Positions 1 through 64,000 are shown, counted from the first letter of the stretch. The stretch: DNA of 64,000 nt from Pseudomonadota bacterium (GCA_049324535.1 JBMOOG010000020.1:287-64286), one strand, 5' to 3'. Made by a program: numbers and translations. Notes: generated by a model from the sequence alone, not told the origin.

Positions 1-1717
1 GGTTCATCAGGAAGTTGACCACGGCGACCGGCGCGCGCAGCAGCACCTCGCGCGACCGTTTCCGGGTGCCCTCCTCCTCGAGCTGGCGCAGGATCTGGAG
101 CGCCAGGCTGTCGTCCGACCGGATGATGCCGGTGCCGTGGCAGTGCGAGCAGGGTTGGGTCGTCGATTCCAGCATGCCCGGGCGCAGCCGCTGCCGGCTC
201 ATCTCCAGAAGGCCGAAGCCCGAGATCCGGCCGACCTGGATGCGGGCGCGGTCGGTCTTGAGCTTTTCCTTGAGGCGCTTCTCGACCGCGGCGTTGTTCT
301 TGCGCTCTTCCATGTCGATGAAGTCGATGACGATCAGCCCCGCAAGGTCGCGCAGGCGGAGCTGGCGCGCGATCTCCTCGGCGGCCTCGAGGTTGGTCTT
401 GAGCGCCGTCTCCTCGATCGAGCCTTCCTTGGTGGCGCGCCCCGAGTTCACGTCGATGGCGACCAGCGCCTCGGTCACGCCGATGACGATGTAGCCGCCC
501 GACTTCAGCTGCACGACCGGATTGAACATGCCCGCCAGATAGGTCTCGACCTGATAGCGCGCGAAGAGCGGCAGCGGCTCGTTGTAGAGCTTCACGTTCT
601 TCGCGTGGGACGGCATGATCATCTTCATGAAGTCCTTGGCCGCGCGATAGCCCTTCTCGCCCTCGACCAGAACCTCGTCGATGTCCTTGTTGTAGAGATC
701 GCGGATCGACCGCTTGATGAGGTCGCCCTCCTCGTAGATCGGAGCCGGCGCGATCGAGCGCAGCGTCAGGTCGCGGATCTGCTCCCAGAGCCGCATGAGG
801 TATTCGTAGTCGCGCTTGATCTCGGTCTTCGTGCGCTGGCTGCCGGCGGTGCGGATGATCAGGCCGGCCCCTTCGGGCACCTCCATCTCGCCGGCGATCT
901 CCTTGAGCTTCTTGCGATCGACGGCGTTGGTGATCTTGCGGCTGATCCCGCCCCCGCGCGCGGTGTTCGGCATCAGCACGCAGTAGCGCCCCGCGAGCGA
1001 CAGATAGGTGGTGAGCGCCGCACCCTTGTTGCCGCGCTCTTCCTTGACCACCTGCACCAGCATGATCTGGCGGACCTTGACGACCTCCTGGATCTTGTAG
1101 CGGCGCGGCCGGGGCTTGCGCGGCTGGCGGATCTCTTCGGCGACGTCCTCTTCGGCGATCGATTCGATGTCGTCGTCGGTCTCGCTGGCGTGATCGGCCG
1201 CCACATAGGGCTCGTCGCTGCGCTCGCCGGCCGGGCTGTCACCCGAGGGCGCCGCCGCGGCCTCCGCGGCCGCCTCGGCGGACTCGGCCTCGGCCTCGAG
1301 GTCCACGACGGCCATGCCGGGGATCGCGTCGCTTGCGCTGACGGCGGCGCCGTCCTGCGACGCCTCGGCCCGGGGCGCGGGACGGCGGCGGCGCGGTCCG
1401 CGCGCTTCCTCGGCTTCCATCGCCTCGGCGTAGGCGCGTTCCTCGGCCAGAAGCGCCTGACGGTCCGCGACCGGGATCTGGTAGTAATCGGGGTGGATCT
1501 CGGCGAAGGCGAGGAACCCGTGACGGTTTCCGCCATAGTCCACGAAGGCCGCCTGAAGCGACGGCTCGACCCGCGTGACCTTCGCTAGATAGATGTTGCC
1601 CTGAAGCTGGCGCTTGTTGACGGTCTCGAAGTCGAATTCCTCGACCTTGTTTCCGTCCACCACCACCACGCGGGTCTCTTCCGCGTGGGTGGCGTCGATG
1701 AGCATCTTCTTTGCCAT
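1..1717 (-). CDS. rne: Ribonuclease E, N-terminal catalytic region (C-terminus lies off the left edge)
   Basis: Own translation of the minus strand from the ATG at 1717: MAKKMLIDATHAEETRVVVVDGNKVEEFDFETVNKRQLQGNIYLAKVTRVEPSLQAAF (S1 domain). LIVIDFIDMEE motif at about 310-340 and CSHCHGTG Zn-link at about 136-160. Absent from the ORF track because the frame is open at the window edge. Confidence 0.9.
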   Translation of the reverse strand, partial: MAKKMLIDATHAEETRVVVVDGNKVEEFDFETVNKRQLQGNIYLAKVTRVEPSLQAAFVDYGGNRHGFLAFAEIHPDYYQIPVADRQALLAEERAYAEAMEAEEARGPRRRRPAPRAEASQDGAAVSASDAIPGMAVVDLEAEAESAEAAAEAAAAPSGDSPAGERSDEPYVAADHASETDDDIESIAEEDVAEEIRQPRKPRPRRYKIQEVVKVRQIMLVQVVKEERGNKGAALTTYLSLAGRYCVLMPNTARGGGISRKITNAVDRKKLKEIAGEMEVPEGAGLIIRTAGSQRTKTEIKRDYEYLMRLWEQIRDLTLRSIAPAPIYEEGDLIKRSIRDLYNKDIDEVLVEGEKGYRAAKDFMKMIMPSHAKNVKLYNEPLPLFARYQVETYLAGMFNPVVQLKSGGYIVIGVTEALVAIDVNSGRATKEGSIEETALKTNLEAAEEIARQLRLRDLAGLIVIDFIDMEERKNNAAVEKRLKEKLKTDRARIQVGRISGFGLLEMSRQRLRPGMLESTTQPCSHCHGTGIIRSDDSLALQILRQLEEEGTRKRSREVLLRAPVAVVNFLMN

Positions 1718-2152
1718 GTAACTCTTTCGGATGCCCCGCGCCGCTCCGGCCCGGGCGGGCGGGAGCGGCGGAGGTCATGCTGTGCTGGGGCAATGGGCGG
1801 GCAACGCGTCGCGGACACCCCGGCACCTGGCCGGAGAGTCCGTTGCTGGCAGTCGCTTTGCCTCATCGCGGTTCGGTCCAAGACGCCTTCCGGCGCCCGT
1901 TTTCTGGCCCTTGTCCCTGTGGACGGTCGGGCGAATTGACGGCCCGGAGGCCGGTATTCAGCGCTGTGACACCGACACACCCCTCAAGGGGCGCCCTGCG
2001 TGAAACAGCAGCGAAACTGGTGGGCGCGGGTCGCGCAAGGCGCAGGCCCCGACCGCCGGCGCCGACATTAGCGGGGAACCGTTGCAAAAGACAATGCCGA
2101 TTTTGGCGGCCGCGCCCCGGGCGACCGCGCCGGCCCGGCCGGGGGGACGGGT
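1718..2152 (-). promoter_or_regulatory. Long upstream/leader region of rne (435 bp with no credible CDS)
   Basis: The only ORFs here are Arg/Pro/Gly-rich artefacts. RNase E genes in other bacteria carry long autoregulatory 5' UTRs. No specific motif was recognised. Confidence 0.35.
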
Positions 2153-3484
2153 TCAGAGGTAGTCCGACCGCTGCAACCCGTATTTCGCCATCTTCTCGTT
2201 CAGCGTGCGCCGCGGCAGGCAGAGCTCGTCCATGACCTGCGCGATCGAGCCCTTGTGCCGGCGCATGGAGTTGTCGATCAGCATCTTCTCGAAGCTTTCG
2301 ACATACTCCTTGAGCGGCTTGCCCTCGGTGGTGATCGCGGGCCCGGTCTCCTCGTTGTCGGCCATCAGCAGCGACGCGATCGACCCCGATCCGCGCCGGT
2401 TCTGCAACACGGCGCGTTCGGCCACGTTGATGAGCTGGCGCACGTTGCCGGGCCAGGGCGCCTGCAAGAGCTGCGCCGCCTCCTGCGCCGTGACCTGCGG
2501 CGCGTCGCAGCCGTATTCCTCGGCGAACTGTTCGGACACGCGGGTGAAGAGTGTCAGGATGTCCTCGCCGCGCGCGCGCAGCGGCGGCAGCGTGATCTTG
2601 AGCGCGGCGAGACGGAAGAAGAGATCCGGGCGCAGCGCGTCCTCGAGCGTGCGCCCCTCGCCATGCGTGTTGCAGATCGCGATGATCCGGGTCTCGGGCG
2701 GCGTTCCCTGGTCGTTGATGAAGGTGAGAAGCCGCGCCTGCATCGGCTGGCTCAGCGCCTCGATGTCCTCGAGCACCAGTGTTCCGCCGCGCGCCTCCTC
2801 GACCAGCGGGATCTGTCCGCCCTCGTCCATCGGGCCGAAGAGGCGCCGCGCCAGCTGATCCTCGGAAAAGGCCGCGCAGCTGACGACCACGAATTTCCGG
2901 CCCGCCCGGGGACCGACCGCGTGGAGCGCATGGGCGACCAGCGTCTTGCCCGTCCCGGTCTCGCCGTCGATCAGCACATGGCCGTCGGCCTGCCCCAGAT
3001 CGAGGATGTCCTCGCGCAGGCGCTCCATCGCCGGCGAGGCGCCGATGAGCTTCTTCATGATGCCCGAGCCGTCGCTCAGCTCCTTGCGCAGGGCGCGGTT
3101 GTCGAGCGTCATCCGCCGCGCCTGGCTGGCGCGCTTGGCCAGTTCGGTCATCCGGTCGGGGTTGAACGGCTTTTCGAGAAAGTCGTAGGCGCCGATGCGC
3201 ATGGCCTCGACCGCCATCGGCACGTCGCCGTGGCCGGTGATCATGATCACCGGCAGGCCGCTGTCCACGCTCATCAGCCGGCGCAGGAAGGCCATGCCGT
3301 CCATGCCGGGCATCTTGATGTCGCTGACGACGACGCCGGGCCAGTCGGCCCCGATCGCCTTCAGCGCCTCTTCGGCGCTGGCGTAGGTCTCGGTGTCGAA
3401 GCCCGACAGCGCCAGCCACTGGCTGACCGACTGCCGCATGTCCTGCTCGTCATCGACGATCGCCACTTTCATCGCACGCGCCAT
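2153..3484 (-). CDS. NtrC/DctD-family response regulator (REC + AAA+ + Fis-type HTH) lacking the GAFTGA loop
   Basis: REC domain (VAIVDDEQDMR...SDIKMPGMDG). Walker A GETGTGKT and Walker B GGTLVLEDIE. C-terminal HTH (GSIAQVMDELCLPRRTLNEKMAKYGL). Between LFG and GGTL there are only 15 aa (PMDEGGQIPLVEEAR) and no GAFTGA. Confidence 0.85.
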   Translation of the reverse strand: MARAMKVAIVDDEQDMRQSVSQWLALSGFDTETYASAEEALKAIGADWPGVVVSDIKMPGMDGMAFLRRLMSVDSGLPVIMITGHGDVPMAVEAMRIGAYDFLEKPFNPDRMTELAKRASQARRMTLDNRALRKELSDGSGIMKKLIGASPAMERLREDILDLGQADGHVLIDGETGTGKTLVAHALHAVGPRAGRKFVVVSCAAFSEDQLARRLFGPMDEGGQIPLVEEARGGTLVLEDIEALSQPMQARLLTFINDQGTPPETRIIAICNTHGEGRTLEDALRPDLFFRLAALKITLPPLRARGEDILTLFTRVSEQFAEEYGCDAPQVTAQEAAQLLQAPWPGNVRQLINVAERAVLQNRRGSGSIASLLMADNEETGPAITTEGKPLKEYVESFEKMLIDNSMRRHKGSIAQVMDELCLPRRTLNEKMAKYGLQRSDYL

Positions 3485-3523
3485 ATCGACGTCACTCCCT
3501 TGTCTGGTCCCGCCCCTGCACCG

Positions 3524-5317
3524 TCATTCGGCGGCCTGCGGCTTTCCGACGGCCAGCGGCAACTGCACCTCGAACACCGCCCCGCCCCCCGGCGCGTTGC
3601 GCGCCGTCAGGCGCCCGCCGAGATCCTTCACGATGCCCGACGAGATCGCCAGTCCGAGGCCGACTCCCTCGCCGGGCTTCTTGGTGGTGTAGAACGGTTC
3701 GAACAGGTTTTCGAGATCGGCGATCCCGTGACCGTTGTCGCGCACGCTCAGCACCGCGCTTTCCCCCATGGTCAGCAGGATGTCGATCTGCGGATCGGCC
3801 GATCCCTTGGTCGCATCCAGCGCGTTGCGCAGCAGGTTGATGATCACCTGCTCCAGCCGGACGCGATCGGCCATCACCATGACCGGCCCGCGCGGCAGGG
3901 TCCGGGTGATCCTGACCGTCCGCGTGCGCAGCTGCGGCTCCATCATCGACAGCGCCGAGGACAGGCAGGTGCGGAAGTCCACCGGCTCCATGGCGTCGCC
4001 GCCCTTGCGCGCGTAGGACTTGAGCTGCCGGGTGATCGCGCCCATCCGCTCGATCAGGTCGTCGATCCGCTGGAAGGACGCGATGGCCTCCTCGGGCCGC
4101 TTGCGCTGCAAAAGCAGCCGCGCCCCCGCGAGATAGGTCTTCATCGCGGCCAGCGGCTGGTTCAGCTCATGGCTGACCGCCGCGGACATCTCGCCCAGCG
4201 CGGCCAGCTTGGAGGACTGGGCCAGCGTCTGTTCGGCGCTGGCGAGGTCCTTCTGGGCGCGCTCGCGCTCGGCGATCTCGCGCGAGAGGCGCGCGTTCAG
4301 CGCGCGCAGCTCGGCCGACTCGCGCCGGAAGACCGCCGACTGACGGCGTGCGCGCCGCGACAGCAGGTAGAAGGCGGTCGCCAGGATCATGGCAAAGACC
4401 ATGATCTCGAGCGCCAGCACCGCGTTCACCCGCTCGCGCACCGAATCGTAGGTCGAGAAGCTGACGATCCGCCAGCCCCGGAACGGCACCCGCGCCTCGG
4501 TCCGCATCACCGCGACGCCGCGCAGGTAGGCGTCCGGCGGCCGGTTGGTCAGATCGGCCGTCGCCTGAAGCGCGCGCGTCAGCACCGAGGGCGCCGAGCG
4601 CACCGCCAGCGCCTCGTCGAGGGTCAGTCCCCGCCAGCGCGGCTCGGAGGTCAGGATGATGGTGCCGGTGCTGTCGAGAACCGCCACCGCATCCGAGATC
4701 CCCGACCAGCCCCGTTCGAACTTGGTGAGCTCGGCCGCCACCACCACGACGCCCAGAACCTTGTTCTCGCCGATGACCGCGCGTGAATAGATGAACTGGA
4801 ACCCGCCCGCATCGGCCTTCCAGACCGTGAAGACGGTGTCCTTGGACCGCTGGGCATCGACGAAATAGGCCGCGTTCGCGTGGCTGGTCCCGATCAGGTT
4901 GCGGTTCGTCGCCGCCACCGTCCGCCCCTGCAGGTCGAGAAGCTGGATCGAGGCGGCGCCGATCTCCTCCTGCGCGCCGATCAGCCGCTGCGAGGTGGTG
5001 GAGTAGTTCGCGCTCTTCAGGGCCTCGATCAGCGCCGGGTCGCGCGCCAGCAGAAGCGGCACCACCGAGGTGCGCTTCAGCTCGCTCATGATGTTTCCGG
5101 AGTAGAGCGCGAGGCGCAGTTCGGCCCGCGACCGCGTGGTTTCGGTCAGGCCCTGGCTCAGAAAGGCGTTCGTCCCCCAGATCACCGCAACCGCGACCAG
5201 CGTCACCGCCAGAACCACGAGACGGCTCCACGGCAGGCGACGGCGCGCGGCATCCGCCCCCGGCGCGGGGGCGGCCGCCTCGGCGCCGGGTGTGGTGTCG
5301 GTCTTGGTCTCGGACAT
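3524..5317 (-). CDS. DctB-family sensor histidine kinase (periplasmic double-PAS/Cache-like sensor, HisKA, HATPase)
   Basis: Two TM segments flank a periplasmic domain of about 250 aa. H-box SHELNQPLAAM. N/G boxes (LLRNALDA, DNGHGI, GEGVGLGLAIS). Sits 39 bp upstream of the response regulator. Confidence 0.85.
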   Translation of the reverse strand: MSETKTDTTPGAEAAAPAPGADAARRRLPWSRLVVLAVTLVAVAVIWGTNAFLSQGLTETTRSRAELRLALYSGNIMSELKRTSVVPLLLARDPALIEALKSANYSTTSQRLIGAQEEIGAASIQLLDLQGRTVAATNRNLIGTSHANAAYFVDAQRSKDTVFTVWKADAGGFQFIYSRAVIGENKVLGVVVVAAELTKFERGWSGISDAVAVLDSTGTIILTSEPRWRGLTLDEALAVRSAPSVLTRALQATADLTNRPPDAYLRGVAVMRTEARVPFRGWRIVSFSTYDSVRERVNAVLALEIMVFAMILATAFYLLSRRARRQSAVFRRESAELRALNARLSREIAERERAQKDLASAEQTLAQSSKLAALGEMSAAVSHELNQPLAAMKTYLAGARLLLQRKRPEEAIASFQRIDDLIERMGAITRQLKSYARKGGDAMEPVDFRTCLSSALSMMEPQLRTRTVRITRTLPRGPVMVMADRVRLEQVIINLLRNALDATKGSADPQIDILLTMGESAVLSVRDNGHGIADLENLFEPFYTTKKPGEGVGLGLAISSGIVKDLGGRLTARNAPGGGAVFEVQLPLAVGKPQAAE

Positions 5318-5354
5318 CGGCGCAGTCTAACCCCGCGCCAAGGCCCCCCTCAAG

Positions 5355-6023
5355 TCACGCAACCGCCATGGCCGACAGGAGCGAGCGGAAAAGCACCGAT
5401 CCGTCGGTGCCGCCCTGCGCGGGATCCACCGCGCGCTCCGGGTGGGGCATCATCCCCAGCACCCGCCGGTTCTGCGACAGCACGCCCGCGATGTCGGCGA
5501 CCGAGCCGTTCGGGTTGGCCTCGTAGGTGAAGGCGATGCGGTCCTCGCCCCTCAGCCGCGCCAGACCCTCCGCGTCGATCTGGTAGTTGCCGTCGTGATG
5601 CGCCACCGGCAGGTCGAGCCGGTCGCCCGCGGCCCAGCCCGAGGTGAAGGCCGAACGCGCCGTCGCCACCCGCAGCCCGACCGTGCGGCAGACGAAGCGC
5701 AGTCCGGCGTTGCGCATGAGCGCCCCGGGCAAGAGGCCCGCCTCGGTCAGCACCTGGAACCCGTTGCAGATCCCCAGCACGTACCCCCCGCGCCCGGCAA
5801 AGTCGATGACCGCCGCCATGATCGGCGAACGCGCCGCGATCGCGCCGCAGCGCAGGTAGTCGCCGTAGGAAAATCCGCCCGGCACGCCCACCACGTCGGT
5901 TCCCGGCGGCAGGGCGCCGTCCTTGTGCCAGACCGGCACGACCTCGGCGCCGGCCAGACGGAACGCCTCGGCCAGGTCGCGGTCGCAGTTCGAGCCCGGA
6001 AAGGTGATGACGGCGGCCTTCAT
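5355..6023 (-). CDS. purQ: Phosphoribosylformylglycinamidine synthase subunit PurQ (glutaminase)
   Basis: [17 protein letters not shown]...GICNGFQ...HPER. Start moved to the internal ATG at 6023 (track ORF 5355..6152). Confidence 0.9.
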
Positions 6024-6030
6024 GGCGTCC

Positions 6031-6094
6031 CCTTCTCGTTTGTCCAAATACCCTGCGGGGGTCCGGGGGCGCAAAGCCCCCGGGGCCCGCCCGC
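6031..6094. repeat. Intergenic repeat copy A (CTTCT..GTCCAAATACCC..GGGGG head plus GC hairpin CCGGGGGC-GCAAA-GCCCCCGG)
   Basis: Related to copies at 9338-9392 (inverted) and 13708-13810. Lies between purS and purQ. Confidence 0.6.
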
Positions 6095-6334
6095 TCAGAT
6101 CAGCTCGATCCGGTAGCTTTCGATCACGGTGTTGGCGAGCAGCCGCTCGCACATAGCCGTCACGTCCTTCTCGGCCGCGGCCCGGTCGGCAGTGGCGAGA
6201 TCCAGCTCGATCACCTTGCCCTGGCGCACGCCCTCGACCCCGCTGAACCCCAGCGCGGTCAGCGCGTGCCGCACCGCCTCGCCCTGCGGATCGAGAACGC
6301 CCGCCTTCAGCATCACCGTCACCCGCGCCTTCAT
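6095..6334 (-). CDS. purS: Phosphoribosylformylglycinamidine synthase subunit PurS
   Basis: [30 protein letters not shown]... Start at ATG 6334 with GAGG 6 nt upstream. The track start at 6355 is a TTG. Confidence 0.9.
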
Positions 6335-6341
6335 GTCGACC

Positions 6342-6728
6342 TCATCTTGCTGCAACGCCGCTTTCCCAGCCGTCGTAATACCAGCCCTCCGCCGCGGCCT
6401 CGCGCGCGATCCGCAGGACCAGCGCGTCGAACGCGGCCGGGGCGACCGCGCTGTCGCGCTCGAGGATCAGCCCGTCCCCCGCCGCCGACAGGCGGCTGGT
6501 CAGGCCGAGCCGGGAAGCCATCGCCCGGATCGCCCGGTCGCCGCCCGGGCGGCGGACCGCCGGATCGGGGAAGAGGTAATGCGACACGAGGCGCGGCCGG
6601 GTGCCATCGTCCCCCATATCCGCCAGCGACGCCCGGATCATGCCGCTGCGCCGCACCTGCGCCACCTCGCGCTCCGTCAGGGGAACGGGGGGCAGGGCCG
6701 GGCCGGGAACCGTCGGTCCGTCGGCCAT
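6342..6728 (-). CDS. Hypothetical protein, RraB-like (regulator of RNase activity B fold) by motif resemblance
   Basis: The C-terminal 128 aa of track ORF 6342..7856 have normal composition: MADGPTVPG...RPRLVSHYLFPDP...AAAEGWYYDGWESGV. The ATG overlaps the purC stop (TGATG). The HYLF and YDGWE motifs resemble PF06877. Confidence 0.6.
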   Translation of the reverse strand: MADGPTVPGPALPPVPLTEREVAQVRRSGMIRASLADMGDDGTRPRLVSHYLFPDPAVRRPGGDRAIRAMASRLGLTSRLSAAGDGLILERDSAVAPAAFDALVLRIAREAAAEGWYYDGWESGVAAR

Positions 6729-7492
6729 CAGTTGATGAGCGTGGGCTTGCCGAGATGCGTCGCCGCCGTCGGCAGGACGCCCAGCCGCCGCGCCACCTCG
6801 GAATAGGCGTCGGTCAGGCTGCCGAGGTCGCGGCGGAACACGTCCTTGTCGAGCTTCTGCCCGGTCTTGATGTCCCAGAGCCGGCAGCTGTCGGGGCTGA
6901 TCTCGTCGGCGACGATCAGGCGCATGAAGTCGCCGTCCCAGATCCGCCCGATCTCGATCTTGAAGTCCACAAGCTTGATGCCGACCCCGTAGAACACCCC
7001 CGACAGGAAGTCGTTGACCCGGAGCGCGAGCGACACGATGTCGTCGAGATCCTGCTGGCTGGCCCAGCCGAAGGCCACGATATACTCCTCGCTGACCATC
7101 GGATCGCCGAGCGCGTCGTTCTTGTAGCTGTATTCGACGATGGGCCGCGGCAGGGGGGTCCCCTCCTCCATGCCCAGCCGCTTGGCGATCGAGCCTGCGG
7201 CGAAGTTGCGCACGATCACCTCGAGCGGGATGATCTCGACCTGCCGGATCAGCTGCTCGCGCATGTTGAGGCGGCGGATGAAGTGGTTGGGCACGCCGAT
7301 GTTCGAAAGCCCCTGCATGAAGAACTCGCTCAGCCGGTTGTTCAGCACGCCCTTGCCTTCGATCGTCGCCTTCTTCTGCGCGTTGAAGGCGGTGGCGTCG
7401 TCCTTGAAATACTGGATGAACGTGCCGGGCTCGGGACCTTCGTAGAGGATCTTCGCCTTGCCTTCGTAGATCTTCTTGCGACGAGGTGCCAT
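6728..7492 (-). CDS. purC: Phosphoribosylaminoimidazole-succinocarboxamide synthase
   Basis: [24 protein letters not shown]...[16 protein letters not shown]. Start moved to ATG 7492. Confidence 0.9.
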
Positions 7493-7728
7493 GAACGCTC
7501 CGTTCGGCTGCGGGCGGACGTCCCGCATGCGGTCCGCCCCTTGCGGCCCCTATAGGCCAAAGGGTGCCGCCTCGCAAGGCGGCAGCCTGGTGGACCGCCC
7601 CCGGCGTGGGCCCGGCCCGGGACCGGCGGATGGGCGGGAGACCCTTGCAGGAACCCGCCGGCGCGGGCATATGAAGGCACAACGGGACACGCGCCGTGCT
7701 GCGGCGCCTTTCACAGACGGGGCCGGAC

Positions 7729-8043
7729 ATGACCACCTTCGACGACCGCGAGAACGCCTTCGAGAACAAGTTTGCCCATGACGAGCAGCTGCGGTTCAAG
7801 GCCGAGGCCCGCCGCAACAAGCTGCTCGGCCTCTGGGCCGCGGGCCTGATGGGCAAGTCGGGCGAAGCGGCCGAATCCTATGCGATGGAGGTCGTCGCCG
7901 CCGACTTCCAGGAAGCCGGCGACGAGGACGTGCTGCGCAAGGTGGTCGGCGATCTCGGCGGCAAGGCCGACGCCGCGACCGTGCGCGCGCGGATGGCCGA
8001 ACTGATGGTCGAGGCCAAGCGCCAGGTGATGGACGAGGCCTGA
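7729..8043 (+). CDS. DUF1476 protein / F1-ATPase inhibitor zeta subunit
   Basis: MTTFDDRENAFENKFAHDEQLRFKAEARRNKLLGLWAAGLMGK... closely resembles, from memory, the Paracoccus denitrificans zeta subunit (MTTFDDRERAHEAKFAHD...). Confidence 0.85.
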   Translation: MTTFDDRENAFENKFAHDEQLRFKAEARRNKLLGLWAAGLMGKSGEAAESYAMEVVAADFQEAGDEDVLRKVVGDLGGKADAATVRARMAELMVEAKRQVMDEA

Positions 8044-8250
8044 GCCGGCCCGGCGGTCCGGCCGGCCGCGCGTGCGGCGTGACGGTCCCTGGCGCGCCGG
8101 AGGGTCCGCTTCCGCCGACGCGCCTCATGATCGTCATGACCCTAATTCGTTTGAACTGTCGTGGCCCTCGTGGCACAGGAGGGCAACCGCCCTGCCCGCG
8201 CGTCGCCCGCGCGGGGACCGGTGGCCCTGCGGATCGGAAAAGGTGACGGC

Positions 8251-9264
8251 ATGAGCGACCGGCTCTCGCGACTGATGGCGGAACGCGACTGGCTGATGGC
8301 GGACGGCGCCACGGGAACCAATCTCTTCAACATGGGACTGGAGGCCGGCGAGGCGCCGGAGCTGTGGAACACCGCCGAGCCCGACAAGATCCGCGCGCTC
8401 TACCGCGGCGCGGTCGAGGCGGGGTCGGACATCTTCCTGACCAACAGCTTCGGGGCCAACGCCAGCCGGCTCCGGCTGCACGGCGCCGAAGCGCGCGTGC
8501 GCGAACTGAACCGGGTCGCGGCGAGCCTCGGCCGCGAGATCGCCGACGCCGCCGGGCGTCCCGTGATCGTGGCGGGATCGATGGGCCCGACCGGCGAGAT
8601 CATGGCGCCGATGGGCACGCTGACCCACGAGGCGGCGGTCGCGATGTTCCACGAGCAGGCCGAGGGGCTGAAGGAGGGCGGCGCCGACGTGCTCTGGGTC
8701 GAGACGATCTCGGCGGCCGAGGAATTCCGGGCGGCGGCCGAGGGCTGCCGGCTGGCCGGAATGCCTTGGTGCGGCACCATGAGCTTCGACACCGCCGGGC
8801 GGACGATGATGGGTCTCACCGCCGCCCAGCTCGCCGGCCTGGTCGAGAAGCTGCCCAATCCGCCGCTGGCCTTCGGCGCCAACTGCGGCGTGGGGGCGGC
8901 GGACCTTCTGCGCACGGTCATGGGCTTCGTCACCGCGGGGACCGAGCGGCCGATCATCGCCAAGGGCAACGCCGGCATCCCGAAGTATCACGAGGGGCAC
9001 ATCCACTACGACGGCACGCCCGAGCTGATGGCCGAATACGCCGTGCTGGCGCGCGACCTCGGCGCGACGATCATCGGGGGCTGCTGCGGCACCAAGCCCG
9101 TGCACCTCAGGGCGATGCGGGCAGCGCTCGAGTCCCGGCCGCAGGGACCGCGGCCGACGCTCGACGAGATCGCGGCCCGGCTCGGCGGCTTCTCCTCGGC
9201 CTCGGACGGAAGCGACGGCGAGGCCACGGCGTCGCGCGAGCGGCGCGGCCGGCGCCGGGGATGA
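8251..9264 (+). CDS. Homocysteine S-methyltransferase-domain protein (homocysteine-binding module; split MetH component or BHMT-like)
   Basis: MADGATGTNL, GANCGVG and IIGGCCGT (the Zn-binding Cys triad of Pfam S-methyl_trans). Start at ATG 8251 inside track ORF 8161..9264. Confidence 0.85.
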   Translation: MSDRLSRLMAERDWLMADGATGTNLFNMGLEAGEAPELWNTAEPDKIRALYRGAVEAGSDIFLTNSFGANASRLRLHGAEARVRELNRVAASLGREIADAAGRPVIVAGSMGPTGEIMAPMGTLTHEAAVAMFHEQAEGLKEGGADVLWVETISAAEEFRAAAEGCRLAGMPWCGTMSFDTAGRTMMGLTAAQLAGLVEKLPNPPLAFGANCGVGAADLLRTVMGFVTAGTERPIIAKGNAGIPKYHEGHIHYDGTPELMAEYAVLARDLGATIIGGCCGTKPVHLRAMRAALESRPQGPRPTLDEIAARLGGFSSASDGSDGEATASRERRGRRRG

Positions 9265-9337
9265 CGCGGCGCGCGCCCGCCCGCGGCGCCGACGCCGGAC
9301 GCCACGGCGAGACCGGCAAGCGGACAGGCGGGCGGAC

Positions 9338-9392
9338 GGGCGGGGGCTGCCCGCCCCCGGGCCCCCGGGGGTATTTCGGCGAAGAAGAAGAG
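9338..9392. repeat. Intergenic repeat copy B (inverted orientation: GC hairpin GGGCGGG/CCCGCCC + CCCCCGGGGGTATTTCGGCGAAGAAGAAG)
   Basis: Reverse complement of the head seen at 13710-13737. Lies between convergent genes. Confidence 0.65.
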
Positions 9393-9398
9393 GCCGGC

Positions 9399-10481
9399 CT
9401 AGAAGAGGCTGAGCTGGTCTCCGGCCCGCGCCGGGGGTGCGAAGGCCGTGCAATCGAGCGGCGGCAGCCCCCGGTCGAGGCCCGCCCTGCGGGCGGCGAC
9501 GGCGAAGCGGCGGGCGAGGAGATCGGCGTGGACGCCCTCGCCCCGCATCCGCTGGCCCCATTGCGCGTCGTAGTCGTCCCCGCCGCGCATCGCCCGCAGG
9601 CGGTTCATGACATGCGCCGCCTGTCCGGGCGCGTGCCGCGCGAGCCAGTCGCGGAAGAGGGGCGCGACCTCGAGCGGCAGGCGCAGGAGGATCCAGCTCG
9701 CGGCCCGCGCGCCCGCTTCGGCGGCCGCGGCGAGGATGGCCTCGAGCTCGTGATCGGTCAGCACCGGAATGACCGGCGCCACCATGACGCGAACCGGGAC
9801 ACCGGCCGCGGACAGTTCTGCCATCGCGGCGAGCCGTCGCCCCGGCGCCGGCGCCCGGGGTTCGAGCCGGCGGCCGAGATCCGCATCGAGCGTGGTGACC
9901 GACACGCCGACATGGACGAGATTGCGCTGGGCCAGCCGGGCGAGAAGGTCGATGTCGCGCCCGATCAGGGCGCCCTTGGTCACGATGGTGACCGGGTGAT
10001 TCCACTCCGCCAGAACCTCCAGAATACCGCGCATGATCCGGTAGCGCTGCTCGATCGGCTGATAGGGGTCGGTGCTGGTGCCGATGGCCAGCGGCGCGGG
10101 GCGGTAGCCGCGCCGGGCCAGTTCGCGGGCCAGCTGTGCGGGGGCATCCGGCCTGGCGACCAGCCGGGTCTCGAAGTCGAGCCCGGCCGAGAGGCCGAGA
10201 TACCCGTGCGAGGGGCGCGCAAAGCAGTAGGCGCAGCCGTGCTCGCAACCGCGGTAGGGATTGATCGACCGGTCGAAGGGGATGTCGGGGGAGGTGTTGC
10301 GCGTGATGATGCGGCGCGGACGCTCCTCGCTCACCTCGGTGCGCAAGAGCCGGTCGTCCTCCGGGATGTCCCAGCCATCGGCGACCGGCTCGCGGCTGTG
10401 GAGTTCGAACCGGCCGGAGCCGTTGGTCGCCGACCCGCGGGCGCGCAGACAAAGGAAGGGATCCGGGGGCGGAAGGGGCAT
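9399..10481 (-). CDS. Radical SAM protein, PA0069-like family
   Basis: The C-terminal 360 aa of track ORF 9399..11411: [13 protein letters not shown]..., CEHGCAYC (CxxxCxxC cluster). Start at ATG 10481 (in frame, 361 codons). Confidence 0.75.
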
Positions 10482-10631
10482 GGCCGGAGACTGGAACAAA
10501 TGCGGAACACTGTCAATCCGGGCCCGGCCGGACCCGCCAGAGTCGGAATGGACGCGGCCCATGTCGCAAACCGCCAACCCGGCCGCATGGGCCGGGCCCA
10601 ATAACGGAACACGGACGCCAGGAGACACGCG

Positions 10632-11324
10632 ATGGCCGAGGACGACGAGATCATCCTTTCCGAGCTCGATGACGAGGAGCTCGTCCTTCAGATGCACGAC
10701 GACCTCTACGACGGTCTGAAGGACGAGATCGAGGAGGGCGTCCGCATCCTTCTGGAGCGCGGCTGGGAGCCCTATGACGTTCTGACCAAGGCGCTGGTGG
10801 CCGGGATGACCATCGTCGGCGCCGACTTCCGCGACGGCATCCTGTTCGTGCCCGAGGTGCTGCTGGCGGCCAACGCCATGAAGGCGGGCATGGCGATCCT
10901 CAAGCCGCTTCTGGCCGAGACCGGGGCACCGAGGATGGGCAAGATGGTGATCGGCACCGTCAAGGGCGACATCCACGACATCGGCAAGAACCTGGTCGGC
11001 ATGATGATGGAGGGCGCGGGCTTCGAGGTCGTGGACCTCGGCATCAACAACCCCGCCGAGAAATACATAGAGGCGCTGAAGCGCGAGGGGGCCGACATCC
11101 TCGGCATGTCGGCGCTGCTGACGACCACCATGCCCTACATGAAGGTGGTCATCGACCTGATGAAGGACATGGGCATCCGCGATGACTATGTGGTGCTGGT
11201 CGGGGGCGCGCCGCTGAACGAGGAGTTCGGCCGCGCGATCGGGGCCGACGCCTATTGCCGCGACGCGGCCGTGGCCGTGCAGACCGCCAAGGACTTTATG
11301 GCGCGCCGCCACAACCAGGTCTGA
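10632..11324 (+). CDS. Cobalamin-binding (corrinoid) protein: B12-binding cap + Rossmann domain
   Basis: GDIHDIGKN (DxHxxG), MSALLTTT (SxL) and VLVGGAPL (GG) motifs. N-terminal helical cap domain. Confidence 0.9.
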   Translation: MAEDDEIILSELDDEELVLQMHDDLYDGLKDEIEEGVRILLERGWEPYDVLTKALVAGMTIVGADFRDGILFVPEVLLAANAMKAGMAILKPLLAETGAPRMGKMVIGTVKGDIHDIGKNLVGMMMEGAGFEVVDLGINNPAEKYIEALKREGADILGMSALLTTTMPYMKVVIDLMKDMGIRDDYVVLVGGAPLNEEFGRAIGADAYCRDAAVAVQTAKDFMARRHNQV

Positions 11325-11423
11325 GCGCCGCGGACCGGGCGGACGGCCCGCGCGGCCGCATTCCTGCCCGATTCCTGCGTCAGCCTTGCGCCGCGCGTGA
11401 AGCACCCCCATCTGGAGAGTGTC

Positions 11424-11597
11424 ATGACCGACACCCGCTACATCCTGACCCTGCTGCTGGCCCTTGGCGCGGCGGCGGCGACCGTGGCCCTCGCGGCGAT
11501 GATCGCCTCGTTCGGTGTGCCCCTCTGGCAGGCCGCCATCGGCCCGCTCCTGCTCCTGGCCTTCCTGGCCCTGCGCTGGCGCAGCGGGCGCCGATGA
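11424..11597 (+). CDS. Small hydrophobic protein (about 57 aa, two predicted TM helices)
   Basis: MTDTRYILTLLLALGAAAATVALAAMIASFGVPLWQAAIGPLLLLAFLALRWRSGRR. The stop overlaps the next start (ATGA at 11594-11597). The start could be 11397 or 11424. Confidence 0.5.
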   Translation: MTDTRYILTLLLALGAAAATVALAAMIASFGVPLWQAAIGPLLLLAFLALRWRSGRR

Positions 11598-12226
11598 CCG
11601 ATGACGCGACCCTGACCGAACGCGGTCTCGCGCCGCAGGGAACGGGGCGCATCCTGGTGATCGCCTGCGGGGCGCTCGCGCACGAGATCCTCGCGTTGAC
11701 CCGCCGGAACGGCTGGTCGCATCTGGACCTCCAGTGCCTGCCGGCCAACCTGCACCTCTGGCCCGACCGGATTCCCGCCGCGGTCGAGGCCGCGGTCGCG
11801 GCCCACCGGGCGGAATACGCCGACATCTTCGTGGCCTATGCAGATTGCGGCACGGGTGGGCTTTTGTTCGATAAGTGCAAGCAACTTGGCGTCGAGATGA
11901 TCCAGGGACCGCACTGCTATTCGTTTTTTGAAGGCAACGATAGGTTCGCGTCCCATGCCGAAGAGGAGATGGGTGCCTTCTACCTGACCGATTTCCTGGT
12001 CCGGCAGTTCGACGCCTTCGTCTGGCGGCCGATGGGTCTCGACCGGCACCCCGAGCTGCGCGACACCTATTTCGCCCATTACGACCGGCTGGTCTATCAG
12101 GCGCAGACCGACGATCCGGCGCTGACCGAAAAGGCGCGCGAGGCCGCCGAGCGGCTGGGGCTGCGGTTCGAGCGCCGCTTCACCGGCTACGGCGATCTGG
12201 AAACGGCGCTGGCCGGGCTGCGCTAG
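11594..12226 (+). CDS. DUF1638 domain protein
   Basis: RILVIACGALAHEI...YADCGTGGLLD-type pattern...GPHCYSFF...YLTDFLVRQFD. Start at ATG 11594 inside track ORF 11255..12226. Confidence 0.75.
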   Translation: MTDDATLTERGLAPQGTGRILVIACGALAHEILALTRRNGWSHLDLQCLPANLHLWPDRIPAAVEAAVAAHRAEYADIFVAYADCGTGGLLFDKCKQLGVEMIQGPHCYSFFEGNDRFASHAEEEMGAFYLTDFLVRQFDAFVWRPMGLDRHPELRDTYFAHYDRLVYQAQTDDPALTEKAREAAERLGLRFERRFTGYGDLETALAGLR

Positions 12227-12963
12227 TCCGCGCGCCCCCGACGCAGGATCTGCCGCAGCATTCCGTGCAGCGTCTGGACATCGGCACGGGTCAGGGGCAT
12301 CCGGCTCCAGAGGTTGCGCAGGTTCAGCTTCATGCTCTCGGCCTTGTGCGCGGGAAAGAAGAACCCTGTCTCGTCCAGCACCCGTTCGTAATGATCGCCG
12401 AGATGCGCGACCTCGATTGCGCTCGCGGGCTCCGCCCCCGCCAGGGACAGCGCCAGCGCGGGCTGGTCGCTGCCCTGCCGGCCCCACTCGTAGGCGCAGA
12501 GCAGCACCGCCTGCGCCACGTTCAGAGAGGGAAACGCGGGGTTCACCGGCACCGAGACGATCGCGTTCGCCCGCGCCACCTCGGTGTTCTCGAGCCCGGT
12601 GCGTTCCGGCCCGAAGAGAACCGCCACCCGGCCGCCGGCGGCGATGCGCGCCCGCGCCTCGGCCATCGCCTGTTCGGGGGTCAGGACGGGCTTCGTCAGA
12701 TCGCGCGGACGCGCCGTCGTCGCCAGCACCAGATCGCAGTCGCCCGCCGCAGCCACCGCGTCCGGGAAGACGCCGGCGTGGTCCAGCACGCGACCCGCCG
12801 CGCCCGAGGCCATCGCCACGGCGCGCGGGTTGGGCCAGCCGTCGCGCGGGTCCACAAGCCGCATGCGGTCGAGACCGAAATTCAGCATCGCGCGCGCCGC
12901 GGCGCCGATGTTCTCGCCCATCTGCGGGCGCACCAGAACGAAGAAGGGCTGGTCCATGCGCAT
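12223..12963 (-). CDS. trmJ: SpoU/TrmH-family tRNA 2'-O-methyltransferase (TrmJ-like)
   Basis: FVLVRPQMGENIGAAARAMLNFG..., LFGPERTGL, PSLNVAQAV (SPOUT knot motifs), plus a C-terminal extension of about 80 aa. Confidence 0.7.
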   Translation of the reverse strand: MRMDQPFFVLVRPQMGENIGAAARAMLNFGLDRMRLVDPRDGWPNPRAVAMASGAAGRVLDHAGVFPDAVAAAGDCDLVLATTARPRDLTKPVLTPEQAMAEARARIAAGGRVAVLFGPERTGLENTEVARANAIVSVPVNPAFPSLNVAQAVLLCAYEWGRQGSDQPALALSLAGAEPASAIEVAHLGDHYERVLDETGFFFPAHKAESMKLNLRNLWSRMPLTRADVQTLHGMLRQILRRGRAD

Positions 12964-13084
12964 CTCCCTGAACGGAGCGCAGCCCTAGCGGGCGCGGCCG
13001 GCCGAGGCAAGGCGCCGGCGACGCCCGGGCTTGAGATGCGGCCTCCGTCCGGCTAAACCGCGACAGCGACCGCCGAGGGGACCC

Positions 13085-13705
13085 ATGGCCGACACCGACC
13101 GCCCGCAGCTCTATCTCGTCACCCCGGCGACCTTCGACCCGCAGCCCTTCACCGAAAGGCTGGCCCCGATTCTCGACACGGTCGAGGTGGCCTGTCTGCG
13201 CATCGCGCTCGCGACCCGCAACGAGGACGACCTCGGACGCGCCGCCGATGCGCTGCGCGCGCTCGCGCACGAGCGCGACGTGGCGGTCGTGATCGACAGC
13301 CATCCGAAGCTCGCCGAGCGCCACGGGCTCGACGGGGTGCACCTTCTCGACGCGGCCCGCTCCATCCGCGAGGCGCGCCGGCAGCTCGGCCCGGACGCGA
13401 TCGTCGGCGCCTTCTGCGGCGCCTCGCGCCATGACGGGATGACGGCGGGAGAGGCCGGCGCCGATTACGTGAGCTTCGGCCCCGTGGGCGACACCCTTCT
13501 CGGCACCCGGCCGCGCGCCGAATTCGATCTCTTCGAATGGTGGTCGCAGATGATCGAGGTTCCGGTCGTCGCCGAAGGGGCCCTCACGCCCGAACTCGTC
13601 GAGCGCTTCGCCCCGGTCACCGACTTCGTCGCGATCGGCGACGAGATCTGGCGCGCGCCCGATCCGCTGTCCGCGCTTCGGGCGCTGCTCGCGCCCATCG
13701 GCTGA
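13085..13705 (+). CDS. thiE: Thiamine-phosphate synthase family protein
   Basis: QLYLVTP...DGVHL...GASRHD...AGADYVSFGPV...PVVAEGAL. Start at ATG 13085. Confidence 0.7.
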   Translation: MADTDRPQLYLVTPATFDPQPFTERLAPILDTVEVACLRIALATRNEDDLGRAADALRALAHERDVAVVIDSHPKLAERHGLDGVHLLDAARSIREARRQLGPDAIVGAFCGASRHDGMTAGEAGADYVSFGPVGDTLLGTRPRAEFDLFEWWSQMIEVPVVAEGALTPELVERFAPVTDFVAIGDEIWRAPDPLSALRALLAPIG

Positions 13706-13707
13706 TC

Positions 13708-13810
13708 GTCTTCTTCTTCGCCGAAATACCCCCGGGGGGTCTCGGGGGGCGGCGCCCCCCGCCCGACCGGCGGGGGGTTCCGGGGGGCGGCGCCCCCCGC
13801 CCGACCGGCG
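13708..13810. repeat. Intergenic repeat copy C: head CTTCTTCTTCGCCGAAATACCCCCGGGGG followed by a tandem 30-nt hairpin unit (13743-13772 and 13781-13810, period 38)
   Basis: The unit CGGGGGGCGGCGCCCCCCGCCCGACCGGCG occurs twice, exactly. Each unit holds a GGGGGGC/GCCCCCC stem. Lies between convergent thiE and pgi. Confidence 0.75.
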
Positions 13811-15412
13811 TCAGAGACCCTCGTCGCGCAGCGTCCGCGCCAGCAGGGCCGTCGATCCGTCGAGCCCCTCGCCCGACGCACGACCCTCGAGCACCGGGGC
13901 GAGTTTCAGCGCCAGCTCCTTGCCGAGCTCCACCCCCCACTGGTCGAAGCTGTTGATCCCGAGGATCACCCCTTCGGCAAAGACGCGGTGCTCGTAGAGC
14001 GCGATGATCTGCCCCAGGGTGAACGGGGTCAGCTGCGGATAGACCAGCGTGACCGAGGGCCGGTTGCCCGGAAACACCCGGTGGCGGGCCTGGCGGTCAA
14101 GCTCCGCACCCGTGAGCCCCTTCGCCGCCATCAGCGCCCGCGCCTCACCGAGCGAGCGCCCCGTCATCAGCGCCTGGCTCTGCGCCAGGCAGTTGGCGGC
14201 CAGGAGCCGGTGCTGATGTTCGAGACCCGGTTCATGCCCGCGCGCGGCCAGCAGGAACTCGCAGGGCACCACCCGCGTGCCCTGATGGATGAGCTGGTAG
14301 AAGGCGTGCTGGCCATTGGTCCCGGGCTCGCCCCAGACGACCGGGCCGCTGTCGCGCGGCAGGTCCGACCCGTCCATCGCCACCCGCTTGCCGTTGCTCT
14401 CCATCTCGAGCTGCTGCAGGTAGGCCGGCAGCCGGGCGAGGTGCTGATCGTAGGGCAGGACGGCGCGGGTGGCGTATCCGCAGATCTGGTTGTGCCAGAT
14501 CCCGACCAGCGCCAGCAGCAGCGGCAGGTTCGCCTCCGGGGGTGCCGAGCGGAAATGCGCGTCCATGTCCGCACCGCCGGCGAGGAAATCGTCGAACCGC
14601 TCGGGTCCGATCGCGATCATCAGCGACAGGCCGATCGGCCCCCACATCGAATAGCGCCCGCCGACCCAGTCCGCGAAGCCGAACACCCGATCGGCCGGGA
14701 TTCCGAAGGCGGCGGTGCGGTCGAGCGCGGTCGAGACCGCGGCGAACTGCGCGGCCGGGTCGGCGACGCCCGCGGCCATCCAGGCGCGCGCCGCCTCGGC
14801 GTTGGTCATCGTCTCGATGGTGGTGAAGGTCTTCGAGGACACGATGACCAGAGTCGTCGCCGGGTTCAGGGGCGCCAGCGTGTCGCGGACATGCGCCGGA
14901 TCGACGTTCGACACGAAATGGCAGCGCGGCCCGTCGGCATAGGGGGCGAGCGCCTGATACCCCATCGCCGGGCCGAGGTCGGACCCGCCGATGCCGATGT
15001 TGACGACATCGGTGATCGGGCCGCCCTGCCCGCGAAACCCGCCCCCGCGCACCGCCCGGGCGAAGTCCTGCATCCGGGCATGGGTCGCGCGGACCTCGGG
15101 CATGACGTCGCGGCCATCGACCACGACCGTGCCCCTGAGGTTGCGCAGCGCCGTGTGCAGCACCGCCCGCCCCTCGGTCTCGTTGATCGTCGCCCCGGCG
15201 AACATCGCCGCGCGCCGGGCGGGCACCGGGTCGGCCAGCCGCAGCAAGAGGCGCATCGCCTCGGCGTCGAGGTTGGTCTTGGAGTAGTCGAAGAGCATCG
15301 CCCCGTGGCGGGCGCTGAACCGCTCGGCCCGGCCGGGATCGTCGAAAAGCGACAGGATCGGGCGCGCCGTCACCCGCGCGTGGTGGCCTGCCAGGTCATC
15401 CCAGATCGTCAT
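13811..15412 (-). CDS. pgi: Glucose-6-phosphate isomerase
   Basis: Full-length 533-aa PGI-like sequence ([10 protein letters not shown], ...SNVDP..., [10 protein letters not shown]). Confidence 0.92.
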
Positions 15413-15430
15413 GGCTGCTCTCCGTCGGTA

Positions 15431-16102
15431 TCAGGCCGCCCAGTGGACCGTCGCGTTGGCGAGGATGGCCCGCACCGGCGCCTCCTCGGCCGGAAGACCC
15501 TGCGCGCGCTCGAGCGCCGCGCGCTTGTCGGCCCCGGCGATCAGGACGTGGATGCGCATCGCCGCCGAAAGCACCCGCGCCGTCAGCGTGACGCGCGGCT
15601 CGCCCGCGGCCTCGGCGCGCATGGCCATCAGCACCGGCGCCTCGGGCGCGAGCGCCGCCTTCAGCCGGTCGGCGCCCGGAAACAGGCTCGCCGTGTGCAT
15701 GTCGGCCCCCATGCCCAGCAGCGCCACGTCCAGCGGCAGCCAGGGCTCGACGGCCGCAACCAGCGCATCCATCGCCGTCTCGGGCGTATCGACCGGCGCG
15801 TAGAGCGGCACGAGCTGCGCCGCCGCCGCCTCGCCGCGCAGCAGGCGGCTCCGGATGAGCCGGGCGTTCGACCGCTCCGAGCTTTCGGGAACCCAGCGCT
15901 CGTCGTTCGGGATCACCGTCACCCTTGCCCAGTCTAGGGCCACGCCCGACAGCGTGTCGAACACCGGACCCGGCGTCGCGCCCCCGGGAACGGTCAGCGT
16001 CGCGCGCCCCTGCTGGCGGATGGCCGCGCCGATGTCCGACGCGATGCGGTCGGCCAGCGCCATGAACATCAGGTCGCGGTCGGGATATTCGATCAGATTC
16101 AT
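15431..16102 (-). CDS. pgl: 6-phosphogluconolactonase
   Basis: TLTVPGGATP...DERWVP...LLGMGADMHTASLFPG. Sits between zwf and pgi, and its start overlaps the zwf stop. Confidence 0.88.
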   Translation of the reverse strand: MNLIEYPDRDLMFMALADRIASDIGAAIRQQGRATLTVPGGATPGPVFDTLSGVALDWARVTVIPNDERWVPESSERSNARLIRSRLLRGEAAAAQLVPLYAPVDTPETAMDALVAAVEPWLPLDVALLGMGADMHTASLFPGADRLKAALAPEAPVLMAMRAEAAGEPRVTLTARVLSAAMRIHVLIAGADKRAALERAQGLPAEEAPVRAILANATVHWAA

Positions 16103-17571
16103 TCGCGGATCTCTCGCCAGCGCCGCCCGTCGCGGTGCAGCAGCATCAACGCATCCTCCGGCCCGGACGATCCCGGATCGTAGCCCTTGGGCCGGTCGCC
16201 GCGCCGTTCCCAGTCGGCGATGATCGGATCGGTCCAGGCCCAGGCGGCCTCGACCTCGTCGCCACGCATGAACAGGGTCTGGTTGCCGCGGATCACGTCC
16301 ATGATGAGCCGCTCGTAGGCGTCGGGAATGTCCGCTCCCTCGGCGCCCAGGGCATCGGCGAAGGACATGTCGAGCGGCACCTCGGTCAGCCTCATGCCGC
16401 CCGGCCCCGGCTCCTTGATCATCACGCTGAGGTTCATCCCCTCGTTCGGCTGGAGCCGGATCGCCAGCACGTTCTCCTTCCAGCCCTCGTTCTCGCCGAA
16501 GATCGAATGAGGCGGCTCCTTGAACACGATGGCGATCTCGGACGCCCGGGCGCGCAGCTTCTTGCCGGTCCGCAGGTAGAAGGGCGTTCCGGTCCAGCGC
16601 CAGTTCGCGATCTTCACCTTGAGCGCGATGTAGCTTTCGGTGTGCGACGCGGGGTTCTCGACATCCTCTTCGTACGAGGGTTCACGCGGGCCGTTCGGCC
16701 CCGCCGGCCGCGCCCGGTAATGACCCCGGACGATGTCGGTGTGAGGCACGCTCTCGAGCGCCCGGATGACCTTCAGCTTCTCGTCGCGCACCGCGTCGGG
16801 TTCGAAGCAGTAGGGCGGCTCCATCGCGATCAGGCACAGAAGCTGCATCATGTGGTTCTGCACCATGTCCCGCATGGCGCCCGACTTGTCGTAATAGGCC
16901 CCCCGCCCGCCCACGCCCACGGTCTCGGCCACGGTGATCTGGACATGGTCGATGTATTGCGCGTTCCAGAGCGGCTCGAACAGCATGTTGGCGAAGCGCA
17001 CCGCCATCAGGTTCTGGACCGTTTCCTTGCCGAGGTAATGGTCGATCCGGTAGATCTGGCTTTCGGCGAAATGCGCGGCCAGCGTGGCGTTCAGCTCGCG
17101 CGCCGTGGCCAGATCGCGCCCGAAGGGCTTTTCCACCACGATGCGCGACCGGGAATCGGCGATGCCGTGCGCGTGCAGCCGCTCGGCCAGCGCGCCGAAC
17201 AGCGTGGGCGCCACCGAGAAGTAGAAGGCGAGCACCACGTCCTTGCGCAGGAGCTTCGCCAGATCCGCCCAGCCCGCCTCGCCGGTGGCGTCGATCTGCA
17301 CGTAGCGCAGCCGCGACAGGAAATGCGCGACCGTCTCGGCGTCCCGGTCGTCCGTGCGCACGAACTCCTCGAGCGCCTCGCGCACGAAGGCCCGGTAGGC
17401 TTCGGCATCGAGATCGGCGCGCGCGGCCCCGATGATCTGCGCCTCCTCGGGCATCTGCCCGGCGATGAAGCGCCGGTAGAGGCCCGGCAGGATCTTGCGG
17501 CGGGCGAGGTCGCCCGTCCCTCCGAAGATCACCAGATCGAAGACATCCACGGGAATTACGCGCGAAACCAT
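16099..17571 (-). CDS. zwf: Glucose-6-phosphate 1-dehydrogenase
   Basis: FDLVIFGGTGDLARRK, RIDHYLGKE, EKPFGRD. The start is ambiguous: ATG 17571 (MVSRVIPV) or ATG 17601. Confidence 0.92.
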   Translation of the reverse strand: MVSRVIPVDVFDLVIFGGTGDLARRKILPGLYRRFIAGQMPEEAQIIGAARADLDAEAYRAFVREALEEFVRTDDRDAETVAHFLSRLRYVQIDATGEAGWADLAKLLRKDVVLAFYFSVAPTLFGALAERLHAHGIADSRSRIVVEKPFGRDLATARELNATLAAHFAESQIYRIDHYLGKETVQNLMAVRFANMLFEPLWNAQYIDHVQITVAETVGVGGRGAYYDKSGAMRDMVQNHMMQLLCLIAMEPPYCFEPDAVRDEKLKVIRALESVPHTDIVRGHYRARPAGPNGPREPSYEEDVENPASHTESYIALKVKIANWRWTGTPFYLRTGKKLRARASEIAIVFKEPPHSIFGENEGWKENVLAIRLQPNEGMNLSVMIKEPGPGGMRLTEVPLDMSFADALGAEGADIPDAYERLIMDVIRGNQTLFMRGDEVEAAWAWTDPIIADWERRGDRPKGYDPGSSGPEDALMLLHRDGRRWREIRE

Positions 17572-17641
17572 CTGTTTCCCCGTCACTTTTCTGCTGTGCA
17601 TTCGGCGGCTGCCTTCCGGTCGGCTGCGCGGCTCAGGCGCA

Positions 17642-17655
17642 TGTTAGCGCTAACG
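17642..17655. promoter_or_regulatory. Perfect 12-bp palindrome GTTAGCGCTAAC (LacI-family-type operator candidate) upstream of zwf
   Basis: Seen at 17643-17654, 42-72 nt upstream of the candidate zwf starts. AT-rich relative to its surroundings. Confidence 0.45.
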
Positions 17656-17734
17656 CGCCGGAGTTCTAATACGTTGACCGGATGAAGTCTAGCATCGCCC
17701 GACGGGCGCAGCCAGAGCGCGGCGGGTCATGCGC

Positions 17735-17763
17735 TTGACGAACGCCGACGGCTCGCTTAGGTG
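17735..17763 (+). promoter_or_regulatory. Candidate sigma70-type promoter for tRNA-Gly (TTGACG-N16/17-TTAGGT)
   Basis: The -35 hexamer is at 17735-17740. The -10-like hexamer ends about 12 nt before the tRNA 5' end. Confidence 0.3.
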
Positions 17764-17774
17764 CTTTGGGCGAC

Positions 17775-17848
17775 GCGGGTGTAGCTCAATGGCAGAGCGA
17801 GAGCTTCCCAAGCTCCAGACGAGGGTTCGATTCCCTTCACCCGCTCCA
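17775..17848 (+). tRNA. tRNA-Gly (anticodon CCC)
   Basis: Manual cloverleaf: acceptor GCGGGTG/CACCCGC, D arm GCTC-AATGGCA-GAGC, anticodon loop TTCCCAA, T arm GAGGG-TTCGATT-CCCTT, 3' CCA encoded. Confidence 0.9.
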
Positions 17849-17865
17849 CCTACCTTGCCCGCCCA

Positions 17866-17891
17866 GTCCGTCAGGCCCGTCCGTCAGGCCC
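17866..17891. repeat. Perfect tandem duplication 2 x 13 bp (GTCCGTCAGGCCC)
   Basis: The two units are at 17866-17878 and 17879-17891, 18 nt downstream of tRNA-Gly. Confidence 0.8.
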
Positions 17892-18025
17892 CTGTGCTCG
17901 GGACCGTGCGCGCCATCCCGGCAACCGCCCGGGTGACTCGCGGACCGAGGACGCCTCCGACCCGGATCTTGCCAAGCCCGGCGGCAGTCGCTAGGCCCGG
18001 ACCCGAGCCAGAAGGGAGAACGGGA

Positions 18026-18373
18026 ATGTCCGACATCCGACGCATCGAGACCGGCGCACGCATGAGCCAGGCAGTCATCCACAACGGCGTGGTCTATCTT
18101 GCCGGTCAGGTCGGCAATCCCGGAGATTCGGTCGCCGACCAGACCCGGACCTGCCTCGCCGAGGTGGACCGCCTGCTGGCGCTGGCCGGCACCGACAAGA
18201 CCCGGATCCTGTCGGCGCAGATCTGGCTGGCCGACATCGGCCGCTTTGCCGAGATGAACGCCGTCTGGGATGCCTGGGTCGCCCCCGGCCACGCGCCCGC
18301 GCGCGCGACCGGCGAATCCGCCCTTGCCGCGCCCGAGTACAAGGTCGAGGTGATCGTGACCGCCGCGCTCTAG
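18026..18373 (+). CDS. RidA/YjgF-family enamine/imine deaminase-like protein
   Basis: MSDIRRIETGARMSQAVIHNGVVYLAGQV...KVEVIVTAAL. GAAGGGAGA SD upstream of ATG 18026. The longer track ORF would overlap tRNA-Gly. Confidence 0.8.
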   Translation: MSDIRRIETGARMSQAVIHNGVVYLAGQVGNPGDSVADQTRTCLAEVDRLLALAGTDKTRILSAQIWLADIGRFAEMNAVWDAWVAPGHAPARATGESALAAPEYKVEVIVTAAL

Positions 18374-19338
18374 AGCGCGGCCACCATCAGGCAGAGGATC
18401 TCGAACATCAGGCTGGCCCCCAGCCAGGCGGTGTTGCCCGAGGGATCGACCGGGGGCGAGACCTCGACCAGATCCGCGCCCACGAGGTTCAGCCCCGCCG
18501 CCGCGCGCAGAAGCGCCAGCGTCTCGCGGGCGTTCGGGCCGCCCCATTCCGGCGTACCGGTGCCCGGCGCCACCGCGGGATCGACGAAATCGATGTCGAA
18601 CGAAAGATAGGCCGGCGCCTCGCCCACGATCGCGCGCGCCTCGTCCATGGTGTCGCCGAAGCCGCGCGCGAACATCTCTTCGGCGGTGACGATCCGGATC
18701 CCGTTCGCGCGGGCGAAATCGCGGTCGGCGTTGTCGTAGGTGGTGCCGCGGATGCCGATCTGGATCATCCGGGCCGGGTCCAGAAGCCCCTCCTCGACCG
18801 CGATGCGGAACGGGTTGCCGTGGGTCAGGGCGTTTCCGCCGAAGTAGGCCGGATAGAGGTCGGTGTGGCTGTCGTAGTGCAGCAGGCCCAGCGGCGCGCC
18901 GCCGCGCGCCTTCACCAGTCCGCGCAGCACCGGCAGCGTGCAGAGATGGTCGCCCCCCGCGCAGAGCGGCCGGATCCCCGCCCGCGTCAGATCGGCGATG
19001 CCGGTCTCGATCCGCGCCAGCGTGTCGTCCATGTCCACCGGGTTCGGCCCGATGTCGCCCATGTCGGCGCAGGCGGCGGCCTCGAAGGGCCGCATCCCGG
19101 TCACCGGATGCTGGGCCCGGATCATCGTCGAGGCATCGCGCAGGGCGCGCGGCGCATGGCGCGGGCCGGGGCGGTTCGAGGTGCCGCCGTCCCAGGGCAG
19201 CCCGACCAGGCCGATCTGAACCTCGGCCGCGCGCGGATCGCCCGGCCGGACGTGGGGAAGCCGCATGAAGGTGGCAATGCCGGCAAAGCGCGGCAACTCC
19301 ATGCCCGAAACCGGGTGAAAGAAGGGGTCGGTGGTCAT
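18370..19338 (-). CDS. Agmatinase-family ureohydrolase (agmatinase/guanidino-acid hydrolase)
   Basis: GGDH, HYDSHTDLY, SFDIDFVDPAVAPGTGTPE (Mn-binding motifs). Start at ATG 19338 inside track ORF 18370..20091. Confidence 0.85.
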   Translation of the reverse strand: MTTDPFFHPVSGMELPRFAGIATFMRLPHVRPGDPRAAEVQIGLVGLPWDGGTSNRPGPRHAPRALRDASTMIRAQHPVTGMRPFEAAACADMGDIGPNPVDMDDTLARIETGIADLTRAGIRPLCAGGDHLCTLPVLRGLVKARGGAPLGLLHYDSHTDLYPAYFGGNALTHGNPFRIAVEEGLLDPARMIQIGIRGTTYDNADRDFARANGIRIVTAEEMFARGFGDTMDEARAIVGEAPAYLSFDIDFVDPAVAPGTGTPEWGGPNARETLALLRAAAGLNLVGADLVEVSPPVDPSGNTAWLGASLMFEILCLMVAAL

Positions 19339-19439
19339 CGCTGTCTCGTGCCGGAACGTCCCAGCTTTGCCCGGACGCGCCGCGGGGGCAAGACCCCGGC
19401 GACGGCTCTCTGAAACGGGATCCGGGCGGACCGGCCCGC

Positions 19440-20039
19440 TCAGGCCTCGAGCTCGGCGTCCCAGTAGAGATAGTCGGCCCAGCTTTCGTGCAGATAGTTC
19501 GGCGGGAAGCGCCGGCCCGCGTTGCGCATCTCTTCGGCGCTCGGTGCGCGCGGCATCCGGCGCAGGGTCAGCCCCGAACTGCGCAGCGACTTGTTGGCCT
19601 TCCGCAGATTGCACGGCGAGCAGGCCGCCACCACGTTTTCCCAGCTCGTCACCCCGCCCCGCGACCGCGGCACCACATGGTCGAAGGTCAGATCGCCCTT
19701 CGATCCGCAGTACTGGCAGCAGAACTCGTCCCTCAGAAAAAGATTGAAGCGCGTGAAGGCCACGCGCTTCTGGGGTTTTACGTAGTCCTTGAGCACCACC
19801 ACCGAGGGGATGCGCATCACCTGCCTCTGGCTTCGGACCACATCGTCGTATTCGGCCAGGATGCTGACCCGGTCCAGGAACACCGCCTTGATCGCCTCCT
19901 GCCAGGGCCAGAGTGACAGCGGATAGTAGGACAGGGGACGGAAATCGGCGTTGAGCACCAGGGCCGGGTAATTCCGCCGCGCGGAAGGCTCGCGAACGAA
20001 CTGCGTCCTGAATTCGGTATCCAGACTGTGGTCGAGCAT
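19440..20039 (-). CDS. HNH endonuclease-domain protein
   Basis: CQYCG...LTFDHVVPRSRGG...WENVVAACSPCNLRK (HNH with Zn-finger cysteines). Confidence 0.8.
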   Translation of the reverse strand: MLDHSLDTEFRTQFVREPSARRNYPALVLNADFRPLSYYPLSLWPWQEAIKAVFLDRVSILAEYDDVVRSQRQVMRIPSVVVLKDYVKPQKRVAFTRFNLFLRDEFCCQYCGSKGDLTFDHVVPRSRGGVTSWENVVAACSPCNLRKANKSLRSSGLTLRRMPRAPSAEEMRNAGRRFPPNYLHESWADYLYWDAELEA

Positions 20040-20174
20040 GCACGCCCCTTGTCGTCCCGGGGGCGGGAGCCACCGCCCCGATTGTCCACAACTATATCTG
20101 GCGGCTTTTCGCTGACAAGCCCCGCTATCTGCGATAGGCTGCTATCGCAGAAACGTGACGCCAGGGTGACAGGC

Positions 20175-20609
20175 ATGGCGGCGGACAGGCCGGGCAACGC
20201 GGCGCCTCCGGTCGAGGGCACGCTCGAATCGGCGCTCTACACAACCGATCTTGCCGCGGCCGAGGCCTTCTATCACGGGATCCTCGGGCTTGCGGTGATC
20301 GCCCGGGTTCCAGGCCGCCACGTCTTCTTCCGGGTCGGCGAGTCGGTGCTGCTGCTCTTTGATCCGCGGGCCACGGCCCGCCCGCCGCGGCCGGGCGGCC
20401 TGCCGGTGCCCCCGCACGGCGCGACGGGTCCGGGCCACTACTGCCTGCGCGTCGCGGCCCGGTCGCTCGACGACTGGCGCGCGCATCTCGACGCCTGCGG
20501 CACGCCGGTCGAGGCGGATTTCCTGTGGCCCAACGGGGCGCGCTCGCTGTATCTGCGGGATCCGGCCGGAAACTCGATCGAACTGTCGGAGGCCCGGCTC
20601 TGGGAATGA
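20175..20609 (+). CDS. VOC/glyoxalase-family protein
   Basis: LESALYTTDLAAAEAFYHGILGL...HYCLRV...LYLRDPAGNSIEL. Start at ATG 20175. Confidence 0.75.
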   Translation: MAADRPGNAAPPVEGTLESALYTTDLAAAEAFYHGILGLAVIARVPGRHVFFRVGESVLLLFDPRATARPPRPGGLPVPPHGATGPGHYCLRVAARSLDDWRAHLDACGTPVEADFLWPNGARSLYLRDPAGNSIELSEARLWE

Positions 20610-20611
20610 GG

Positions 20612-20716
20612 TCAGCGACGGCGGGAGCCGGACGTCGCGGCGACGCGCGCCGGCTCCGGCCTCGGAAGGACGGCCAGACCCAGCGCGGCAAGCACGGCAG
20701 CCAGAGCAATGGTCAT
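20612..20716 (-). CDS. Candidate 34-aa hydrophobic peptide (not in ORF track)
   Basis: Own translation: MTIALAAVLAALGLAVLPRPEPARVAATSGSRRR. GGAGG lies 7 nt upstream of ATG 20716. Confidence 0.3.
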   Translation of the reverse strand: MTIALAAVLAALGLAVLPRPEPARVAATSGSRRR

Positions 20717-20821
20717 CGGCGATCCTCCGTCATCCTTCTGACACAGAGGTTAAGGCGCGTCCGGCGGCTTTCAAGCCCTTTCTGCTCACAGAGGCGCGAG
20801 AAGCCGGACAATGGGCCGACT

Positions 20822-21481
20822 TCAGCCCAGTTTGTCGCGCAGGAAGGCCAGAGCCACCGACAGGCCATCCGGCGCGATGCCATGGCCGGTGCCCTTCATC
20901 ACATGGGCATAGGTCTCGAATCCCGCCGCGACCAGCGCCTGGCCGGCGCGATCCATGTCGCCGAAGGGCACCACCGGGTCGGCATCGCCGTGGATCAGCA
21001 GGACCGGCGGCTTCGACCGCGAATCACGCATGAGCGCCTCGGGCCGCAGAAGCCGGCCCGAAAAGGCCACCACCGCCGCCACCGGTTCCGGCCGGCGGGG
21101 CGCGACCTCGAGGGCCATCATCGTGCCCTGCGAGAACCCGAAGAGCGCCAGCCGGTCGGCTGCGAGGCCCGTCTCGGCCAGACGCGCGTCGAGAAAGGCG
21201 TCGAGATCGGCGGCGGCGCGGGCAAGCCCGCGGGCCGCCTCCTCCTCGCTCGACCCGTCGAGCCAGGGGATCGGGAACCACTGCCGGCCGAAGGGATTGC
21301 CCGCACAGGGTTCGGGCGCATCGGGAGCGACGAACAGCGTGTCGGGAAGATGCGGCGCCAGCGGGTCGGCCAGCCCCAGAAGATCGGCCCCGTCGGCGCC
21401 GTAGCCGTGCAGGAACACCACCAGCGACCGGGTCTGCCCCGATTGCGGGCCACGCTCGGCAAAGTCCAGCTTCCGGGTCAC
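20822..21481 (-). CDS. Phospholipase/carboxylesterase-family alpha/beta hydrolase
   Basis: VVFLHGYGADG, GFSQGTMMAL (GxSxG), LLIHGDADPVVP. GTG start at 21481 overlaps the upstream stop (GTGA). Confidence 0.8.
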   Translation of the reverse strand: MTRKLDFAERGPQSGQTRSLVVFLHGYGADGADLLGLADPLAPHLPDTLFVAPDAPEPCAGNPFGRQWFPIPWLDGSSEEEAARGLARAAADLDAFLDARLAETGLAADRLALFGFSQGTMMALEVAPRRPEPVAAVVAFSGRLLRPEALMRDSRSKPPVLLIHGDADPVVPFGDMDRAGQALVAAGFETYAHVMKGTGHGIAPDGLSVALAFLRDKLG

Positions 21482-22107
21482 GGCACGCCCTCCTGCGATT
21501 TCGCCAGCCGGTAGTAGGCCCAGAGCGCGCGCGCCGCAACCGCCCGCCACGGCCGCCACGCCTCGGCCAGCGCGCGCAACTCGGCCTCGCGCGGGCGCTC
21601 GGGCCGGTCCCAGACCATCCGGGCGGCCTCTTGCAGGGCAAGGTCGCCCGCGGCGAAGACATCCGCCCGCCCCTCGGCGAACATCAGATAGATCTCGGCC
21701 GTCCAGCGTCCGATCCCCGGCAGCGCCACCAGCGCCGCCACCGCCCGATCCTCGGGCATCCGCCCTATCGCGTCGAAGTCCGGCCCGGCCTCGGCCAGGG
21801 CGCGCAGGCAGCGGATCTTTGGCCGCGACAGTCCGCAGCCGCGCAGCGCCTCGTCGGGGGCGGCCCCGAGGGCCCCCGGCCGGTCGAGCCCCGCCGCGCG
21901 CAGCCGCGCGAGGATCGCGCGGGCCGAGGCGGTCGACACCTGCTGGCCGACGATCGCATCGACCAGAGCCGGAAAGCCCGCGGGCACGCGCCGCAACGGC
22001 AGCGGCCCGCAGGCGGCGATCACCGACGCCAGCCGCGGATCGCGCGCGGCAAGCCAGTCCGCGCCCTCGGCCAGATCCTCCGGCCCGCTGATGATGCGCC
22101 CGTCCAT
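21478..22107 (-). CDS. DNA-3-methyladenine glycosylase II-like (HhH-GPD superfamily)
   Basis: VSTASARAI, LVALPGIGRWTAEIYLMF, AGDLAL (HhH-GPD with catalytic Asp). Confidence 0.8.
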   Translation of the reverse strand: MDGRIISGPEDLAEGADWLAARDPRLASVIAACGPLPLRRVPAGFPALVDAIVGQQVSTASARAILARLRAAGLDRPGALGAAPDEALRGCGLSRPKIRCLRALAEAGPDFDAIGRMPEDRAVAALVALPGIGRWTAEIYLMFAEGRADVFAAGDLALQEAARMVWDRPERPREAELRALAEAWRPWRAVAARALWAYYRLAKSQEGVP

Positions 22108-22187
22108 CCGCCTCTCCTAGCGCGAACCGCCGCCGTGCGACAGGGTTGGCTCTGGACGTCACCGCCGGGGACCGTTAGCGAGGGCGC

Positions 22188-23420
22188 ATGACAGACCTTC
22201 CGGCAGCCCCGACGACCGACAGCCGCGGCGACGCGCGCGCCTGGCGCAACGTCATCGTGCTCGTCATCGCGCAGGCGGTGCTCGGGGCGCAGATGTCGAT
22301 GATCTTCACCGTGGGCGGGCTGGCCGGGCAGATGATCGCGCCCAACCCCTGCTGGTCCACCCTGCCCCTGTCGATGATCGTGCTCGGCTCGGTGCTGGCG
22401 GCCCGGCCGATGTCGGGGCTGATGCAACGCCACGGGCGCCGCGCGGGCTTTCTGGTCGGCACGGCGGGCGGTGCCATCGGCGCGCTCCTCGTGGCGCGGG
22501 CGATCTATGTCCAGTCCTTCCCGCTGATGCTCCTCGGGTCGGTCTTCACCGGGCTCTACATGTCGGCGCAGGGCTTCTACCGTTTTGCCGCGACCGACAC
22601 CGCCTCGATCGGCTTCCAGCCGAAGGCGATTTCCTACGTCATGGCGGGGGGCCTCGCCGCGGCGATCATCGGCCCGCAGCTGGTCAAGCTCACCGCCGAG
22701 TGGTTCGTGATCCCCTTCCTCGGCACCTACCTGGCCGTCGCGGCGCTCAACCTCGTCGGGCCGGCGCTCTTCGCCTTTCTCGACATCCCGCCGGTTCCGC
22801 ACCATGAACGCGGCACCTACGACGGGCGCAGCACGGGCGCGATGCTGCGCGATCCGGTGATCGCGGTGGCGATGATCTGCGCGATGGTCTCCTACGCGCT
22901 GATGAACCTCGTCATGACCTCGACGCCGCTGGCGGTCGTCGGCTGCGGGCATGGCACCTCCGACGCGGCCAACATCGTCTCGGCGCATGTGCTGGCGATG
23001 TATGTGCCCTCGTTCTTTACCGGCGCGCTGATCGCGCGCTTCGGACGCGAAGCCATCGTCGGGCTCGGCCTGATCATCCTGGCCGGATCCGGCATGGTGG
23101 CGATGACCGGCGTCGAACTCGAGAAGTTCTACATCGCGCTGATCCTCCTCGGCGTCGGATGGAACTTCGGCTTCATCGGCGCGACGGCGATGCTGGCCTC
23201 GGCGCATTCCGCCGAAGAGCGCGGGCGCCTTCAGGGCGTGAACGATCTGGTGGTCTTCGGCGGCGTGTTCCTGGCCTCGCTCTCGTCGGGCGGCCTGATG
23301 AACTGCTCGGGCACCTCGACGGTCGCCGGCTGGCAGGCGGTGAACCTGGCGATGGTGCCGTTCCTCGTCCTCGCCGGCGGGTCGCTGATCTGGCTGGTGA
23401 TGCGGCCCCGCCGTATCTGA
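22188..23420 (+). CDS. MFS transporter
   Basis: A 410-aa polytopic membrane protein with about 12 hydrophobic segments. MFS-like loop RHGRRAGF between TM2 and TM3. Confidence 0.8.
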   Translation: MTDLPAAPTTDSRGDARAWRNVIVLVIAQAVLGAQMSMIFTVGGLAGQMIAPNPCWSTLPLSMIVLGSVLAARPMSGLMQRHGRRAGFLVGTAGGAIGALLVARAIYVQSFPLMLLGSVFTGLYMSAQGFYRFAATDTASIGFQPKAISYVMAGGLAAAIIGPQLVKLTAEWFVIPFLGTYLAVAALNLVGPALFAFLDIPPVPHHERGTYDGRSTGAMLRDPVIAVAMICAMVSYALMNLVMTSTPLAVVGCGHGTSDAANIVSAHVLAMYVPSFFTGALIARFGREAIVGLGLIILAGSGMVAMTGVELEKFYIALILLGVGWNFGFIGATAMLASAHSAEERGRLQGVNDLVVFGGVFLASLSSGGLMNCSGTSTVAGWQAVNLAMVPFLVLAGGSLIWLVMRPRRI

Positions 23421-23453
23421 CCCCGCCGGGTCTCACTCCGCCGGGTCCGGCCC

Positions 23454-23882
23454 TCAGCCGGCCGCGGCCTCGGCGGCCAGCGCCCGGATCCGCCCGACCA
23501 TCGCGCGCACCCCGTTCGACCGCTGCGCCGACAGGTGCCTGTCGAGCCCGAGCCGCCCCAGCTCCGCCACCGCGTCCACCCCGGCCACCTCGGCCACCGA
23601 AAGCCCCGCGTAGAGCGCGTGCAGAACCGCGACCAGCCCGCGCACGATCAGGGCGTCGCTGTCGCCCTGGAAGTCGAACCGCGCCCCCGGCCCCGTTCCG
23701 GTGATGCGCGGCACCATCCAGACCTGGCTCGCACAGCCCTCGACCTTCGTGGCCGGCGTGTGCAGGGCCGGATCCATCGCCGGCATGGCCTTGCCCAGCT
23801 CGATCACGTGGCGATAGCGATCCTCCCAGTCGTCGAGAAAGGCGAAGGTCTCGGCAATGTCTTCGAAGGCGGGCGTGGCCAT
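23454..23882 (-). CDS. sufE: Cysteine desulfuration protein SufE
   Basis: FAFLDDWEDRYRHVIELGK...KVEGCASQVW...GDSDALIVRGL. Confidence 0.88.
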   Translation of the reverse strand: MATPAFEDIAETFAFLDDWEDRYRHVIELGKAMPAMDPALHTPATKVEGCASQVWMVPRITGTGPGARFDFQGDSDALIVRGLVAVLHALYAGLSVAEVAGVDAVAELGRLGLDRHLSAQRSNGVRAMVGRIRALAAEAAAG

Positions 23883-24017
23883 CCGGGTCTCCTTGGTGAT
23901 GGTGCGGATGTAGGCCGCACCGCGCCCGAGGTCCAGCCGCGCCGTCCGGCCGCGACCACTTTTCAGCGGCCTCGGGATCGGCTACCCAAGGGCAGGCCGT
24001 AGCGCAGGAGCCCCGCG

Positions 24018-24482
24018 ATGAAGACCCCGATCACCGTTGCCCTCGTCGCGACCCTGGCGCTTGCGGGCTGCGGGGGCTTCCGGGAAAGCCGGCTCAACCC
24101 CTTCAACTGGTTCAAGTCGCAGCGCTCCGGCCCTCCGGCCGACGACCTGCTTGCGGCCAACACCGATCCCCGGCCGCTCGTCGCCCAGGTGACCCGGCTC
24201 GAGGTGCGCCCGACACCCACCGGCGCGATCGTGGCGGCCGCCGGCCTGCCGCCGACACAGGGCTGGTGGGACGCCGAGCTCGTGCCCGAGAATGACGGCA
24301 AGCCGGTCGACGGCGTCCTGACCTACCGCTTCGTCGTGAAGCCGCCGCCCTATCGGGCCCGCGTCTCGACCCCGCAGTCGCGCGAGCTGACCGCCGGCGC
24401 GGCCCTGTCCAACATCGCGCTGCGCGACGTGCGGCGCATCGTGGTCGCGGGCGCGGCGAACAGCCTGTCGTCCAGCCGCTGA
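24018..24482 (+). CDS. Lipoprotein of unknown function
   Basis: Signal peptide with lipobox LALAGC at residues 13-18. Normal composition. Confidence 0.7.
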   Translation: MKTPITVALVATLALAGCGGFRESRLNPFNWFKSQRSGPPADDLLAANTDPRPLVAQVTRLEVRPTPTGAIVAAAGLPPTQGWWDAELVPENDGKPVDGVLTYRFVVKPPPYRARVSTPQSRELTAGAALSNIALRDVRRIVVAGAANSLSSSR

Positions 24483-24503
24483 CCGGGCCGGCGCGCGGCG
24501 CGT

Positions 24504-25658
24504 TCAGACCTCGACGATGCGGACCGCGCCACCCTGCGCCGACAGGGCGATCTGGCCGCGGCAGAGGCGCAGGGCATCCGCCCCGAACACCTCGTGACGC
24601 CATCCGTGCAGGGCCGCGATGTCGCGCCGTCCGGCGGCCAGCGCATCCAGATCGGCGCTCGACGCAACCAGCTTCTGCGCGACGCCCGACTGTTCGCACT
24701 TGGCCTTGAGCAGCACCCGCAGAAGATCGGCGAGGGCCGAATCCACCTGCAGCTGGTCCCGCTCGTCGGCGACCTTCGGGAAATCCTCGGGCCGGGTTTC
24801 GAGACCGGCCCGGACCGCCGCGAGAATCCCTTCGGAAATCTCGGGCTTGCGCCCCTCGCGCAGCAGAAGCCGCGACCGGCCCAGCTCTTCGATGGTGGCC
24901 GGCCGCGTCGAGGCCAGCTCCAGAAGCGCGTCGTCCTTGAACACGCGCGACCGCGGCACGTTGCGCGACTGCGCGTAGTCCTCGCGGAACCGGGCGAGTT
25001 CGCGCACCACGGCCAGGAACCGTCCCGAGGTGGTGCGGGTCTTGACCCGCTGCCAGGCCTCGTCGGGGCGGGTGATGTAGGTCTCGGGATCGAGGAGAAC
25101 CGCCTCCTCCTCCTCCACCCATTTCGCGCGGCCCGTCCGCTCGAGCTCGCGCGCGAGGAATTCGTAGATGACCCGCAGGTGGGTCACATCCGCCAGCGCA
25201 TAGACCTTTTGCGCATCCGACAGCGGACGGCGCGACCAGTCGGTGAAGCGCGAGGTCTTGTCGAGGCTTTCGCGCGCGATCTTGCGCACCAGCGTCTCGT
25301 AGCTCACCTGCTCGCCGAAGCCGCAGACCATGGCTGCGATCTGGGTGTCGAAGAGCGGCTCGGGAAAGACCTTGCCCTCGACGAAGAAGATCTCAAGATC
25401 CTGCCGCGCGGCGTGAAACACCTTCACCGTGTCGCGATGGCGGAAGAGGTCGTAGAGCGGCTCGAGCGACAGGTCCGCAACCAGAGGATCGACCAGCACG
25501 GCCTCGCCGTCATCCCCAGGCAGCGCCATCTGGATCAGGCAGAGCTTGGAATAGTAGGTCCGCTCGCGGAGGAACTCGGTGTCGATCGTGACGTAGGGCC
25601 GGGTCTTGGCGGTGGCGCAGAAGGCGGCAAGGCCCTCGGTGGTGGTGATGGTGATCAT
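24504..25658 (-). CDS. rnd: Ribonuclease D
   Basis: VTIDTEF (DEDD exonuclease motif I), KVFHAARQDLE, YALADVTHL, plus the HRDC region. Confidence 0.9.
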   Translation of the reverse strand: MITITTTEGLAAFCATAKTRPYVTIDTEFLRERTYYSKLCLIQMALPGDDGEAVLVDPLVADLSLEPLYDLFRHRDTVKVFHAARQDLEIFFVEGKVFPEPLFDTQIAAMVCGFGEQVSYETLVRKIARESLDKTSRFTDWSRRPLSDAQKVYALADVTHLRVIYEFLARELERTGRAKWVEEEEAVLLDPETYITRPDEAWQRVKTRTTSGRFLAVVRELARFREDYAQSRNVPRSRVFKDDALLELASTRPATIEELGRSRLLLREGRKPEISEGILAAVRAGLETRPEDFPKVADERDQLQVDSALADLLRVLLKAKCEQSGVAQKLVASSADLDALAAGRRDIAALHGWRHEVFGADALRLCRGQIALSAQGGAVRIVEV

Positions 25659-25757
25659 GCGTCTCTTTCGCGCGGGGTCATCCCGCAGGGGGGCATGGCG
25701 CCCCTCTTAGGCCAGGCCTCGCGGAAAGGAAAGATCGGGCGGCAGGGCTTTCGTCCG

Positions 25758-26366
25758 TCAGGCACCGGCCGGCAGCAGCAGCGGCTCGCGGCAGCCCTCG
25801 GCAAAGCGCCGCAGCACCGCCGGATAGAGCCGGTGTTCGGCCACCAGCACCCGCGCCGCCAGCGTCTCGGGCGTGTCGTCGGGCCGCACCGGCACCCGCG
25901 CCTGCCCGAGGATCGGACCTGCGTCAAGCTCCGCCGTCACCAGATGCACGCTGCATCCCGCCTCGGCGTCGCCGGCGGCCAGCGCGCGGGCGTGGGTGTG
26001 CAGGCCCGGATACTTCGGCAGGAGCGAGGGGTGGATGTTCAGCATCCGGCCCTCGAACCGGGCGACGAACGCGGGCGTCAGAACCCGCATGAAGCCGGCA
26101 AGGCACAGGATGTCGGGTTCGGCGGCGAGGATCGGCTTCAGAAGCTCGGCCTCGAAGGCCGCCCGGTCGGCCCCGAAGGCGCGGTGATCGACGGCGGCCA
26201 CCGGAAGGCCGCGGTCGCGCGCGCGTGCAAGCCCCGCGGCCGCCGGATCGTTCGACGCGACCAGCACCGGGCGCGCCGGGTGGTCACCGGTCATGCTGTC
26301 CACCAGCGCCAGCATGTTCGAGCCGCCCCCCGAGATCAGGATGGCGACGCGCTTGTGGGCACTCAC
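25758..26366 (-). CDS. purN: Phosphoribosylglycinamide formyltransferase
   Basis: [37 protein letters not shown] start at 26366 overlaps the purM stop (GTGA). Confidence 0.9.
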
Positions 26367-27415
26367 AGCAGGTGGCCCTCGTAGCGCACGCCCTGCCCCG
26401 CGCAGACGCGGCCGATCGCGTGCACCGTCTCGCCCGCCTCGGACAGAAGCCGGGTCAGCGCCTCGGCCCGATCCGCGGCGACGACAAGGATCATGCCGAT
26501 GCCGGCGTTGAAGGTCTTGAGAAGCTCGGCCTCGGCCAGCCCGCCCTCGCGCGCCAGCCAGCGGAAGACCGGCGGCAGGTCCCAGGCCGACAGCGCGACC
26601 TCGGCGCCCAGCCCCTCGGGCAGGACGCGCGGCAGGTTCTCGGTGATGCCGCCGCCGGTGATGTGGGCCAGCGCGTGCACACCCCCCGACCGGATCGCGG
26701 CCAGCGCCGGCTTCACGTAAAGCCGCGTCGGCACCAGAAGGGCCGCGCCGAGGGGCCCGTCCGCGAAGGGCGCCGGCGCGTCCCAGCCCAGTCCCGCCCG
26801 CTCGGCCACCTTGCGCACCAGGCTGTAGCCGTTCGAATGCACACCGTCGGAGGCCAGGCCAAGCAGCACGTCCCCCTCGACGACGCCCCGGGGAAGGTCG
26901 CCCCCCCGCTCCATCGCGCCGACCGCGAACCCGGCAAGGTCGAAATCGTCGCCGTGATACATGCCGGGCATCTCGGCCGTCTCGCCGCCCACGAGCGCAC
27001 AACCGGATTCGGCGCAGCCCCGCGCAATGCCGGCGATGATCCGCGCCGCCTGCCCCACGTCGAGGCGGCCGGTGGCGAAGTAGTCGAGGAAGAGAAGCGG
27101 CTCGGCCCCCTGGCAGACCAGGTCGTTGACGCACATCGCCACCAGATCGATCCCGATCGTGTCGAGCGCGCCGGTGTCGATGGCGATGCGCAGCTTGGTG
27201 CCGACCCCGTCGGTTGCCGCCACCAGGATCGGATCGCGATACCCCGCGGCCCTGAGGTCGAAGAGCGCCCCGAACCCGCCGAGCCCCGCGACCGTTCCCG
27301 GGCGTTCCGTCGACCGCGCCGCCGGCTTGATGCGCTCGACCAGGGCATTGCCCGCGTCGATGTCCACGCCCGCCTCGGCGTAGCTGAGCCCCTGCCGCTT
27401 GCCATCCTGAGCCAT
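26363..27415 (-). CDS. purM: Phosphoribosylformylglycinamidine cyclo-ligase
   Basis: [26 protein letters not shown]. The start is ATG 27415 or 27424. Confidence 0.92.
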
Positions 27416-27496
27416 GTGCCTCATCCCCGCTGCCGCCGATGGCGCGCGGCATACAGGATTAGCCCTGTCGCCACAACGCGCCTTCGCGCAGCCGGT

Positions 27497-27697
27497 TCAG
27501 CACTGCCCGCCGTGGTCGTTCTCCGCCACCGCCGCCGGGACGGCCTGTACGGCCTGCGGGTTGGCACCCGGACGCTTCATCTGCTTCAACTCGAACTCCT
27601 CGGTGGTGACATCCCCGAAGGCAATGTCGCAACCCGCGACCGACAGGGCCATCAGCGCTGCCGCAAGAACCCGTGCCACACCCACATGCCGGCTCAT
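27497..27697 (-). CDS. Small lipoprotein (about 66 aa)
   Basis: MSRHVGVARVLAAALMALSVAGC (lipobox). GGAGGAGAG SD upstream of ATG 27697. Confidence 0.55.
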   Translation of the reverse strand: MSRHVGVARVLAAALMALSVAGCDIAFGDVTTEEFELKQMKRPGANPQAVQAVPAAVAENDHGGQC

Positions 27698-27873
27698 CGT
27701 GCGTCTCTCCTCCGCCTTGGCCGCGGCCGCCGTCCCGCCGGGCTGCAACCAGGCTGATCGCGGCCCCAGCCGTCGCCTTCATGGCGATCAAACCCCTGTC
27801 CGGAAACCGAAATTCCCGACCCCTGCGCACAACGGCCGGGCCGGGCCGGCGCCGGGCCGCCCGGACCCGAGCC

Positions 27874-27902
27874 TTGACCGTCGGGCGGTTCCTGCCTATG
27901 GC
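27874..27902 (+). promoter_or_regulatory. Candidate sigma70-type promoter TTGACC-N17-TATGGC for the CAU tRNA
   Basis: The -35 hexamer is at 27874-27879 and the -10 at 27897-27902. The tRNA 5' end is at 27917. Confidence 0.4.
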
Positions 27903-27916
27903 TGGGCACGCCCTCC

Positions 27917-27992
27917 GGGCCCGTAGCTCAATGGTCAGAGCAGGGCGCTCATAACGCCTTGGTTGGGGGTTCAAGTCCCTCCGGGCCTACCA
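27917..27992 (+). tRNA. tRNA with CAU anticodon (Met by anticodon; the overall sequence looks more like lysidine-modified tRNA-Ile2)
   Basis: Manual cloverleaf: acceptor GGGCCCG/CGGGCCT, anticodon loop CTCATAA, T loop TTCAAGT, CCA encoded. It is not initiator-like: no C1:A72 mismatch and no 3 x GC anticodon stem. Confidence 0.85.
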
Positions 27993-28062
27993 CTCTCCCT
28001 CGCGTCGTCACGCTTTATCAACCGATCGCCCCCAGTCTGGTCGCGGGACAGGGAGTGACGCC

Positions 28063-28284
28063 ATGGGTTGCGAAGCCGGAATTGCGAAGACCGAGACGGG
28101 CGATGCGCTTCAGCGCTGGCTTGCGCAGGAGGGCCTGCCGCTGCCGCCGGACCTGTCGGACCCCGATGGTCGGGCGGACGATTCCTTCGAGGAGGAGTGC
28201 TGGCCATCGGGATGGTGGATCCTGCCGATGCTCGCCGCCGCCGCCCCGGTCTGGACGATGCTGGGCTGGTGGATCCTCGGCTGA
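28063..28284 (+). CDS. Small hypothetical protein with Trp-rich C-terminal TM segment
   Basis: 73 aa with normal, acidic composition. AGGGAG SD 7 nt upstream of the ATG. C-terminus is WWILPMLAAAAPVWTMLGWWILG. Confidence 0.45.
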   Translation: MGCEAGIAKTETGDALQRWLAQEGLPLPPDLSDPDGRADDSFEEECWPSGWWILPMLAAAAPVWTMLGWWILG

Positions 28285-28377
28285 CGGATCGGCCAGCGAC
28301 CCCTACCCGGTCATCCCGGCCTTCCGCCATCCGGCCCCGACCCCGCCTGCCGCAGCGCCCGCCGCAGCGCCCGGGTT

Positions 28378-29700
28378 TCAGCGCGCCAGCACCAGCTCGG
28401 CCTTCAGCCCGCCGAGATCGGCCGACTCGCCAAGCCGCAGCGTGCCCCCGTGGCTGCGCGCGATGTCGGCGGCGATCGTCAGCCCGAGCCCGACGCCCGA
28501 GCCGCGGTTCTGGTTGCGCGCCGCATCGAGCCGGGTGAAGGGGCGAATGGCCTCGTCCCGGCGCTCGCGCGGAATGCCCGGCCCGTCGTCCTCGACCGAG
28601 AATCGCAGCGCCCGTTCCAGCACCGTCACCGTAAGCCGGGCACGCCGGCCATAGCGCACCGCGTTGCCGACCAGATTGTCCAGCGCGCGACGCATGGCAT
28701 GCGGCCGGATCCGCACCCGGACCGGACCGCCCTCGACGGCCAGCGTCACGTCATGGCCCATCCGCTGGAAGTCGGCCACAAGGCTGCGGCAGAGCTCGGC
28801 CGGATCCACGTCCTCGGGCGGCTCGTCCTCGGCGTCGTCGCGCGCAAAGGCGAGGAATGCGTCGACCAGTCGCTGCATCTCGTCCACATCGCGGGTCAGC
28901 GCGCTCGTCTCGTCGTCCTCGGGCAGCATGGACAGGCCGAGCCGCAGCCGCGTGAGGGGCGTGCGCAGGTCATGGCTCACCCCCGACAGCATCAGCGTGC
29001 GGCTCTCGCGCTGCCGGTCGATCCGGCCCCGCATGTCGAGAAAGGCGTTGCCCGCGACCCGCACCTCGGTGGCACCGCTCGGGCGATAGGGCACGACCTC
29101 GCCACGCCCGAAGGCCTCGGCCGCCCGCGCCAGCCGCTGGATCGGACGCAGCTGGTTGCGCAGGAAGAGGAAGGCGATCAGCGTCATCAGCAGGCTGGTC
29201 GCAGCCATCACCACCAGAAGCTGGTGCGGATTGCTGGCCGAGACCCGCCGCCGGTCGAAGGTGACCGTCATCAGGCCGAAGCGGCTGTTCAAGCCGATCG
29301 CCACCTGCCGCCCGCCCGCCAGATTGACCCGGTCGAGCGCCGGCAGCCCGTCGCGCAGGGTCTCGATCAGCACCCGGCCCGACAGGTCGTAGAACGCCCG
29401 TCCCTCGTCCTGCGGCAGCCGCGGCGCCGGAAGCTCGAGCCCGAGGTCGAGCGCCGCCGCCACCGGGCTGGCGGCCGCCCGGGCCGCGTCGATGCCGGCC
29501 GCGCCATCGACCGTCGCCAGCACATAGGCGATGTCGATCACCAGGCTGCGCGTCATCTGGCGCGTGACATCCTCGTAGTGGCGCTGGATGAAGACCAGCG
29601 ACACGACGAGCTGGATGGTCACCACCGGCAGCACCAGGATGAGCGCCGCCCGGCCGTAGAGGCCGCGGGGCATGAGATGCTTGAGCCAGGCGAAGGACAT
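28378..29700 (-). CDS. EnvZ-like sensor histidine kinase (2 TM, HAMP, HisKA, HATPase), no adjacent response regulator
   Basis: H-box SGVSHDLRTPLTRL. N/G boxes (NLVGNAVRYG, EDDGPGIP, GSGVGLGLTIA). Confidence 0.85.
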   Translation of the reverse strand: MSFAWLKHLMPRGLYGRAALILVLPVVTIQLVVSLVFIQRHYEDVTRQMTRSLVIDIAYVLATVDGAAGIDAARAAASPVAAALDLGLELPAPRLPQDEGRAFYDLSGRVLIETLRDGLPALDRVNLAGGRQVAIGLNSRFGLMTVTFDRRRVSASNPHQLLVVMAATSLLMTLIAFLFLRNQLRPIQRLARAAEAFGRGEVVPYRPSGATEVRVAGNAFLDMRGRIDRQRESRTLMLSGVSHDLRTPLTRLRLGLSMLPEDDETSALTRDVDEMQRLVDAFLAFARDDAEDEPPEDVDPAELCRSLVADFQRMGHDVTLAVEGGPVRVRIRPHAMRRALDNLVGNAVRYGRRARLTVTVLERALRFSVEDDGPGIPRERRDEAIRPFTRLDAARNQNRGSGVGLGLTIAADIARSHGGTLRLGESADLGGLKAELVLAR

Positions 29701-29742
29701 GGTGCAAAGCTAGCGCCGGAGGGGCCGATAAGGAAGGGAGCC

Positions 29743-30642
29743 ATGCCGCCGAAACCGGAGCCCGTACCGGTCCTCAGACCCGCGCGCGGGCTGCGCGTCC
29801 TCGTCGCCCCCAATCCCTCGCCCCTGACCGCCGAGGGGACCAACACCTACATCCTCGGCGACGGCGCGGTTGCGGTGATCGATCCGGGCCCCGCCTCGGC
29901 CGCGCATCTCGAGGCGATCCTCGCCGCACTCGACGCCGGCGAGCGGGTGAGCCACATCCTCGTCACCCATTCCCACCTCGACCACAGCCCGCTTGCCCGG
30001 CCCCTGTCGCGGCGCACCGGCGCCCCCGTGCTGGCCTTCGGCCCGAGTACCGCCGGCCGGTCTGCGCGGATGGAGCGTCTCGCCGCCGAGGGCAGCCTCG
30101 GCGGGGCCGAGGGCGTCGATTCCGACTTCGTTCCCGACATCGCGCTGGCCGACCGCAGCGTCGTCGAGGGCCCCGGCTGGCGGATCGAGGCCATCCACAC
30201 CCCCGGGCATCTCGGCAATCACCTGTGCCTGGCCTGGGGCGAGGATCTCTTTTCGGGGGACCACGTCATGGGCTGGTCCACCACGCTGGTCTCGCCCCCC
30301 GACGGCGACATGGGCGCCTACATGCGCTCGCTCGACCGCCTCGCGGCGCGCGCGCCGCGCCGGCTCTGGCCGGGGCACGGGGCGCCGGTCGCGAACGGCA
30401 CGGCCCGCATCCGCGAGCTCATCGCCCACCGCCGCGCCCGCGAGGCGGCGATCCTCGGCGAACTCGGCCGCGGCCCGGCCACCGCGGCCGAACTCGCCGC
30501 CCGCCTCTACCGCGACACCCCGCCCCCGCTTCTCGGCGCCGCAACCCGCAACGTCCTCGCGCATCTCCTTGATCTGGAAGAGAGAAGCCTGATCCTCCCC
30601 GGACCGGGCCCCCGGGCCGCGGCGGCCTTCCACCGCCGCTAG
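29743..30642 (+). CDS. MBL-fold metallo-hydrolase
   Basis: ILVTHSHLDHS (HxHxDH), TPGH, GDHV. Start at ATG 29743 inside track ORF 28450..30642. Confidence 0.85.
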   Translation: MPPKPEPVPVLRPARGLRVLVAPNPSPLTAEGTNTYILGDGAVAVIDPGPASAAHLEAILAALDAGERVSHILVTHSHLDHSPLARPLSRRTGAPVLAFGPSTAGRSARMERLAAEGSLGGAEGVDSDFVPDIALADRSVVEGPGWRIEAIHTPGHLGNHLCLAWGEDLFSGDHVMGWSTTLVSPPDGDMGAYMRSLDRLAARAPRRLWPGHGAPVANGTARIRELIAHRRAREAAILGELGRGPATAAELAARLYRDTPPPLLGAATRNVLAHLLDLEERSLILPGPGPRAAAAFHRR

Positions 30643-30724
30643 CCACCGCCGCCACCCACGACCGCGCCCCAGCGCGATACCCTCTGGACGCCCCCCGAAT
30701 CCGTTGCTATACGGCCCCCGGTGT

Positions 30725-30799
30725 TCCGGCGTAGCTCAGCGGTAGAGCAGTTGACTGTTAATCAATTGGTCGTAGGTTCGATCCCTACCGCCGGAGCCA
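30725..30799 (+). tRNA. tRNA-Asn (anticodon GUU)
   Basis: Manual cloverleaf: acceptor TCCGGCG/CGCCGGA, anticodon stem GTTGA/TCAAT with loop CTGTTAA, T arm GTAGG-TTCGATC-CCTAC, CCA encoded. Confidence 0.9.
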
Positions 30800-31120
30800 G
30801 AAATCCCTACCGAAACGGGTTCGTAGCGGAGGTCCATAGACCTCGCTGAGCGCTGCTTTCGGTGTCCGTTAGGCACACGGGCCGCGGATGTCGCGGGTCG
30901 TTGACTCGCACAGCAAGACACCGCGCGCGCCGCCCCGCGAGGATCCCAGCCCCCTCGGCGATCGGTGTCATCACCAAGGCCGCACTCGGATCGGGGTGAC
31001 CTCCGGCCCGCTGAAGGACCGGCGCCCTGTGGCTGCCCGTCGCGTCCGGCGCCCGACGCTCCCCTCTCCGATTCCGCCGCGGCCGCCGCGTTCGGGCGTC
31101 GGCGACGCTCGGTCCCGGCC

Positions 31121-32143
31121 CTACCGGCCGCGGGTCAGCACCATCGGCACCAGCACCATCAGGATCGCGATCCGGGCAAGGTGATGCACGGCGATGAAGG
31201 CCGGGTCGTAGCCGAGGGCGAGACCGACGGCGGCCATGGCCTCGACGCCGCCGGGGGCGAAGGCGACCCAGAGCTGCGCGAAGGGAATCGCGGTAAGCCC
31301 CGCGACGAGCGCGGCGAAGAGCATCGCGACGCCGGCCGAAACCGTCCCCGCCATCACCGTCGCCAGAAGGTTGCGCCCCAGCGCCGAGGGCGAGAGGCCC
31401 GAAAACCGGGTGCCGATCACCGTGCCGGTGACGGTGAAGGCCGCAAAGAGCGCCCAGCCCGGCAAGAGCCCCGCGACGAGGCCGGTGGCATGGGCGACGC
31501 CGCTGGCGGCAAAGCCTCCGATCAGCCAGGCCGCCGGCACGCCGGCCCGTCCGAGGACGGCCGCCGCGCCCGCCGCAACGATAGCCAGCGCCGCCAGCGG
31601 CACCGGCGCCATCGCCGCCCGGGCCGGCAGCACCGGCGGGGCCTCCGCCAGGAGCTGCACCGCCACCGGCACCACCGAGGCGAGGATCAGCAGCCGCATG
31701 GACTGGACCACCAGAACGGCGGTCACGTCGGCCTTGCGTTCCTCGGCGATGGCCAGCGCATAGGACATGGTCCCCGGGCTCGCGGACAGGATCGCGGTCG
31801 TCCGGTCCTGCCCCGCCACGCGGCGCAGCATCGCCGCCCCGGCCAGAAGCGTCGCCAGAAGCGACAGCGCCAGCATCGCGAGGCTCAGCGCCCAGTGCGA
31901 GAGGTCGTCGAGGATCCCGGTGTCCACCCCGCTGCCAAGCGACAGGCCGATGGCGAGGAACCCGAGGTTGCGCAGCGCGACCGGCATCGTGAGGCGCATC
32001 CCTGCCCAGGCCGCGGCCGAGACCGCGAGGCTGGCCCCGATCAGCGGCGCCGCCGGCAGGCCCGCGACCCTGGCGAGGGAAGCCCCGGCCAGCCCGATCA
32101 GGACCGCCCGGAGCACGGGATGCGGGCCGCCGGACGCGCTCAT
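31121..32143 (-). CDS. AbrB-family (AbrB_dup / 'putative ammonia monooxygenase') integral membrane protein
   Basis: A 340-aa polytopic protein with internal duplication. The ATG at 32143 overlaps the tctA stop (ATGA). Confidence 0.65.
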   Translation of the reverse strand: MSASGGPHPVLRAVLIGLAGASLARVAGLPAAPLIGASLAVSAAAWAGMRLTMPVALRNLGFLAIGLSLGSGVDTGILDDLSHWALSLAMLALSLLATLLAGAAMLRRVAGQDRTTAILSASPGTMSYALAIAEERKADVTAVLVVQSMRLLILASVVPVAVQLLAEAPPVLPARAAMAPVPLAALAIVAAGAAAVLGRAGVPAAWLIGGFAASGVAHATGLVAGLLPGWALFAAFTVTGTVIGTRFSGLSPSALGRNLLATVMAGTVSAGVAMLFAALVAGLTAIPFAQLWVAFAPGGVEAMAAVGLALGYDPAFIAVHHLARIAILMVLVPMVLTRGR

Positions 32144-33657
32144 TCGTCGTCGGCCACCGCGGAGGCCATCCGCTTCCGGCGTGCGAGCCACCAGGGCACG
32201 ACGACGACGACGACCGCCAGGACATAGAGCAGGATGCCCTTCCAGGTCGACAGCAGGATGCCCCAGTCACCCCCGGAAATCGACAGGGCCCGCCGCAGGT
32301 TGTCCTCGAAGAGCCGCCCGAGGACGAAGCCGAGGATGACCGGCGCCAGCGAGAAGTCGAGCTTGCGCAACAGCCAGCCGAAGGCCCCGAGCGCCACGAT
32401 CATGTAGAGGTCGAACGGGTTGCCGACGATGGTGTAGATCCCGATGAAGGCAAGGATCGCGATCAGCGGCGTCAGGTAGTGCTGCGGGATGGTGAGCAGC
32501 CGGGCGAAGAGCCCGACGAGCGGCAGGTTGATGACCAGAAGCGCCACGTTGCCGATGTACATCGAGGCGATGAGCCCCCAGGCGATCTCGGGGCGCTGGG
32601 AAAACAGAAGCGGCCCGGGCGTCACGTTGAACATCAGAAGCGCGCCCAGAAGGATCGCCGTGGTGCCGGACCCCGGGATGCCGAGCGTCAGCATCGGCAC
32701 CATCGCGCCGCCGGCCGAGGCGTTGTTGGCGGTCTCGGGCGCGGCCAGTCCCCGGCGGTCGCCCTTGCCGAACATCGTGTCATCGGGCGCGGCGATCCGC
32801 TTTTCCACGCCGTAGCTGACCGCCGAGGCGACCGAGGCGCCGGTGCCCGGCAGCACGCCCACGATGAAGCCGATCAGCGACGACCGCAGCAGGGTCCAGC
32901 GCACGTAGACGAGATCGGCCCAGGAGATGAAAGTCTTGTCGACGGGAATGGTCTTCATGATTCCCTTGGCCTGCTGCTCGACCAGATGGAACAGCTCGGC
33001 CATGCCGAAAAGCCCGATGACCACGATCAGGAAGTCGATCCCGGCCAGCAGGTCGGGGATCCCGAAGGTGTAGCGCATGACGCCGGTGTTGCTGTCCACG
33101 CCGATGGTCGCCAGCATCAGGCCGAGAAGGGCGCCGATCAGGGTCTTGACCGGGTTCGCGCCGACGAGCGACGCCAGCGTCGCGAAGGCAAAGACCATCA
33201 GCGCGACATAGTCCGACGGCTGGAACCCCACGCCGAACTGCGCGAGAAGCGGCCCGAACAGGGTCATCAGCACCACCGCGACCGTGCCGCCGATGAACGA
33301 GGCGACGGCCGAGAGCGACAGCGCCTTGCCGGCCTGCCCGTTCCTGGCCATCGGGTTGCCGTCCAGCGTGGTCATCACCGCCCCCGCGTCCCCCGGCACA
33401 TTGAGCAGGATCGAGGAGATGCGGCCGCCGAACTCGGCGCCGTAATAGATGCCCGCCAGAAGGATCAGCGCCGATTCCGGCGGGAAGCCCAGCGAATAGG
33501 CGATGGGCAGCAGGATCGCCACGCCGTTGATCGGGCCGATGCCCGGCAGCGCGCCGATCAGCGTGCCGAAGAAGCAGCCGAACATCACAAGCATCAGGTT
33601 GAAGGGCTGCAGGGCAACGGAAAATCCGGTGCCAAGGCCGGAAAGGATCTCGGTCAT
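32140..33657 (-). CDS. tctA: Tripartite tricarboxylate transporter large permease TctA
   Basis: A 505-aa polytopic TctA-family sequence downstream of tctC and tctB. Confidence 0.88.
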   Translation of the reverse strand: MTEILSGLGTGFSVALQPFNLMLVMFGCFFGTLIGALPGIGPINGVAILLPIAYSLGFPPESALILLAGIYYGAEFGGRISSILLNVPGDAGAVMTTLDGNPMARNGQAGKALSLSAVASFIGGTVAVVLMTLFGPLLAQFGVGFQPSDYVALMVFAFATLASLVGANPVKTLIGALLGLMLATIGVDSNTGVMRYTFGIPDLLAGIDFLIVVIGLFGMAELFHLVEQQAKGIMKTIPVDKTFISWADLVYVRWTLLRSSLIGFIVGVLPGTGASVASAVSYGVEKRIAAPDDTMFGKGDRRGLAAPETANNASAGGAMVPMLTLGIPGSGTTAILLGALLMFNVTPGPLLFSQRPEIAWGLIASMYIGNVALLVINLPLVGLFARLLTIPQHYLTPLIAILAFIGIYTIVGNPFDLYMIVALGAFGWLLRKLDFSLAPVILGFVLGRLFEDNLRRALSISGGDWGILLSTWKGILLYVLAVVVVVVPWWLARRKRMASAVADDE

Positions 33658-33669
33658 CGCGGGTCTCCG

Positions 33670-34107
33670 TCAGAATCCGGGAAGGGGGCCGTCGGGCAGG
33701 TTGAGGTCGAGAAGCCCGGCGCCAAGCAGGTAGCCGCCGACACCGACGCCAAGGCCGAAGAGCCCGGCCCGGAGCCAGCTCGCCCCGAGCATCCGCGCCA
33801 TCAGGAGCCCGAAGAGCAGGGTCGAGAGGATGAAGCCCAGCGGCTGGTAGAGCCGGGCATAGGCCAGCAGAAGCACCACCGTCGCCGCAAGACGGCCCAG
33901 CGACGACCGCACCACGTCGAACGGCGCCCGGTCGGGCTTCCAGAGAAGGAGGGCGAGGCACAGGAGCATCACCACGGCCAGAAGCCGCGGCCAGCTTTCC
34001 GGGCCGAGCGGGTCATACTGGAACGGCGCCTTGATGGCGGTCGCGGCGATCCAGAGATAGATCAGCGTGACGACCGCAAGCACCGACGCGAAAATTCTGT
34101 CGGACAT
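33670..34107 (-). CDS. tctB: Tripartite tricarboxylate transporter small subunit TctB
   Basis: A 145-aa 4-TM protein between tctC and tctA. Confidence 0.8.
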   Translation of the reverse strand: MSDRIFASVLAVVTLIYLWIAATAIKAPFQYDPLGPESWPRLLAVVMLLCLALLLWKPDRAPFDVVRSSLGRLAATVVLLLAYARLYQPLGFILSTLLFGLLMARMLGASWLRAGLFGLGVGVGGYLLGAGLLDLNLPDGPLPGF

Positions 34108-34210
34108 GGGGATTTCCCTCGTCTGGGCCGAACGCCGGCGCCTGCGGGCCGGCGGAGGAAGGGGGCGGAGAAGGGCCCCGGACGACGGGCGTCCGGGGCC
34201 GCGGGTCGGA

Positions 34211-35182
34211 TCAGCCGCCCGGCATCAGCCCGGCTTCGACCGCCAGCGCCTTCAGCGTGTCGGCCTGGGCGCGGACCGCCGCGTCAAAGTCGGCGCCGGC
34301 CTTGGGCAGCGGGAACAGTCCCTTTTCCTGCTGCACCTTCTGGAAGTTCGGGTCGGCATAGGCCGCCTGGAACATCTCGACCCACTTGTCGTAGTCGGCC
34401 TGATCGACGTTCTTGCCCAGGTAGTAGCCGCGCATGATCGGCCAGACCGCGTCGTAGCCCTGCTCCCTGGCGGTCGGCACGTCGGCATAGGGCGCGGGAA
34501 GGCGTTCCTCGGAGAGCGACGCCAGGATGCGCAGGCTGCCGTCCATATGGGCCGCCATCTCGGCCATGTCGCCGGTGTAGACCTGGATCGCACCGCCCAA
34601 GAGACCGGCCAGCGCCTCGCCGCCGCCGTCGAAGGCCGCGTAGCGCATCGCCTTGGGGTCGGCGCCGCCGGCCTTGGCGATCAGCGCGGCCTTCATCCAG
34701 TCCTGCGAACCGACCGATCCGCCCGCACCCAGCACCACGCTGCCGGGGCCGGCCTTGATCGCGGCGACGAGGTCATCGAGCGTCTTGAACGGGCTGTCGG
34801 CCTTCACGATGACCGCGCCGTAGTCGACGCCCGCGCCGGCCAGCCAGCGCGCGTCGTCCAGCGTGTAGGGGCCGTATTTGCCGACCAGAAGGTTCAGGAT
34901 CGAGCCGGTCGAGAAGGCCACGATCGCGTTCGGGTCGTCGGTGCGGTTGGTGTTGAACTCGTTGAAGGCGACGGCGCCGATGCCGCCGGGCATGAAGGTG
35001 ACCTCCATCGGCCCCGGCAGCTCAGCGGTCATGCCGGTCTGCGCGACGCGGCAGGTCAGGTCGAAGCCGCCGCCCGGCTGGGCGGGTGCCACGCATTCGG
35101 GCTTCGTGATCTCGGCCGAGGCCGCGGTGGCAAGGCCGAGGCCCGCGGTGGCAGCAAGAATGAGACGGGTGAGTTTCGACAT
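34211..35182 (-). CDS. tctC: Tripartite tricarboxylate transporter substrate-binding protein TctC (Bug family)
   Basis: Signal peptide followed by a Bug/TctC-like 323-aa sequence. First gene of the tctCBA order. Confidence 0.85.
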   Translation of the reverse strand: MSKLTRLILAATAGLGLATAASAEITKPECVAPAQPGGGFDLTCRVAQTGMTAELPGPMEVTFMPGGIGAVAFNEFNTNRTDDPNAIVAFSTGSILNLLVGKYGPYTLDDARWLAGAGVDYGAVIVKADSPFKTLDDLVAAIKAGPGSVVLGAGGSVGSQDWMKAALIAKAGGADPKAMRYAAFDGGGEALAGLLGGAIQVYTGDMAEMAAHMDGSLRILASLSEERLPAPYADVPTAREQGYDAVWPIMRGYYLGKNVDQADYDKWVEMFQAAYADPNFQKVQQEKGLFPLPKAGADFDAAVRAQADTLKALAVEAGLMPGG

Positions 35183-35359
35183 CGATCGCGTCCTCCTCTA
35201 CGCGGATTTCCTGTCCGTGGCCGGGGCGCCGGAGCGCCGGGGCTGACCCTGCCTAGCCGCGAAAGCTGTCACGAAGCTTTCATCCGGCGCCGTCCGCGCC
35301 CATAATCCGGCCCCGGCTGCCCGGATTGCGGGCAGTCTGCGAACGGAGGCCCGCGAGCG

Positions 35360-36031
35360 GTGAGGATACTGGTCGTCGAAGATGCCGAGGACGTCGCCGA
35401 GGCGGTGGCGATCAGCTTCTCGCGCCGGGGCGATGCGGTGGACCGCGCCGGCTGCGTGGCCGATGCGCTCGCCTGTCTCGACGCGCAGGACTACGATCTC
35501 GCCATCCTCGACCTGGAACTCCCCGACGGCGACGGACACGCGGTGCTGCGCCGCATACGCGGGGCGCGCCAGCCCACGCTCGTGCTGATGCTGACGGCGC
35601 GCTCCGAGGTCGAGGAACGGGTCGCCGCGCTGGACGGCGGCGCCGACGACTATGTGACCAAGCCCTTCGACCTTCGGGAACTCCAGGCCCGGGTGCGCTC
35701 GCTCGTGCGCCGGGCGCAGGGGCAGACCGGCAGCGGCATCGACTACGGGCCGCTCAGCTTCGACCCGGTGCGCCAGACGGTCACGGTCGCCGGGCGGCCG
35801 CTGACGCTGACCCGCCGCGAATACGCGCTTCTGGATACGCTGCTGGCCCACCGCGGCTGGGTGGTGCCGAAGGAGCGCATCTTCGAGCGCATGTTCGGGT
35901 TCAACGACGAGGATGTCGGGCTGAACGCGGTCGAGATCCAGATGACCCGTCTTCGCAAGAAGCTCGAGGGCAGCGGCGTCGGCATCCGCACCCTGCGGGG
36001 GCTGGGCTACCAGCTGACGCTGGATGACTGA
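35360..36031 (+). CDS. tctD: OmpR-family response regulator TctD
   Basis: REC (ILVVEDAED...DLELPDGDG) plus a winged helix (LTRREYALLDTL...VEIQMTRLRKKL...RTLRGLGYQL). Divergent from tctCBA. GTG start. Confidence 0.85.
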   Translation: MRILVVEDAEDVAEAVAISFSRRGDAVDRAGCVADALACLDAQDYDLAILDLELPDGDGHAVLRRIRGARQPTLVLMLTARSEVEERVAALDGGADDYVTKPFDLRELQARVRSLVRRAQGQTGSGIDYGPLSFDPVRQTVTVAGRPLTLTRREYALLDTLLAHRGWVVPKERIFERMFGFNDEDVGLNAVEIQMTRLRKKLEGSGVGIRTLRGLGYQLTLDD

Positions 36032-37439
36032 CGCCGCGCCGCCCTCGCCCCGGCCCGCCCCGCCGGCCGGGACGCCGCTGCGCACCGCCATGTCGCTGAC
36101 GCGGCGGCTCGCGCTGCTGCTGGCGCTGTTCCTGCTGACCGGCGGCACGGTGATCGCGGTGCTGTCGTTTTCCTACGGCAAGCAGGCGGCCCAGCAGACC
36201 TTTGACCGGCTCATTCTGGGCGCGGCCAGCCAGATCGCGGATTCGATCAGCGTGCAGGACGGACGGATCGTGTCGGACCTGCCGGTGTCGGCCTTCGAGC
36301 TTCTGGCGCTCGCGCCCGATGACCGGGTGTTCTACGCCGTGCGCGGGCCCGACGGCGCGCTCATCACCGGCGACCCGCTGACCGCGCCCACGGGCCGCGG
36401 CACCCGGTTCTTCGACGGAACCGTGGGCGATGAGGCCGCCCGCTATGTCGCCGTGGACCGCATCTTCTCGGAACGCGCCTTCTCGGGGGTGGTGACGGTC
36501 ATCGTCGGCCAGACCGGACGCGCACGGTCGGAGCTTGCGGTCGAGATCACCCGCAACGCGCTGGCGGCCTCGGCCCTGGCGGGGGTGCTGTTCGTCGGCC
36601 TGTCGATCCTGATCGCCCGTTCCGCCCTGGGCCCCCTGCGCGACATCGAGGCGGCCCTTCGCGCGCGCACGCCGCAGGACGTGTCGCCGCTGGACCTGCC
36701 CGTCCCGCGCGAGATCGCCCGGCTGGTCGCCGCGCTCAACGGCTTCATGCAGCGGCTGGAACGCAACCTGTCGATGAACCGGCGCCTGATCGCCGATGCC
36801 TCGCACCAGATCCGCACGCCGATCGCGGCGCTGAGGGCGCAGGCGGAACTCGCGGCCGACGAGGATGACCCCGCGCGGCTGAAGCGGATCGCCGAGCGCA
36901 TCCACGCGCGCTCGATCGACCTGACGCGGCTGACCGAGCAGATGCTGTCGCGCGCGATGATCATCCACCGGGCCGACGCCGAGCCGCAGCTTCGGATCGA
37001 CCTGCGCGAAGTGGCGATGGACGCGGCCGAGGAGGTGGGCGACGCCCTGCCCGCCCGCCGCCGCGATCTGCGGCTGGACCTGCCGGACCAGCCGGTCCAG
37101 GCCATGGCTGATGCGCTCTCGCTGCGCGAGGCGACGAAGAATCTGGTGATGAACGCCCTGCAATACGGCAAGGCTCCGGTGCGCATCGCAGTGCGACAGG
37201 CGACGCCCGACCGGGCTGGCGACCCGGCGCCGGCCAGCGTGCTCGCGGTCCAGGACGCCGGCACCGGCCCCCTGCCCGATGCCGGCCCGCCGCGCCGCCA
37301 CGGGGCCGGGCTCGGGCTTCAGATCGTGCAGGCGGTCGTCCAGGCCCACGGCGGCGAGTTGCACAGGACCCGCAGCGCGGAAGGCTACGAGGTCGCCATG
37401 GCCCTGCCCGCCCCGCCCCGCGAAACGGAGACACTATGA
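36024..37439 (+). CDS. tctE: Sensor histidine kinase TctE
   Basis: 2 TM and H-box ADASHQIRTPIAAL. HATPase region (NLVMNALQYG ... GLGLQIV). Overlaps tctD by 8 nt. Confidence 0.82.
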   Translation: MTDAAPPSPRPAPPAGTPLRTAMSLTRRLALLLALFLLTGGTVIAVLSFSYGKQAAQQTFDRLILGAASQIADSISVQDGRIVSDLPVSAFELLALAPDDRVFYAVRGPDGALITGDPLTAPTGRGTRFFDGTVGDEAARYVAVDRIFSERAFSGVVTVIVGQTGRARSELAVEITRNALAASALAGVLFVGLSILIARSALGPLRDIEAALRARTPQDVSPLDLPVPREIARLVAALNGFMQRLERNLSMNRRLIADASHQIRTPIAALRAQAELAADEDDPARLKRIAERIHARSIDLTRLTEQMLSRAMIIHRADAEPQLRIDLREVAMDAAEEVGDALPARRRDLRLDLPDQPVQAMADALSLREATKNLVMNALQYGKAPVRIAVRQATPDRAGDPAPASVLAVQDAGTGPLPDAGPPRRHGAGLGLQIVQAVVQAHGGELHRTRSAEGYEVAMALPAPPRETETL

Positions 37440-38518
37440 TCCGCGCCACCCTCGTCCTCGCCGCGCTCCTGGCGATCCTTGCCCCGCCGGCCCGATCCGG
37501 AAGCGCCCCCGAGGCGGTCGCGCAATACGGACCGGCCGGCGCACCCCAGACGCTCCTCGTTCGCGGCGCCACCGACATCGCGACCTTCGGCCCGGTGGTC
37601 GAGGCCTTTGCCGCCCGCAACCCGATGATCCGCGTGACGCTCGAGCAGTGGAACTCGATCGACCTCTTCGACCTTGCCCTCGCCGAATGCCGGGCCGGGC
37701 GCACCGAGGCCGACCTGCTCATCTCGTCGGCGGTCGATCTCCAGGTCAAGCTGGTGAACGAAGGCTGCGCCCGGCCGCATGTCTCGGCCCTGGCCGATGC
37801 CCTGCCGCCCGATCGCAACTGGCGCAACGAGCTCATCGGCGTGACGCAGGAACCGGCGGTGATCGTCTACAACCGCGCCTTGCTGCCCGAGGCGTTGCGC
37901 CCGACCTCGCGCTTTGACCTTCTCGATGTGCTGCGCCAGCCGGACAATCCCTTTGCCGGCGGCCGCATCGCCACCTACGACATCCATGCCTCGGGCGTGG
38001 GCTATCTCTTCGCCTTCGTGGACAGCCGCCAGGCCTCGACCTTCGGCAGCCTGATCGAGGCCTTCGGCCGGCTGGGGGCCGTGGCCACCTGCTGTTCGGC
38101 CGAGATCATCCAGGGCGTGCGCTCGGGCCAGTATCTGCTGGCCTACAACGTGCTCGGATCCTACGCGCTCGATCTCGCCCGCGACCATCCCGAACTCGAG
38201 GTGGTGGCCCCCAGCGACTACACGCTGGTCCTGAGCCGCGCGGTCATGATCCCCCGCCAGTCCGACGCGGCCGAGGACGCGGGCCGGCTGATCGACTTCC
38301 TGCTGTCGCCACCCGGTCAGGCGGCGCTGGCCGCCAACCACCTGATCGTGCAGATCGGCGAGGGCGAGGACATCGCCTTTCCGCGCGACAGCGTGGCGGC
38401 GCGCCGCCCGATTCCGCTGTCGCCGGTGCTGCTTCTGGGGCTCGACCGGCAGGAGCGCGAGCGGTTCCTCACCGCCTGGGACACCGCCCTGGCACGGGGC
38501 CACAGGCCAAGGCACTAG
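37436..38518 (+). CDS. Periplasmic solute-binding protein (ABC-type PBP2 fold, Fe3+/polyamine-like family) with no cognate permease or ATPase
   Basis: Signal peptide MIRATLVLAALLAILAPPARSGS. PBP-like body. The ATG overlaps the tctE stop (ATGA at 37436-37439). Confidence 0.7.
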   Translation: MIRATLVLAALLAILAPPARSGSAPEAVAQYGPAGAPQTLLVRGATDIATFGPVVEAFAARNPMIRVTLEQWNSIDLFDLALAECRAGRTEADLLISSAVDLQVKLVNEGCARPHVSALADALPPDRNWRNELIGVTQEPAVIVYNRALLPEALRPTSRFDLLDVLRQPDNPFAGGRIATYDIHASGVGYLFAFVDSRQASTFGSLIEAFGRLGAVATCCSAEIIQGVRSGQYLLAYNVLGSYALDLARDHPELEVVAPSDYTLVLSRAVMIPRQSDAAEDAGRLIDFLLSPPGQAALAANHLIVQIGEGEDIAFPRDSVAARRPIPLSPVLLLGLDRQERERFLTAWDTALARGHRPRH

Positions 38519-38649
38519 CGGCCCGCCCCCGGATCCCGTCGCGCCCGGCCCGGAGGCTGCGGCCGCGATCCGGCACGGGCCGGTCGTCCGAGGCATGACA
38601 TTCCCACGTCCTGTTGCAGACTTCCGCGCCGAGAAACCCCGTGGTCAGA

Positions 38650-39198
38650 ATGTCGTCGAGCTTCGTTCCGTCCTCTCCCCTCAGCGATCTCGCCGCCTGG
38701 ACCGCGCAGAAATCCGCGCCCGGCGCGGGCGTTCTGACCCCGGACCTCGTGGCCCTCGCGCAGTCCGGCGTCAGCGTGACGCTTGCAGGCCGCGACGCCG
38801 AGGGGCACCCGATCGTGGGGATGGGCGTCGGATGCCGCGTGCGGCCGGATGGAACCCTGCGCATCCTGCTTGGCCGGGCGCCCAACGCCACCCTGCTCGC
38901 GGCGCTTGCGGCCGGCGGCCCGATCGCCGCCACCTTCACCGGCGCCCCGGACCATCGGGCGTTCCAGGTCAAGGCCCGCGCCGCCGCGATCGTCGAAGCG
39001 CTCAGCGACGACCGCCCCGAGATCGACCGCCAATGCGCCGTTCTTGCGGACGGTCTGGTCGAGATCGGGTTCTCGCGCGATCTTGCGGACGGCTATGTCG
39101 CCCATGATCCCGACGACATCGTCGCCATCGAGTTCCAGCCCGAACGGGTGTTCACCCAGACCCCCGGCCCCGGCGCCGGGGCGGAGCTGACCCGATGA
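38650..39198 (+). CDS. Pyridoxamine 5'-phosphate oxidase-like (split-barrel flavin/haem-binding fold) protein
   Basis: SVTLAGRDAEGHPIVGMGVGCRV...IAATFTGAPDHRAFQVKARA... The track start at 38614 is a TTG. ATG 38650 is preferred but uncertain. Confidence 0.6.
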   Translation: MSSSFVPSSPLSDLAAWTAQKSAPGAGVLTPDLVALAQSGVSVTLAGRDAEGHPIVGMGVGCRVRPDGTLRILLGRAPNATLLAALAAGGPIAATFTGAPDHRAFQVKARAAAIVEALSDDRPEIDRQCAVLADGLVEIGFSRDLADGYVAHDPDDIVAIEFQPERVFTQTPGPGAGAELTR

Positions 39199-40529
39199 GC
39201 GTGCCCTGTCTCGACGGCTTGCGGCCGTCGCTCGAGGGCGTGGTGGCCTCGGTCATCGCCACCTGCGACGCCGATGGCCTGCCCAATGTCTCGATGATCA
39301 GCCAGGTCCATTACGTCGATCCCGACCGCGTCGCCCTGTCCTACCAGTTCTTCAACAAGACCCGTCGCAACCTGCTGGCCACGCGGCGGGCCTCGGTGCA
39401 GATCGTCGATCCCGAGACCATGCAGCACCACCGCCTTGCGCTGGCCTACGAGGACACGCTCACCAGCGGGCCGCTGTTCGAGAGCATGAAGGCCAAGCTT
39501 TCCGGCATCGCGTCCCATCACGGGATGGACGGCGTGTTCCGCCGGCTTGGCGCCGACGTCTTCCGCGTGCTGGCGGTCGAGGCCGTGCCGGGACCGACGA
39601 TCCCCCGCCCCGTCCGGCCGCGTCCGCTGCTGGCGGCCACCCGGCGCGCCTGCGACGCGCTCGACGCCTGCGCCGATCTCGAAGAGCTTCTGGACCGCGC
39701 GACCGAAGTGCTGGAGGCGCAGTTCGGCATCCGGCACTCCATGGTCTTCATGGTCGAGGACGGGGAGGACCGGCTCTATGCCGTGGCCTCGCGCGGCTAT
39801 CGCAGCTCGGGCGTGGGGGCCGAGGTGACATTCGGCGAAGGCGTGATCGGGGTCGCCGCGCGCGAGCGCACGCCGATACGCATCGGTCACATGACCCGCG
39901 AATACCGCTACGGCGCGGCGATCACCGAAACGGCGCGGCGCGCGGGCCTGATCGAGGACGTGCCCCGGACCATTCCCTTTCCCGGTCTTGCCGCGCCCCG
40001 CAGCCAGATCGCACTGCCGATCCTCGAGGGCGGGCGGCTTCTCGGCGTGCTCTTCGCCGAGGCGGAGGAGACGATGCGCTTTGCCTACGACGACGAGGAC
40101 GCGCTGGCGCTGGTCGCGGGACATCTGGGCGCGCGCATTGCGATCCAGCGCGCGGTCGAGACCGAGGACGACACCGCCACTCCCGACCTCGCCCTGCCGC
40201 TGGCCGGGGGCGTCGTCGTCCGCTACTACCCCGTCGATCAGAGCGTGTTCGTCGATCACGACTACCTCATCAAGGGCGTGGCCGGCGCGATCCTCTGGCG
40301 GCTCCTTCAGGAATTCCAGGCCACCGGGCGCACCGAATTCGCCCTGCGGGAGCTGCGCGTCGATCCGGCGCTGCGTCTGCCCGCGCATTCCGAGAATCTC
40401 GACGCGCGCATGATCCTGCTGCGGCGCCGGCTCGAGGAACGGCAGTCCTGCCTGCGGATCGAGAAGGCCGGACGCGGACGGTTCCGGCTGGCCGTCGCCT
40501 GCCGCCTGACGCTGGAAGGGCCGGCTTAG
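39195..40529 (+). CDS. Multidomain sensor protein: PNPOx-like N-domain + GAF domain + C-terminal OmpR-like winged-helix-looking domain
   Basis: N-domain: VASVIATCDADGLPNVSMISQVHYVD. GAF: LEELLDRATEVLEAQFGIRHSMVFMVED...GVIGVAARERTPIRI...ALPILEGGRLLGVLFAEA. C-terminal domain: ILWRLLQEF...ENLDARMILLRRRLEE...IEKAGRGRFRL. The ATG overlaps the upstream stop. Confidence 0.7.
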   Translation: MSVPCLDGLRPSLEGVVASVIATCDADGLPNVSMISQVHYVDPDRVALSYQFFNKTRRNLLATRRASVQIVDPETMQHHRLALAYEDTLTSGPLFESMKAKLSGIASHHGMDGVFRRLGADVFRVLAVEAVPGPTIPRPVRPRPLLAATRRACDALDACADLEELLDRATEVLEAQFGIRHSMVFMVEDGEDRLYAVASRGYRSSGVGAEVTFGEGVIGVAARERTPIRIGHMTREYRYGAAITETARRAGLIEDVPRTIPFPGLAAPRSQIALPILEGGRLLGVLFAEAEETMRFAYDDEDALALVAGHLGARIAIQRAVETEDDTATPDLALPLAGGVVVRYYPVDQSVFVDHDYLIKGVAGAILWRLLQEFQATGRTEFALRELRVDPALRLPAHSENLDARMILLRRRLEERQSCLRIEKAGRGRFRLAVACRLTLEGPA

Positions 40530-40713
40530 CAGTCTTTGAGCATTGCTGAGGCTTTCGCGACCGCTTTCTGAACATGCGGGGCGCGGCGACCGGGCGTAGA
40601 CACCGGCCCAGCGGCGACACGCGCCGCGGCCCGAAACCCGAAAACCTGAACCGCCGAACCGTCCCTGCCCCGAGCCCTCACCCGGCCCGGGCCGGCCGGA
40701 TGCGGCCAGCCCG

Positions 40714-42087
40714 ATGGACACCGTCATGGACACCGAAGCCCTGAAACGCCGCCTGCGCGGCCGCCTGATCACCCAGTTCGACCCCGGCCACGCCGAGGCC
40801 TGCGACGGCCTCGTCTGGAACGGACGCAAGCCCGAGCGCCGCGCGCGGCTGATCGTCCGCGCCGCCGGCGCCGACGACGTGGCCGAAGCCGTGCGCTTTG
40901 CCGCGGCGAACGGCCTGACCGTCTCGCCGCGCGGGGGCGGACACCACTTCACCGGCATCGCCGCGCAGGCGGATGTGGTGATCGACCTCGCGGCGCTGGA
41001 CGGGCTGCGGATGGACCCCGAGCGCCGCACCGCGCGGGTCGAGCCCGCCGTCACCAACGCGCGGATGGCCGGTGCGCTGGCCCGCCACGACCTGGCCTTC
41101 CCGCTTGGCCATTGCGGCAGCGTGCCGATGAGCGGCTACCTGCTGGGCGGGGGGATCGGCTGGAATTCCGGCGCCTGGGGCGTGGCCTGCTTCCTCGTCG
41201 AGGCCGTCGAGGTCGTCATGGCCGACGGGCGCCGGCTGACCGCCAGCGAGACCGAGAACGCCGACATCCTCTGGGCCGCGCGGGGGGCGGGGCCCGCCTT
41301 CTTCGGCATCGTCACCGCCTACCATCTGCGCCTCGAGCGGGCGCCGAGGGCGATCCTGACCGAGGTCCATGTCCATCCGCTCGCCGAGGCCGGCCGGGTG
41401 GCCGCCTGGGCCGAGGCCGCGATGGCCAATGCTCCGGCCGAGGTCGAACTCACGCTCAAGATCGCCGCTCCGCCGCCGGGCGTGCCGGTGCAGGGACCGC
41501 TGGTCGAAGTCATCGCCACGGTCTTCGCCGACAGCGACGCCAGCGCGCACGCGACGCTGGCGACCCTGTTCGCACAGGCGCCCGAACCGATGCAGGTCAT
41601 CGGCCCGATGCCCACCCCGCTCGACGTGCTCTACGGCCTCACCGCGCAATCCATGCCCGCCGGGCTGCGCTACGGCGTCGACAGCCTGTGGTCGCAGGCG
41701 CCGTTCCCCGAGGTCGTCGCGCGCATCGCGGCCGGCATGGCCGCGGCACCCTCGCGCCGGAGCCTCGCGCTCGCGATGCTGCGCGCGCCCGGCGCGCTGC
41801 CCCCCCGCGACGGGGCCTTTTCCCGGATCGGGCGGATCTTCGGATCGGTCTACGCGATCTGGGAGGATGCCGGCGAGGACGGCGCGCAGATGGACTGGCT
41901 GCGCGCCACGATGGCGGCGGCCGCCCCACTCGGCCTTGGCGCCTATGTGGGCGAGGCCGATCTGGACCGCGGCCCGGGCCTTCCGACCCATGCACCCGCG
42001 GCCGAAGCCCGCCTGCGCGACCTTGCGGCGCGCTTCGACCCGTCGGGCCTCTTCACCGCCACCGCGGCGCTGCGGGCCGCGGCCTGA
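40714..42087 (+). CDS. FAD-linked oxidase, VAO/PCMH-type with BBE-like C-terminus
   Basis: VSPRGGGHHFTG (site typical of covalent His-FAD). FAD_binding_4 pattern. C-terminal RFDPSGLF (BBE-like). Confidence 0.8.
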   Translation: MDTVMDTEALKRRLRGRLITQFDPGHAEACDGLVWNGRKPERRARLIVRAAGADDVAEAVRFAAANGLTVSPRGGGHHFTGIAAQADVVIDLAALDGLRMDPERRTARVEPAVTNARMAGALARHDLAFPLGHCGSVPMSGYLLGGGIGWNSGAWGVACFLVEAVEVVMADGRRLTASETENADILWAARGAGPAFFGIVTAYHLRLERAPRAILTEVHVHPLAEAGRVAAWAEAAMANAPAEVELTLKIAAPPPGVPVQGPLVEVIATVFADSDASAHATLATLFAQAPEPMQVIGPMPTPLDVLYGLTAQSMPAGLRYGVDSLWSQAPFPEVVARIAAGMAAAPSRRSLALAMLRAPGALPPRDGAFSRIGRIFGSVYAIWEDAGEDGAQMDWLRATMAAAAPLGLGAYVGEADLDRGPGLPTHAPAAEARLRDLAARFDPSGLFTATAALRAAA

Positions 42088-42139
42088 CCCGAACCCCATG
42101 CCCGCAAACCGGGCGACACCCTGAACGGAGGATTCATCC

Positions 42140-42643
42140 ATGACCCGTCACACCCGTCTTGGCCTGGCCGCGGCGGTCAGCCTTGCCGCAACCTCGGCCA
42201 CGGCAGAACAGCACGACGCCGATCGGATCGCGCGCGGCGCCTATCTCGGCCAGATCATGGACTGCGCCGGCTGTCACATGCCGCGCGGCCCGGACGGCGC
42301 CCCTGTGCCCGAGGCCGGTCTGTCCGGCGGCACGGTCGGCTTCGAGATTCCCGGCATGGGCACCTTCTGGCCCAGCAACCTGACCCCCGACCCGACCGGC
42401 CTCGGCGGGTGGAGCGCCGATCAGATCGCGGCCGCCATCACCCAGGGGGTGCGCCCGGACGGGCGGATTCTGGCTCCGGCCATGCCCTGGCCGAGCTTTG
42501 CCGCCCTGAGCGAGGAGGACCTCTCGGCACTGGTTGCCTGGCTCCAGTCGCTGCCTCCGGTCGCGAACGCCGTGCCCGGACCGGTGGCGCCGGACGGGTC
42601 CGCGCCGGCGCCGTTCTATCGGGTGATGGTGCCCGGCCACTGA
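42140..42643 (+). CDS. Monohaem c-type cytochrome
   Basis: Signal peptide. Single CAGCH haem-binding motif. Distal Met candidate in APAMPW. Confidence 0.8.
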   Translation: MTRHTRLGLAAAVSLAATSATAEQHDADRIARGAYLGQIMDCAGCHMPRGPDGAPVPEAGLSGGTVGFEIPGMGTFWPSNLTPDPTGLGGWSADQIAAAITQGVRPDGRILAPAMPWPSFAALSEEDLSALVAWLQSLPPVANAVPGPVAPDGSAPAPFYRVMVPGH

Positions 42644-42653
42644 ACGCGGCGCC

Positions 42654-42685
42654 CCGGGGGCCGTCCCATCGGGACCGGCCCCCGG
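42654..42685. terminator. GC-rich hairpin between convergent genes (candidate bidirectional terminator)
   Basis: CCGGGGGCCGTCCC-ATC-GGGACCGGCCCCCGG, a stem of about 14 bp with one bulge. No clear U-tract. Confidence 0.4.
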
Positions 42686-42760
42686 ACTACGCCGCCCGCA
42701 CCAGCGCTCACGGCCCGCCGAATCGCGGCACCCGCTGCACTTCGAAGCGCGACAGGCGGC

Positions 42761-44641
42761 TCATGCGGATACTCCTTCCGGGCGGGTTTGTGCGCCGGCA
42801 AGGCCCGCGGGCTCGATCCGCAGGGCGCGCAGCGCGTTGAGGATGACGGCGACGTCGATGGCCTCCTGGATCAGGGCGCCCTGAACCGGGGTGAGATAGC
42901 CGAAGGCCGCGGCGATCATGCCCGCGACCGAAAGGCCGATGCCCGCGACCACGCTTTCCAGCGCGATCCGGCGCGACCGGCGGGCGATGCCGATCCCCGG
43001 CGCGATGCGGTCCACCCGGTCCACGAGCAGCACGACGTCCGCGGCTTCGGCGCTGGCCGCGGCCCCGCGCGCGCCCATCGCGACGCCGACATCGGCGGCC
43101 GCCAGGGCCGGGGCGTCGTTCACGCCGTCCCCCACCATCATCACCGGGCCATTCTTGTGTTCGGTCAGGACCAGCAGAACCTTCTCGTCCGGCGTCAGCC
43201 CCGCGCGGATGCCGTCGAGCCCCAGCCCCTCGGTCACCCGCTGCGCCACCTCGGCCCGGTCGCCGGTGGCCAGAAGGATGCGCGCGACGCCCTCGCGCCG
43301 GAGCGCCGTCAGCATCTCGGCCGCGCCCTCGCGCAGAGGATCGGACATCACCAGATGGCCGGCCATGCGGCCATCGACGGCGACGGCCACCAGGACCGAG
43401 CCCGCCGCGAGGTCCGGACCACCGCCCGACGACCGCCCCACCCGGGCGGCCACGAAGCCGTCGCCGCCGACGAGGACCGGACGCCCGTCGATGACGCCCG
43501 TGACGCCCTCACCCGGGATCTCGGTCACGTCCCCGGGGATGGGCAGGGTCAGGCCGCGCGCCTTCGCGGCGGCCACGATGGCCTGCGCGACGGGGTGCTT
43601 CGACGCCTGATCCAGCGCGGCGGCGTGGCGCAGGATGTCGTCGGCCGCCATCCCGTCGTGGCTGTCGATGCGCACGATCTGCGGCCGCCCGTCGGTAAGC
43701 GTGCCGGTCTTGTCGAGGATGAGCGTGCGGATGCGCGCCATCGCCTCGAGCGGCCTCGCCCCCTTGACCAGCACCCCGAAATGGGCGGCCCGGGACAGGC
43801 CCGCGACCAGCGCCACCGGAACCGCCAGGATCAGCGGACAGGGCGTCGCGACCACCAGCACGGCCACGGCGCGGATCGGATCGCCGGTGACCCACCAGGC
43901 CGCCGCCGCAATGGCCACGGTGACCGCCAGAAAGCCCAGCGACCAGCGGTCGGCCAGCCGCGCCATCGGGGCCTTTGACGCCTGCGCCTGCTCGACCAGC
44001 CGGACGATGCCGGCGTAGGTGCTGTCCTTCGCCTCGCGCGTGGCCTCGAGGTCGAAGGCCTCGCCCGCGTTCGTCGATCCGCTCATCGCCTCGCCGCCGC
44101 GCTCCAGCCGCACGGGAAGCGATTCGCCCGTCAGCGCCGAGGTGTCGAGGAACGCCGAGGCCGAGACGATGCGCCCGTCCACCGGCACGACGTCGCCCTG
44201 GCGGATCAGCAGGCGGTCGCCGGGGGCGATGTCGTCGAGCGGCACCTCCTCGAGCCCGCCGTCGCGGTGCCGGGTCGCCGTGCGGGGCACGCGGGCGAGA
44301 AGATCGCGCATCTCGCGCCGCGCCCGGCCCTCGGCGAAGCTTTCAAGGAAGGTGCCGCCCGAATACATGACCGCGACCACCGCCGCCGCGAGCGTCTCGC
44401 CGAAGATCAGCGCCGCCGACATCGACAGCGCCGCCACGATGTCGAGGCCCACCTCGCCCCGCGCGAGGCTGCGCAGGATCTCCAGCACCAGCGCCGCCAG
44501 CACCGGCAGGACGGTTGCGAACCAGACGCCCTGCGCCAGATCGGGAGGGCCCGCGGCCTGCGCCGCGAGCCCGGCCAGCAGACCCGCAACGGCGATGACC
44601 AGAAGAAGCGTCTTCAGCCGGTCTGTCTGCGCGTGATCCAC
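42761..44641 (-). CDS. P1B-type heavy-metal ATPase, P1B-5-like (TPCP motif), no soluble metal-binding domains
   Basis: TGESLPV, VATPCPLILAVP, DKTGTLT, GDGVNDAPALA, and QEAID in the last TM region. 626 aa with no N-terminal HMA domain or C-terminal extension. Confidence 0.85.
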   Translation of the reverse strand: MDHAQTDRLKTLLLVIAVAGLLAGLAAQAAGPPDLAQGVWFATVLPVLAALVLEILRSLARGEVGLDIVAALSMSAALIFGETLAAAVVAVMYSGGTFLESFAEGRARREMRDLLARVPRTATRHRDGGLEEVPLDDIAPGDRLLIRQGDVVPVDGRIVSASAFLDTSALTGESLPVRLERGGEAMSGSTNAGEAFDLEATREAKDSTYAGIVRLVEQAQASKAPMARLADRWSLGFLAVTVAIAAAAWWVTGDPIRAVAVLVVATPCPLILAVPVALVAGLSRAAHFGVLVKGARPLEAMARIRTLILDKTGTLTDGRPQIVRIDSHDGMAADDILRHAAALDQASKHPVAQAIVAAAKARGLTLPIPGDVTEIPGEGVTGVIDGRPVLVGGDGFVAARVGRSSGGGPDLAAGSVLVAVAVDGRMAGHLVMSDPLREGAAEMLTALRREGVARILLATGDRAEVAQRVTEGLGLDGIRAGLTPDEKVLLVLTEHKNGPVMMVGDGVNDAPALAAADVGVAMGARGAAASAEAADVVLLVDRVDRIAPGIGIARRSRRIALESVVAGIGLSVAGMIAAAFGYLTPVQGALIQEAIDVAVILNALRALRIEPAGLAGAQTRPEGVSA

Positions 44642-44812
44642 GGGTCTGCTCTCCGGCGGCCGGAACCGTTGCCCCGGGCCTTCCCGAGCGACTATGCCCC
44701 ACGGCCCGGCGTTGCACAGCCCCCGCGACGCGCGGTGTGCAGAAGCGCGCGTCGAGGCCAGCCGTCGCGGCGGACCCCAGACCGGATCGCCGACCCGAAG
44801 ACGGGCCGGATA

Positions 44813-44828
44813 TTCGCGTTGCGGATAG
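44813..44828 (+). promoter_or_regulatory. Box TTCGCGTTGCGGATAG (copy 1), 74 nt upstream of the 44903 start
   Basis: Identical to 49092-49107. See the related copies at 49053-49068 (minus strand) and 61691-61706. Confidence 0.55.
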
Positions 44829-44902
44829 CGGCAGGCCGCCCCGCGCGGTATCGCACCGGCAGAGATGGGCCGGATCCCGGCCCGAACCGGATGGAGACTG
44901 AC

Positions 44903-45412
44903 ATGAAGACGACGCTCTTTCTGCGCCTTGCGCTGGCCACGGCCTGCGCGGTCGGCGCCGCGGCAGGAGCCCAGGCCAAGATCGTGGCCGAACCCCAGAT
45001 GGCCGCCTTCTGCACCGGAGAGGCCGCAGCCAAGCTCGGCACCCGGCCCCGCAAAATCCTGACGCTCCCGGTGGAGAAGAAGAACGGGAAATACGTCGTC
45101 TACGGCCAGAGCCCGGCCGAGGGTCCGGATGTGACCACCTTCGAATGCAAGTTCGGAGCGGACCGGAAGTATCAGGGCATCAAGATCACCGGACGCCCCG
45201 CGAAGAGCGGTTCGGCCGACAACGGCGGGGCACCGCCGGCGGCGATGGCGCGGTGCCGCGCCATGGTCGGCGTCCCCGCCAAGGTCGAGACCGTCAGCCC
45301 GCTGCGTCCCGGCTACACCGAGATCATCTTGCGCGAGAACGCCAGCGGCCGACGCATCGCCTGCACCGCCTCGGATGCGGGTGAGATCACGGACTGGGTC
45401 GAGCTGAACTGA
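44903..45412 (+). CDS. Secreted protein of unknown function with two modules of about 55 aa, each containing a Cys pair
   Basis: Signal peptide MKTTLFLRLALATACAVGAAAGAQA. The modules are FCTGE...FECKF and RCRAM...IACTA. The start is 44903 or 44891. Confidence 0.7.
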   Translation: MKTTLFLRLALATACAVGAAAGAQAKIVAEPQMAAFCTGEAAAKLGTRPRKILTLPVEKKNGKYVVYGQSPAEGPDVTTFECKFGADRKYQGIKITGRPAKSGSADNGGAPPAAMARCRAMVGVPAKVETVSPLRPGYTEIILRENASGRRIACTASDAGEITDWVELN

Positions 45413-45471
45413 TCCCGGCGTTCGGGTGGCGAGTGACAGGGGCGGCGCCTACGGGTGCCGCCCCGTTTCGT

Positions 45472-46260
45472 TCAGGGCGTGCAATCCTCGGGCGTCAGCC
45501 GGATCAGCCAGTACCTGAAGGCGGGATTGTCCTCATAGGCGCCGGGGCCTTCGTAGCGCACCGGCGGCAGGCCAAGCCGCGCCATGTCGGCAATCGAGAA
45601 CCCCCAGCCAAGCTGGGCGCCGCTGAGGCGATTGTCGAAGCGCGGCCCGACGCCACAGATGGCGAAGGTGTCGGCGATGCCGATCCCGTCATAGAATGTC
45701 TTCTCCTCGACGATCAGCGCCTGAAGCGTTCCCACCGCCTCGTCGAGCCAGGCCTCGAGGTCCATGGGGTTGCCTGCATCGTCCTTCATGTTCGTCGCCT
45801 GGTCCGCGACCTGGCCACGCAGGTAGTCGCGCAAGGGCAGGCCCGGCTGGTCGGCGGTGATCTGGAACCCGCGGTCGTTGCCATGCCAGCCGAGGAAGGC
45901 GTTCTCGCGGATGGTGATGCTGTTGGCGCCGGGCGCGATGAAGTCGGCGCAGGAGGAAAAGCAGCCGACCTCGATGGTCAGGTCGGGCTTGAGGTCGGCG
46001 ATGATCGAACCGATGAAGATGCCGGCCTTGGTGTCGCCACCACCGGAATTGACGATCATCTTCGTGACCTGCCCGCGCGGCAGGTGGCGCACGGCATTGC
46101 TGAGCTTCGTGAGGCCCGTCGCGTTGATGCCGCCGATGTAGGTCAGCGTCTCCCCCTCGACCTTGACGATGGGGTCCGGGTCGGTCGAGGGCTTCACGGG
46201 CACCCAGTCGGCGAAGGCGGGGCTCGCGGCCAAGAGGGCCGCGATGGCAAGGGCGCGCAT
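45472..46260 (-). CDS. Periplasmic ClpP/crotonase-fold protein (COG3904-like)
   Basis: Signal peptide MRALAIAALLAASPAFA. KMIVNSGGGDTKAGIFIG and GCFSSCADFI resemble the Clp-fold periplasmic family. The ATG at 46260 overlaps the CPBP stop. Confidence 0.65.
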   Translation of the reverse strand: MRALAIAALLAASPAFADWVPVKPSTDPDPIVKVEGETLTYIGGINATGLTKLSNAVRHLPRGQVTKMIVNSGGGDTKAGIFIGSIIADLKPDLTIEVGCFSSCADFIAPGANSITIRENAFLGWHGNDRGFQITADQPGLPLRDYLRGQVADQATNMKDDAGNPMDLEAWLDEAVGTLQALIVEEKTFYDGIGIADTFAICGVGPRFDNRLSGAQLGWGFSIADMARLGLPPVRYEGPGAYEDNPAFRYWLIRLTPEDCTP

Positions 46261-47027
46261 CAGGCATAGTCCTTTGCGTAGTCGCGCCCGGCATGGCGCA
46301 GGAAGAAGAGACCCAGAAGGAACAGGGGCAGGCTCATCACGACGCTGCCATAGTCGCCAAGGGCGGTGGCGGCTGACGCGGCATCCGCCGCAGGCGCTCC
46401 ACCGGCTGCGACCAGGAAGGTGCCTGCATCCCAAAGCCCATGCAGCACGATCCCGGTCCAGAGCGAGCCCGTCCGCAGCCGCACGGCGGCGAGGAACAGC
46501 CCCGAGAGGAACGCGGCGCCGGCCTGCACCACCGCCCCGCGCAGGTCGCCCGTCAGGAACACGTTCAGCACATGCATCGCCCCGAAGATCAGCGACGACC
46601 CGAGGATCGCCGCCCAGATCTCGAAGCTGCGGTGAAGGCCGCGCAGCCAGACGCCGCGGAACATCACCTCCTCGGACCAGCCGACCATCAGCGTGTTGGC
46701 CAGGATGAACAGGCTCACGCTTGCCGGTGGAAACCCGGAAGCCAGGACATTGGCCGCGAAGAGCGCAAGGAACAGAAGCCAGGGCCAGATCACCCGCAGC
46801 GTGCCGCGCTGCGGGCCTTGCGCCAGACCGACATCCCGCCACCAGCGGAACGCCACCACGACGATCAGCAGGAACAGGCTCGCCGCCGCCAGCGAGGGCG
46901 AAAGCCCATGCTTCACGAGGTCGAGAAGGTCGATCCCCCCGGGTCCGGTTCCCGCGATCTGGATGCCGGAATTGATCGCCTGCCAGACCAGATAGACCCC
47001 AAGCGCCACCAGTGCCGTGAGTTTCAT
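46260..47027 (-). CDS. CPBP-family (CAAX/Abi) intramembrane glutamic endopeptidase
   Basis: SEEVMFRG (EExxxR), FGAMHVLN (FxxxH) and HGLWD (HxxxD) motifs in a polytopic protein. Confidence 0.85.
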   Translation of the reverse strand: MKLTALVALGVYLVWQAINSGIQIAGTGPGGIDLLDLVKHGLSPSLAAASLFLLIVVVAFRWWRDVGLAQGPQRGTLRVIWPWLLFLALFAANVLASGFPPASVSLFILANTLMVGWSEEVMFRGVWLRGLHRSFEIWAAILGSSLIFGAMHVLNVFLTGDLRGAVVQAGAAFLSGLFLAAVRLRTGSLWTGIVLHGLWDAGTFLVAAGGAPAADAASAATALGDYGSVVMSLPLFLLGLFFLRHAGRDYAKDYA

Positions 47028-49000
47028 TTCGACCAGGTCCCGTCGGGCAGAAGGAAGGCCGGCGTCAGCGCCTGCGCGCAGGCGGCATCGAACGGCGCTT
47101 CGGGGTTTTCAAGGAAGGCCGCGCCAATGTCCTTGGCGCATTGCGAGAACGCGAGCGTGCCGTGGCCGGATTCCGGGAAGAACACCAGCCGCCCTTTCGG
47201 CAGCGACGACACCATCAAGGCCCCCCAGCTGGGCGCCGTCTGGGTATCGAAGGCGCCCTGCATGACCAGCGTCGGTATCGGGGCCGTCACCGGGTCGTGG
47301 AAGCCCGCGCGCGGCTGCGGCACGAATTCCTTGCACAGGTCGAAGAAGGTCGCGTTCACGACGGATTCGTAGACATTGGTCAGGCTCGCCGGCCAGCCGA
47401 ATTCGGATTGCAGACGGGCACTGACCGCCGCGGCCCCGGCCGGAGAGTTGATGTCCATGTCCTCCTGACAGGCGAACATCTGGGTCTGGAAGCCTTCCAG
47501 CAGAACCCGGTCGAGCGCGGCGTTGTCCGCGCCCACGCGGGCAAAGACCTGCGCCACCTGCCCGTCGTCCAGCATCCCGGCAAGGGTCTCGAGCCGCGCC
47601 AGCGTCTCGCCCGAGAACTGACGCGCCAGCATGGCCAAGAGAGCCCCCCGTGTCGGCTGTCCCGACCGCAGGCGCAGGTAGTCGGCGGCAAAGCCCACCC
47701 GGGCGGGCTGGTCGGGCAGCGCCAGGGCCGCGGCCTTGAGCGCGGCCTCGAATTCATCCACCAGCCCCGCCCCGCTGGCGACGGCGGCGCGGTCGCCCTC
47801 GAGCCGCGCCAGCATCGCCTCGACCGCCTTGTCGTTCTCGCGCCCCGCCATGGCGAGCCGCAGGGCGGTTTCGGCGAAGGCCATCGCATCGGCATCAAGG
47901 CCCGTGAGCCCGGCAAGCGCGCTTTCCGGCGTGGGGTGCAGGGCGATCTGGCCGCTGGTCAGGGCATTGAGCGTCGTCATGTCGCCCGCCTCGAGTTCGG
48001 CCACGATCTTCGGCACATAGCCGGTCAGCCCCTGCCGCTGCGCCTTCCAGTTGTTGCGGCCATCGACCAGCTCATAGAGCGCGCCGGGGTTGACCTGACC
48101 GGGACCGGGCGGCCCGGCGGCGGGATCCACCCCGGCAAAGAGGGCCCAGAAGCGGTTCCTCAGATCCGGGTAGGCGGCGGCGCATTTCGCATCGGCGGTG
48201 CAGGCGTCGAAGATGGACTGGATCGCCTCGGCATGCGGCAGGGCCAGCGTGTCGTAGATCGGCACCTGTACGGGGGCGACCGAGTCCAGCACCACCGACC
48301 GCAGGCCTTCGGGGGCCGAGCGCATCACTTCCTGCCCGAGCTTCGTGCCGTAGGAGATGCCGTAGATGTTGTAGGTGGGATAGCCCAGCGTGTGCATCAC
48401 CGCCGACACGTCCTGCGCGTTCTGCCAGGTGTTGATCTTGGTGATGTCGGCGCCCGAGGCGGCGATCTCGTCCAGACAGGCGCGGGTCATCGTGCGCGTC
48501 AGCGCCACGGTGTCCCCGATGCCCTGCGTTGCCTTGACCAGAGCCTCGGGGTCGGACGCGAGCGTGTCGAAGCAGCGCGACTCGGCCGCGGCCGACTGGT
48601 CCACCCCGCGCTGGTCGAAGGCCACCACATCGCGGCGGGTGCGCAGGTGTTCGAAGAAGGTGGTGGTCAGCGAGGCGCGCGCCACGATGCCGACACCGGG
48701 GCCGCCGTGCAGGTGCACCACGGCGTCGGGGGCGGGCGACAGCGAGCGCGACTTGAAGATCATGAAGGCCAGGTCGATCCGCCGGCCTTCGGGGTTCGCG
48801 TGATCCTCGGGCACGGAGACCTTGCCGCAGGCCACCGTGCGGCCTTCGATCTCGAACTGTGCCAGCGGGCGCGGGCAGGCGGTGGCGACCACCGGATAGC
48901 GGGGATCGGCCCCGCCCGCGGCGATGACCGGAAACAGCGGGTCGGCAGGCGGCGGCGCGGTCAGCGCCAGCACGAAGGCAACGATCTGGTCGGGGGTCAT
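47024..49000 (-). CDS. Alpha/beta hydrolase 1 (tripeptidyl-aminopeptidase/TAP-like) with a large helical insert
   Basis: HLHGGPG, GISYG (GxSxG). C-terminal TAP-like region (PTLVMQGAFDTQT...SGHG). Stop overlaps the CPBP start (ATGA). Paralogue of 49162..51102. Confidence 0.8.
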   Translation of the reverse strand: MTPDQIVAFVLALTAPPPADPLFPVIAAGGADPRYPVVATACPRPLAQFEIEGRTVACGKVSVPEDHANPEGRRIDLAFMIFKSRSLSPAPDAVVHLHGGPGVGIVARASLTTTFFEHLRTRRDVVAFDQRGVDQSAAAESRCFDTLASDPEALVKATQGIGDTVALTRTMTRACLDEIAASGADITKINTWQNAQDVSAVMHTLGYPTYNIYGISYGTKLGQEVMRSAPEGLRSVVLDSVAPVQVPIYDTLALPHAEAIQSIFDACTADAKCAAAYPDLRNRFWALFAGVDPAAGPPGPGQVNPGALYELVDGRNNWKAQRQGLTGYVPKIVAELEAGDMTTLNALTSGQIALHPTPESALAGLTGLDADAMAFAETALRLAMAGRENDKAVEAMLARLEGDRAAVASGAGLVDEFEAALKAAALALPDQPARVGFAADYLRLRSGQPTRGALLAMLARQFSGETLARLETLAGMLDDGQVAQVFARVGADNAALDRVLLEGFQTQMFACQEDMDINSPAGAAAVSARLQSEFGWPASLTNVYESVVNATFFDLCKEFVPQPRAGFHDPVTAPIPTLVMQGAFDTQTAPSWGALMVSSLPKGRLVFFPESGHGTLAFSQCAKDIGAAFLENPEAPFDAACAQALTPAFLLPDGTWSK

Positions 49001-49048
49001 GGGCGGCTTTCCTGTGCACTCGCGCCAACTTCCGGCTTTTCCCGCGCC

Positions 49049-49111
49049 GCGCCTATCCGGTTCGCGAAATCCGGCGGCCGAGGGCCCGCGCTTCGCGTTG
49101 CGGATAGGCGC
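49049..49111. promoter_or_regulatory. Inverted repeat GCGCCTATCCG...CGGATAGGCGC carrying two facing copies of the TTCGCG-N3-CGGATAG box
   Basis: The 11-bp perfect arms are at 49049-49059 and 49101-49111. The repeat is centred at 49080; the midpoint between the two divergent start codons (49000 and 49162) is 49081. Confidence 0.6.
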
Positions 49112-49161
49112 ACATCAGGAACCTGCTACACCGTTCGCACCACCGCACCGGAGCCCGCACC

Positions 49162-51102
49162 ATGACCCCTGACGAGATCGTCGCCGCCGTCATGGCGCTT
49201 GTGGCTGGCACCGCCGACCCATCGGCCTTTGCCACCATCAAGGCCGGAGGCGGCGATCCGCGCTATCCCGTGACGGTCGAGGCCTGCCCCCGCCCCCTGC
49301 CAGCAGGGGAAATCGAGGGCCAGACGGTGATCTGCGGCCGCGTCGAGGTGCCCGAGGTGCATGGCAAGGAGGACAGCCGGCGGATCGGGCTGGCCTTCGC
49401 CGTGCTGAAGGCGCGCACCCAGAGCCCGGCCCCCGACCCGGTGGTCTATCTGCACGGCGGCCCCGGCGGCGGTGCGGTCAGGGATCTCTGGTCGATCGTG
49501 GTACCGATCTTCGACCAGTTCCGCGCCCGCCGCGACCTTGTGACCTTCGACCAGCGTGCGGCGGGCATTTCGTCGGACATGGTGAGCTGTCTCGATACGC
49601 TCGGGGCCAACATCGTGTCGCTCATGGCGCCGGGTGCCCTGCCGGAAGCCGCCTCGGAAGGGGAACTCGTCACCCGCTGCCTCGACGAGATCAAGGCGAA
49701 AAGCGGCGACATCACCGCCTACAACACCACCCAGAACACCTATGACACGCAGGCGCTGATGCGGGCGCTGGGCTATAAGGAATGGAACCTCTACGGCATT
49801 TCCTACGGCACCCAGCTGGCGCTCGAGGTGATGCGGTCCGCGCCCGAGGGCACGCGGTCGGTGGTGATCGACAGCGTCTTTCCGACCGACGTGAAGGGCT
49901 ATGACGAGAACATCAAGCCCTTGCAGGAGTCGATTCAGGCCACGCTCGACCAGTGCGCCGCCGATCCCGCCTGCGCCGCCGCCTATCCGGACCTTGAAGG
50001 AACGCTCGTCCGCGTGGCGGAGAAGCTCGCGGCAAACCCGATCCCGGCGGCGCGCGGCCGCGCCGAGATCACGCTCAAGGCGCTGATCGACCTGTTCGAC
50101 GGCCGCAACAGCTCGGGCGCCATCCCCCAGATCACCGCCCATATCCCGCTGATCCTGACCGAGCTGGAGAGGGGCGAGACCAAGACCTGGGACATGCTCA
50201 CCTCGGGTGGCACGCGCAAGGCGCCGACCACCGCCGAGCGTCTGGCCGCTGCCACACTGACGCCCGAGCAGAGGGCGCTGGCGACGCTGCTTCTGGATCA
50301 TGCCGGCGCGCAGCGCAGCGATGATGCGGCGATGGCGGCGGCCCTGTCGGCGCTGTCGGACTCGCTGGGGCGCAGCCAGTCCGGCGCCTCGGACCTCGCC
50401 ACCCGTTTCGATGCCGAGGTCACGCGGTCGATCACCGCGACCCGCTCGCGCGAGGCGATGCTCGACTTCGTCGTGGCCTACGCCGGCCTTGCGACGCAGA
50501 CCCCGTCGCGCGAGGCGCTCCGCGCTCTGGTCGAACCCCGTCTGCCCGCCGCCGACCTGCCGCAGATCCTTGCCCTGATCGACGTGATGACCGATGCGGA
50601 TGTGCGCGCGGTCTTTGCCGCCGTGTCGGGCGATACGCGCAAGGCCTTTGGCCCGATGGTGGGCTTCTTCGACCTGATGGTGATCGCCTGTCAGGAACAG
50701 CTGCCGTTCAACAGCCGCGAGGGCTACGACGCCTACAACGCCACGCTGAAATGGCCGTGGCTCACGCAGTCGAACAAGGCCGACACCACAATGTACGACA
50801 TCTGCCAGCTGTTGCCGCCCGCGCCCCGGCCCGAATTCCTGACGCCGGTCGTCAGCGACATTCCCACCATGGTGGTCTATGGACTGAACGATACGCAGAC
50901 CTCGTCGGCGGATGCCCGCCACGCGGCCGAAACGCTGTCGCGGTCGCAGGTCATCGAAGTGCCCGAGGCCGGGCATGGCGCGATCATCTTCTCGCAATGC
51001 GTGAAGGATATCGGCATGGCCTTCATCGAACGGCCGGAGACGCCGGTGGACACCACCTGCCTGGCCAGCCTGAAGCCGAAATTCGTGCTGCCGCCGGGCT
51101 AG
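49162..51102 (+). CDS. Alpha/beta hydrolase 2 (TAP-like), paralogue of 47024..49000
   Basis: Same architecture and collinear similarity (MTPDEIVA..., DPRYPV, YLHGGPG, GISYG, AGHG). The first 24 nt of the two CDS match at 20/24 positions. Confidence 0.8.
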   Translation: MTPDEIVAAVMALVAGTADPSAFATIKAGGGDPRYPVTVEACPRPLPAGEIEGQTVICGRVEVPEVHGKEDSRRIGLAFAVLKARTQSPAPDPVVYLHGGPGGGAVRDLWSIVVPIFDQFRARRDLVTFDQRAAGISSDMVSCLDTLGANIVSLMAPGALPEAASEGELVTRCLDEIKAKSGDITAYNTTQNTYDTQALMRALGYKEWNLYGISYGTQLALEVMRSAPEGTRSVVIDSVFPTDVKGYDENIKPLQESIQATLDQCAADPACAAAYPDLEGTLVRVAEKLAANPIPAARGRAEITLKALIDLFDGRNSSGAIPQITAHIPLILTELERGETKTWDMLTSGGTRKAPTTAERLAAATLTPEQRALATLLLDHAGAQRSDDAAMAAALSALSDSLGRSQSGASDLATRFDAEVTRSITATRSREAMLDFVVAYAGLATQTPSREALRALVEPRLPAADLPQILALIDVMTDADVRAVFAAVSGDTRKAFGPMVGFFDLMVIACQEQLPFNSREGYDAYNATLKWPWLTQSNKADTTMYDICQLLPPAPRPEFLTPVVSDIPTMVVYGLNDTQTSSADARHAAETLSRSQVIEVPEAGHGAIIFSQCVKDIGMAFIERPETPVDTTCLASLKPKFVLPPG

Positions 51103-51309
51103 GCTTCCGTCTCGGGGATGCAGGGAGGCATCACCGCCCCCGGGCACACCCGTCACCGGGGTCAGGGGTCAGGACTGACCGCGGAACGGGGCAGACCGCC
51201 CATGGCCCGACCTGTGCCGCCGGATCTCTTGCCATCCGTCCGCCCGCCGTGCTCGCCGACGGATCCGCCGGACGCGGGTAACGGCAGTCCGACCTGTGGC
51301 CGGGCCGTC

Positions 51310-52245
51310 TCAGGGGCTGGGCACGATGAAGTCCGGAACGATGCCCGATGCCTCGATGAAGGGTGCCGTGTCCCGACCGGCAAACAGCCCGTGATCGGTG
51401 ACCAGCACGCTGCGGCAGCCCGCCGCCGCCCCGCCCAGCACGTCGGTGTGCAGCGTGTCCCCCACCATCGCCAGCCGGTCGGGCGCAAGGCCGGTGCGGG
51501 CGATGCCCTCGGCAAAGGCCTCGGGGAAGGGCTTGCCGAACCAGTGCACCTCGACCCCCGGCAGCGCATCGAGCAGGTCGTGGCCGAAGAGCCCGGGTTC
51601 CAGCGTCAAGCCGCCTTCGCGCGGGGCCACGAGGTCGGGGTTGGCGATGACGAGGGGCCGCGGGCGGCGCTCGAGCGCCGCTACGAGCCGCCTCTGAAGC
51701 GCGGTCGACCAGCGCGCGGTGGACAGGAACAGGATGGCATCCGCCCGGTCCAGACGTGACGGATCGGCCAGCGCGTCGAGCACGCGGGCGGGTATGTCGT
51801 CGAACGTGTCACCGGCGGCCGCGATGGCGGCCCAGGTGGCGCCGGGGGCGATGGTCTCCAGCCGCGCCACGGCGACATCGCGCGAGGCCACCACCTCATC
51901 GGCCGTGAAGTCGAAGCCGAGGCGGTGATACTTGGCCAGGAGCTGCGGGCGGGTGTAGCTGGCCGCGTTGGTCAGGACTGCCAGCCGCTTGCCCCGCGCG
52001 CGCAGGGCGGCCATGCGCTCGACCGCGCCGGGTATCGCGGTTTCGCCCACGTTCAGCACCCCGAAGGCATCGAGCAGGAAGCCGTCCACCCGGTCGGCGA
52101 CCGCCTCGAGGCCCGGCAGGTTCAGCGCCCGCGCCGGATAGCGGGCGAAGGGCAGACGGGAGCGGATCCGCTCGTAGCGGGCAAAGGCCGAGGGCGCGTC
52201 GGACAGAAGGTCCCCTGCCCCGGCTTCGAGCGAGACATCAGACAC
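51310..52245 (-). CDS. HAD-superfamily hydrolase, subfamily IIA-like
   Basis: FLLDAFGVLN (DxxG motif I), LTNAAS, GKP, VGDTLHTDV. Confidence 0.75.
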   Translation of the reverse strand: MSDVSLEAGAGDLLSDAPSAFARYERIRSRLPFARYPARALNLPGLEAVADRVDGFLLDAFGVLNVGETAIPGAVERMAALRARGKRLAVLTNAASYTRPQLLAKYHRLGFDFTADEVVASRDVAVARLETIAPGATWAAIAAAGDTFDDIPARVLDALADPSRLDRADAILFLSTARWSTALQRRLVAALERRPRPLVIANPDLVAPREGGLTLEPGLFGHDLLDALPGVEVHWFGKPFPEAFAEGIARTGLAPDRLAMVGDTLHTDVLGGAAAGCRSVLVTDHGLFAGRDTAPFIEASGIVPDFIVPSP

Positions 52246-53005
52246 TGGTGAACCCGCCTTCCACCATCAAGAGCGCCCCGTTCACCATGGCCGAGGCGTC
52301 CGAGGCAAGGTAGAGCGCGGCATCCGCCACCTCGACCGGCTCGGCAAAGCGGCGGGCGGGCGTGGCGGCCCGGAACGGATCCCCCTTTTCCGGCGCACCC
52401 CAGACCTCGCGGCCCATGGGCGTCATCACCACGGTCGGGCAGATCGCATTGACCTGCACGTTGTGCCGCGCCCATTCCGCGCAGAGCGACTTGGTCAGCG
52501 CGTTCAGCCCGCCCTTGGACGCCGCATAGGCCGCATGGTCATCCAGCGCGATCACCCCGGTCTGGCTCGAGATGTTGATGATCTTGCCCCAGCGTTGGGC
52601 GATCATCGCCGGCGCAAGCGTGCGGGCCGTAAGGAAGGGTGCGCGAAGGTTCACCGCCATCATCCGGTCCCAGTCGGTGGTGGCGTAGTCGAGCGCCGGG
52701 CCGACCAGCGCGATCCCGGCCGAGTTCACCAGGATGTCGATCGTGCCCCATTCGGCAAGCGCCCGCCGGCAGGCCTCGACCGGCTCGGTCGGGCTTTCCA
52801 TCTCGGCCACCAGCGTCAGGCAGCGCCGACCCTGCGCCTGCACGGCATCGGCCGTGGCCGCAAGATCGGCCGTGTCGCGGCCCAGCGCGACGATGTCGGC
52901 GCCGGCTTCGGCGAAGACTCGGGCGATCTCGGCCCCGATGCCCTTGGAGGCCCCCGTGATCAGGGCCTTGCGGCCCGTCAGCGAAAAGCGGTCCTGCCAG
53001 CCCAT
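52238..53005 (-). CDS. SDR-family oxidoreductase
   Basis: ITGASKGIG (TGxxxGxG), NSAG, and YAASK (YxxxK). Confidence 0.85.
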   Translation of the reverse strand: MGWQDRFSLTGRKALITGASKGIGAEIARVFAEAGADIVALGRDTADLAATADAVQAQGRRCLTLVAEMESPTEPVEACRRALAEWGTIDILVNSAGIALVGPALDYATTDWDRMMAVNLRAPFLTARTLAPAMIAQRWGKIINISSQTGVIALDDHAAYAASKGGLNALTKSLCAEWARHNVQVNAICPTVVMTPMGREVWGAPEKGDPFRAATPARRFAEPVEVADAALYLASDASAMVNGALLMVEGGFTSV

Positions 53006-53008
53006 CGG

Positions 53009-53569
53009 CTACTCCAGATTGGTATGGCGGGCGCGCATCGCCTGCGGATCGACCCCCAGACGGTCGCGGAGGTCAAGGATCAGAAGCTCGAAGGCCAGAT
53101 ACTGCGCCCCCTCGTAGAGCGAGCCCATCGGCAGGACAGAAGCTGCCGCCGCCCCCTGGTCGTTCGCCATGGTCTGCGCCGGAATCACCAGCACGCGGTC
53201 CGCTGCCGTGGGTGCGCTGCCCTGCGGCTGGGCGGTGACGCAGGCGACCCTCGCCCCCGCCGCGCGCGCCACACCGATCAACCCGTTCACGGTGGAAAAG
53301 CTGCCCGGTCCGGCGCTGACCATGAGAAGGTCGCCCTCGCCCACAGGCGGGCAGGACATGTCGCCCACGACATGCGCATCAAGCCCCAAGTGGTAAAGCC
53401 GCATCGCCAGCGCCCGCATCATCAGCCCCTCGCGGCCGACGCCATAGCAGACGATCCGGCGGGCCCTGGCCAACTCCTCGACCATTCCCGCCATCGCGGC
53501 GGGATCGACGGCGGCGACCGCATCGCGGATTTCACCGGCGGCGCGGGCGGAACGATCGGCAAGCGTCAT
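53009..53569 (-). CDS. SIS-domain sugar-phosphate isomerase (6-phospho-3-hexuloisomerase-like)
   Basis: [25 protein letters not shown]...LLMVSAGPG...[15 protein letters not shown]. Confidence 0.7.
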
Positions 53570-54909
53570 GTTCCCACCTTGGTCTGTGCGGTCCGTGGAA
53601 GGGCGGCGGCGGCTGCCGGCTCAAGCAGCCCGACCTCGTCCAGAAGATCAAGCAGCGTGTAGCGGCTGCGCAGGAAGCGGGCCTTCAGGATCGTGCGGTA
53701 GAGGTAGGCCGGATCGACGCCGATCTCGGCCGCCTCGACCGGCGCCCCGGCACGGGCGAGGTGATCGGCCATGCGCGCCGGCGCCCAGAGCTGCGCGCGC
53801 AACCGCCCGACCACCTCGGGCCAGACCGTGCGCAGCCGCGCCAGCCGCGCCTGAAGCTCGGACCCCTCGACATGCTTGGCGCGGGTCTCTGCGATGGCAC
53901 GCTCGGCGATTTCGCCGGGGCCGAACCGGTCGCGGATCTCGGCCTCCTTGGCGGGCAGTCGCGGCGCGGCCGCGGCACGACGCGCCGGGTCGAGCGACGG
54001 AAGATCCTGCGACAGGAGCCAGTCATACATCCGCAGAACCGCCATGGCGCCGACCGCGACGCAGGCCCCGTGGCTGACCCGCTCGCCGCCATGGTGCAGG
54101 TCGTCCATTTCCCAAAGATGCGCGATCTGGTGGTCTGCCCCCGACGCGGGGCGCGAGGAACCATGCGCCTCCATCGCCAGACCGACCAGCGTCAGACCGA
54201 GGAACAACCCCTCGACCGCCGCGGGGTCGCCCGCCGCAATGCGGTCGGGCTGCGACAGCCACCCCGCCAGCCCGTCCTGCACCATCGGCCAGGCCACGCC
54301 GTCGATGGCTTCGATGCCCAGCGCGTCGGCCAGAATCCAGTCACCCCCCGCCGGCACCTTTCCCGCAAGGTCGCCGTAGCCCCAGCCCGTCATCTCGGCC
54401 GGCGCGGCGGCGATCACATCGAGGTCGGCAAGCAGGACCCTGGCCGGTCGGCAGGGGATGGTCTTCTTGAAACCCTTCTCCGACAGCGGCGCCCCGGCCG
54501 AGGTGTAGCCGTCCATGCTGGCCGCCGTGGCCACGCACATGTAGGGAATGCCGGCCGTGAAGGCCGCGTGCTTGACGAGGTCGTTCATCACGCCCGAGCC
54601 GACGGCCACCGGCGTTTCCCCCGGACGCAGCGCGGCGCGCAGGGAATCGGCCAGCTCCACCGTGGGCTTCGGCCGGGGCCGGGCCGCAATCACGTGACGG
54701 CGCGTCGGAAGGCCCGCCGCCGCAAGCGCGGCTTCCGCCGCCTCGCCCGCCGCGCCCCAGCCGCGGTCGTCGGCCATCAGCACCACGGGACCGCCGAAAT
54801 GGCGGGCGTAAAGCGCCCCAGCCTGTGCCAGCACCCCTCGGCCGATCACGACCTCGGCCACATTGGCCGAGCGCGCGACCGCCTCGCGGATCCGATCCTG
54901 CCCGCTCAT
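53566..54909 (-). CDS. sn-glycerol-1-phosphate dehydrogenase-like (AraM/EgsA, iron-ADH/DHQS superfamily)
   Basis: [21 protein letters not shown], and the HQIAHLWE...SHGACVA metal-site pattern. The ATG at 54909 overlaps the upstream stop (ATGA). Confidence 0.65.
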
Positions 54910-55967
54910 GCCGCCACTCCGCCCGAGGCCAGCGTGCGCCCGTCGGCCGCGAAATGATGCTGGCGCTGCACCGGCAGATCCAGCCCGATCTCGGCCCCCT
55001 GATCCAGCGTGGTGTCGCCGTCGGCCCGGGCCACCAGCGTCTGACCGCCCGGCAGGCGGACATAGAGATAGGCGTCGCCCCCCAACGTCTCGGCAAGGGT
55101 CACGGTTGCGCCAAGCTGCCCCTGCCCCGCCGGGCGCAGCACCAGATGTTCCGGCCGGATCCCGAGCTTCACCGTGCCCGGCGGAGCCGCGCCCAGAGCC
55201 GTGCCATTGACCGTCGCGTGGCCGTCGCGCAGTTCGACGGCCAGGACGTTCATCGACGGCGCCCCGATGAAGCCGGCGACGAATTCGCTTGCCGGACGGT
55301 GATAGAGCTCCATCGGCGCGCCGACCTGCTCGATGCGGCCGGCGTTCAGCACCACGATCTTGTCGGCCATGGTCATCGCCTCGACCTGGTCGTGGGTGAC
55401 GTAGATCATCGTGGCCTTCAGATCGCGGTGCAACGCCTCCAGCTCCACCCGCATCTGGACGCGCAGCTTGGCGTCGAGGTTCGACAGCGGTTCGTCGAAC
55501 AGGAAGACCTTCGGCTCCTTCACGATGGCGCGGCCGATTGCGACACGCTGCCGCTGCCCGCCGGACAGTTGCCCCGGCTTGCGATCGAGATAGGGTTCCA
55601 GTTGCAGGATGCGGGCGGCCTCGGCGATGCGGCGCTTGCGCTCGGCTTCGGGGAAGTTGTTGACCTTCATTCCGAAATCCATGTTCTCGCGCACCGTCAT
55701 GTGCGGATAGAGCGCATAGGACTGGAAGACCATCGCCACGTCCCGTTCGGACGGCGCGGCACGGGTCACGTCGCGGTCCCCGATGTGGATGGTGCCGCCG
55801 GAAATCTCCTCGAGCCCGGCGATCGAGCGCAGAAGCGTAGACTTGCCGCAGCCGGAGGGCCCGACGAAGACCACGAATTCGCCATCCTCGATAGTCAGCG
55901 ACACCGAATGCAGCGCCTGTGCCGCGCCGTAGTGCTTGTTGACCTGGCTCAGCCGGACCTCGGCCAT
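54906..55967 (-). CDS. Sugar ABC transporter ATP-binding protein (MalK/UgpC-like)
   Basis: GPSGCGKST, LSGGQRQRVAIGRA, FLFDEPLSNLD, plus a C-terminal TOBE-like region. Start at ATG 55967. Confidence 0.9.
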   Translation of the reverse strand: MAEVRLSQVNKHYGAAQALHSVSLTIEDGEFVVFVGPSGCGKSTLLRSIAGLEEISGGTIHIGDRDVTRAAPSERDVAMVFQSYALYPHMTVRENMDFGMKVNNFPEAERKRRIAEAARILQLEPYLDRKPGQLSGGQRQRVAIGRAIVKEPKVFLFDEPLSNLDAKLRVQMRVELEALHRDLKATMIYVTHDQVEAMTMADKIVVLNAGRIEQVGAPMELYHRPASEFVAGFIGAPSMNVLAVELRDGHATVNGTALGAAPPGTVKLGIRPEHLVLRPAGQGQLGATVTLAETLGGDAYLYVRLPGGQTLVARADGDTTLDQGAEIGLDLPVQRQHHFAADGRTLASGGVAA

Positions 55968-56007
55968 CGGCGCGTTCTCCCCCTGGTGCGGCGCGGTCCA
56001 CTTTTTC

Positions 56008-56065
56008 GTTGACTCGCTGCCGAAGTCATACATTTATATGTATGGCGTTACAAATGCATGTCAAC
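56008..56065. promoter_or_regulatory. AT-rich divergent control region with nested palindromes
   Basis: Outer GTTGAC (56008) / GTCAAC (56060). Inner CATACAT-TTAT-ATGTATG at 56027-56044. TTACAAATGCATG at 56048-56060. Confidence 0.55.
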
Positions 56066-56093
56066 TGCGAAACGCCTACCAGGGAGGACCACC

Positions 56094-57434
56094 ATGAAAT
56101 TCAGAAGCTGTGCGAGTGCGATAGCGCTTGCTTCGGCGGCCGCGCTGGCGCCGTCCGGACAGGCGGCAGCCTGGTCGCTCGAGGAGGCGGCCAAACCCTA
56201 TGCCGGAACCACGCTCGACGTGATCTTCCTCGACCGTCCGGGCTACAACGCGGCCAAGCAGATGCTGCCCGAGTTCGAACAGAAGACCGGCATCAAGGTG
56301 AACATCACCACGGTGCCCTACGAGAACGCGCTGGGCGAACAGGTCCGCGATTTCGTCGCGGGCGGCGATCTCGACATCGCGCTGATCGACCTGGTCTGGA
56401 TCGGCAACTTCGCCGAAAACGGCTGGATCGAACCGATCGAGACCTTCACCAAGAACCCGGAGCTGGCCGACCCCGATCTCGACATGGCCGACTTCTTCCC
56501 GCTGGTGGTCAATGCCTTCGGCGGCTGGAACGGCACGACCTACGGCCTGCCCTTCGACAACTATTCGGGTCTGCTGTTCTACAACTCCTGCATGCTGAAG
56601 GACGCCGGCTTCGACGGCCCGCCCGAGACCTGGCAGGACGTGATGGATAAGTATGGCCCGGCCCTGACCAAGGACGGCAAATACGCCTACGCGCTGCAGT
56701 CGAAGCGCAACGAGACCCAGTCGGCCGACAGCTTTGCCCGGTTCCTGTGGCCGTTCGGCGGATCGTTCCTGACCAAGGACTTCAAGTCGAACCTCAACTC
56801 GCCGGAAAGCCAGGCCGGGCTGAACTTCCGGCAGGATCTGATGAAGTTCATGCCGCCGGGCATCGTCGCCTATGACCATGCCGAGGCGGTGAACGCGCTG
56901 GCGCAGGGCGACGTGGCCTTCATCACCGAATGGTCGGCCTTCTATTCGACGCTGATGGACCCGAACACGTCGAAGGTGGCCGACTGCCTGGCCGTCGCGC
57001 CGGAACCGAAGGGACCGGCCGGCCGCAAGCCCGCGCTGGGCGGCTTCTCGCTTGCCGTCGCGACCCAGGCCGATGATGCGGAAAAGGCCGCGGGCTGGCT
57101 CTTCATCCAGTGGGTGACCTCGAAGGCCAACGCCGGGAAGTATCTCGAACTGGGCGGCGTGCCCGCGCGCCAGTCGGCCTATGCCGACCCGGCTCTGGCC
57201 GAGAAGTACAAGTTCATCCCGGCGCTGGTCGAAAGCTGGCAGGACGGCGTTCCGGAATTCCGGCCGCGCTTCGCCGAATGGCCCGAGATCACCGAGATCG
57301 TGCAGGAATGGGGCACCAAGATGATGCTGGGAGAAGTCAGCGTCGAAGAAGGTGCCAGGACCATCGGCGCCAAGATGGAAGACGTGCTGAAGGCCGCCGG
57401 CTACTACGACGGCAAGAAGCCGCTGGTGCAATAG
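56094..57434 (+). CDS. Sugar ABC transporter substrate-binding protein (family 1)
   Basis: Signal peptide MKFRSCASAIALASAAALAPSGQAAA. AGGGAGG SD upstream. SBP_bac_1-like body. Confidence 0.85.
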   Translation: MKFRSCASAIALASAAALAPSGQAAAWSLEEAAKPYAGTTLDVIFLDRPGYNAAKQMLPEFEQKTGIKVNITTVPYENALGEQVRDFVAGGDLDIALIDLVWIGNFAENGWIEPIETFTKNPELADPDLDMADFFPLVVNAFGGWNGTTYGLPFDNYSGLLFYNSCMLKDAGFDGPPETWQDVMDKYGPALTKDGKYAYALQSKRNETQSADSFARFLWPFGGSFLTKDFKSNLNSPESQAGLNFRQDLMKFMPPGIVAYDHAEAVNALAQGDVAFITEWSAFYSTLMDPNTSKVADCLAVAPEPKGPAGRKPALGGFSLAVATQADDAEKAAGWLFIQWVTSKANAGKYLELGGVPARQSAYADPALAEKYKFIPALVESWQDGVPEFRPRFAEWPEITEIVQEWGTKMMLGEVSVEEGARTIGAKMEDVLKAAGYYDGKKPLVQ

Positions 57435-57523
57435 ACGGATCTCCCGAGGGGTTGTGACGACCCCGATCCCTGTCCCTCCGGTCGCCGCATGGCCGGGGGG
57501 ACCTCTTCCCGACGGAGCCCGCC

Positions 57524-58402
57524 ATGATCGCCCGCGTCAAGCGCCGCACCATCCTTGCCTTTCTCGGCCCGGCCGTCCTGGCACTTGCCCTCGTCGGGAT
57601 CGCCCCACTGCTCTATGCGGTCTGGAAAAGCCTGCACTACTTCAACCTGACCAAGCTCGCGCAGCAGAAGTTCGTCGGTCTGGACAATTACGCCTCGGTG
57701 CTGAGCGATCCGGTCTTCTGGCAGGCCATGGGGCGGACGGCGCTGCTCTTCGCCGTGGCGGTGCCGATCGAGATCGTGCTCGGCCTTGTCATCGCGCTGG
57801 TGCTGCACCGGCCGGGCCTCGGCTTCTGGAAGACGCTGACCCGGCTGACGCTGGTGCTGCCCATGGCCACGACCTATGCCGTGGTGGGCCTTCTGGCGCA
57901 GGTGATGCTGAACCAGAAATACGGTGTCGTGAACCAGATTCTGGGCTGGCTCGGCGTGGATGCGATCAATTTTATCGGCGACCCTACAAATGCATTCATC
58001 GCCGTCGTCCTGTGGGACATCTGGCAGTGGACACCCTTCGTCGCGCTGGTCCTGCTGGCGGGACTGTCCACCGTTCCGCCCGAGATCGAAGAGGCCGCGA
58101 GGCTCGAGACGAAATCCGGCTGGACCGTCCTGCGCCATGTCCAGCTGCCCTTCCTGGTGCCCAGCCTTGTCGCCGTGCTGATCCTGCGCACCGCCGACAC
58201 GCTGAAGCTCTTCGACATGCCCTTCACTATGACACGCGGCGGGCCCGGCTCGGCCACCGAGTTCATCGCCGTCCTGATCGAACGGGTCGGCAACCGCCAG
58301 TTCGACATCGGCATGGCCGCGGCGCAGTCGATCATCATGCTGGCGATCACCATCGTGCTTGCCCGCATCTACATCCGGCTGTTCTACCGCGAGGTCCGCT
58401 GA
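57524..58402 (+). CDS. Sugar ABC transporter permease
   Basis: 6-TM MalF/UgpA-like protein. EAA-type loop (EIEEAARLETKSGWTVLRHVQLP). Confidence 0.88.
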   Translation: MIARVKRRTILAFLGPAVLALALVGIAPLLYAVWKSLHYFNLTKLAQQKFVGLDNYASVLSDPVFWQAMGRTALLFAVAVPIEIVLGLVIALVLHRPGLGFWKTLTRLTLVLPMATTYAVVGLLAQVMLNQKYGVVNQILGWLGVDAINFIGDPTNAFIAVVLWDIWQWTPFVALVLLAGLSTVPPEIEEAARLETKSGWTVLRHVQLPFLVPSLVAVLILRTADTLKLFDMPFTMTRGGPGSATEFIAVLIERVGNRQFDIGMAAAQSIIMLAITIVLARIYIRLFYREVR

Positions 58403-58403
58403 C

Positions 58404-59231
58404 ATGGCCGCCCCTGTCCGCCGCCGTCATCTGTGGGGCGAAGGCGCCCTGCTGCTTGTGATCGGGCTGTTCTGCGTCTTTCCCTTCTACTGGATGGTGA
58501 CGACCAGCCTGAAGACCCAGGTCGTCGCGCTGGAATCGCCTCCGGCCTGGTGGTTCACGCCGACTCTCGCGAACTACTGGGAGGTGCTGTTCGTGGACAA
58601 GGTCGGCCCGGCCCTGATCAACTCGATCATCGTCGCGGTCTGCACCACGGCCCTTGCCGTCGGTCTGGGAACGCCGGCCGCCTATGCGCTGGCCCGTTTC
58701 GAGTTCCGGGGCAAGCGCGACCTGTGGTTCTGGTTCATCACCAACCGCTTCGTCTCGCCGGTCGTCCTGGCCTTTCCGGTGTTCCTGATCGCGCGGGAGA
58801 CCGGCCTGCGCGACACGCATCTGGCGCTGATCCTCATGTATCTGACCTTCACCCTGCCGATCGTGATCTGGATCTGCACCGATCAGTTCCGCTCGATCCC
58901 GACCGAGCTCGACGAGGCCGCGACGCTCGAGGGCGCGAGCCAGTGGCGCATCTTCCGGTCGATCTGCCTGCCGCTGGCCATGCCGGGGGTGGCGGTCAGC
59001 GCCATCCTTTCCTTCATCTTCTCCTGGAACGAGCTGCTTTTCGCCTACATCCTGGCGCCCAAGGCCGCCAAGACCGCCCCCGCGATGGCCGTGACCTTCA
59101 TGGAGGGGTATGACGTGCCCTACGGCAAGATCATGGCGACCTCGACGCTGATCGTCGTTCCCGTATTGATCTTTGCCCTGCTGGCCTCGAAACACCTCGT
59201 GCGGGGCCTGACGATGGGCGCGGTGAAATAG
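58404..59231 (+). CDS. Sugar ABC transporter permease
   Basis: MalG/UgpE-like protein. EAA loop (ELDEAATLEGASQWRIFRSICLP). Start at ATG 58404. Confidence 0.88.
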   Translation: MAAPVRRRHLWGEGALLLVIGLFCVFPFYWMVTTSLKTQVVALESPPAWWFTPTLANYWEVLFVDKVGPALINSIIVAVCTTALAVGLGTPAAYALARFEFRGKRDLWFWFITNRFVSPVVLAFPVFLIARETGLRDTHLALILMYLTFTLPIVIWICTDQFRSIPTELDEAATLEGASQWRIFRSICLPLAMPGVAVSAILSFIFSWNELLFAYILAPKAAKTAPAMAVTFMEGYDVPYGKIMATSTLIVVPVLIFALLASKHLVRGLTMGAVK

Positions 59232-59238
59232 GGGATCC

Positions 59239-60210
59239 ATGGCGCGTGCACCGAAGCTTCCGCAGATCGACACCGAAGAGCGCTTCCTCGCGCAGGTCGC
59301 CTGGGCCTACCATGTCGAAGGGCTGACGCAGGAAAAGGTCGCCGAAAAGCTGGGCGCCACGCGGCTGCGCGTGAACAAGGCCCTGTCCGAGGCCCGGACG
59401 CGCGGGTTGGTGCGGATCACCTTCAACACCGCCTTCGCCGCCTGCGCCGAGCTGGAGGCCGCGCTGTGCGCCCGCTTCGGCGTCCGCAAGGCCTATGTCG
59501 CTCCGACGCCGACGGACCAGCGCGACGTCCAGATGATCACCGGCGCGGCTCTGGGCAACCTTCTGTCCGAGGTGCTGGCCGACCCGAAGGTGCGGCTCTT
59601 CGGCATGTCCTGGGGCGGCACGCTGAACATCGCGACCCGCTTCGTCGCGGCGATGGAACGCCCGGATCTGGAGGTGATCTCGGTCATGGGCGGGCTGACC
59701 CGCGGCTCCGATCTCAACAGCTTCGAGATCACCACGCGGCTGGCCGATCTGATCGGGTCCCAGCACAGCTACTTCACCGCGCCGCTTTACGCCGGCAGCC
59801 GGGAAAGCCGCGACACGATCATGCAGCTCGACGTGTTCCGCGACATCCTGGCCAAGCTGAGAGCGGTCGATGCGCTGGCGATGGCCGCCGGCGACATCTC
59901 GAAGCGGTCGCTTCTGATGCGGGACGGACTGCCTTCCGACACCACGATGGAGGAACTGGTCGCGCTGGGCGCGGTGGGCGACGTGCTCGGCACCGTGATC
60001 GATGCCGAGGGGCGTCCGATCGCGCATCCGATCAACGAACGGGTCATCGGCATCGGACTCGACGACCTTGGCCCGATCCCGAACGTCATCCTGGCCGCGG
60101 GCGGGCCGCACAAGGTGGCGATCGTGCGCGCCGTGCTGAGGCGGGGCGTCGTGAACACGCTGGTCACCGACGAGGCCACCGCCCGCGCGCTGCTGGAGCG
60201 CAACGGATGA
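59239..60210 (+). CDS. SorC/DeoR-family sugar-binding transcriptional regulator
   Basis: N-terminal HTH (LAQVAWAYHVEGLTQEKVAEKLGATRLRVNKALSEA) plus a sugar-phosphate-binding domain. Confidence 0.85.
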   Translation: MARAPKLPQIDTEERFLAQVAWAYHVEGLTQEKVAEKLGATRLRVNKALSEARTRGLVRITFNTAFAACAELEAALCARFGVRKAYVAPTPTDQRDVQMITGAALGNLLSEVLADPKVRLFGMSWGGTLNIATRFVAAMERPDLEVISVMGGLTRGSDLNSFEITTRLADLIGSQHSYFTAPLYAGSRESRDTIMQLDVFRDILAKLRAVDALAMAAGDISKRSLLMRDGLPSDTTMEELVALGAVGDVLGTVIDAEGRPIAHPINERVIGIGLDDLGPIPNVILAAGGPHKVAIVRAVLRRGVVNTLVTDEATARALLERNG

Positions 60211-61658
60211 CCTTTAACGTCGGCATCGACCTGGGCACCTCGGGCATCAAGGCGGTGCTGATCGAGGATCTGGCCCGCATCGTCGCGGTCGCGCCCGAGC
60301 CGATCGCGGTCAGCCGTCCGCAGGTCGGCTGGAGCGAGCAGGATGCCGACCTGTGGGTGGCGACCGTGTTTTCCTGTCTCGACCGTCTGGCCGCCGAGGC
60401 CCCGCGCGCGATGGCCGCCGTGCGCGGGATCGGACTGTCGGGACAGATGCTCTGCGCGTTGATCCTCGACGCGGATCTCAGGCCACTGCGCCCGGCCATG
60501 CTGTGGAACGACCAGCGCGCGATCGCCGAATGCGCCGAGCTTCTGGCCGCCGTGCCCGACATCGGCCGGCGGACGAACGGCACGCCCGACCCCGGCATCA
60601 CCGCGCCCAAGCTGATGTGGCTGCGCAGGCACGAGCCCGCGCTGATGGACCGGGCGCGGATGCTCATGCTGACCAAGGACTATGTCCGCCTCGCCCTGAC
60701 CGGAGAGGTCGCCACCGAGCCTTCGGATGCGGGCGGCACGCAGCTTCTCGATGTGGCGTCGGGGCGCTGGGATCCGGCGCTCTGTGCCGCCGTGGGCTGG
60801 GATCCGGCCCATCTGCCGCCGGTCCTCGACAGTTGGGCCGAGGCCGGGCGGCTCCGGCCCGAGCTTCTGGCCCGTTGGGGGATGACGGGGCCGGTCGCGG
60901 TCGCCGCGGGCGCGGGCGACAACATGGGATCGACGCTGGGCGCGGGCGGCGCGCGACCGGGCGATGCGGTGCTGACCGTCGGCACGTCGGGGGTGGCCTG
61001 CATCGTGGACGCGGCCTTCCATCCCGGCCCCGAGCGCGCGATCCTGACCTCGGCCCATGTCGTGCCCGGGGTTTTCCTGTCGATGGGCGTGGTGATGTCG
61101 GCCACCGCGAGCCTCGACTGGGTGGGCCAGCTGACCGGGCGCCGGGTGCCCGAGCTCGATGCGGAAGCCGCCGCCTGGGTCGCCGCCCGGGGGCCGGCCG
61201 CCGCGCCGGTGTTCCTGCCCTGCCTGACCGGCATCCGCACGCCCCTGAACCGGCCCGACCTGACCGGGCGCATGGCCGGCCTTCACCCCGGCGTCACGCC
61301 GGCGATGCTCGCCTATGCCACGATGGAAGGCGTGGCCTTCCAGTTCGCCGATTGCGTCGCCGCGCAGGTCGCGGTCGGTGTCAGGCCCGAGCGCTTCACC
61401 GTGGTGGGCGGCGGAACGCGCAGCGTGCTCTGGCTGCAACTGATGGCCAGCGCGCTTGACCGACCGCTCGGGCTGATCGAGGGCGCCGACATGGCCGGGC
61501 CGCGCGGGGCCGCACGACTGGCCGCCGTCGCGGCCGGGGCCCCGGTGGCGATCCTGTCCGAGCGCGTCCCCGCGATCCGCGAGGTTGCGCCCGACCGCCG
61601 TCTGGCCGAGGCCCTGGCCCCGCGCCACGCCGCCGTGGCCGCGCTGGCGGCGGGCTGA
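60207..61658 (+). CDS. FGGY-family carbohydrate kinase (xylulokinase-like)
   Basis: VGIDLGTSGIKAVL, LWNDQR, GAGDNMGS, VGGGTRS. The ATG overlaps the regulator stop (ATGA). Confidence 0.85.
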   Translation: MTFNVGIDLGTSGIKAVLIEDLARIVAVAPEPIAVSRPQVGWSEQDADLWVATVFSCLDRLAAEAPRAMAAVRGIGLSGQMLCALILDADLRPLRPAMLWNDQRAIAECAELLAAVPDIGRRTNGTPDPGITAPKLMWLRRHEPALMDRARMLMLTKDYVRLALTGEVATEPSDAGGTQLLDVASGRWDPALCAAVGWDPAHLPPVLDSWAEAGRLRPELLARWGMTGPVAVAAGAGDNMGSTLGAGGARPGDAVLTVGTSGVACIVDAAFHPGPERAILTSAHVVPGVFLSMGVVMSATASLDWVGQLTGRRVPELDAEAAAWVAARGPAAAPVFLPCLTGIRTPLNRPDLTGRMAGLHPGVTPAMLAYATMEGVAFQFADCVAAQVAVGVRPERFTVVGGGTRSVLWLQLMASALDRPLGLIEGADMAGPRGAARLAAVAAGAPVAILSERVPAIREVAPDRRLAEALAPRHAAVAALAAG

Positions 61659-61690
61659 GCTGCGGCCCGAACCGGACGATGACGCGGGCC

Positions 61691-61706
61691 TTCGCGTTTC
61701 GGATAG
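61691..61706 (+). promoter_or_regulatory. Box TTCGCGTTTCGGATAG (copy 4), 81 nt upstream of the 61788 start
   Basis: 15/16 identical to 44813-44828 and 49092-49107. A second CGGATAG lies at 61731-61737. Confidence 0.5.
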
Positions 61707-61787
61707 CAGCGGGACGCGGCAGGCGTATCACGGATAGCATGCGCGGCTGCGCCCGCAGCCCCGTGCCACCGGATCCGGAGAGCCATC

Positions 61788-62774
61788 ATGCCCGCCATGC
61801 GTCCCCTCAGCCCCCTCCTGACCGGCTTGGCGCTGGCCCTCGCCCTCGGGACCTCGAGCCCCGCCGAGACCGCGCGGACCGAAACCCTGCCGGCGGCATC
61901 GGTGACGGCGGGGACCATCCTGAAGGGCCGGCTGAAGGGGGACGCGACAGTCACCTATGCGGTCAGGGCCGAGGCCGGGCAGACCCTTTCGGTCGATCTG
62001 TCCACGTCGAACGCAAGCCTTTACTTCAACATCCTGCCCCAGGGGTCGCAGGAGGCGCTGTTCATCGGCTCGACCTCGGGCACCGTCGCGGACATTCCGC
62101 TGCCGGCGGCCGGGACCTACCTCATCCAGGTCTATCTGATGCGCAACGCGGCCCGGCGCGACGAGGCCGCGGATTACGCCATCGGCATCGGCCTTGCCCC
62201 CGGCGATTTCGCGGACGGGCTGGCCGGGGGGCCGGACTGGTGGCAGGTCGCGGGCCTGGCCGAGGGCGCGCTGAATGTCCGCTCTGGCCTCGACACCCGC
62301 TATCCGGTGGTCGGCAAGGCGGCCAACGGCGAGCTGATGCAGAACCGGGGCTGCCGCATGACCGGCCAGACCCGCTGGTGCAACGTCCGCATCGACGGTT
62401 CGGGCGTGCAGGGCTGGGTGGCCGGACGCTATCTGGTCGAAGGCGCGGCGCCGGCGGCCCCGGAGATGCCCGAGGGCGGGCCCAAGGGCAACGGTGTGCC
62501 CTTCGACGCCACCGGCTCGGTCGAGTGCGCCACGACTGCCGGGGCGCCTATGGCCAGCTGTCTCTTCGGCGTGGTGCGCGACGGCCCCGGCAATGCGGGG
62601 GTCTGGATCGCGCTGGGCGATGGCTCCGAGCGGGCGATCCTCTTCGAGGGCGGCGTGCCGGTCTCGGCCGACAGCCCCGCGCCGCTGAGCCATGAGAAGA
62701 CCGGGGACCTGTTCACGGTCCGGGTCGGGGACGAGACCTACCGCTTTCCCGAAGCCGTCGTGAACGGCGGCTGA
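61788..62774 (+). CDS. Secreted three-domain protein (beta-sandwich/PPC-like N-domain, bacterial SH3, C-terminal domain)
   Basis: Signal peptide. SH3b-like LNVRSGLDTRYPVVGKAANGELMQ...WCNVRIDGSGVQGWVAGRYL. Confidence 0.7.
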   Translation: MPAMRPLSPLLTGLALALALGTSSPAETARTETLPAASVTAGTILKGRLKGDATVTYAVRAEAGQTLSVDLSTSNASLYFNILPQGSQEALFIGSTSGTVADIPLPAAGTYLIQVYLMRNAARRDEAADYAIGIGLAPGDFADGLAGGPDWWQVAGLAEGALNVRSGLDTRYPVVGKAANGELMQNRGCRMTGQTRWCNVRIDGSGVQGWVAGRYLVEGAAPAAPEMPEGGPKGNGVPFDATGSVECATTAGAPMASCLFGVVRDGPGNAGVWIALGDGSERAILFEGGVPVSADSPAPLSHEKTGDLFTVRVGDETYRFPEAVVNGG

Positions 62775-63056
62775 CCGGGCATGCCGGCAAGGGCGGGATC
62801 CGAGCCGGTCCCGCCCCTGCCCCGAAGGTCAGAGCGAACACTCGCTGCCCTTAAAGAGGACGTCCTCGACCGTATCGTCGTTCGCGGCAAGGCCGCTCCC
62901 GGGGGCCTCTGCCCCGGCCACCGTGGCCTCGACGCGGGTTCCCGCCACGGAATGGAGGTGGTTGAACAGGGCGGCAAGCGGCGCCATCGCCGCCGCAACC
63001 GCATCGAGATCCTGTCCGATCGCCTGACAGGCTGGCGCAGAGTCGCGACCCCACTA

Positions 63057-63501
63057 CGACCGATGCGCCAAGACCTTCCCGTCTGCCGCCGCGCTCGCCG
63101 CTACCGTCTTGATCCAGCTTTGACGATCAAGGAGTCTGGACCCGAAACTCCTTTGAAAAAATGACCCCAATCGGGGCCCTTGGACGGATTCAGTGTCTGA
63201 ATGTGGCGGAGAGGGTGGGCCCGGGGTCGAACCTTCTTTTGTGGATGCCGCTCGGTTTGCAAGGAATTTGTGATCGTCTGGACTTGTGATCGAGTGCGGT
63301 CTTTTGTCAGGCCTGTTCGTGCGGCTGACTGGCGCCGCTGGCCGGGATGGTGATGCGCGGAGCGGGTCCAAATCTCCAAGAGCGAGCTCGAGGCTCGGAG
63401 AAGGTTTCTGATTTGCCCGATCCGGATCATGTCGATCATTTGCCCATGCAGATCATGCCTCCCTCACAACTCGGTGGCCCGGTAGCCCGTTCGACGCCCG
63501 A
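63057..63501 (-). mobile_element. Non-coding 3' end region of the IS110-family element (boundary approximate)
   Basis: By eye, GC drops to roughly the mid-50s % from about 63100 to 63450, against about 68% in the flanks. No credible ORF. Directly downstream of the transposase stop. Confidence 0.5.
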
Positions 63502-64000
63502 TCATGCGCCGATCAGCACCGGGCCGCGATAGCTTTCGCCACGCGTCAGCATCGCCCAGATGCCGCGCGCCATCTTGTTCGCCAGCGCGGTGGCCACGAC
63601 CGGGACCGGCTTGCGTTCCAGCATCCGCGCCAGCCACGAGCCCTTGGGCGCACCGCGGCGCGAGGCCCAGCGGATCACCGCGGTCGCCCCGATGACCAGC
63701 AGTCGACGAATATCGCGCTGCCCCATCTTCGAGGTCTTCCCCAGCTTCAGCTTGCCCCCGGTGGAATGCTGCCGCGGCACCAGGCCGAGCCAAGCCGCGA
63801 AATCCCGCCCACGCCGAAACTGCTCCATCGGTGGGGCGAAGGTCTCGACAGCGAGCGCAGTGATGGGGCCGACACCCGGCATCGTCTGCAACTGGCGCGG
63901 GAGGTCTGCTTCCTGCGACATGGCCGCGATCCTGGCTTTCAGCGCATTGATCCGGTCGGTCAGGTTGGCGATCTGCTCGAGCAGCATGCGGCAGATGTCC
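63502..64000 (-). CDS. IS110-family (DEDD) transposase, C-terminal part (N-terminus lies off the right edge)
   Basis: MPGVGPITALAVETFAPPMEQFRRGRDFAAWLGLVPRQHSTGGKLKLGKTSKMGQRDIRRLLVIGA is the Transposase_20 signature. The frame stays open to 64000. Confidence 0.88.
   Translation of the reverse strand, partial: DICRMLLEQIANLTDRINALKARIAAMSQEADLPRQLQTMPGVGPITALAVETFAPPMEQFRRGRDFAAWLGLVPRQHSTGGKLKLGKTSKMGQRDIRRLLVIGATAVIRWASRRGAPKGSWLARMLERKPVPVVATALANKMARGIWAMLTRGESYRGPVLIGA

Follow-up and report, generated by a model that had tools for sequence, protein, structure and literature searches.

Two-domain proteins of the AraC type, such as XylS and AraC itself, normally bind two tandem sites. At araI/araBAD, the activator site overlaps the -35 element and the regulator gene is divergent from the target promoter, and the marbox, in its class II placement, overlaps the -35 of weak promoters. 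The XylS/CphR consensus is TGCA-N6-GGNTA, with the promoter-proximal copy located at -35 to -49 (PMC4514859, PMC6205950). The marbox recognized by MarA, SoxS and Rob is asymmetric and 15-20 bp long; it occurs singly, is bound by one double helix-turn-helix domain and is scattered over many unlinked promoters (PMC4514859). Envelope-stress regulons of ECF sigma factors also comprise dispersed genes for envelope or exported proteins with one common upstream motif.

The 64-kb window analyzed here (the whole stretch of DNA under study, 64,000 nucleotides) contains 4 copies of a box that shares features with each of these systems. As in the XylS/BenR/CphR operators (Pm and related promoters), there are 2 sub-motifs with a 6-base gap and a proximal GGNTA (here GGATA), the predicted position corresponds to the proximal site at about -35 to -49, overlapping the -35, and the candidate regulator combines an N-terminal domain with a C-terminal double helix-turn-helix and is often encoded divergently from a target. 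By contrast, the distal sub-motif is TTCG(C) rather than TGCA, each promoter has one site and lacks a conserved second copy 21 bp further upstream, and the genes controlled would encode secreted or membrane proteins instead of an aromatic catabolic pathway. The single, asymmetric, dispersed site is reminiscent of the marbox, but the consensus sequences are unrelated (marbox GCAC-N7-(T)AAA), and MarA and SoxS are single-domain proteins, whereas the candidate carries an N-terminal domain of approximately 200 residues. The putative activator site overlapping the -35 and the divergent regulator gene are shared with AraC at araI, which, however, relies on 2 tandem half-sites and DNA looping (half-site layout in PMC4514859); in the promoters studied here, no such tandem arrangement is conserved, and divergent boxes are separated by 13 to 138 nt, depending on the locus.

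Box copies and target genes in the window

The preliminary description reported 4 intergenic copies of the box, each oriented toward the downstream gene and ending 52-81 nt before its start codon. A sequence search recovered all 4, with placement, orientation and spacing as described. The boxes and the associated features are the following (PWM, weight-matrix score):

44809..44829, plus strand: box 1 (core 44813-44828, TTCGCGTTGCGGATAG), exact match, PWM 31.6 bits; predicted activator site of the Cys-pair protein promoter, ending 74 nt before the start codon
44903..45412, plus strand: Cys-pair protein gene ('cys170'), 169 aa; monocistronic, signal peptide, two Cys pairs
45439..45464, unstranded: GC-rich hairpin, seen in the sequence between the convergent Cys-pair and ClpP-like genes; probably a bidirectional terminator
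45472..49000, minus strand: hydrolase 1 operon of three genes (Pfam, NCBIfam)
45472-46263, minus strand: ClpP-fold secreted protein of this operon, signal peptide
46260-47027, minus strand: CPBP/Rce1-like intramembrane protease of this operon, polytopic
47024-49000, minus strand: hydrolase 1, first gene of the operon
49052..49072, minus strand: box 4 (core 49053-49068, TTCGCGAACCGGATAG), PWM 29.1 bits; precedes the hydrolase 1 operon (52 nt), invariant in a 7-genome alignment
49088..49108, plus strand: box 2 (core 49092-49107, TTCGCGTTGCGGATAG), PWM 27.2 bits; precedes hydrolase 2 (54 nt), invariant alignment block
49162..51102, plus strand: hydrolase 2, a 646-aa alpha/beta hydrolase with a TAP-like C-terminal domain (Pfam), paralogue of hydrolase 1
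61687..61707, plus strand: box 3 (core 61691-61706, TTCGCGTTTCGGATAG), PWM 30.6 bits; precedes the PPC/SH3b gene (81 nt)
61788..62774, plus strand: PPC + SH3b protein gene, 328 aa (Pfam), signal peptide

Boxes 4 and 2 are divergent and lie 23 nt apart. A repeated 16-mer is by itself weak evidence, with approximately 40 independent chance 16-mer pairs in the window. However, a 21-column weight matrix trained only on 57 sites from other genomes assigned 27.2-31.6 bits to the 4 boxes, against 10.5 bits for the next-best match in the window and a maximum of 15.9 bits over 30 shuffles. Thus, the window contains exactly 4 sites, and box 4, which matches at 13 of 16 positions, scores on a par with the others. 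The heptamer CGGATAG occurs 14 times in the window compared to 4 expected, with the excess being mostly intragenic. The CGGATA(G) half-copies noted previously at 44807 and 61731 are present but are absent from the orthologous promoters and, hence, are probably fortuitous.

The products were described as exported or envelope proteins, which fits most but not all of them. Signal peptides occur in the Cys-pair, ClpP-like and PPC/SH3 proteins, the CPBP protein is polytopic, and both hydrolases have only a short, uncharged hydrophobic N-terminus, leaving their export uncertain. The Cys-pair protein matched no Pfam or NCBIfam family; its predicted structure consists of two tandem helix-plus-sheet domains with weak matches to BLIP/PepSY-like folds. 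The nearest solved relatives of hydrolase 2 are mycobacterial Hip1/CaeA and proline iminopeptidases.

Site anatomy and conservation in relatives

Alignment of 61 unique sites defined a full site of approximately 20 bp, the box plus two flanking positions, with the asymmetric consensus G-N2-T-TTCGC-R-W-W-N-CGGATAG. Positions 1-5 (TTCGC) and 10-16 (CGGATAG) are near-invariant and the center is variable; no dyad or direct-repeat symmetry was detected in the box. The 2 sub-motifs, TTCG-N6-GGATA, are 10 bp, or one helical turn, apart. Downstream of the box, signal in these sites is limited to three positions: +20 (G/T), +22 (A in 42/61) and +26 (T in 32/61). The last two match -11 A and -7 T in the -10 hexamer of a sigma-70 promoter and keep a fixed spacing to the box; the distance from the box to the start codon, unlike that to the '-10', varies from 50 to 126 nt. 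If +22 and +26 are taken as -11 and -7, the box spans about -48 to -33 relative to the predicted transcription start and overlaps a poor -35. No canonical sigma-70 promoter was detected in the region, and the predicted -10 elements are:

44849..44854, plus strand: TATCGC, Cys-pair protein promoter, 20 nt past the box
49027..49032, minus strand: GAAGTT, hydrolase 1 operon promoter, at the fixed distance from the box
49127..49132, plus strand: TACACC, weak, hydrolase 2 promoter, predicted from its position relative to the box
61726..61731, plus strand: TATCAC, PPC/SH3b promoter, at offset +20 from the box

A CACTGT block is conserved in the orthologue alignment of the hydrolase 1 promoter region. 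In the PPC/SH3b promoter alignment, GTATCA is common to the window and locus L158 at the same offset, and L159 and L157 have ATAC nearby (L numbers denote loci compared with the window). Because the region from -45 to -5 relative to the box holds no information content in the 61 sites and, hence, no conserved second repeat, the element behaves as a single-site, MarA-like operator, outside the two-repeat XylS subtype.

The check proposed in the preliminary description, namely, a search for the box upstream of orthologues in relatives, showed conservation for all 4 units: many genomes retain the box within intergenic DNA that is otherwise divergent. The box-bearing relatives include Gemmobacter/Paragemmobacter, Rhodobacter sp. 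CZR27, R. ferrooxidans SW2, Rhodobacter sp. SY28-1 and Roseivivax isoporae. Box 1 was found upstream of Cys-pair orthologues in L003-L006, L093, L154, L160, L155 and L136, and box 3 upstream of PPC/SH3b orthologues in L158, L159 and L173 and, in a weaker form, in L157, with a copy also present in L136; the order hydrolase 1-CPBP-ClpP-fold is retained in L003-L006, L154 and L160. The PPC/SH3b orthologues are 60-77% identical across Cereibacter, Rhodobacter, Gemmobacter and Tabrizicola. In the close relative L173, a single stretch is shared with the window, at 93.5% identity, and all neighboring genes differ (blastn of L173 against the window; L173 gene table):

61685..62973, plus strand: portable cassette comprising box 3 and the PPC/SH3b gene

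In unrelated loci totaling approximately 1.1 Mb, the matrix gave only about 4 matches beyond the seeded match, in 3 loci corresponding to the SW2 relative, Roseivivax and one chance second match. The box is a genuine promoter element that has been conserved in evolution, and phylogenetic footprinting supports the proposal that scattered genes, mostly for exported proteins, are jointly controlled by one trans-acting factor acting at this box.

Candidate regulator and competing explanations

Genes of one AraC subfamily adjoin the box-bearing promoters in relatives, usually being divergent from one of them, in at least 8 different gene arrangements. Such genes lie beside boxes in Gemmobacter-type islands (L003, L005, L006, L154, L160-L162 and L164) and elsewhere (CZR27, L155; SW2, L156; L158, L159, L165, L168, L166 and L169). 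Conversely, 9 of the 13 loci retrieved solely by AraC homology carry sites (26 sites in 136 kb), and the Roseivivax isoporae locus L136, retrieved by DNA pattern alone, has the genes for the AraC protein, a Cys-pair homologue and a PPC/SH3b protein arranged around a divergent box pair. The candidate has an HTH_18 domain and a weak AraC_binding_2 match and reaches the cut-off of no NCBIfam equivalog; AndR gives the best score, 111 bits, where 350 are required. Its recognition helices (R249-S250-L251-Q252 and H299-L300-R302-F303) are invariant, although the homologues are only 39-75% identical overall. On the basis of these patterns, the box is probably the DNA-binding site of a class II transcription activator of the AraC/XylS family; we infer that the AraC protein binds the box and activates, rather than represses, transcription.

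A different factor encoded elsewhere might bind the box, with the AraC gene and the sites co-located on a shared mobile island rather than forming a regulator-operator pair. No gene of the subfamily is encoded in the window, in agreement with the earlier remark that no cognate regulator is adjacent, or less than 10 kb away from the boxes of L004 (Paragemmobacter straminiformis), L157 and L173, and no P. straminiformis protein is among the best 120 of the 196 AraC homologues. Absence from the window says little about the genome, because the window is nearly the whole of a 64,928-bp MAG contig. Other regulators are at hand, namely, a two-component system 8 kb upstream of box 1 (OmpR-type response regulator, 35360-36031) and, in L173, a neighboring LysR-type gene divergent from the PPC/SH3b gene, but neither recurs at other loci, whereas the AraC subfamily recurs in its various arrangements in several genera and at one locus found by motif alone. 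Furthermore, the box is neither a direct repeat, as expected for an OmpR-type protein, nor a dyad, as expected for LysR-type and most dimeric regulators. We consider a different factor unlikely.

The preliminary description left the choice between a regulator and an alternative sigma factor open. If an alternative or ECF sigma factor itself recognized the box as an extended -35, the GGATAG block near the -35 region and the predominance of envelope and exported proteins, typical of ECF regulons, would be accounted for. However, the -10 region shows a generic sigma-70 A/T pair and no conserved ECF-type motif, the 20 nt between the end of GGATAG and the -10 hexamer are too many for a -35 element (ECF spacers are 15-18 nt), the TTCGC block at about -48 to -44 reaches too far upstream for sigma region 4, and no sigma or anti-sigma gene occurs in any locus gene table. 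A regulator is favored over a sigma factor because the downstream signal is only the sigma-70-like pair and because it is the AraC subfamily that repeatedly co-localizes with the sites; direct reading by a sigma factor is quite improbable.

We attach an equally low probability to the box being the operator of a repressor, either the same AraC-type protein or another factor, released by an inducer. A protein bound over the -35 region can exclude RNA polymerase, and a regulator gene divergent from a box-bearing promoter would also permit autorepression. Nevertheless, the promoters offer no recognizable -35 hexamer usable by RNA polymerase unaided (positions -35 to -30 read ATAGSG or similar), and the characterized AraC/XylS proteins bound at -35 to -49 are activators (PMC6205950).

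Despite the abundance of chance 16-mer repeats in this GC-rich window and the presence of the exact 16-mer once each in many unrelated genomes, in the number expected by chance, a chance or REP/MITE-like dispersed repeat is effectively refuted by the specificity of the matrix, the footprint alignment and the regulator-seeded loci, the box being conserved at orthologous promoters across genera, always single, promoter-oriented and at a fixed distance from the -10 signal, non-palindromic, with unconserved or unrelated flanks and only 4 copies in 64 kb, all in promoters.

A riboswitch or other 5'-UTR RNA element was rejected as well, given the variable distance to the start codon as opposed to the fixed distance to the -10 and the location of the box upstream of the predicted transcription start; no Rfam family matched the box region.

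Proposed regulon and its implications

Under activation by the AraC-type protein, the TTCG(C) and GGATA blocks would be contacted by the 2 helix-turn-helix motifs of a single DNA-binding domain. Because the -35 hexamer is very poor and the sigma-70-type -10 weak, the promoters would be nearly silent until RNA polymerase is brought in by the activator at the box, as in class II activation. The units driven by the activator sites of the window would be the Cys-pair gene, the hydrolase 1 operon, hydrolase 2 and the PPC/SH3b gene. In relatives, the same box also precedes further genes for secreted or membrane proteins, including small secreted proteins, lipoproteins, a second SH3b protein, a CPBP protease and an MscS-type channel, as well as an operon encoding a MIP channel and a metallophosphoesterase. 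The gene content suggests remodeling of the cell envelope or of a secreted proteolytic apparatus. Whereas the type of element is ordinary, this envelope/secretome regulon of Rhodobacter-like bacteria appears to be undescribed.

More tentatively, and with considerable doubt, the sites may delineate a laterally mobile 'exoproteome' regulon of Paracoccaceae and Roseobacteraceae, in which each target has its own 20-bp site and a two-domain AraC protein governs one envelope-remodeling response. Each target would travel as a portable promoter-gene cassette, the clearest case being the 1.29-kb PPC/SH3b cassette (61685-62973), and the two-domain protein would act through one site without a repeat, in the MarA-like mode. 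If so, this mode would be unusual for AraC proteins with a ligand domain, and Hip1-like hydrolases, CPBP proteases, BLIP/PepSY-like putative inhibitors, SH3b wall-binding proteins and channels would be coupled in one response.

Box copies in the window

A sequence check matched the four copies of the 16-nt box reported in the preliminary description, all of which are intergenic and oriented towards the next gene, with 74 (44813), 54 (49092), 81 (61691), and 52 nt (49053) separating the end of the box from the start codon. The boxes and the associated features are as follows:

44813, + strand: box 1, TTCGCGTTGCGGATAG, exact match
44903-45412, + strand: Cys-pair gene, monocistronic, downstream of box 1; its secreted product of 169 aa contains two Cys pairs
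49053, - strand: box 4, TTCGCGAACCGGATAG, 13/16 copy by sequence match
Downstream of box 4: three-gene operon for hydrolase 1, a CPBP/Rce1-like protease, and a ClpP-fold secreted protein
47024-49000: hydrolase 1, paralogous to hydrolase 2
49092, + strand: box 2, TTCGCGTTGCGGATAG, exact match
49162-51102: hydrolase 2
61691, + strand: box 3, TTCGCGTTTCGGATAG, sequence match
Downstream of box 3: PPC + SH3b secreted protein, 328 aa
63502-63987, - strand: IS110/IS902-family transposase fragment (Transposase_20), right of the PPC/SH3b gene and approximately 900 bp from the contig end

The window covers 64,000 of the 64,928 bp of a contig from a MAG labelled Pseudomonadota bacterium (locus tags ACOY5U_), the nearest named relative of which is Paragemmobacter straminiformis. 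Housekeeping genes such as pgi, purM, and rnd are found in the left two thirds of the window, and at its right end the assembly was probably interrupted by the transposase fragment, as a repeat. The Cys-pair gene is followed on its 3' side by a probable hairpin terminator. Boxes 4 and 2 stand back to back, 23 nt apart, with the three-gene operon on one side and the hydrolase 2 gene on the other; the closest solved relatives of both hydrolases are mycobacterial Hip1/CaeA. Upstream of the PPC/SH3b gene lies a cluster encoding a sugar ABC transporter, a SorC-type regulator, and an FGGY kinase. An Rfam scan of the window returned three tRNAs only. Two intergenic regions 4.3 kb apart (9351-9391 and 13709-13749) carry a pair of 41-nt inverted repeats (88% complementary) composed of a CCCCCGGGGG hairpin core and TATTTCGGCGAAGAAGAAGA, with housekeeping genes between the arms and two tandem 38-nt GC-rich repeats beside the second arm (13728-13803); they look like a REP-type intergenic repeat family.

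Since chance 16-mer pairs are common in a window of 70% GC, with about 40 independent ones counted, a repeated 16-mer is weak evidence. The heptamer CGGATAG occurs 14 times against 4 expected, the excess coming mainly from intragenic copies. Both statistics were dropped as evidence. The window was instead scored with a 21-column weight matrix trained on 57 sites, all from other genomes. The four sites reached 27-32 bits, against 10.5 bits for the next-best window position and 15.9 bits for the best in 30 shuffles, and hence the window holds exactly four sites. The 13/16 copy is a full member of the site set, and the earlier impression that there were no further full copies was borne out. The half-copies flagged at the same time are not conserved in orthologous promoters. 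A near-match, TTCGGTTTCCGGACAG, adjoins a tRNA gene at 27796-27811 (- strand); its score of 10.5 bits falls within the range of shuffled sequences, and it is thus probably noise.

When 185,579 species genomes were searched for TTCGCGTTNCGGATAG, at least 120 matches were found. Among the matches listed, nearly all were single chance occurrences in unrelated phyla, the informative ones being loci L079, L093, L115 (on the same contig as L156 of Rhodobacter ferrooxidans SW2), and L136 (Roseivivax isoporae). The same pattern gave 27 single, chance-compatible matches in viral contigs, with no phage or mobile-element signal. Literature searches returned nothing relevant on the motif or on such a regulon in Rhodobacter. 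The box is not known to match any of the alphaproteobacterial motifs of LexA, CtrA, FnrL, Irr/RirA, Zur, EcfG, and RpoH.

Conservation and mobility of the box-bearing units

The five-gene module comprising the Cys-pair gene, the three-gene operon, and hydrolase 2 is kept in relatives with entirely different flanking genes, which in several cases include integrases or transposases. Conservation of the box upstream of orthologues, which the preliminary description had proposed to examine, was found at each unit in every case, with the remaining intergenic DNA having diverged. In an alignment of the hydrolase 1/hydrolase 2 intergenic region from seven genomes, invariance is seen at both boxes, at the ribosome-binding sites, and in a short stretch covering the predicted -10.

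Orthologues of the PPC/SH3b protein are widespread in Cereibacter, Rhodobacter, Tabrizicola, and Gemmobacter (60-77% identity); in L158, L159, and L173 their genes have the box in the corresponding position, and in L157 a weaker one. Homology between the window and its close relative L173 (9899-11180) is confined to 61685-62973, at 93.5% identity; this stretch starts six bases before box 3 and ends approximately 200 bases past the PPC/SH3b gene. Thus, box 3 and the gene travel together, behaving as a small translocated promoter-gene cassette. The neighbors of the PPC/SH3b gene in L173 are a LysR regulator gene and a lipoprotein/S10 peptidase/hydrolase cluster, whereas in the window the gene lies downstream of a sugar kinase.

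In some relatives, the island is in decay. In L003 (11368-14477), the CPBP protease gene is interrupted by an IS21-type insertion (rve + IstB), and in L154 (13017-14993), hydrolase 1 is split into pieces of 155 and 488 aa; the boxes are intact in both. Near the island in both the window and P. straminiformis, an ORF of 167-194 aa is clustered with genes for a PNPOx_N/GAF protein and an FAD_binding_4 oxidase; none of the three products contains a DNA-binding domain. The cluster is located in the window at 38614-42087, upstream of the island past cytochrome c and P-type ATPase genes, but directly after hydrolase 2 in P. straminiformis (L004, 16391-19976). Its position on opposite sides of the island points to local rearrangement.

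Candidate regulator and promoter architecture

Genes of one AraC subfamily stand beside box-bearing promoters in relatives. In the Gemmobacter-type island (L003, L005, L006, L154, L160, L162, and L164), the AraC-family gene directly follows hydrolase 2 and is divergent from a box-bearing 95-aa/150-aa operon. Elsewhere, homologues of this gene adjoin box-bearing promoters in quite other gene orders. In Rhodobacter sp. CZR27, the homologue adjoins a Cys-pair homologue and a 178-aa/SH3b operon, with a near-box upstream of the regulator gene itself; the one in R. ferrooxidans SW2 has an SH3b operon and a hydrolase gene in its vicinity. Homologues are divergent from a 178-aa/MIP operon in L158 and L165 and from a lipoprotein gene in Rhodobacter sp. 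SY28-1 and L168. The R. isoporae locus, found by DNA pattern alone, has two divergent boxes, around which lie the regulator gene, the PPC/SH3b gene, and a Cys-pair homologue. Among metagenome loci found by regulator homology alone, 9 of 13 carry sites (26 sites in 136 kb), compared with approximately 4 matches beyond the seeded one in approximately 1.1 Mb of unrelated loci, spread over three loci (the SW2 relative, Roseivivax, and one chance second match). Both recognition helices are invariant among regulator homologues that are 39-75% identical overall, which fits an unchanged DNA motif. The protein combines HTH_18 with a weak AraC_binding_2 N-terminal domain and does not reach the threshold of any named NCBIfam family; the solved structures among its relatives are isolated DNA-binding domains only. 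The candidate regulators form two clades (L003/L156 and L158/L165/L168/L136), both associated with the box, with 36-40% identity between clades and 53-90% within the second. The box most likely marks a previously undescribed AraC-family regulon whose products are secreted or belong to the envelope.

A different regulator may act on the box in the window itself. The preliminary description had noted no adjacent cognate regulator, and indeed there is no AraC gene on the contig, nor within 10 kb of the boxes in L004, L157, and L173, the last of which has a LysR gene as box neighbor. However, no such alternative recurs, and the contig is a MAG fragment. At 35360-37439, 8 kb upstream of box 1, genes for a 2CSK_N-type sensor kinase and an OmpR-type response regulator adjoin that of a TctC-family receptor; in other genomes, no such system is kept in the neighborhood of the boxes.

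The promoters were compared by aligning 61 unique sites on the box. Upstream of it, information is limited to a G at -4 and a T at -1, so that the site spans approximately 20 bp; downstream, it is limited to G/T at +20, A at +22 (42 of 61), and T at +26 (32 of 61). With four bases from the A to the T, this pair corresponds to -11 and -7, the two most conserved positions of the sigma-70 -10 hexamer, which lies one base nearer in some promoters, including those of PPC/SH3b and hydrolase 2 in the window. The box is accordingly predicted at about -48 to -33, overlapping by three bases a poor -35 hexamer quite unlike TTGACA; a consensus promoter scan of 44600-62900 found no promoter. Repressor use of the box is possible but less likely, because the -35 is absent. 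Start codons lie at variable distances from the box (50 to 126 nt), which ties the element to the promoter rather than to the transcript leader.

With its TTCG-N6-GGATA arrangement, the box shares its layout with TGCA-N6-GGNTA, the consensus of XylS/CphR, which has its promoter-proximal copy at -35 to -49 (PMC4514859, PMC6205950). Unlike XylS and AraC, which have a second tandem site, the box showed no second repeat or upstream half-site in the 61-site alignment, and in being single and unrepeated it resembles the marbox of MarA/SoxS/Rob. Divergent boxes are 13-138 nt apart, with no fixed spacing, suggesting that each acts alone. We thus classify the element among AraC-type class II activator sites and not under the XylS two-repeat subtype.

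The preliminary description had envisaged co-control by one regulator or an alternative sigma factor. The former is favored, as an AraC-type protein, whereas a sigma factor reading the box is unlikely, given a -10 that is not specific, the wrong spacing, and the lack of a linked sigma gene. Explanation as a chance repeat or REP-like element is refuted; the box is real, and its original interpretation was essentially right.

Content and significance of the proposed regulon

In relatives, the box also precedes genes for a 95-aa and 150-aa secreted protein pair, a lipoprotein of 102-106 aa, a second SH3b protein, another CPBP protease, an MscS-type channel, and a hydrolase + S10 carboxypeptidase pair. 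It further precedes the gene for a 178-aa secreted protein, the first of an operon that also encodes a MIP channel, a metallophosphoesterase, and two secreted proteins. The suggestion that the products are exported or envelope proteins holds for nearly all of them, which have a signal peptide or several membrane spans. The hydrolases are the exception: their conserved N-terminus (MTPDQIVA...) is short and uncharged, and their export is uncertain. Hydrolases 1 and 2 and their orthologues as far as R. ferrooxidans start with MTPD(Q/E)I(V/I)A, which is not a classical signal peptide.

The AlphaFold model of the Cys-pair protein, a confident one (mean pLDDT 82), consists of two tandem helix + four-strand units. 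Fold searches gave only weak BLIP-, DUF2874-, and PepSY-like matches (E ~0.01, TM 0.3-0.4); the modelled BLIP/PepSY-like likeness is suggestive at best, and an inhibitor role is accordingly only a guess. The second domain of this protein (44903-45412) and the 106-aa lipoprotein of L003 (9469-9789) have in common a C-R-A...A-C-x-S/A-S-x-D-G pattern and hence look like one small disulfide-bonded domain family, for which there is no Pfam model.

The proposed regulon belongs to a well-known type of system and reveals no new regulatory principle, but it offers a clear case of a putative single-site operator used by a two-domain AraC protein and of co-moving promoter-gene cassettes. A CPBP protease, two Hip1-like hydrolases, and a set of secreted proteins annotated as "hypothetical" become one coherent, readily testable unit, with one operator sequence, one candidate regulator, and approximately 12 target gene families, conserved across Gemmobacter, Rhodobacter, Cereibacter-like, and Roseivivax genomes, and the 20-bp matrix is directly usable to annotate this regulon in genomes of Rhodobacterales.
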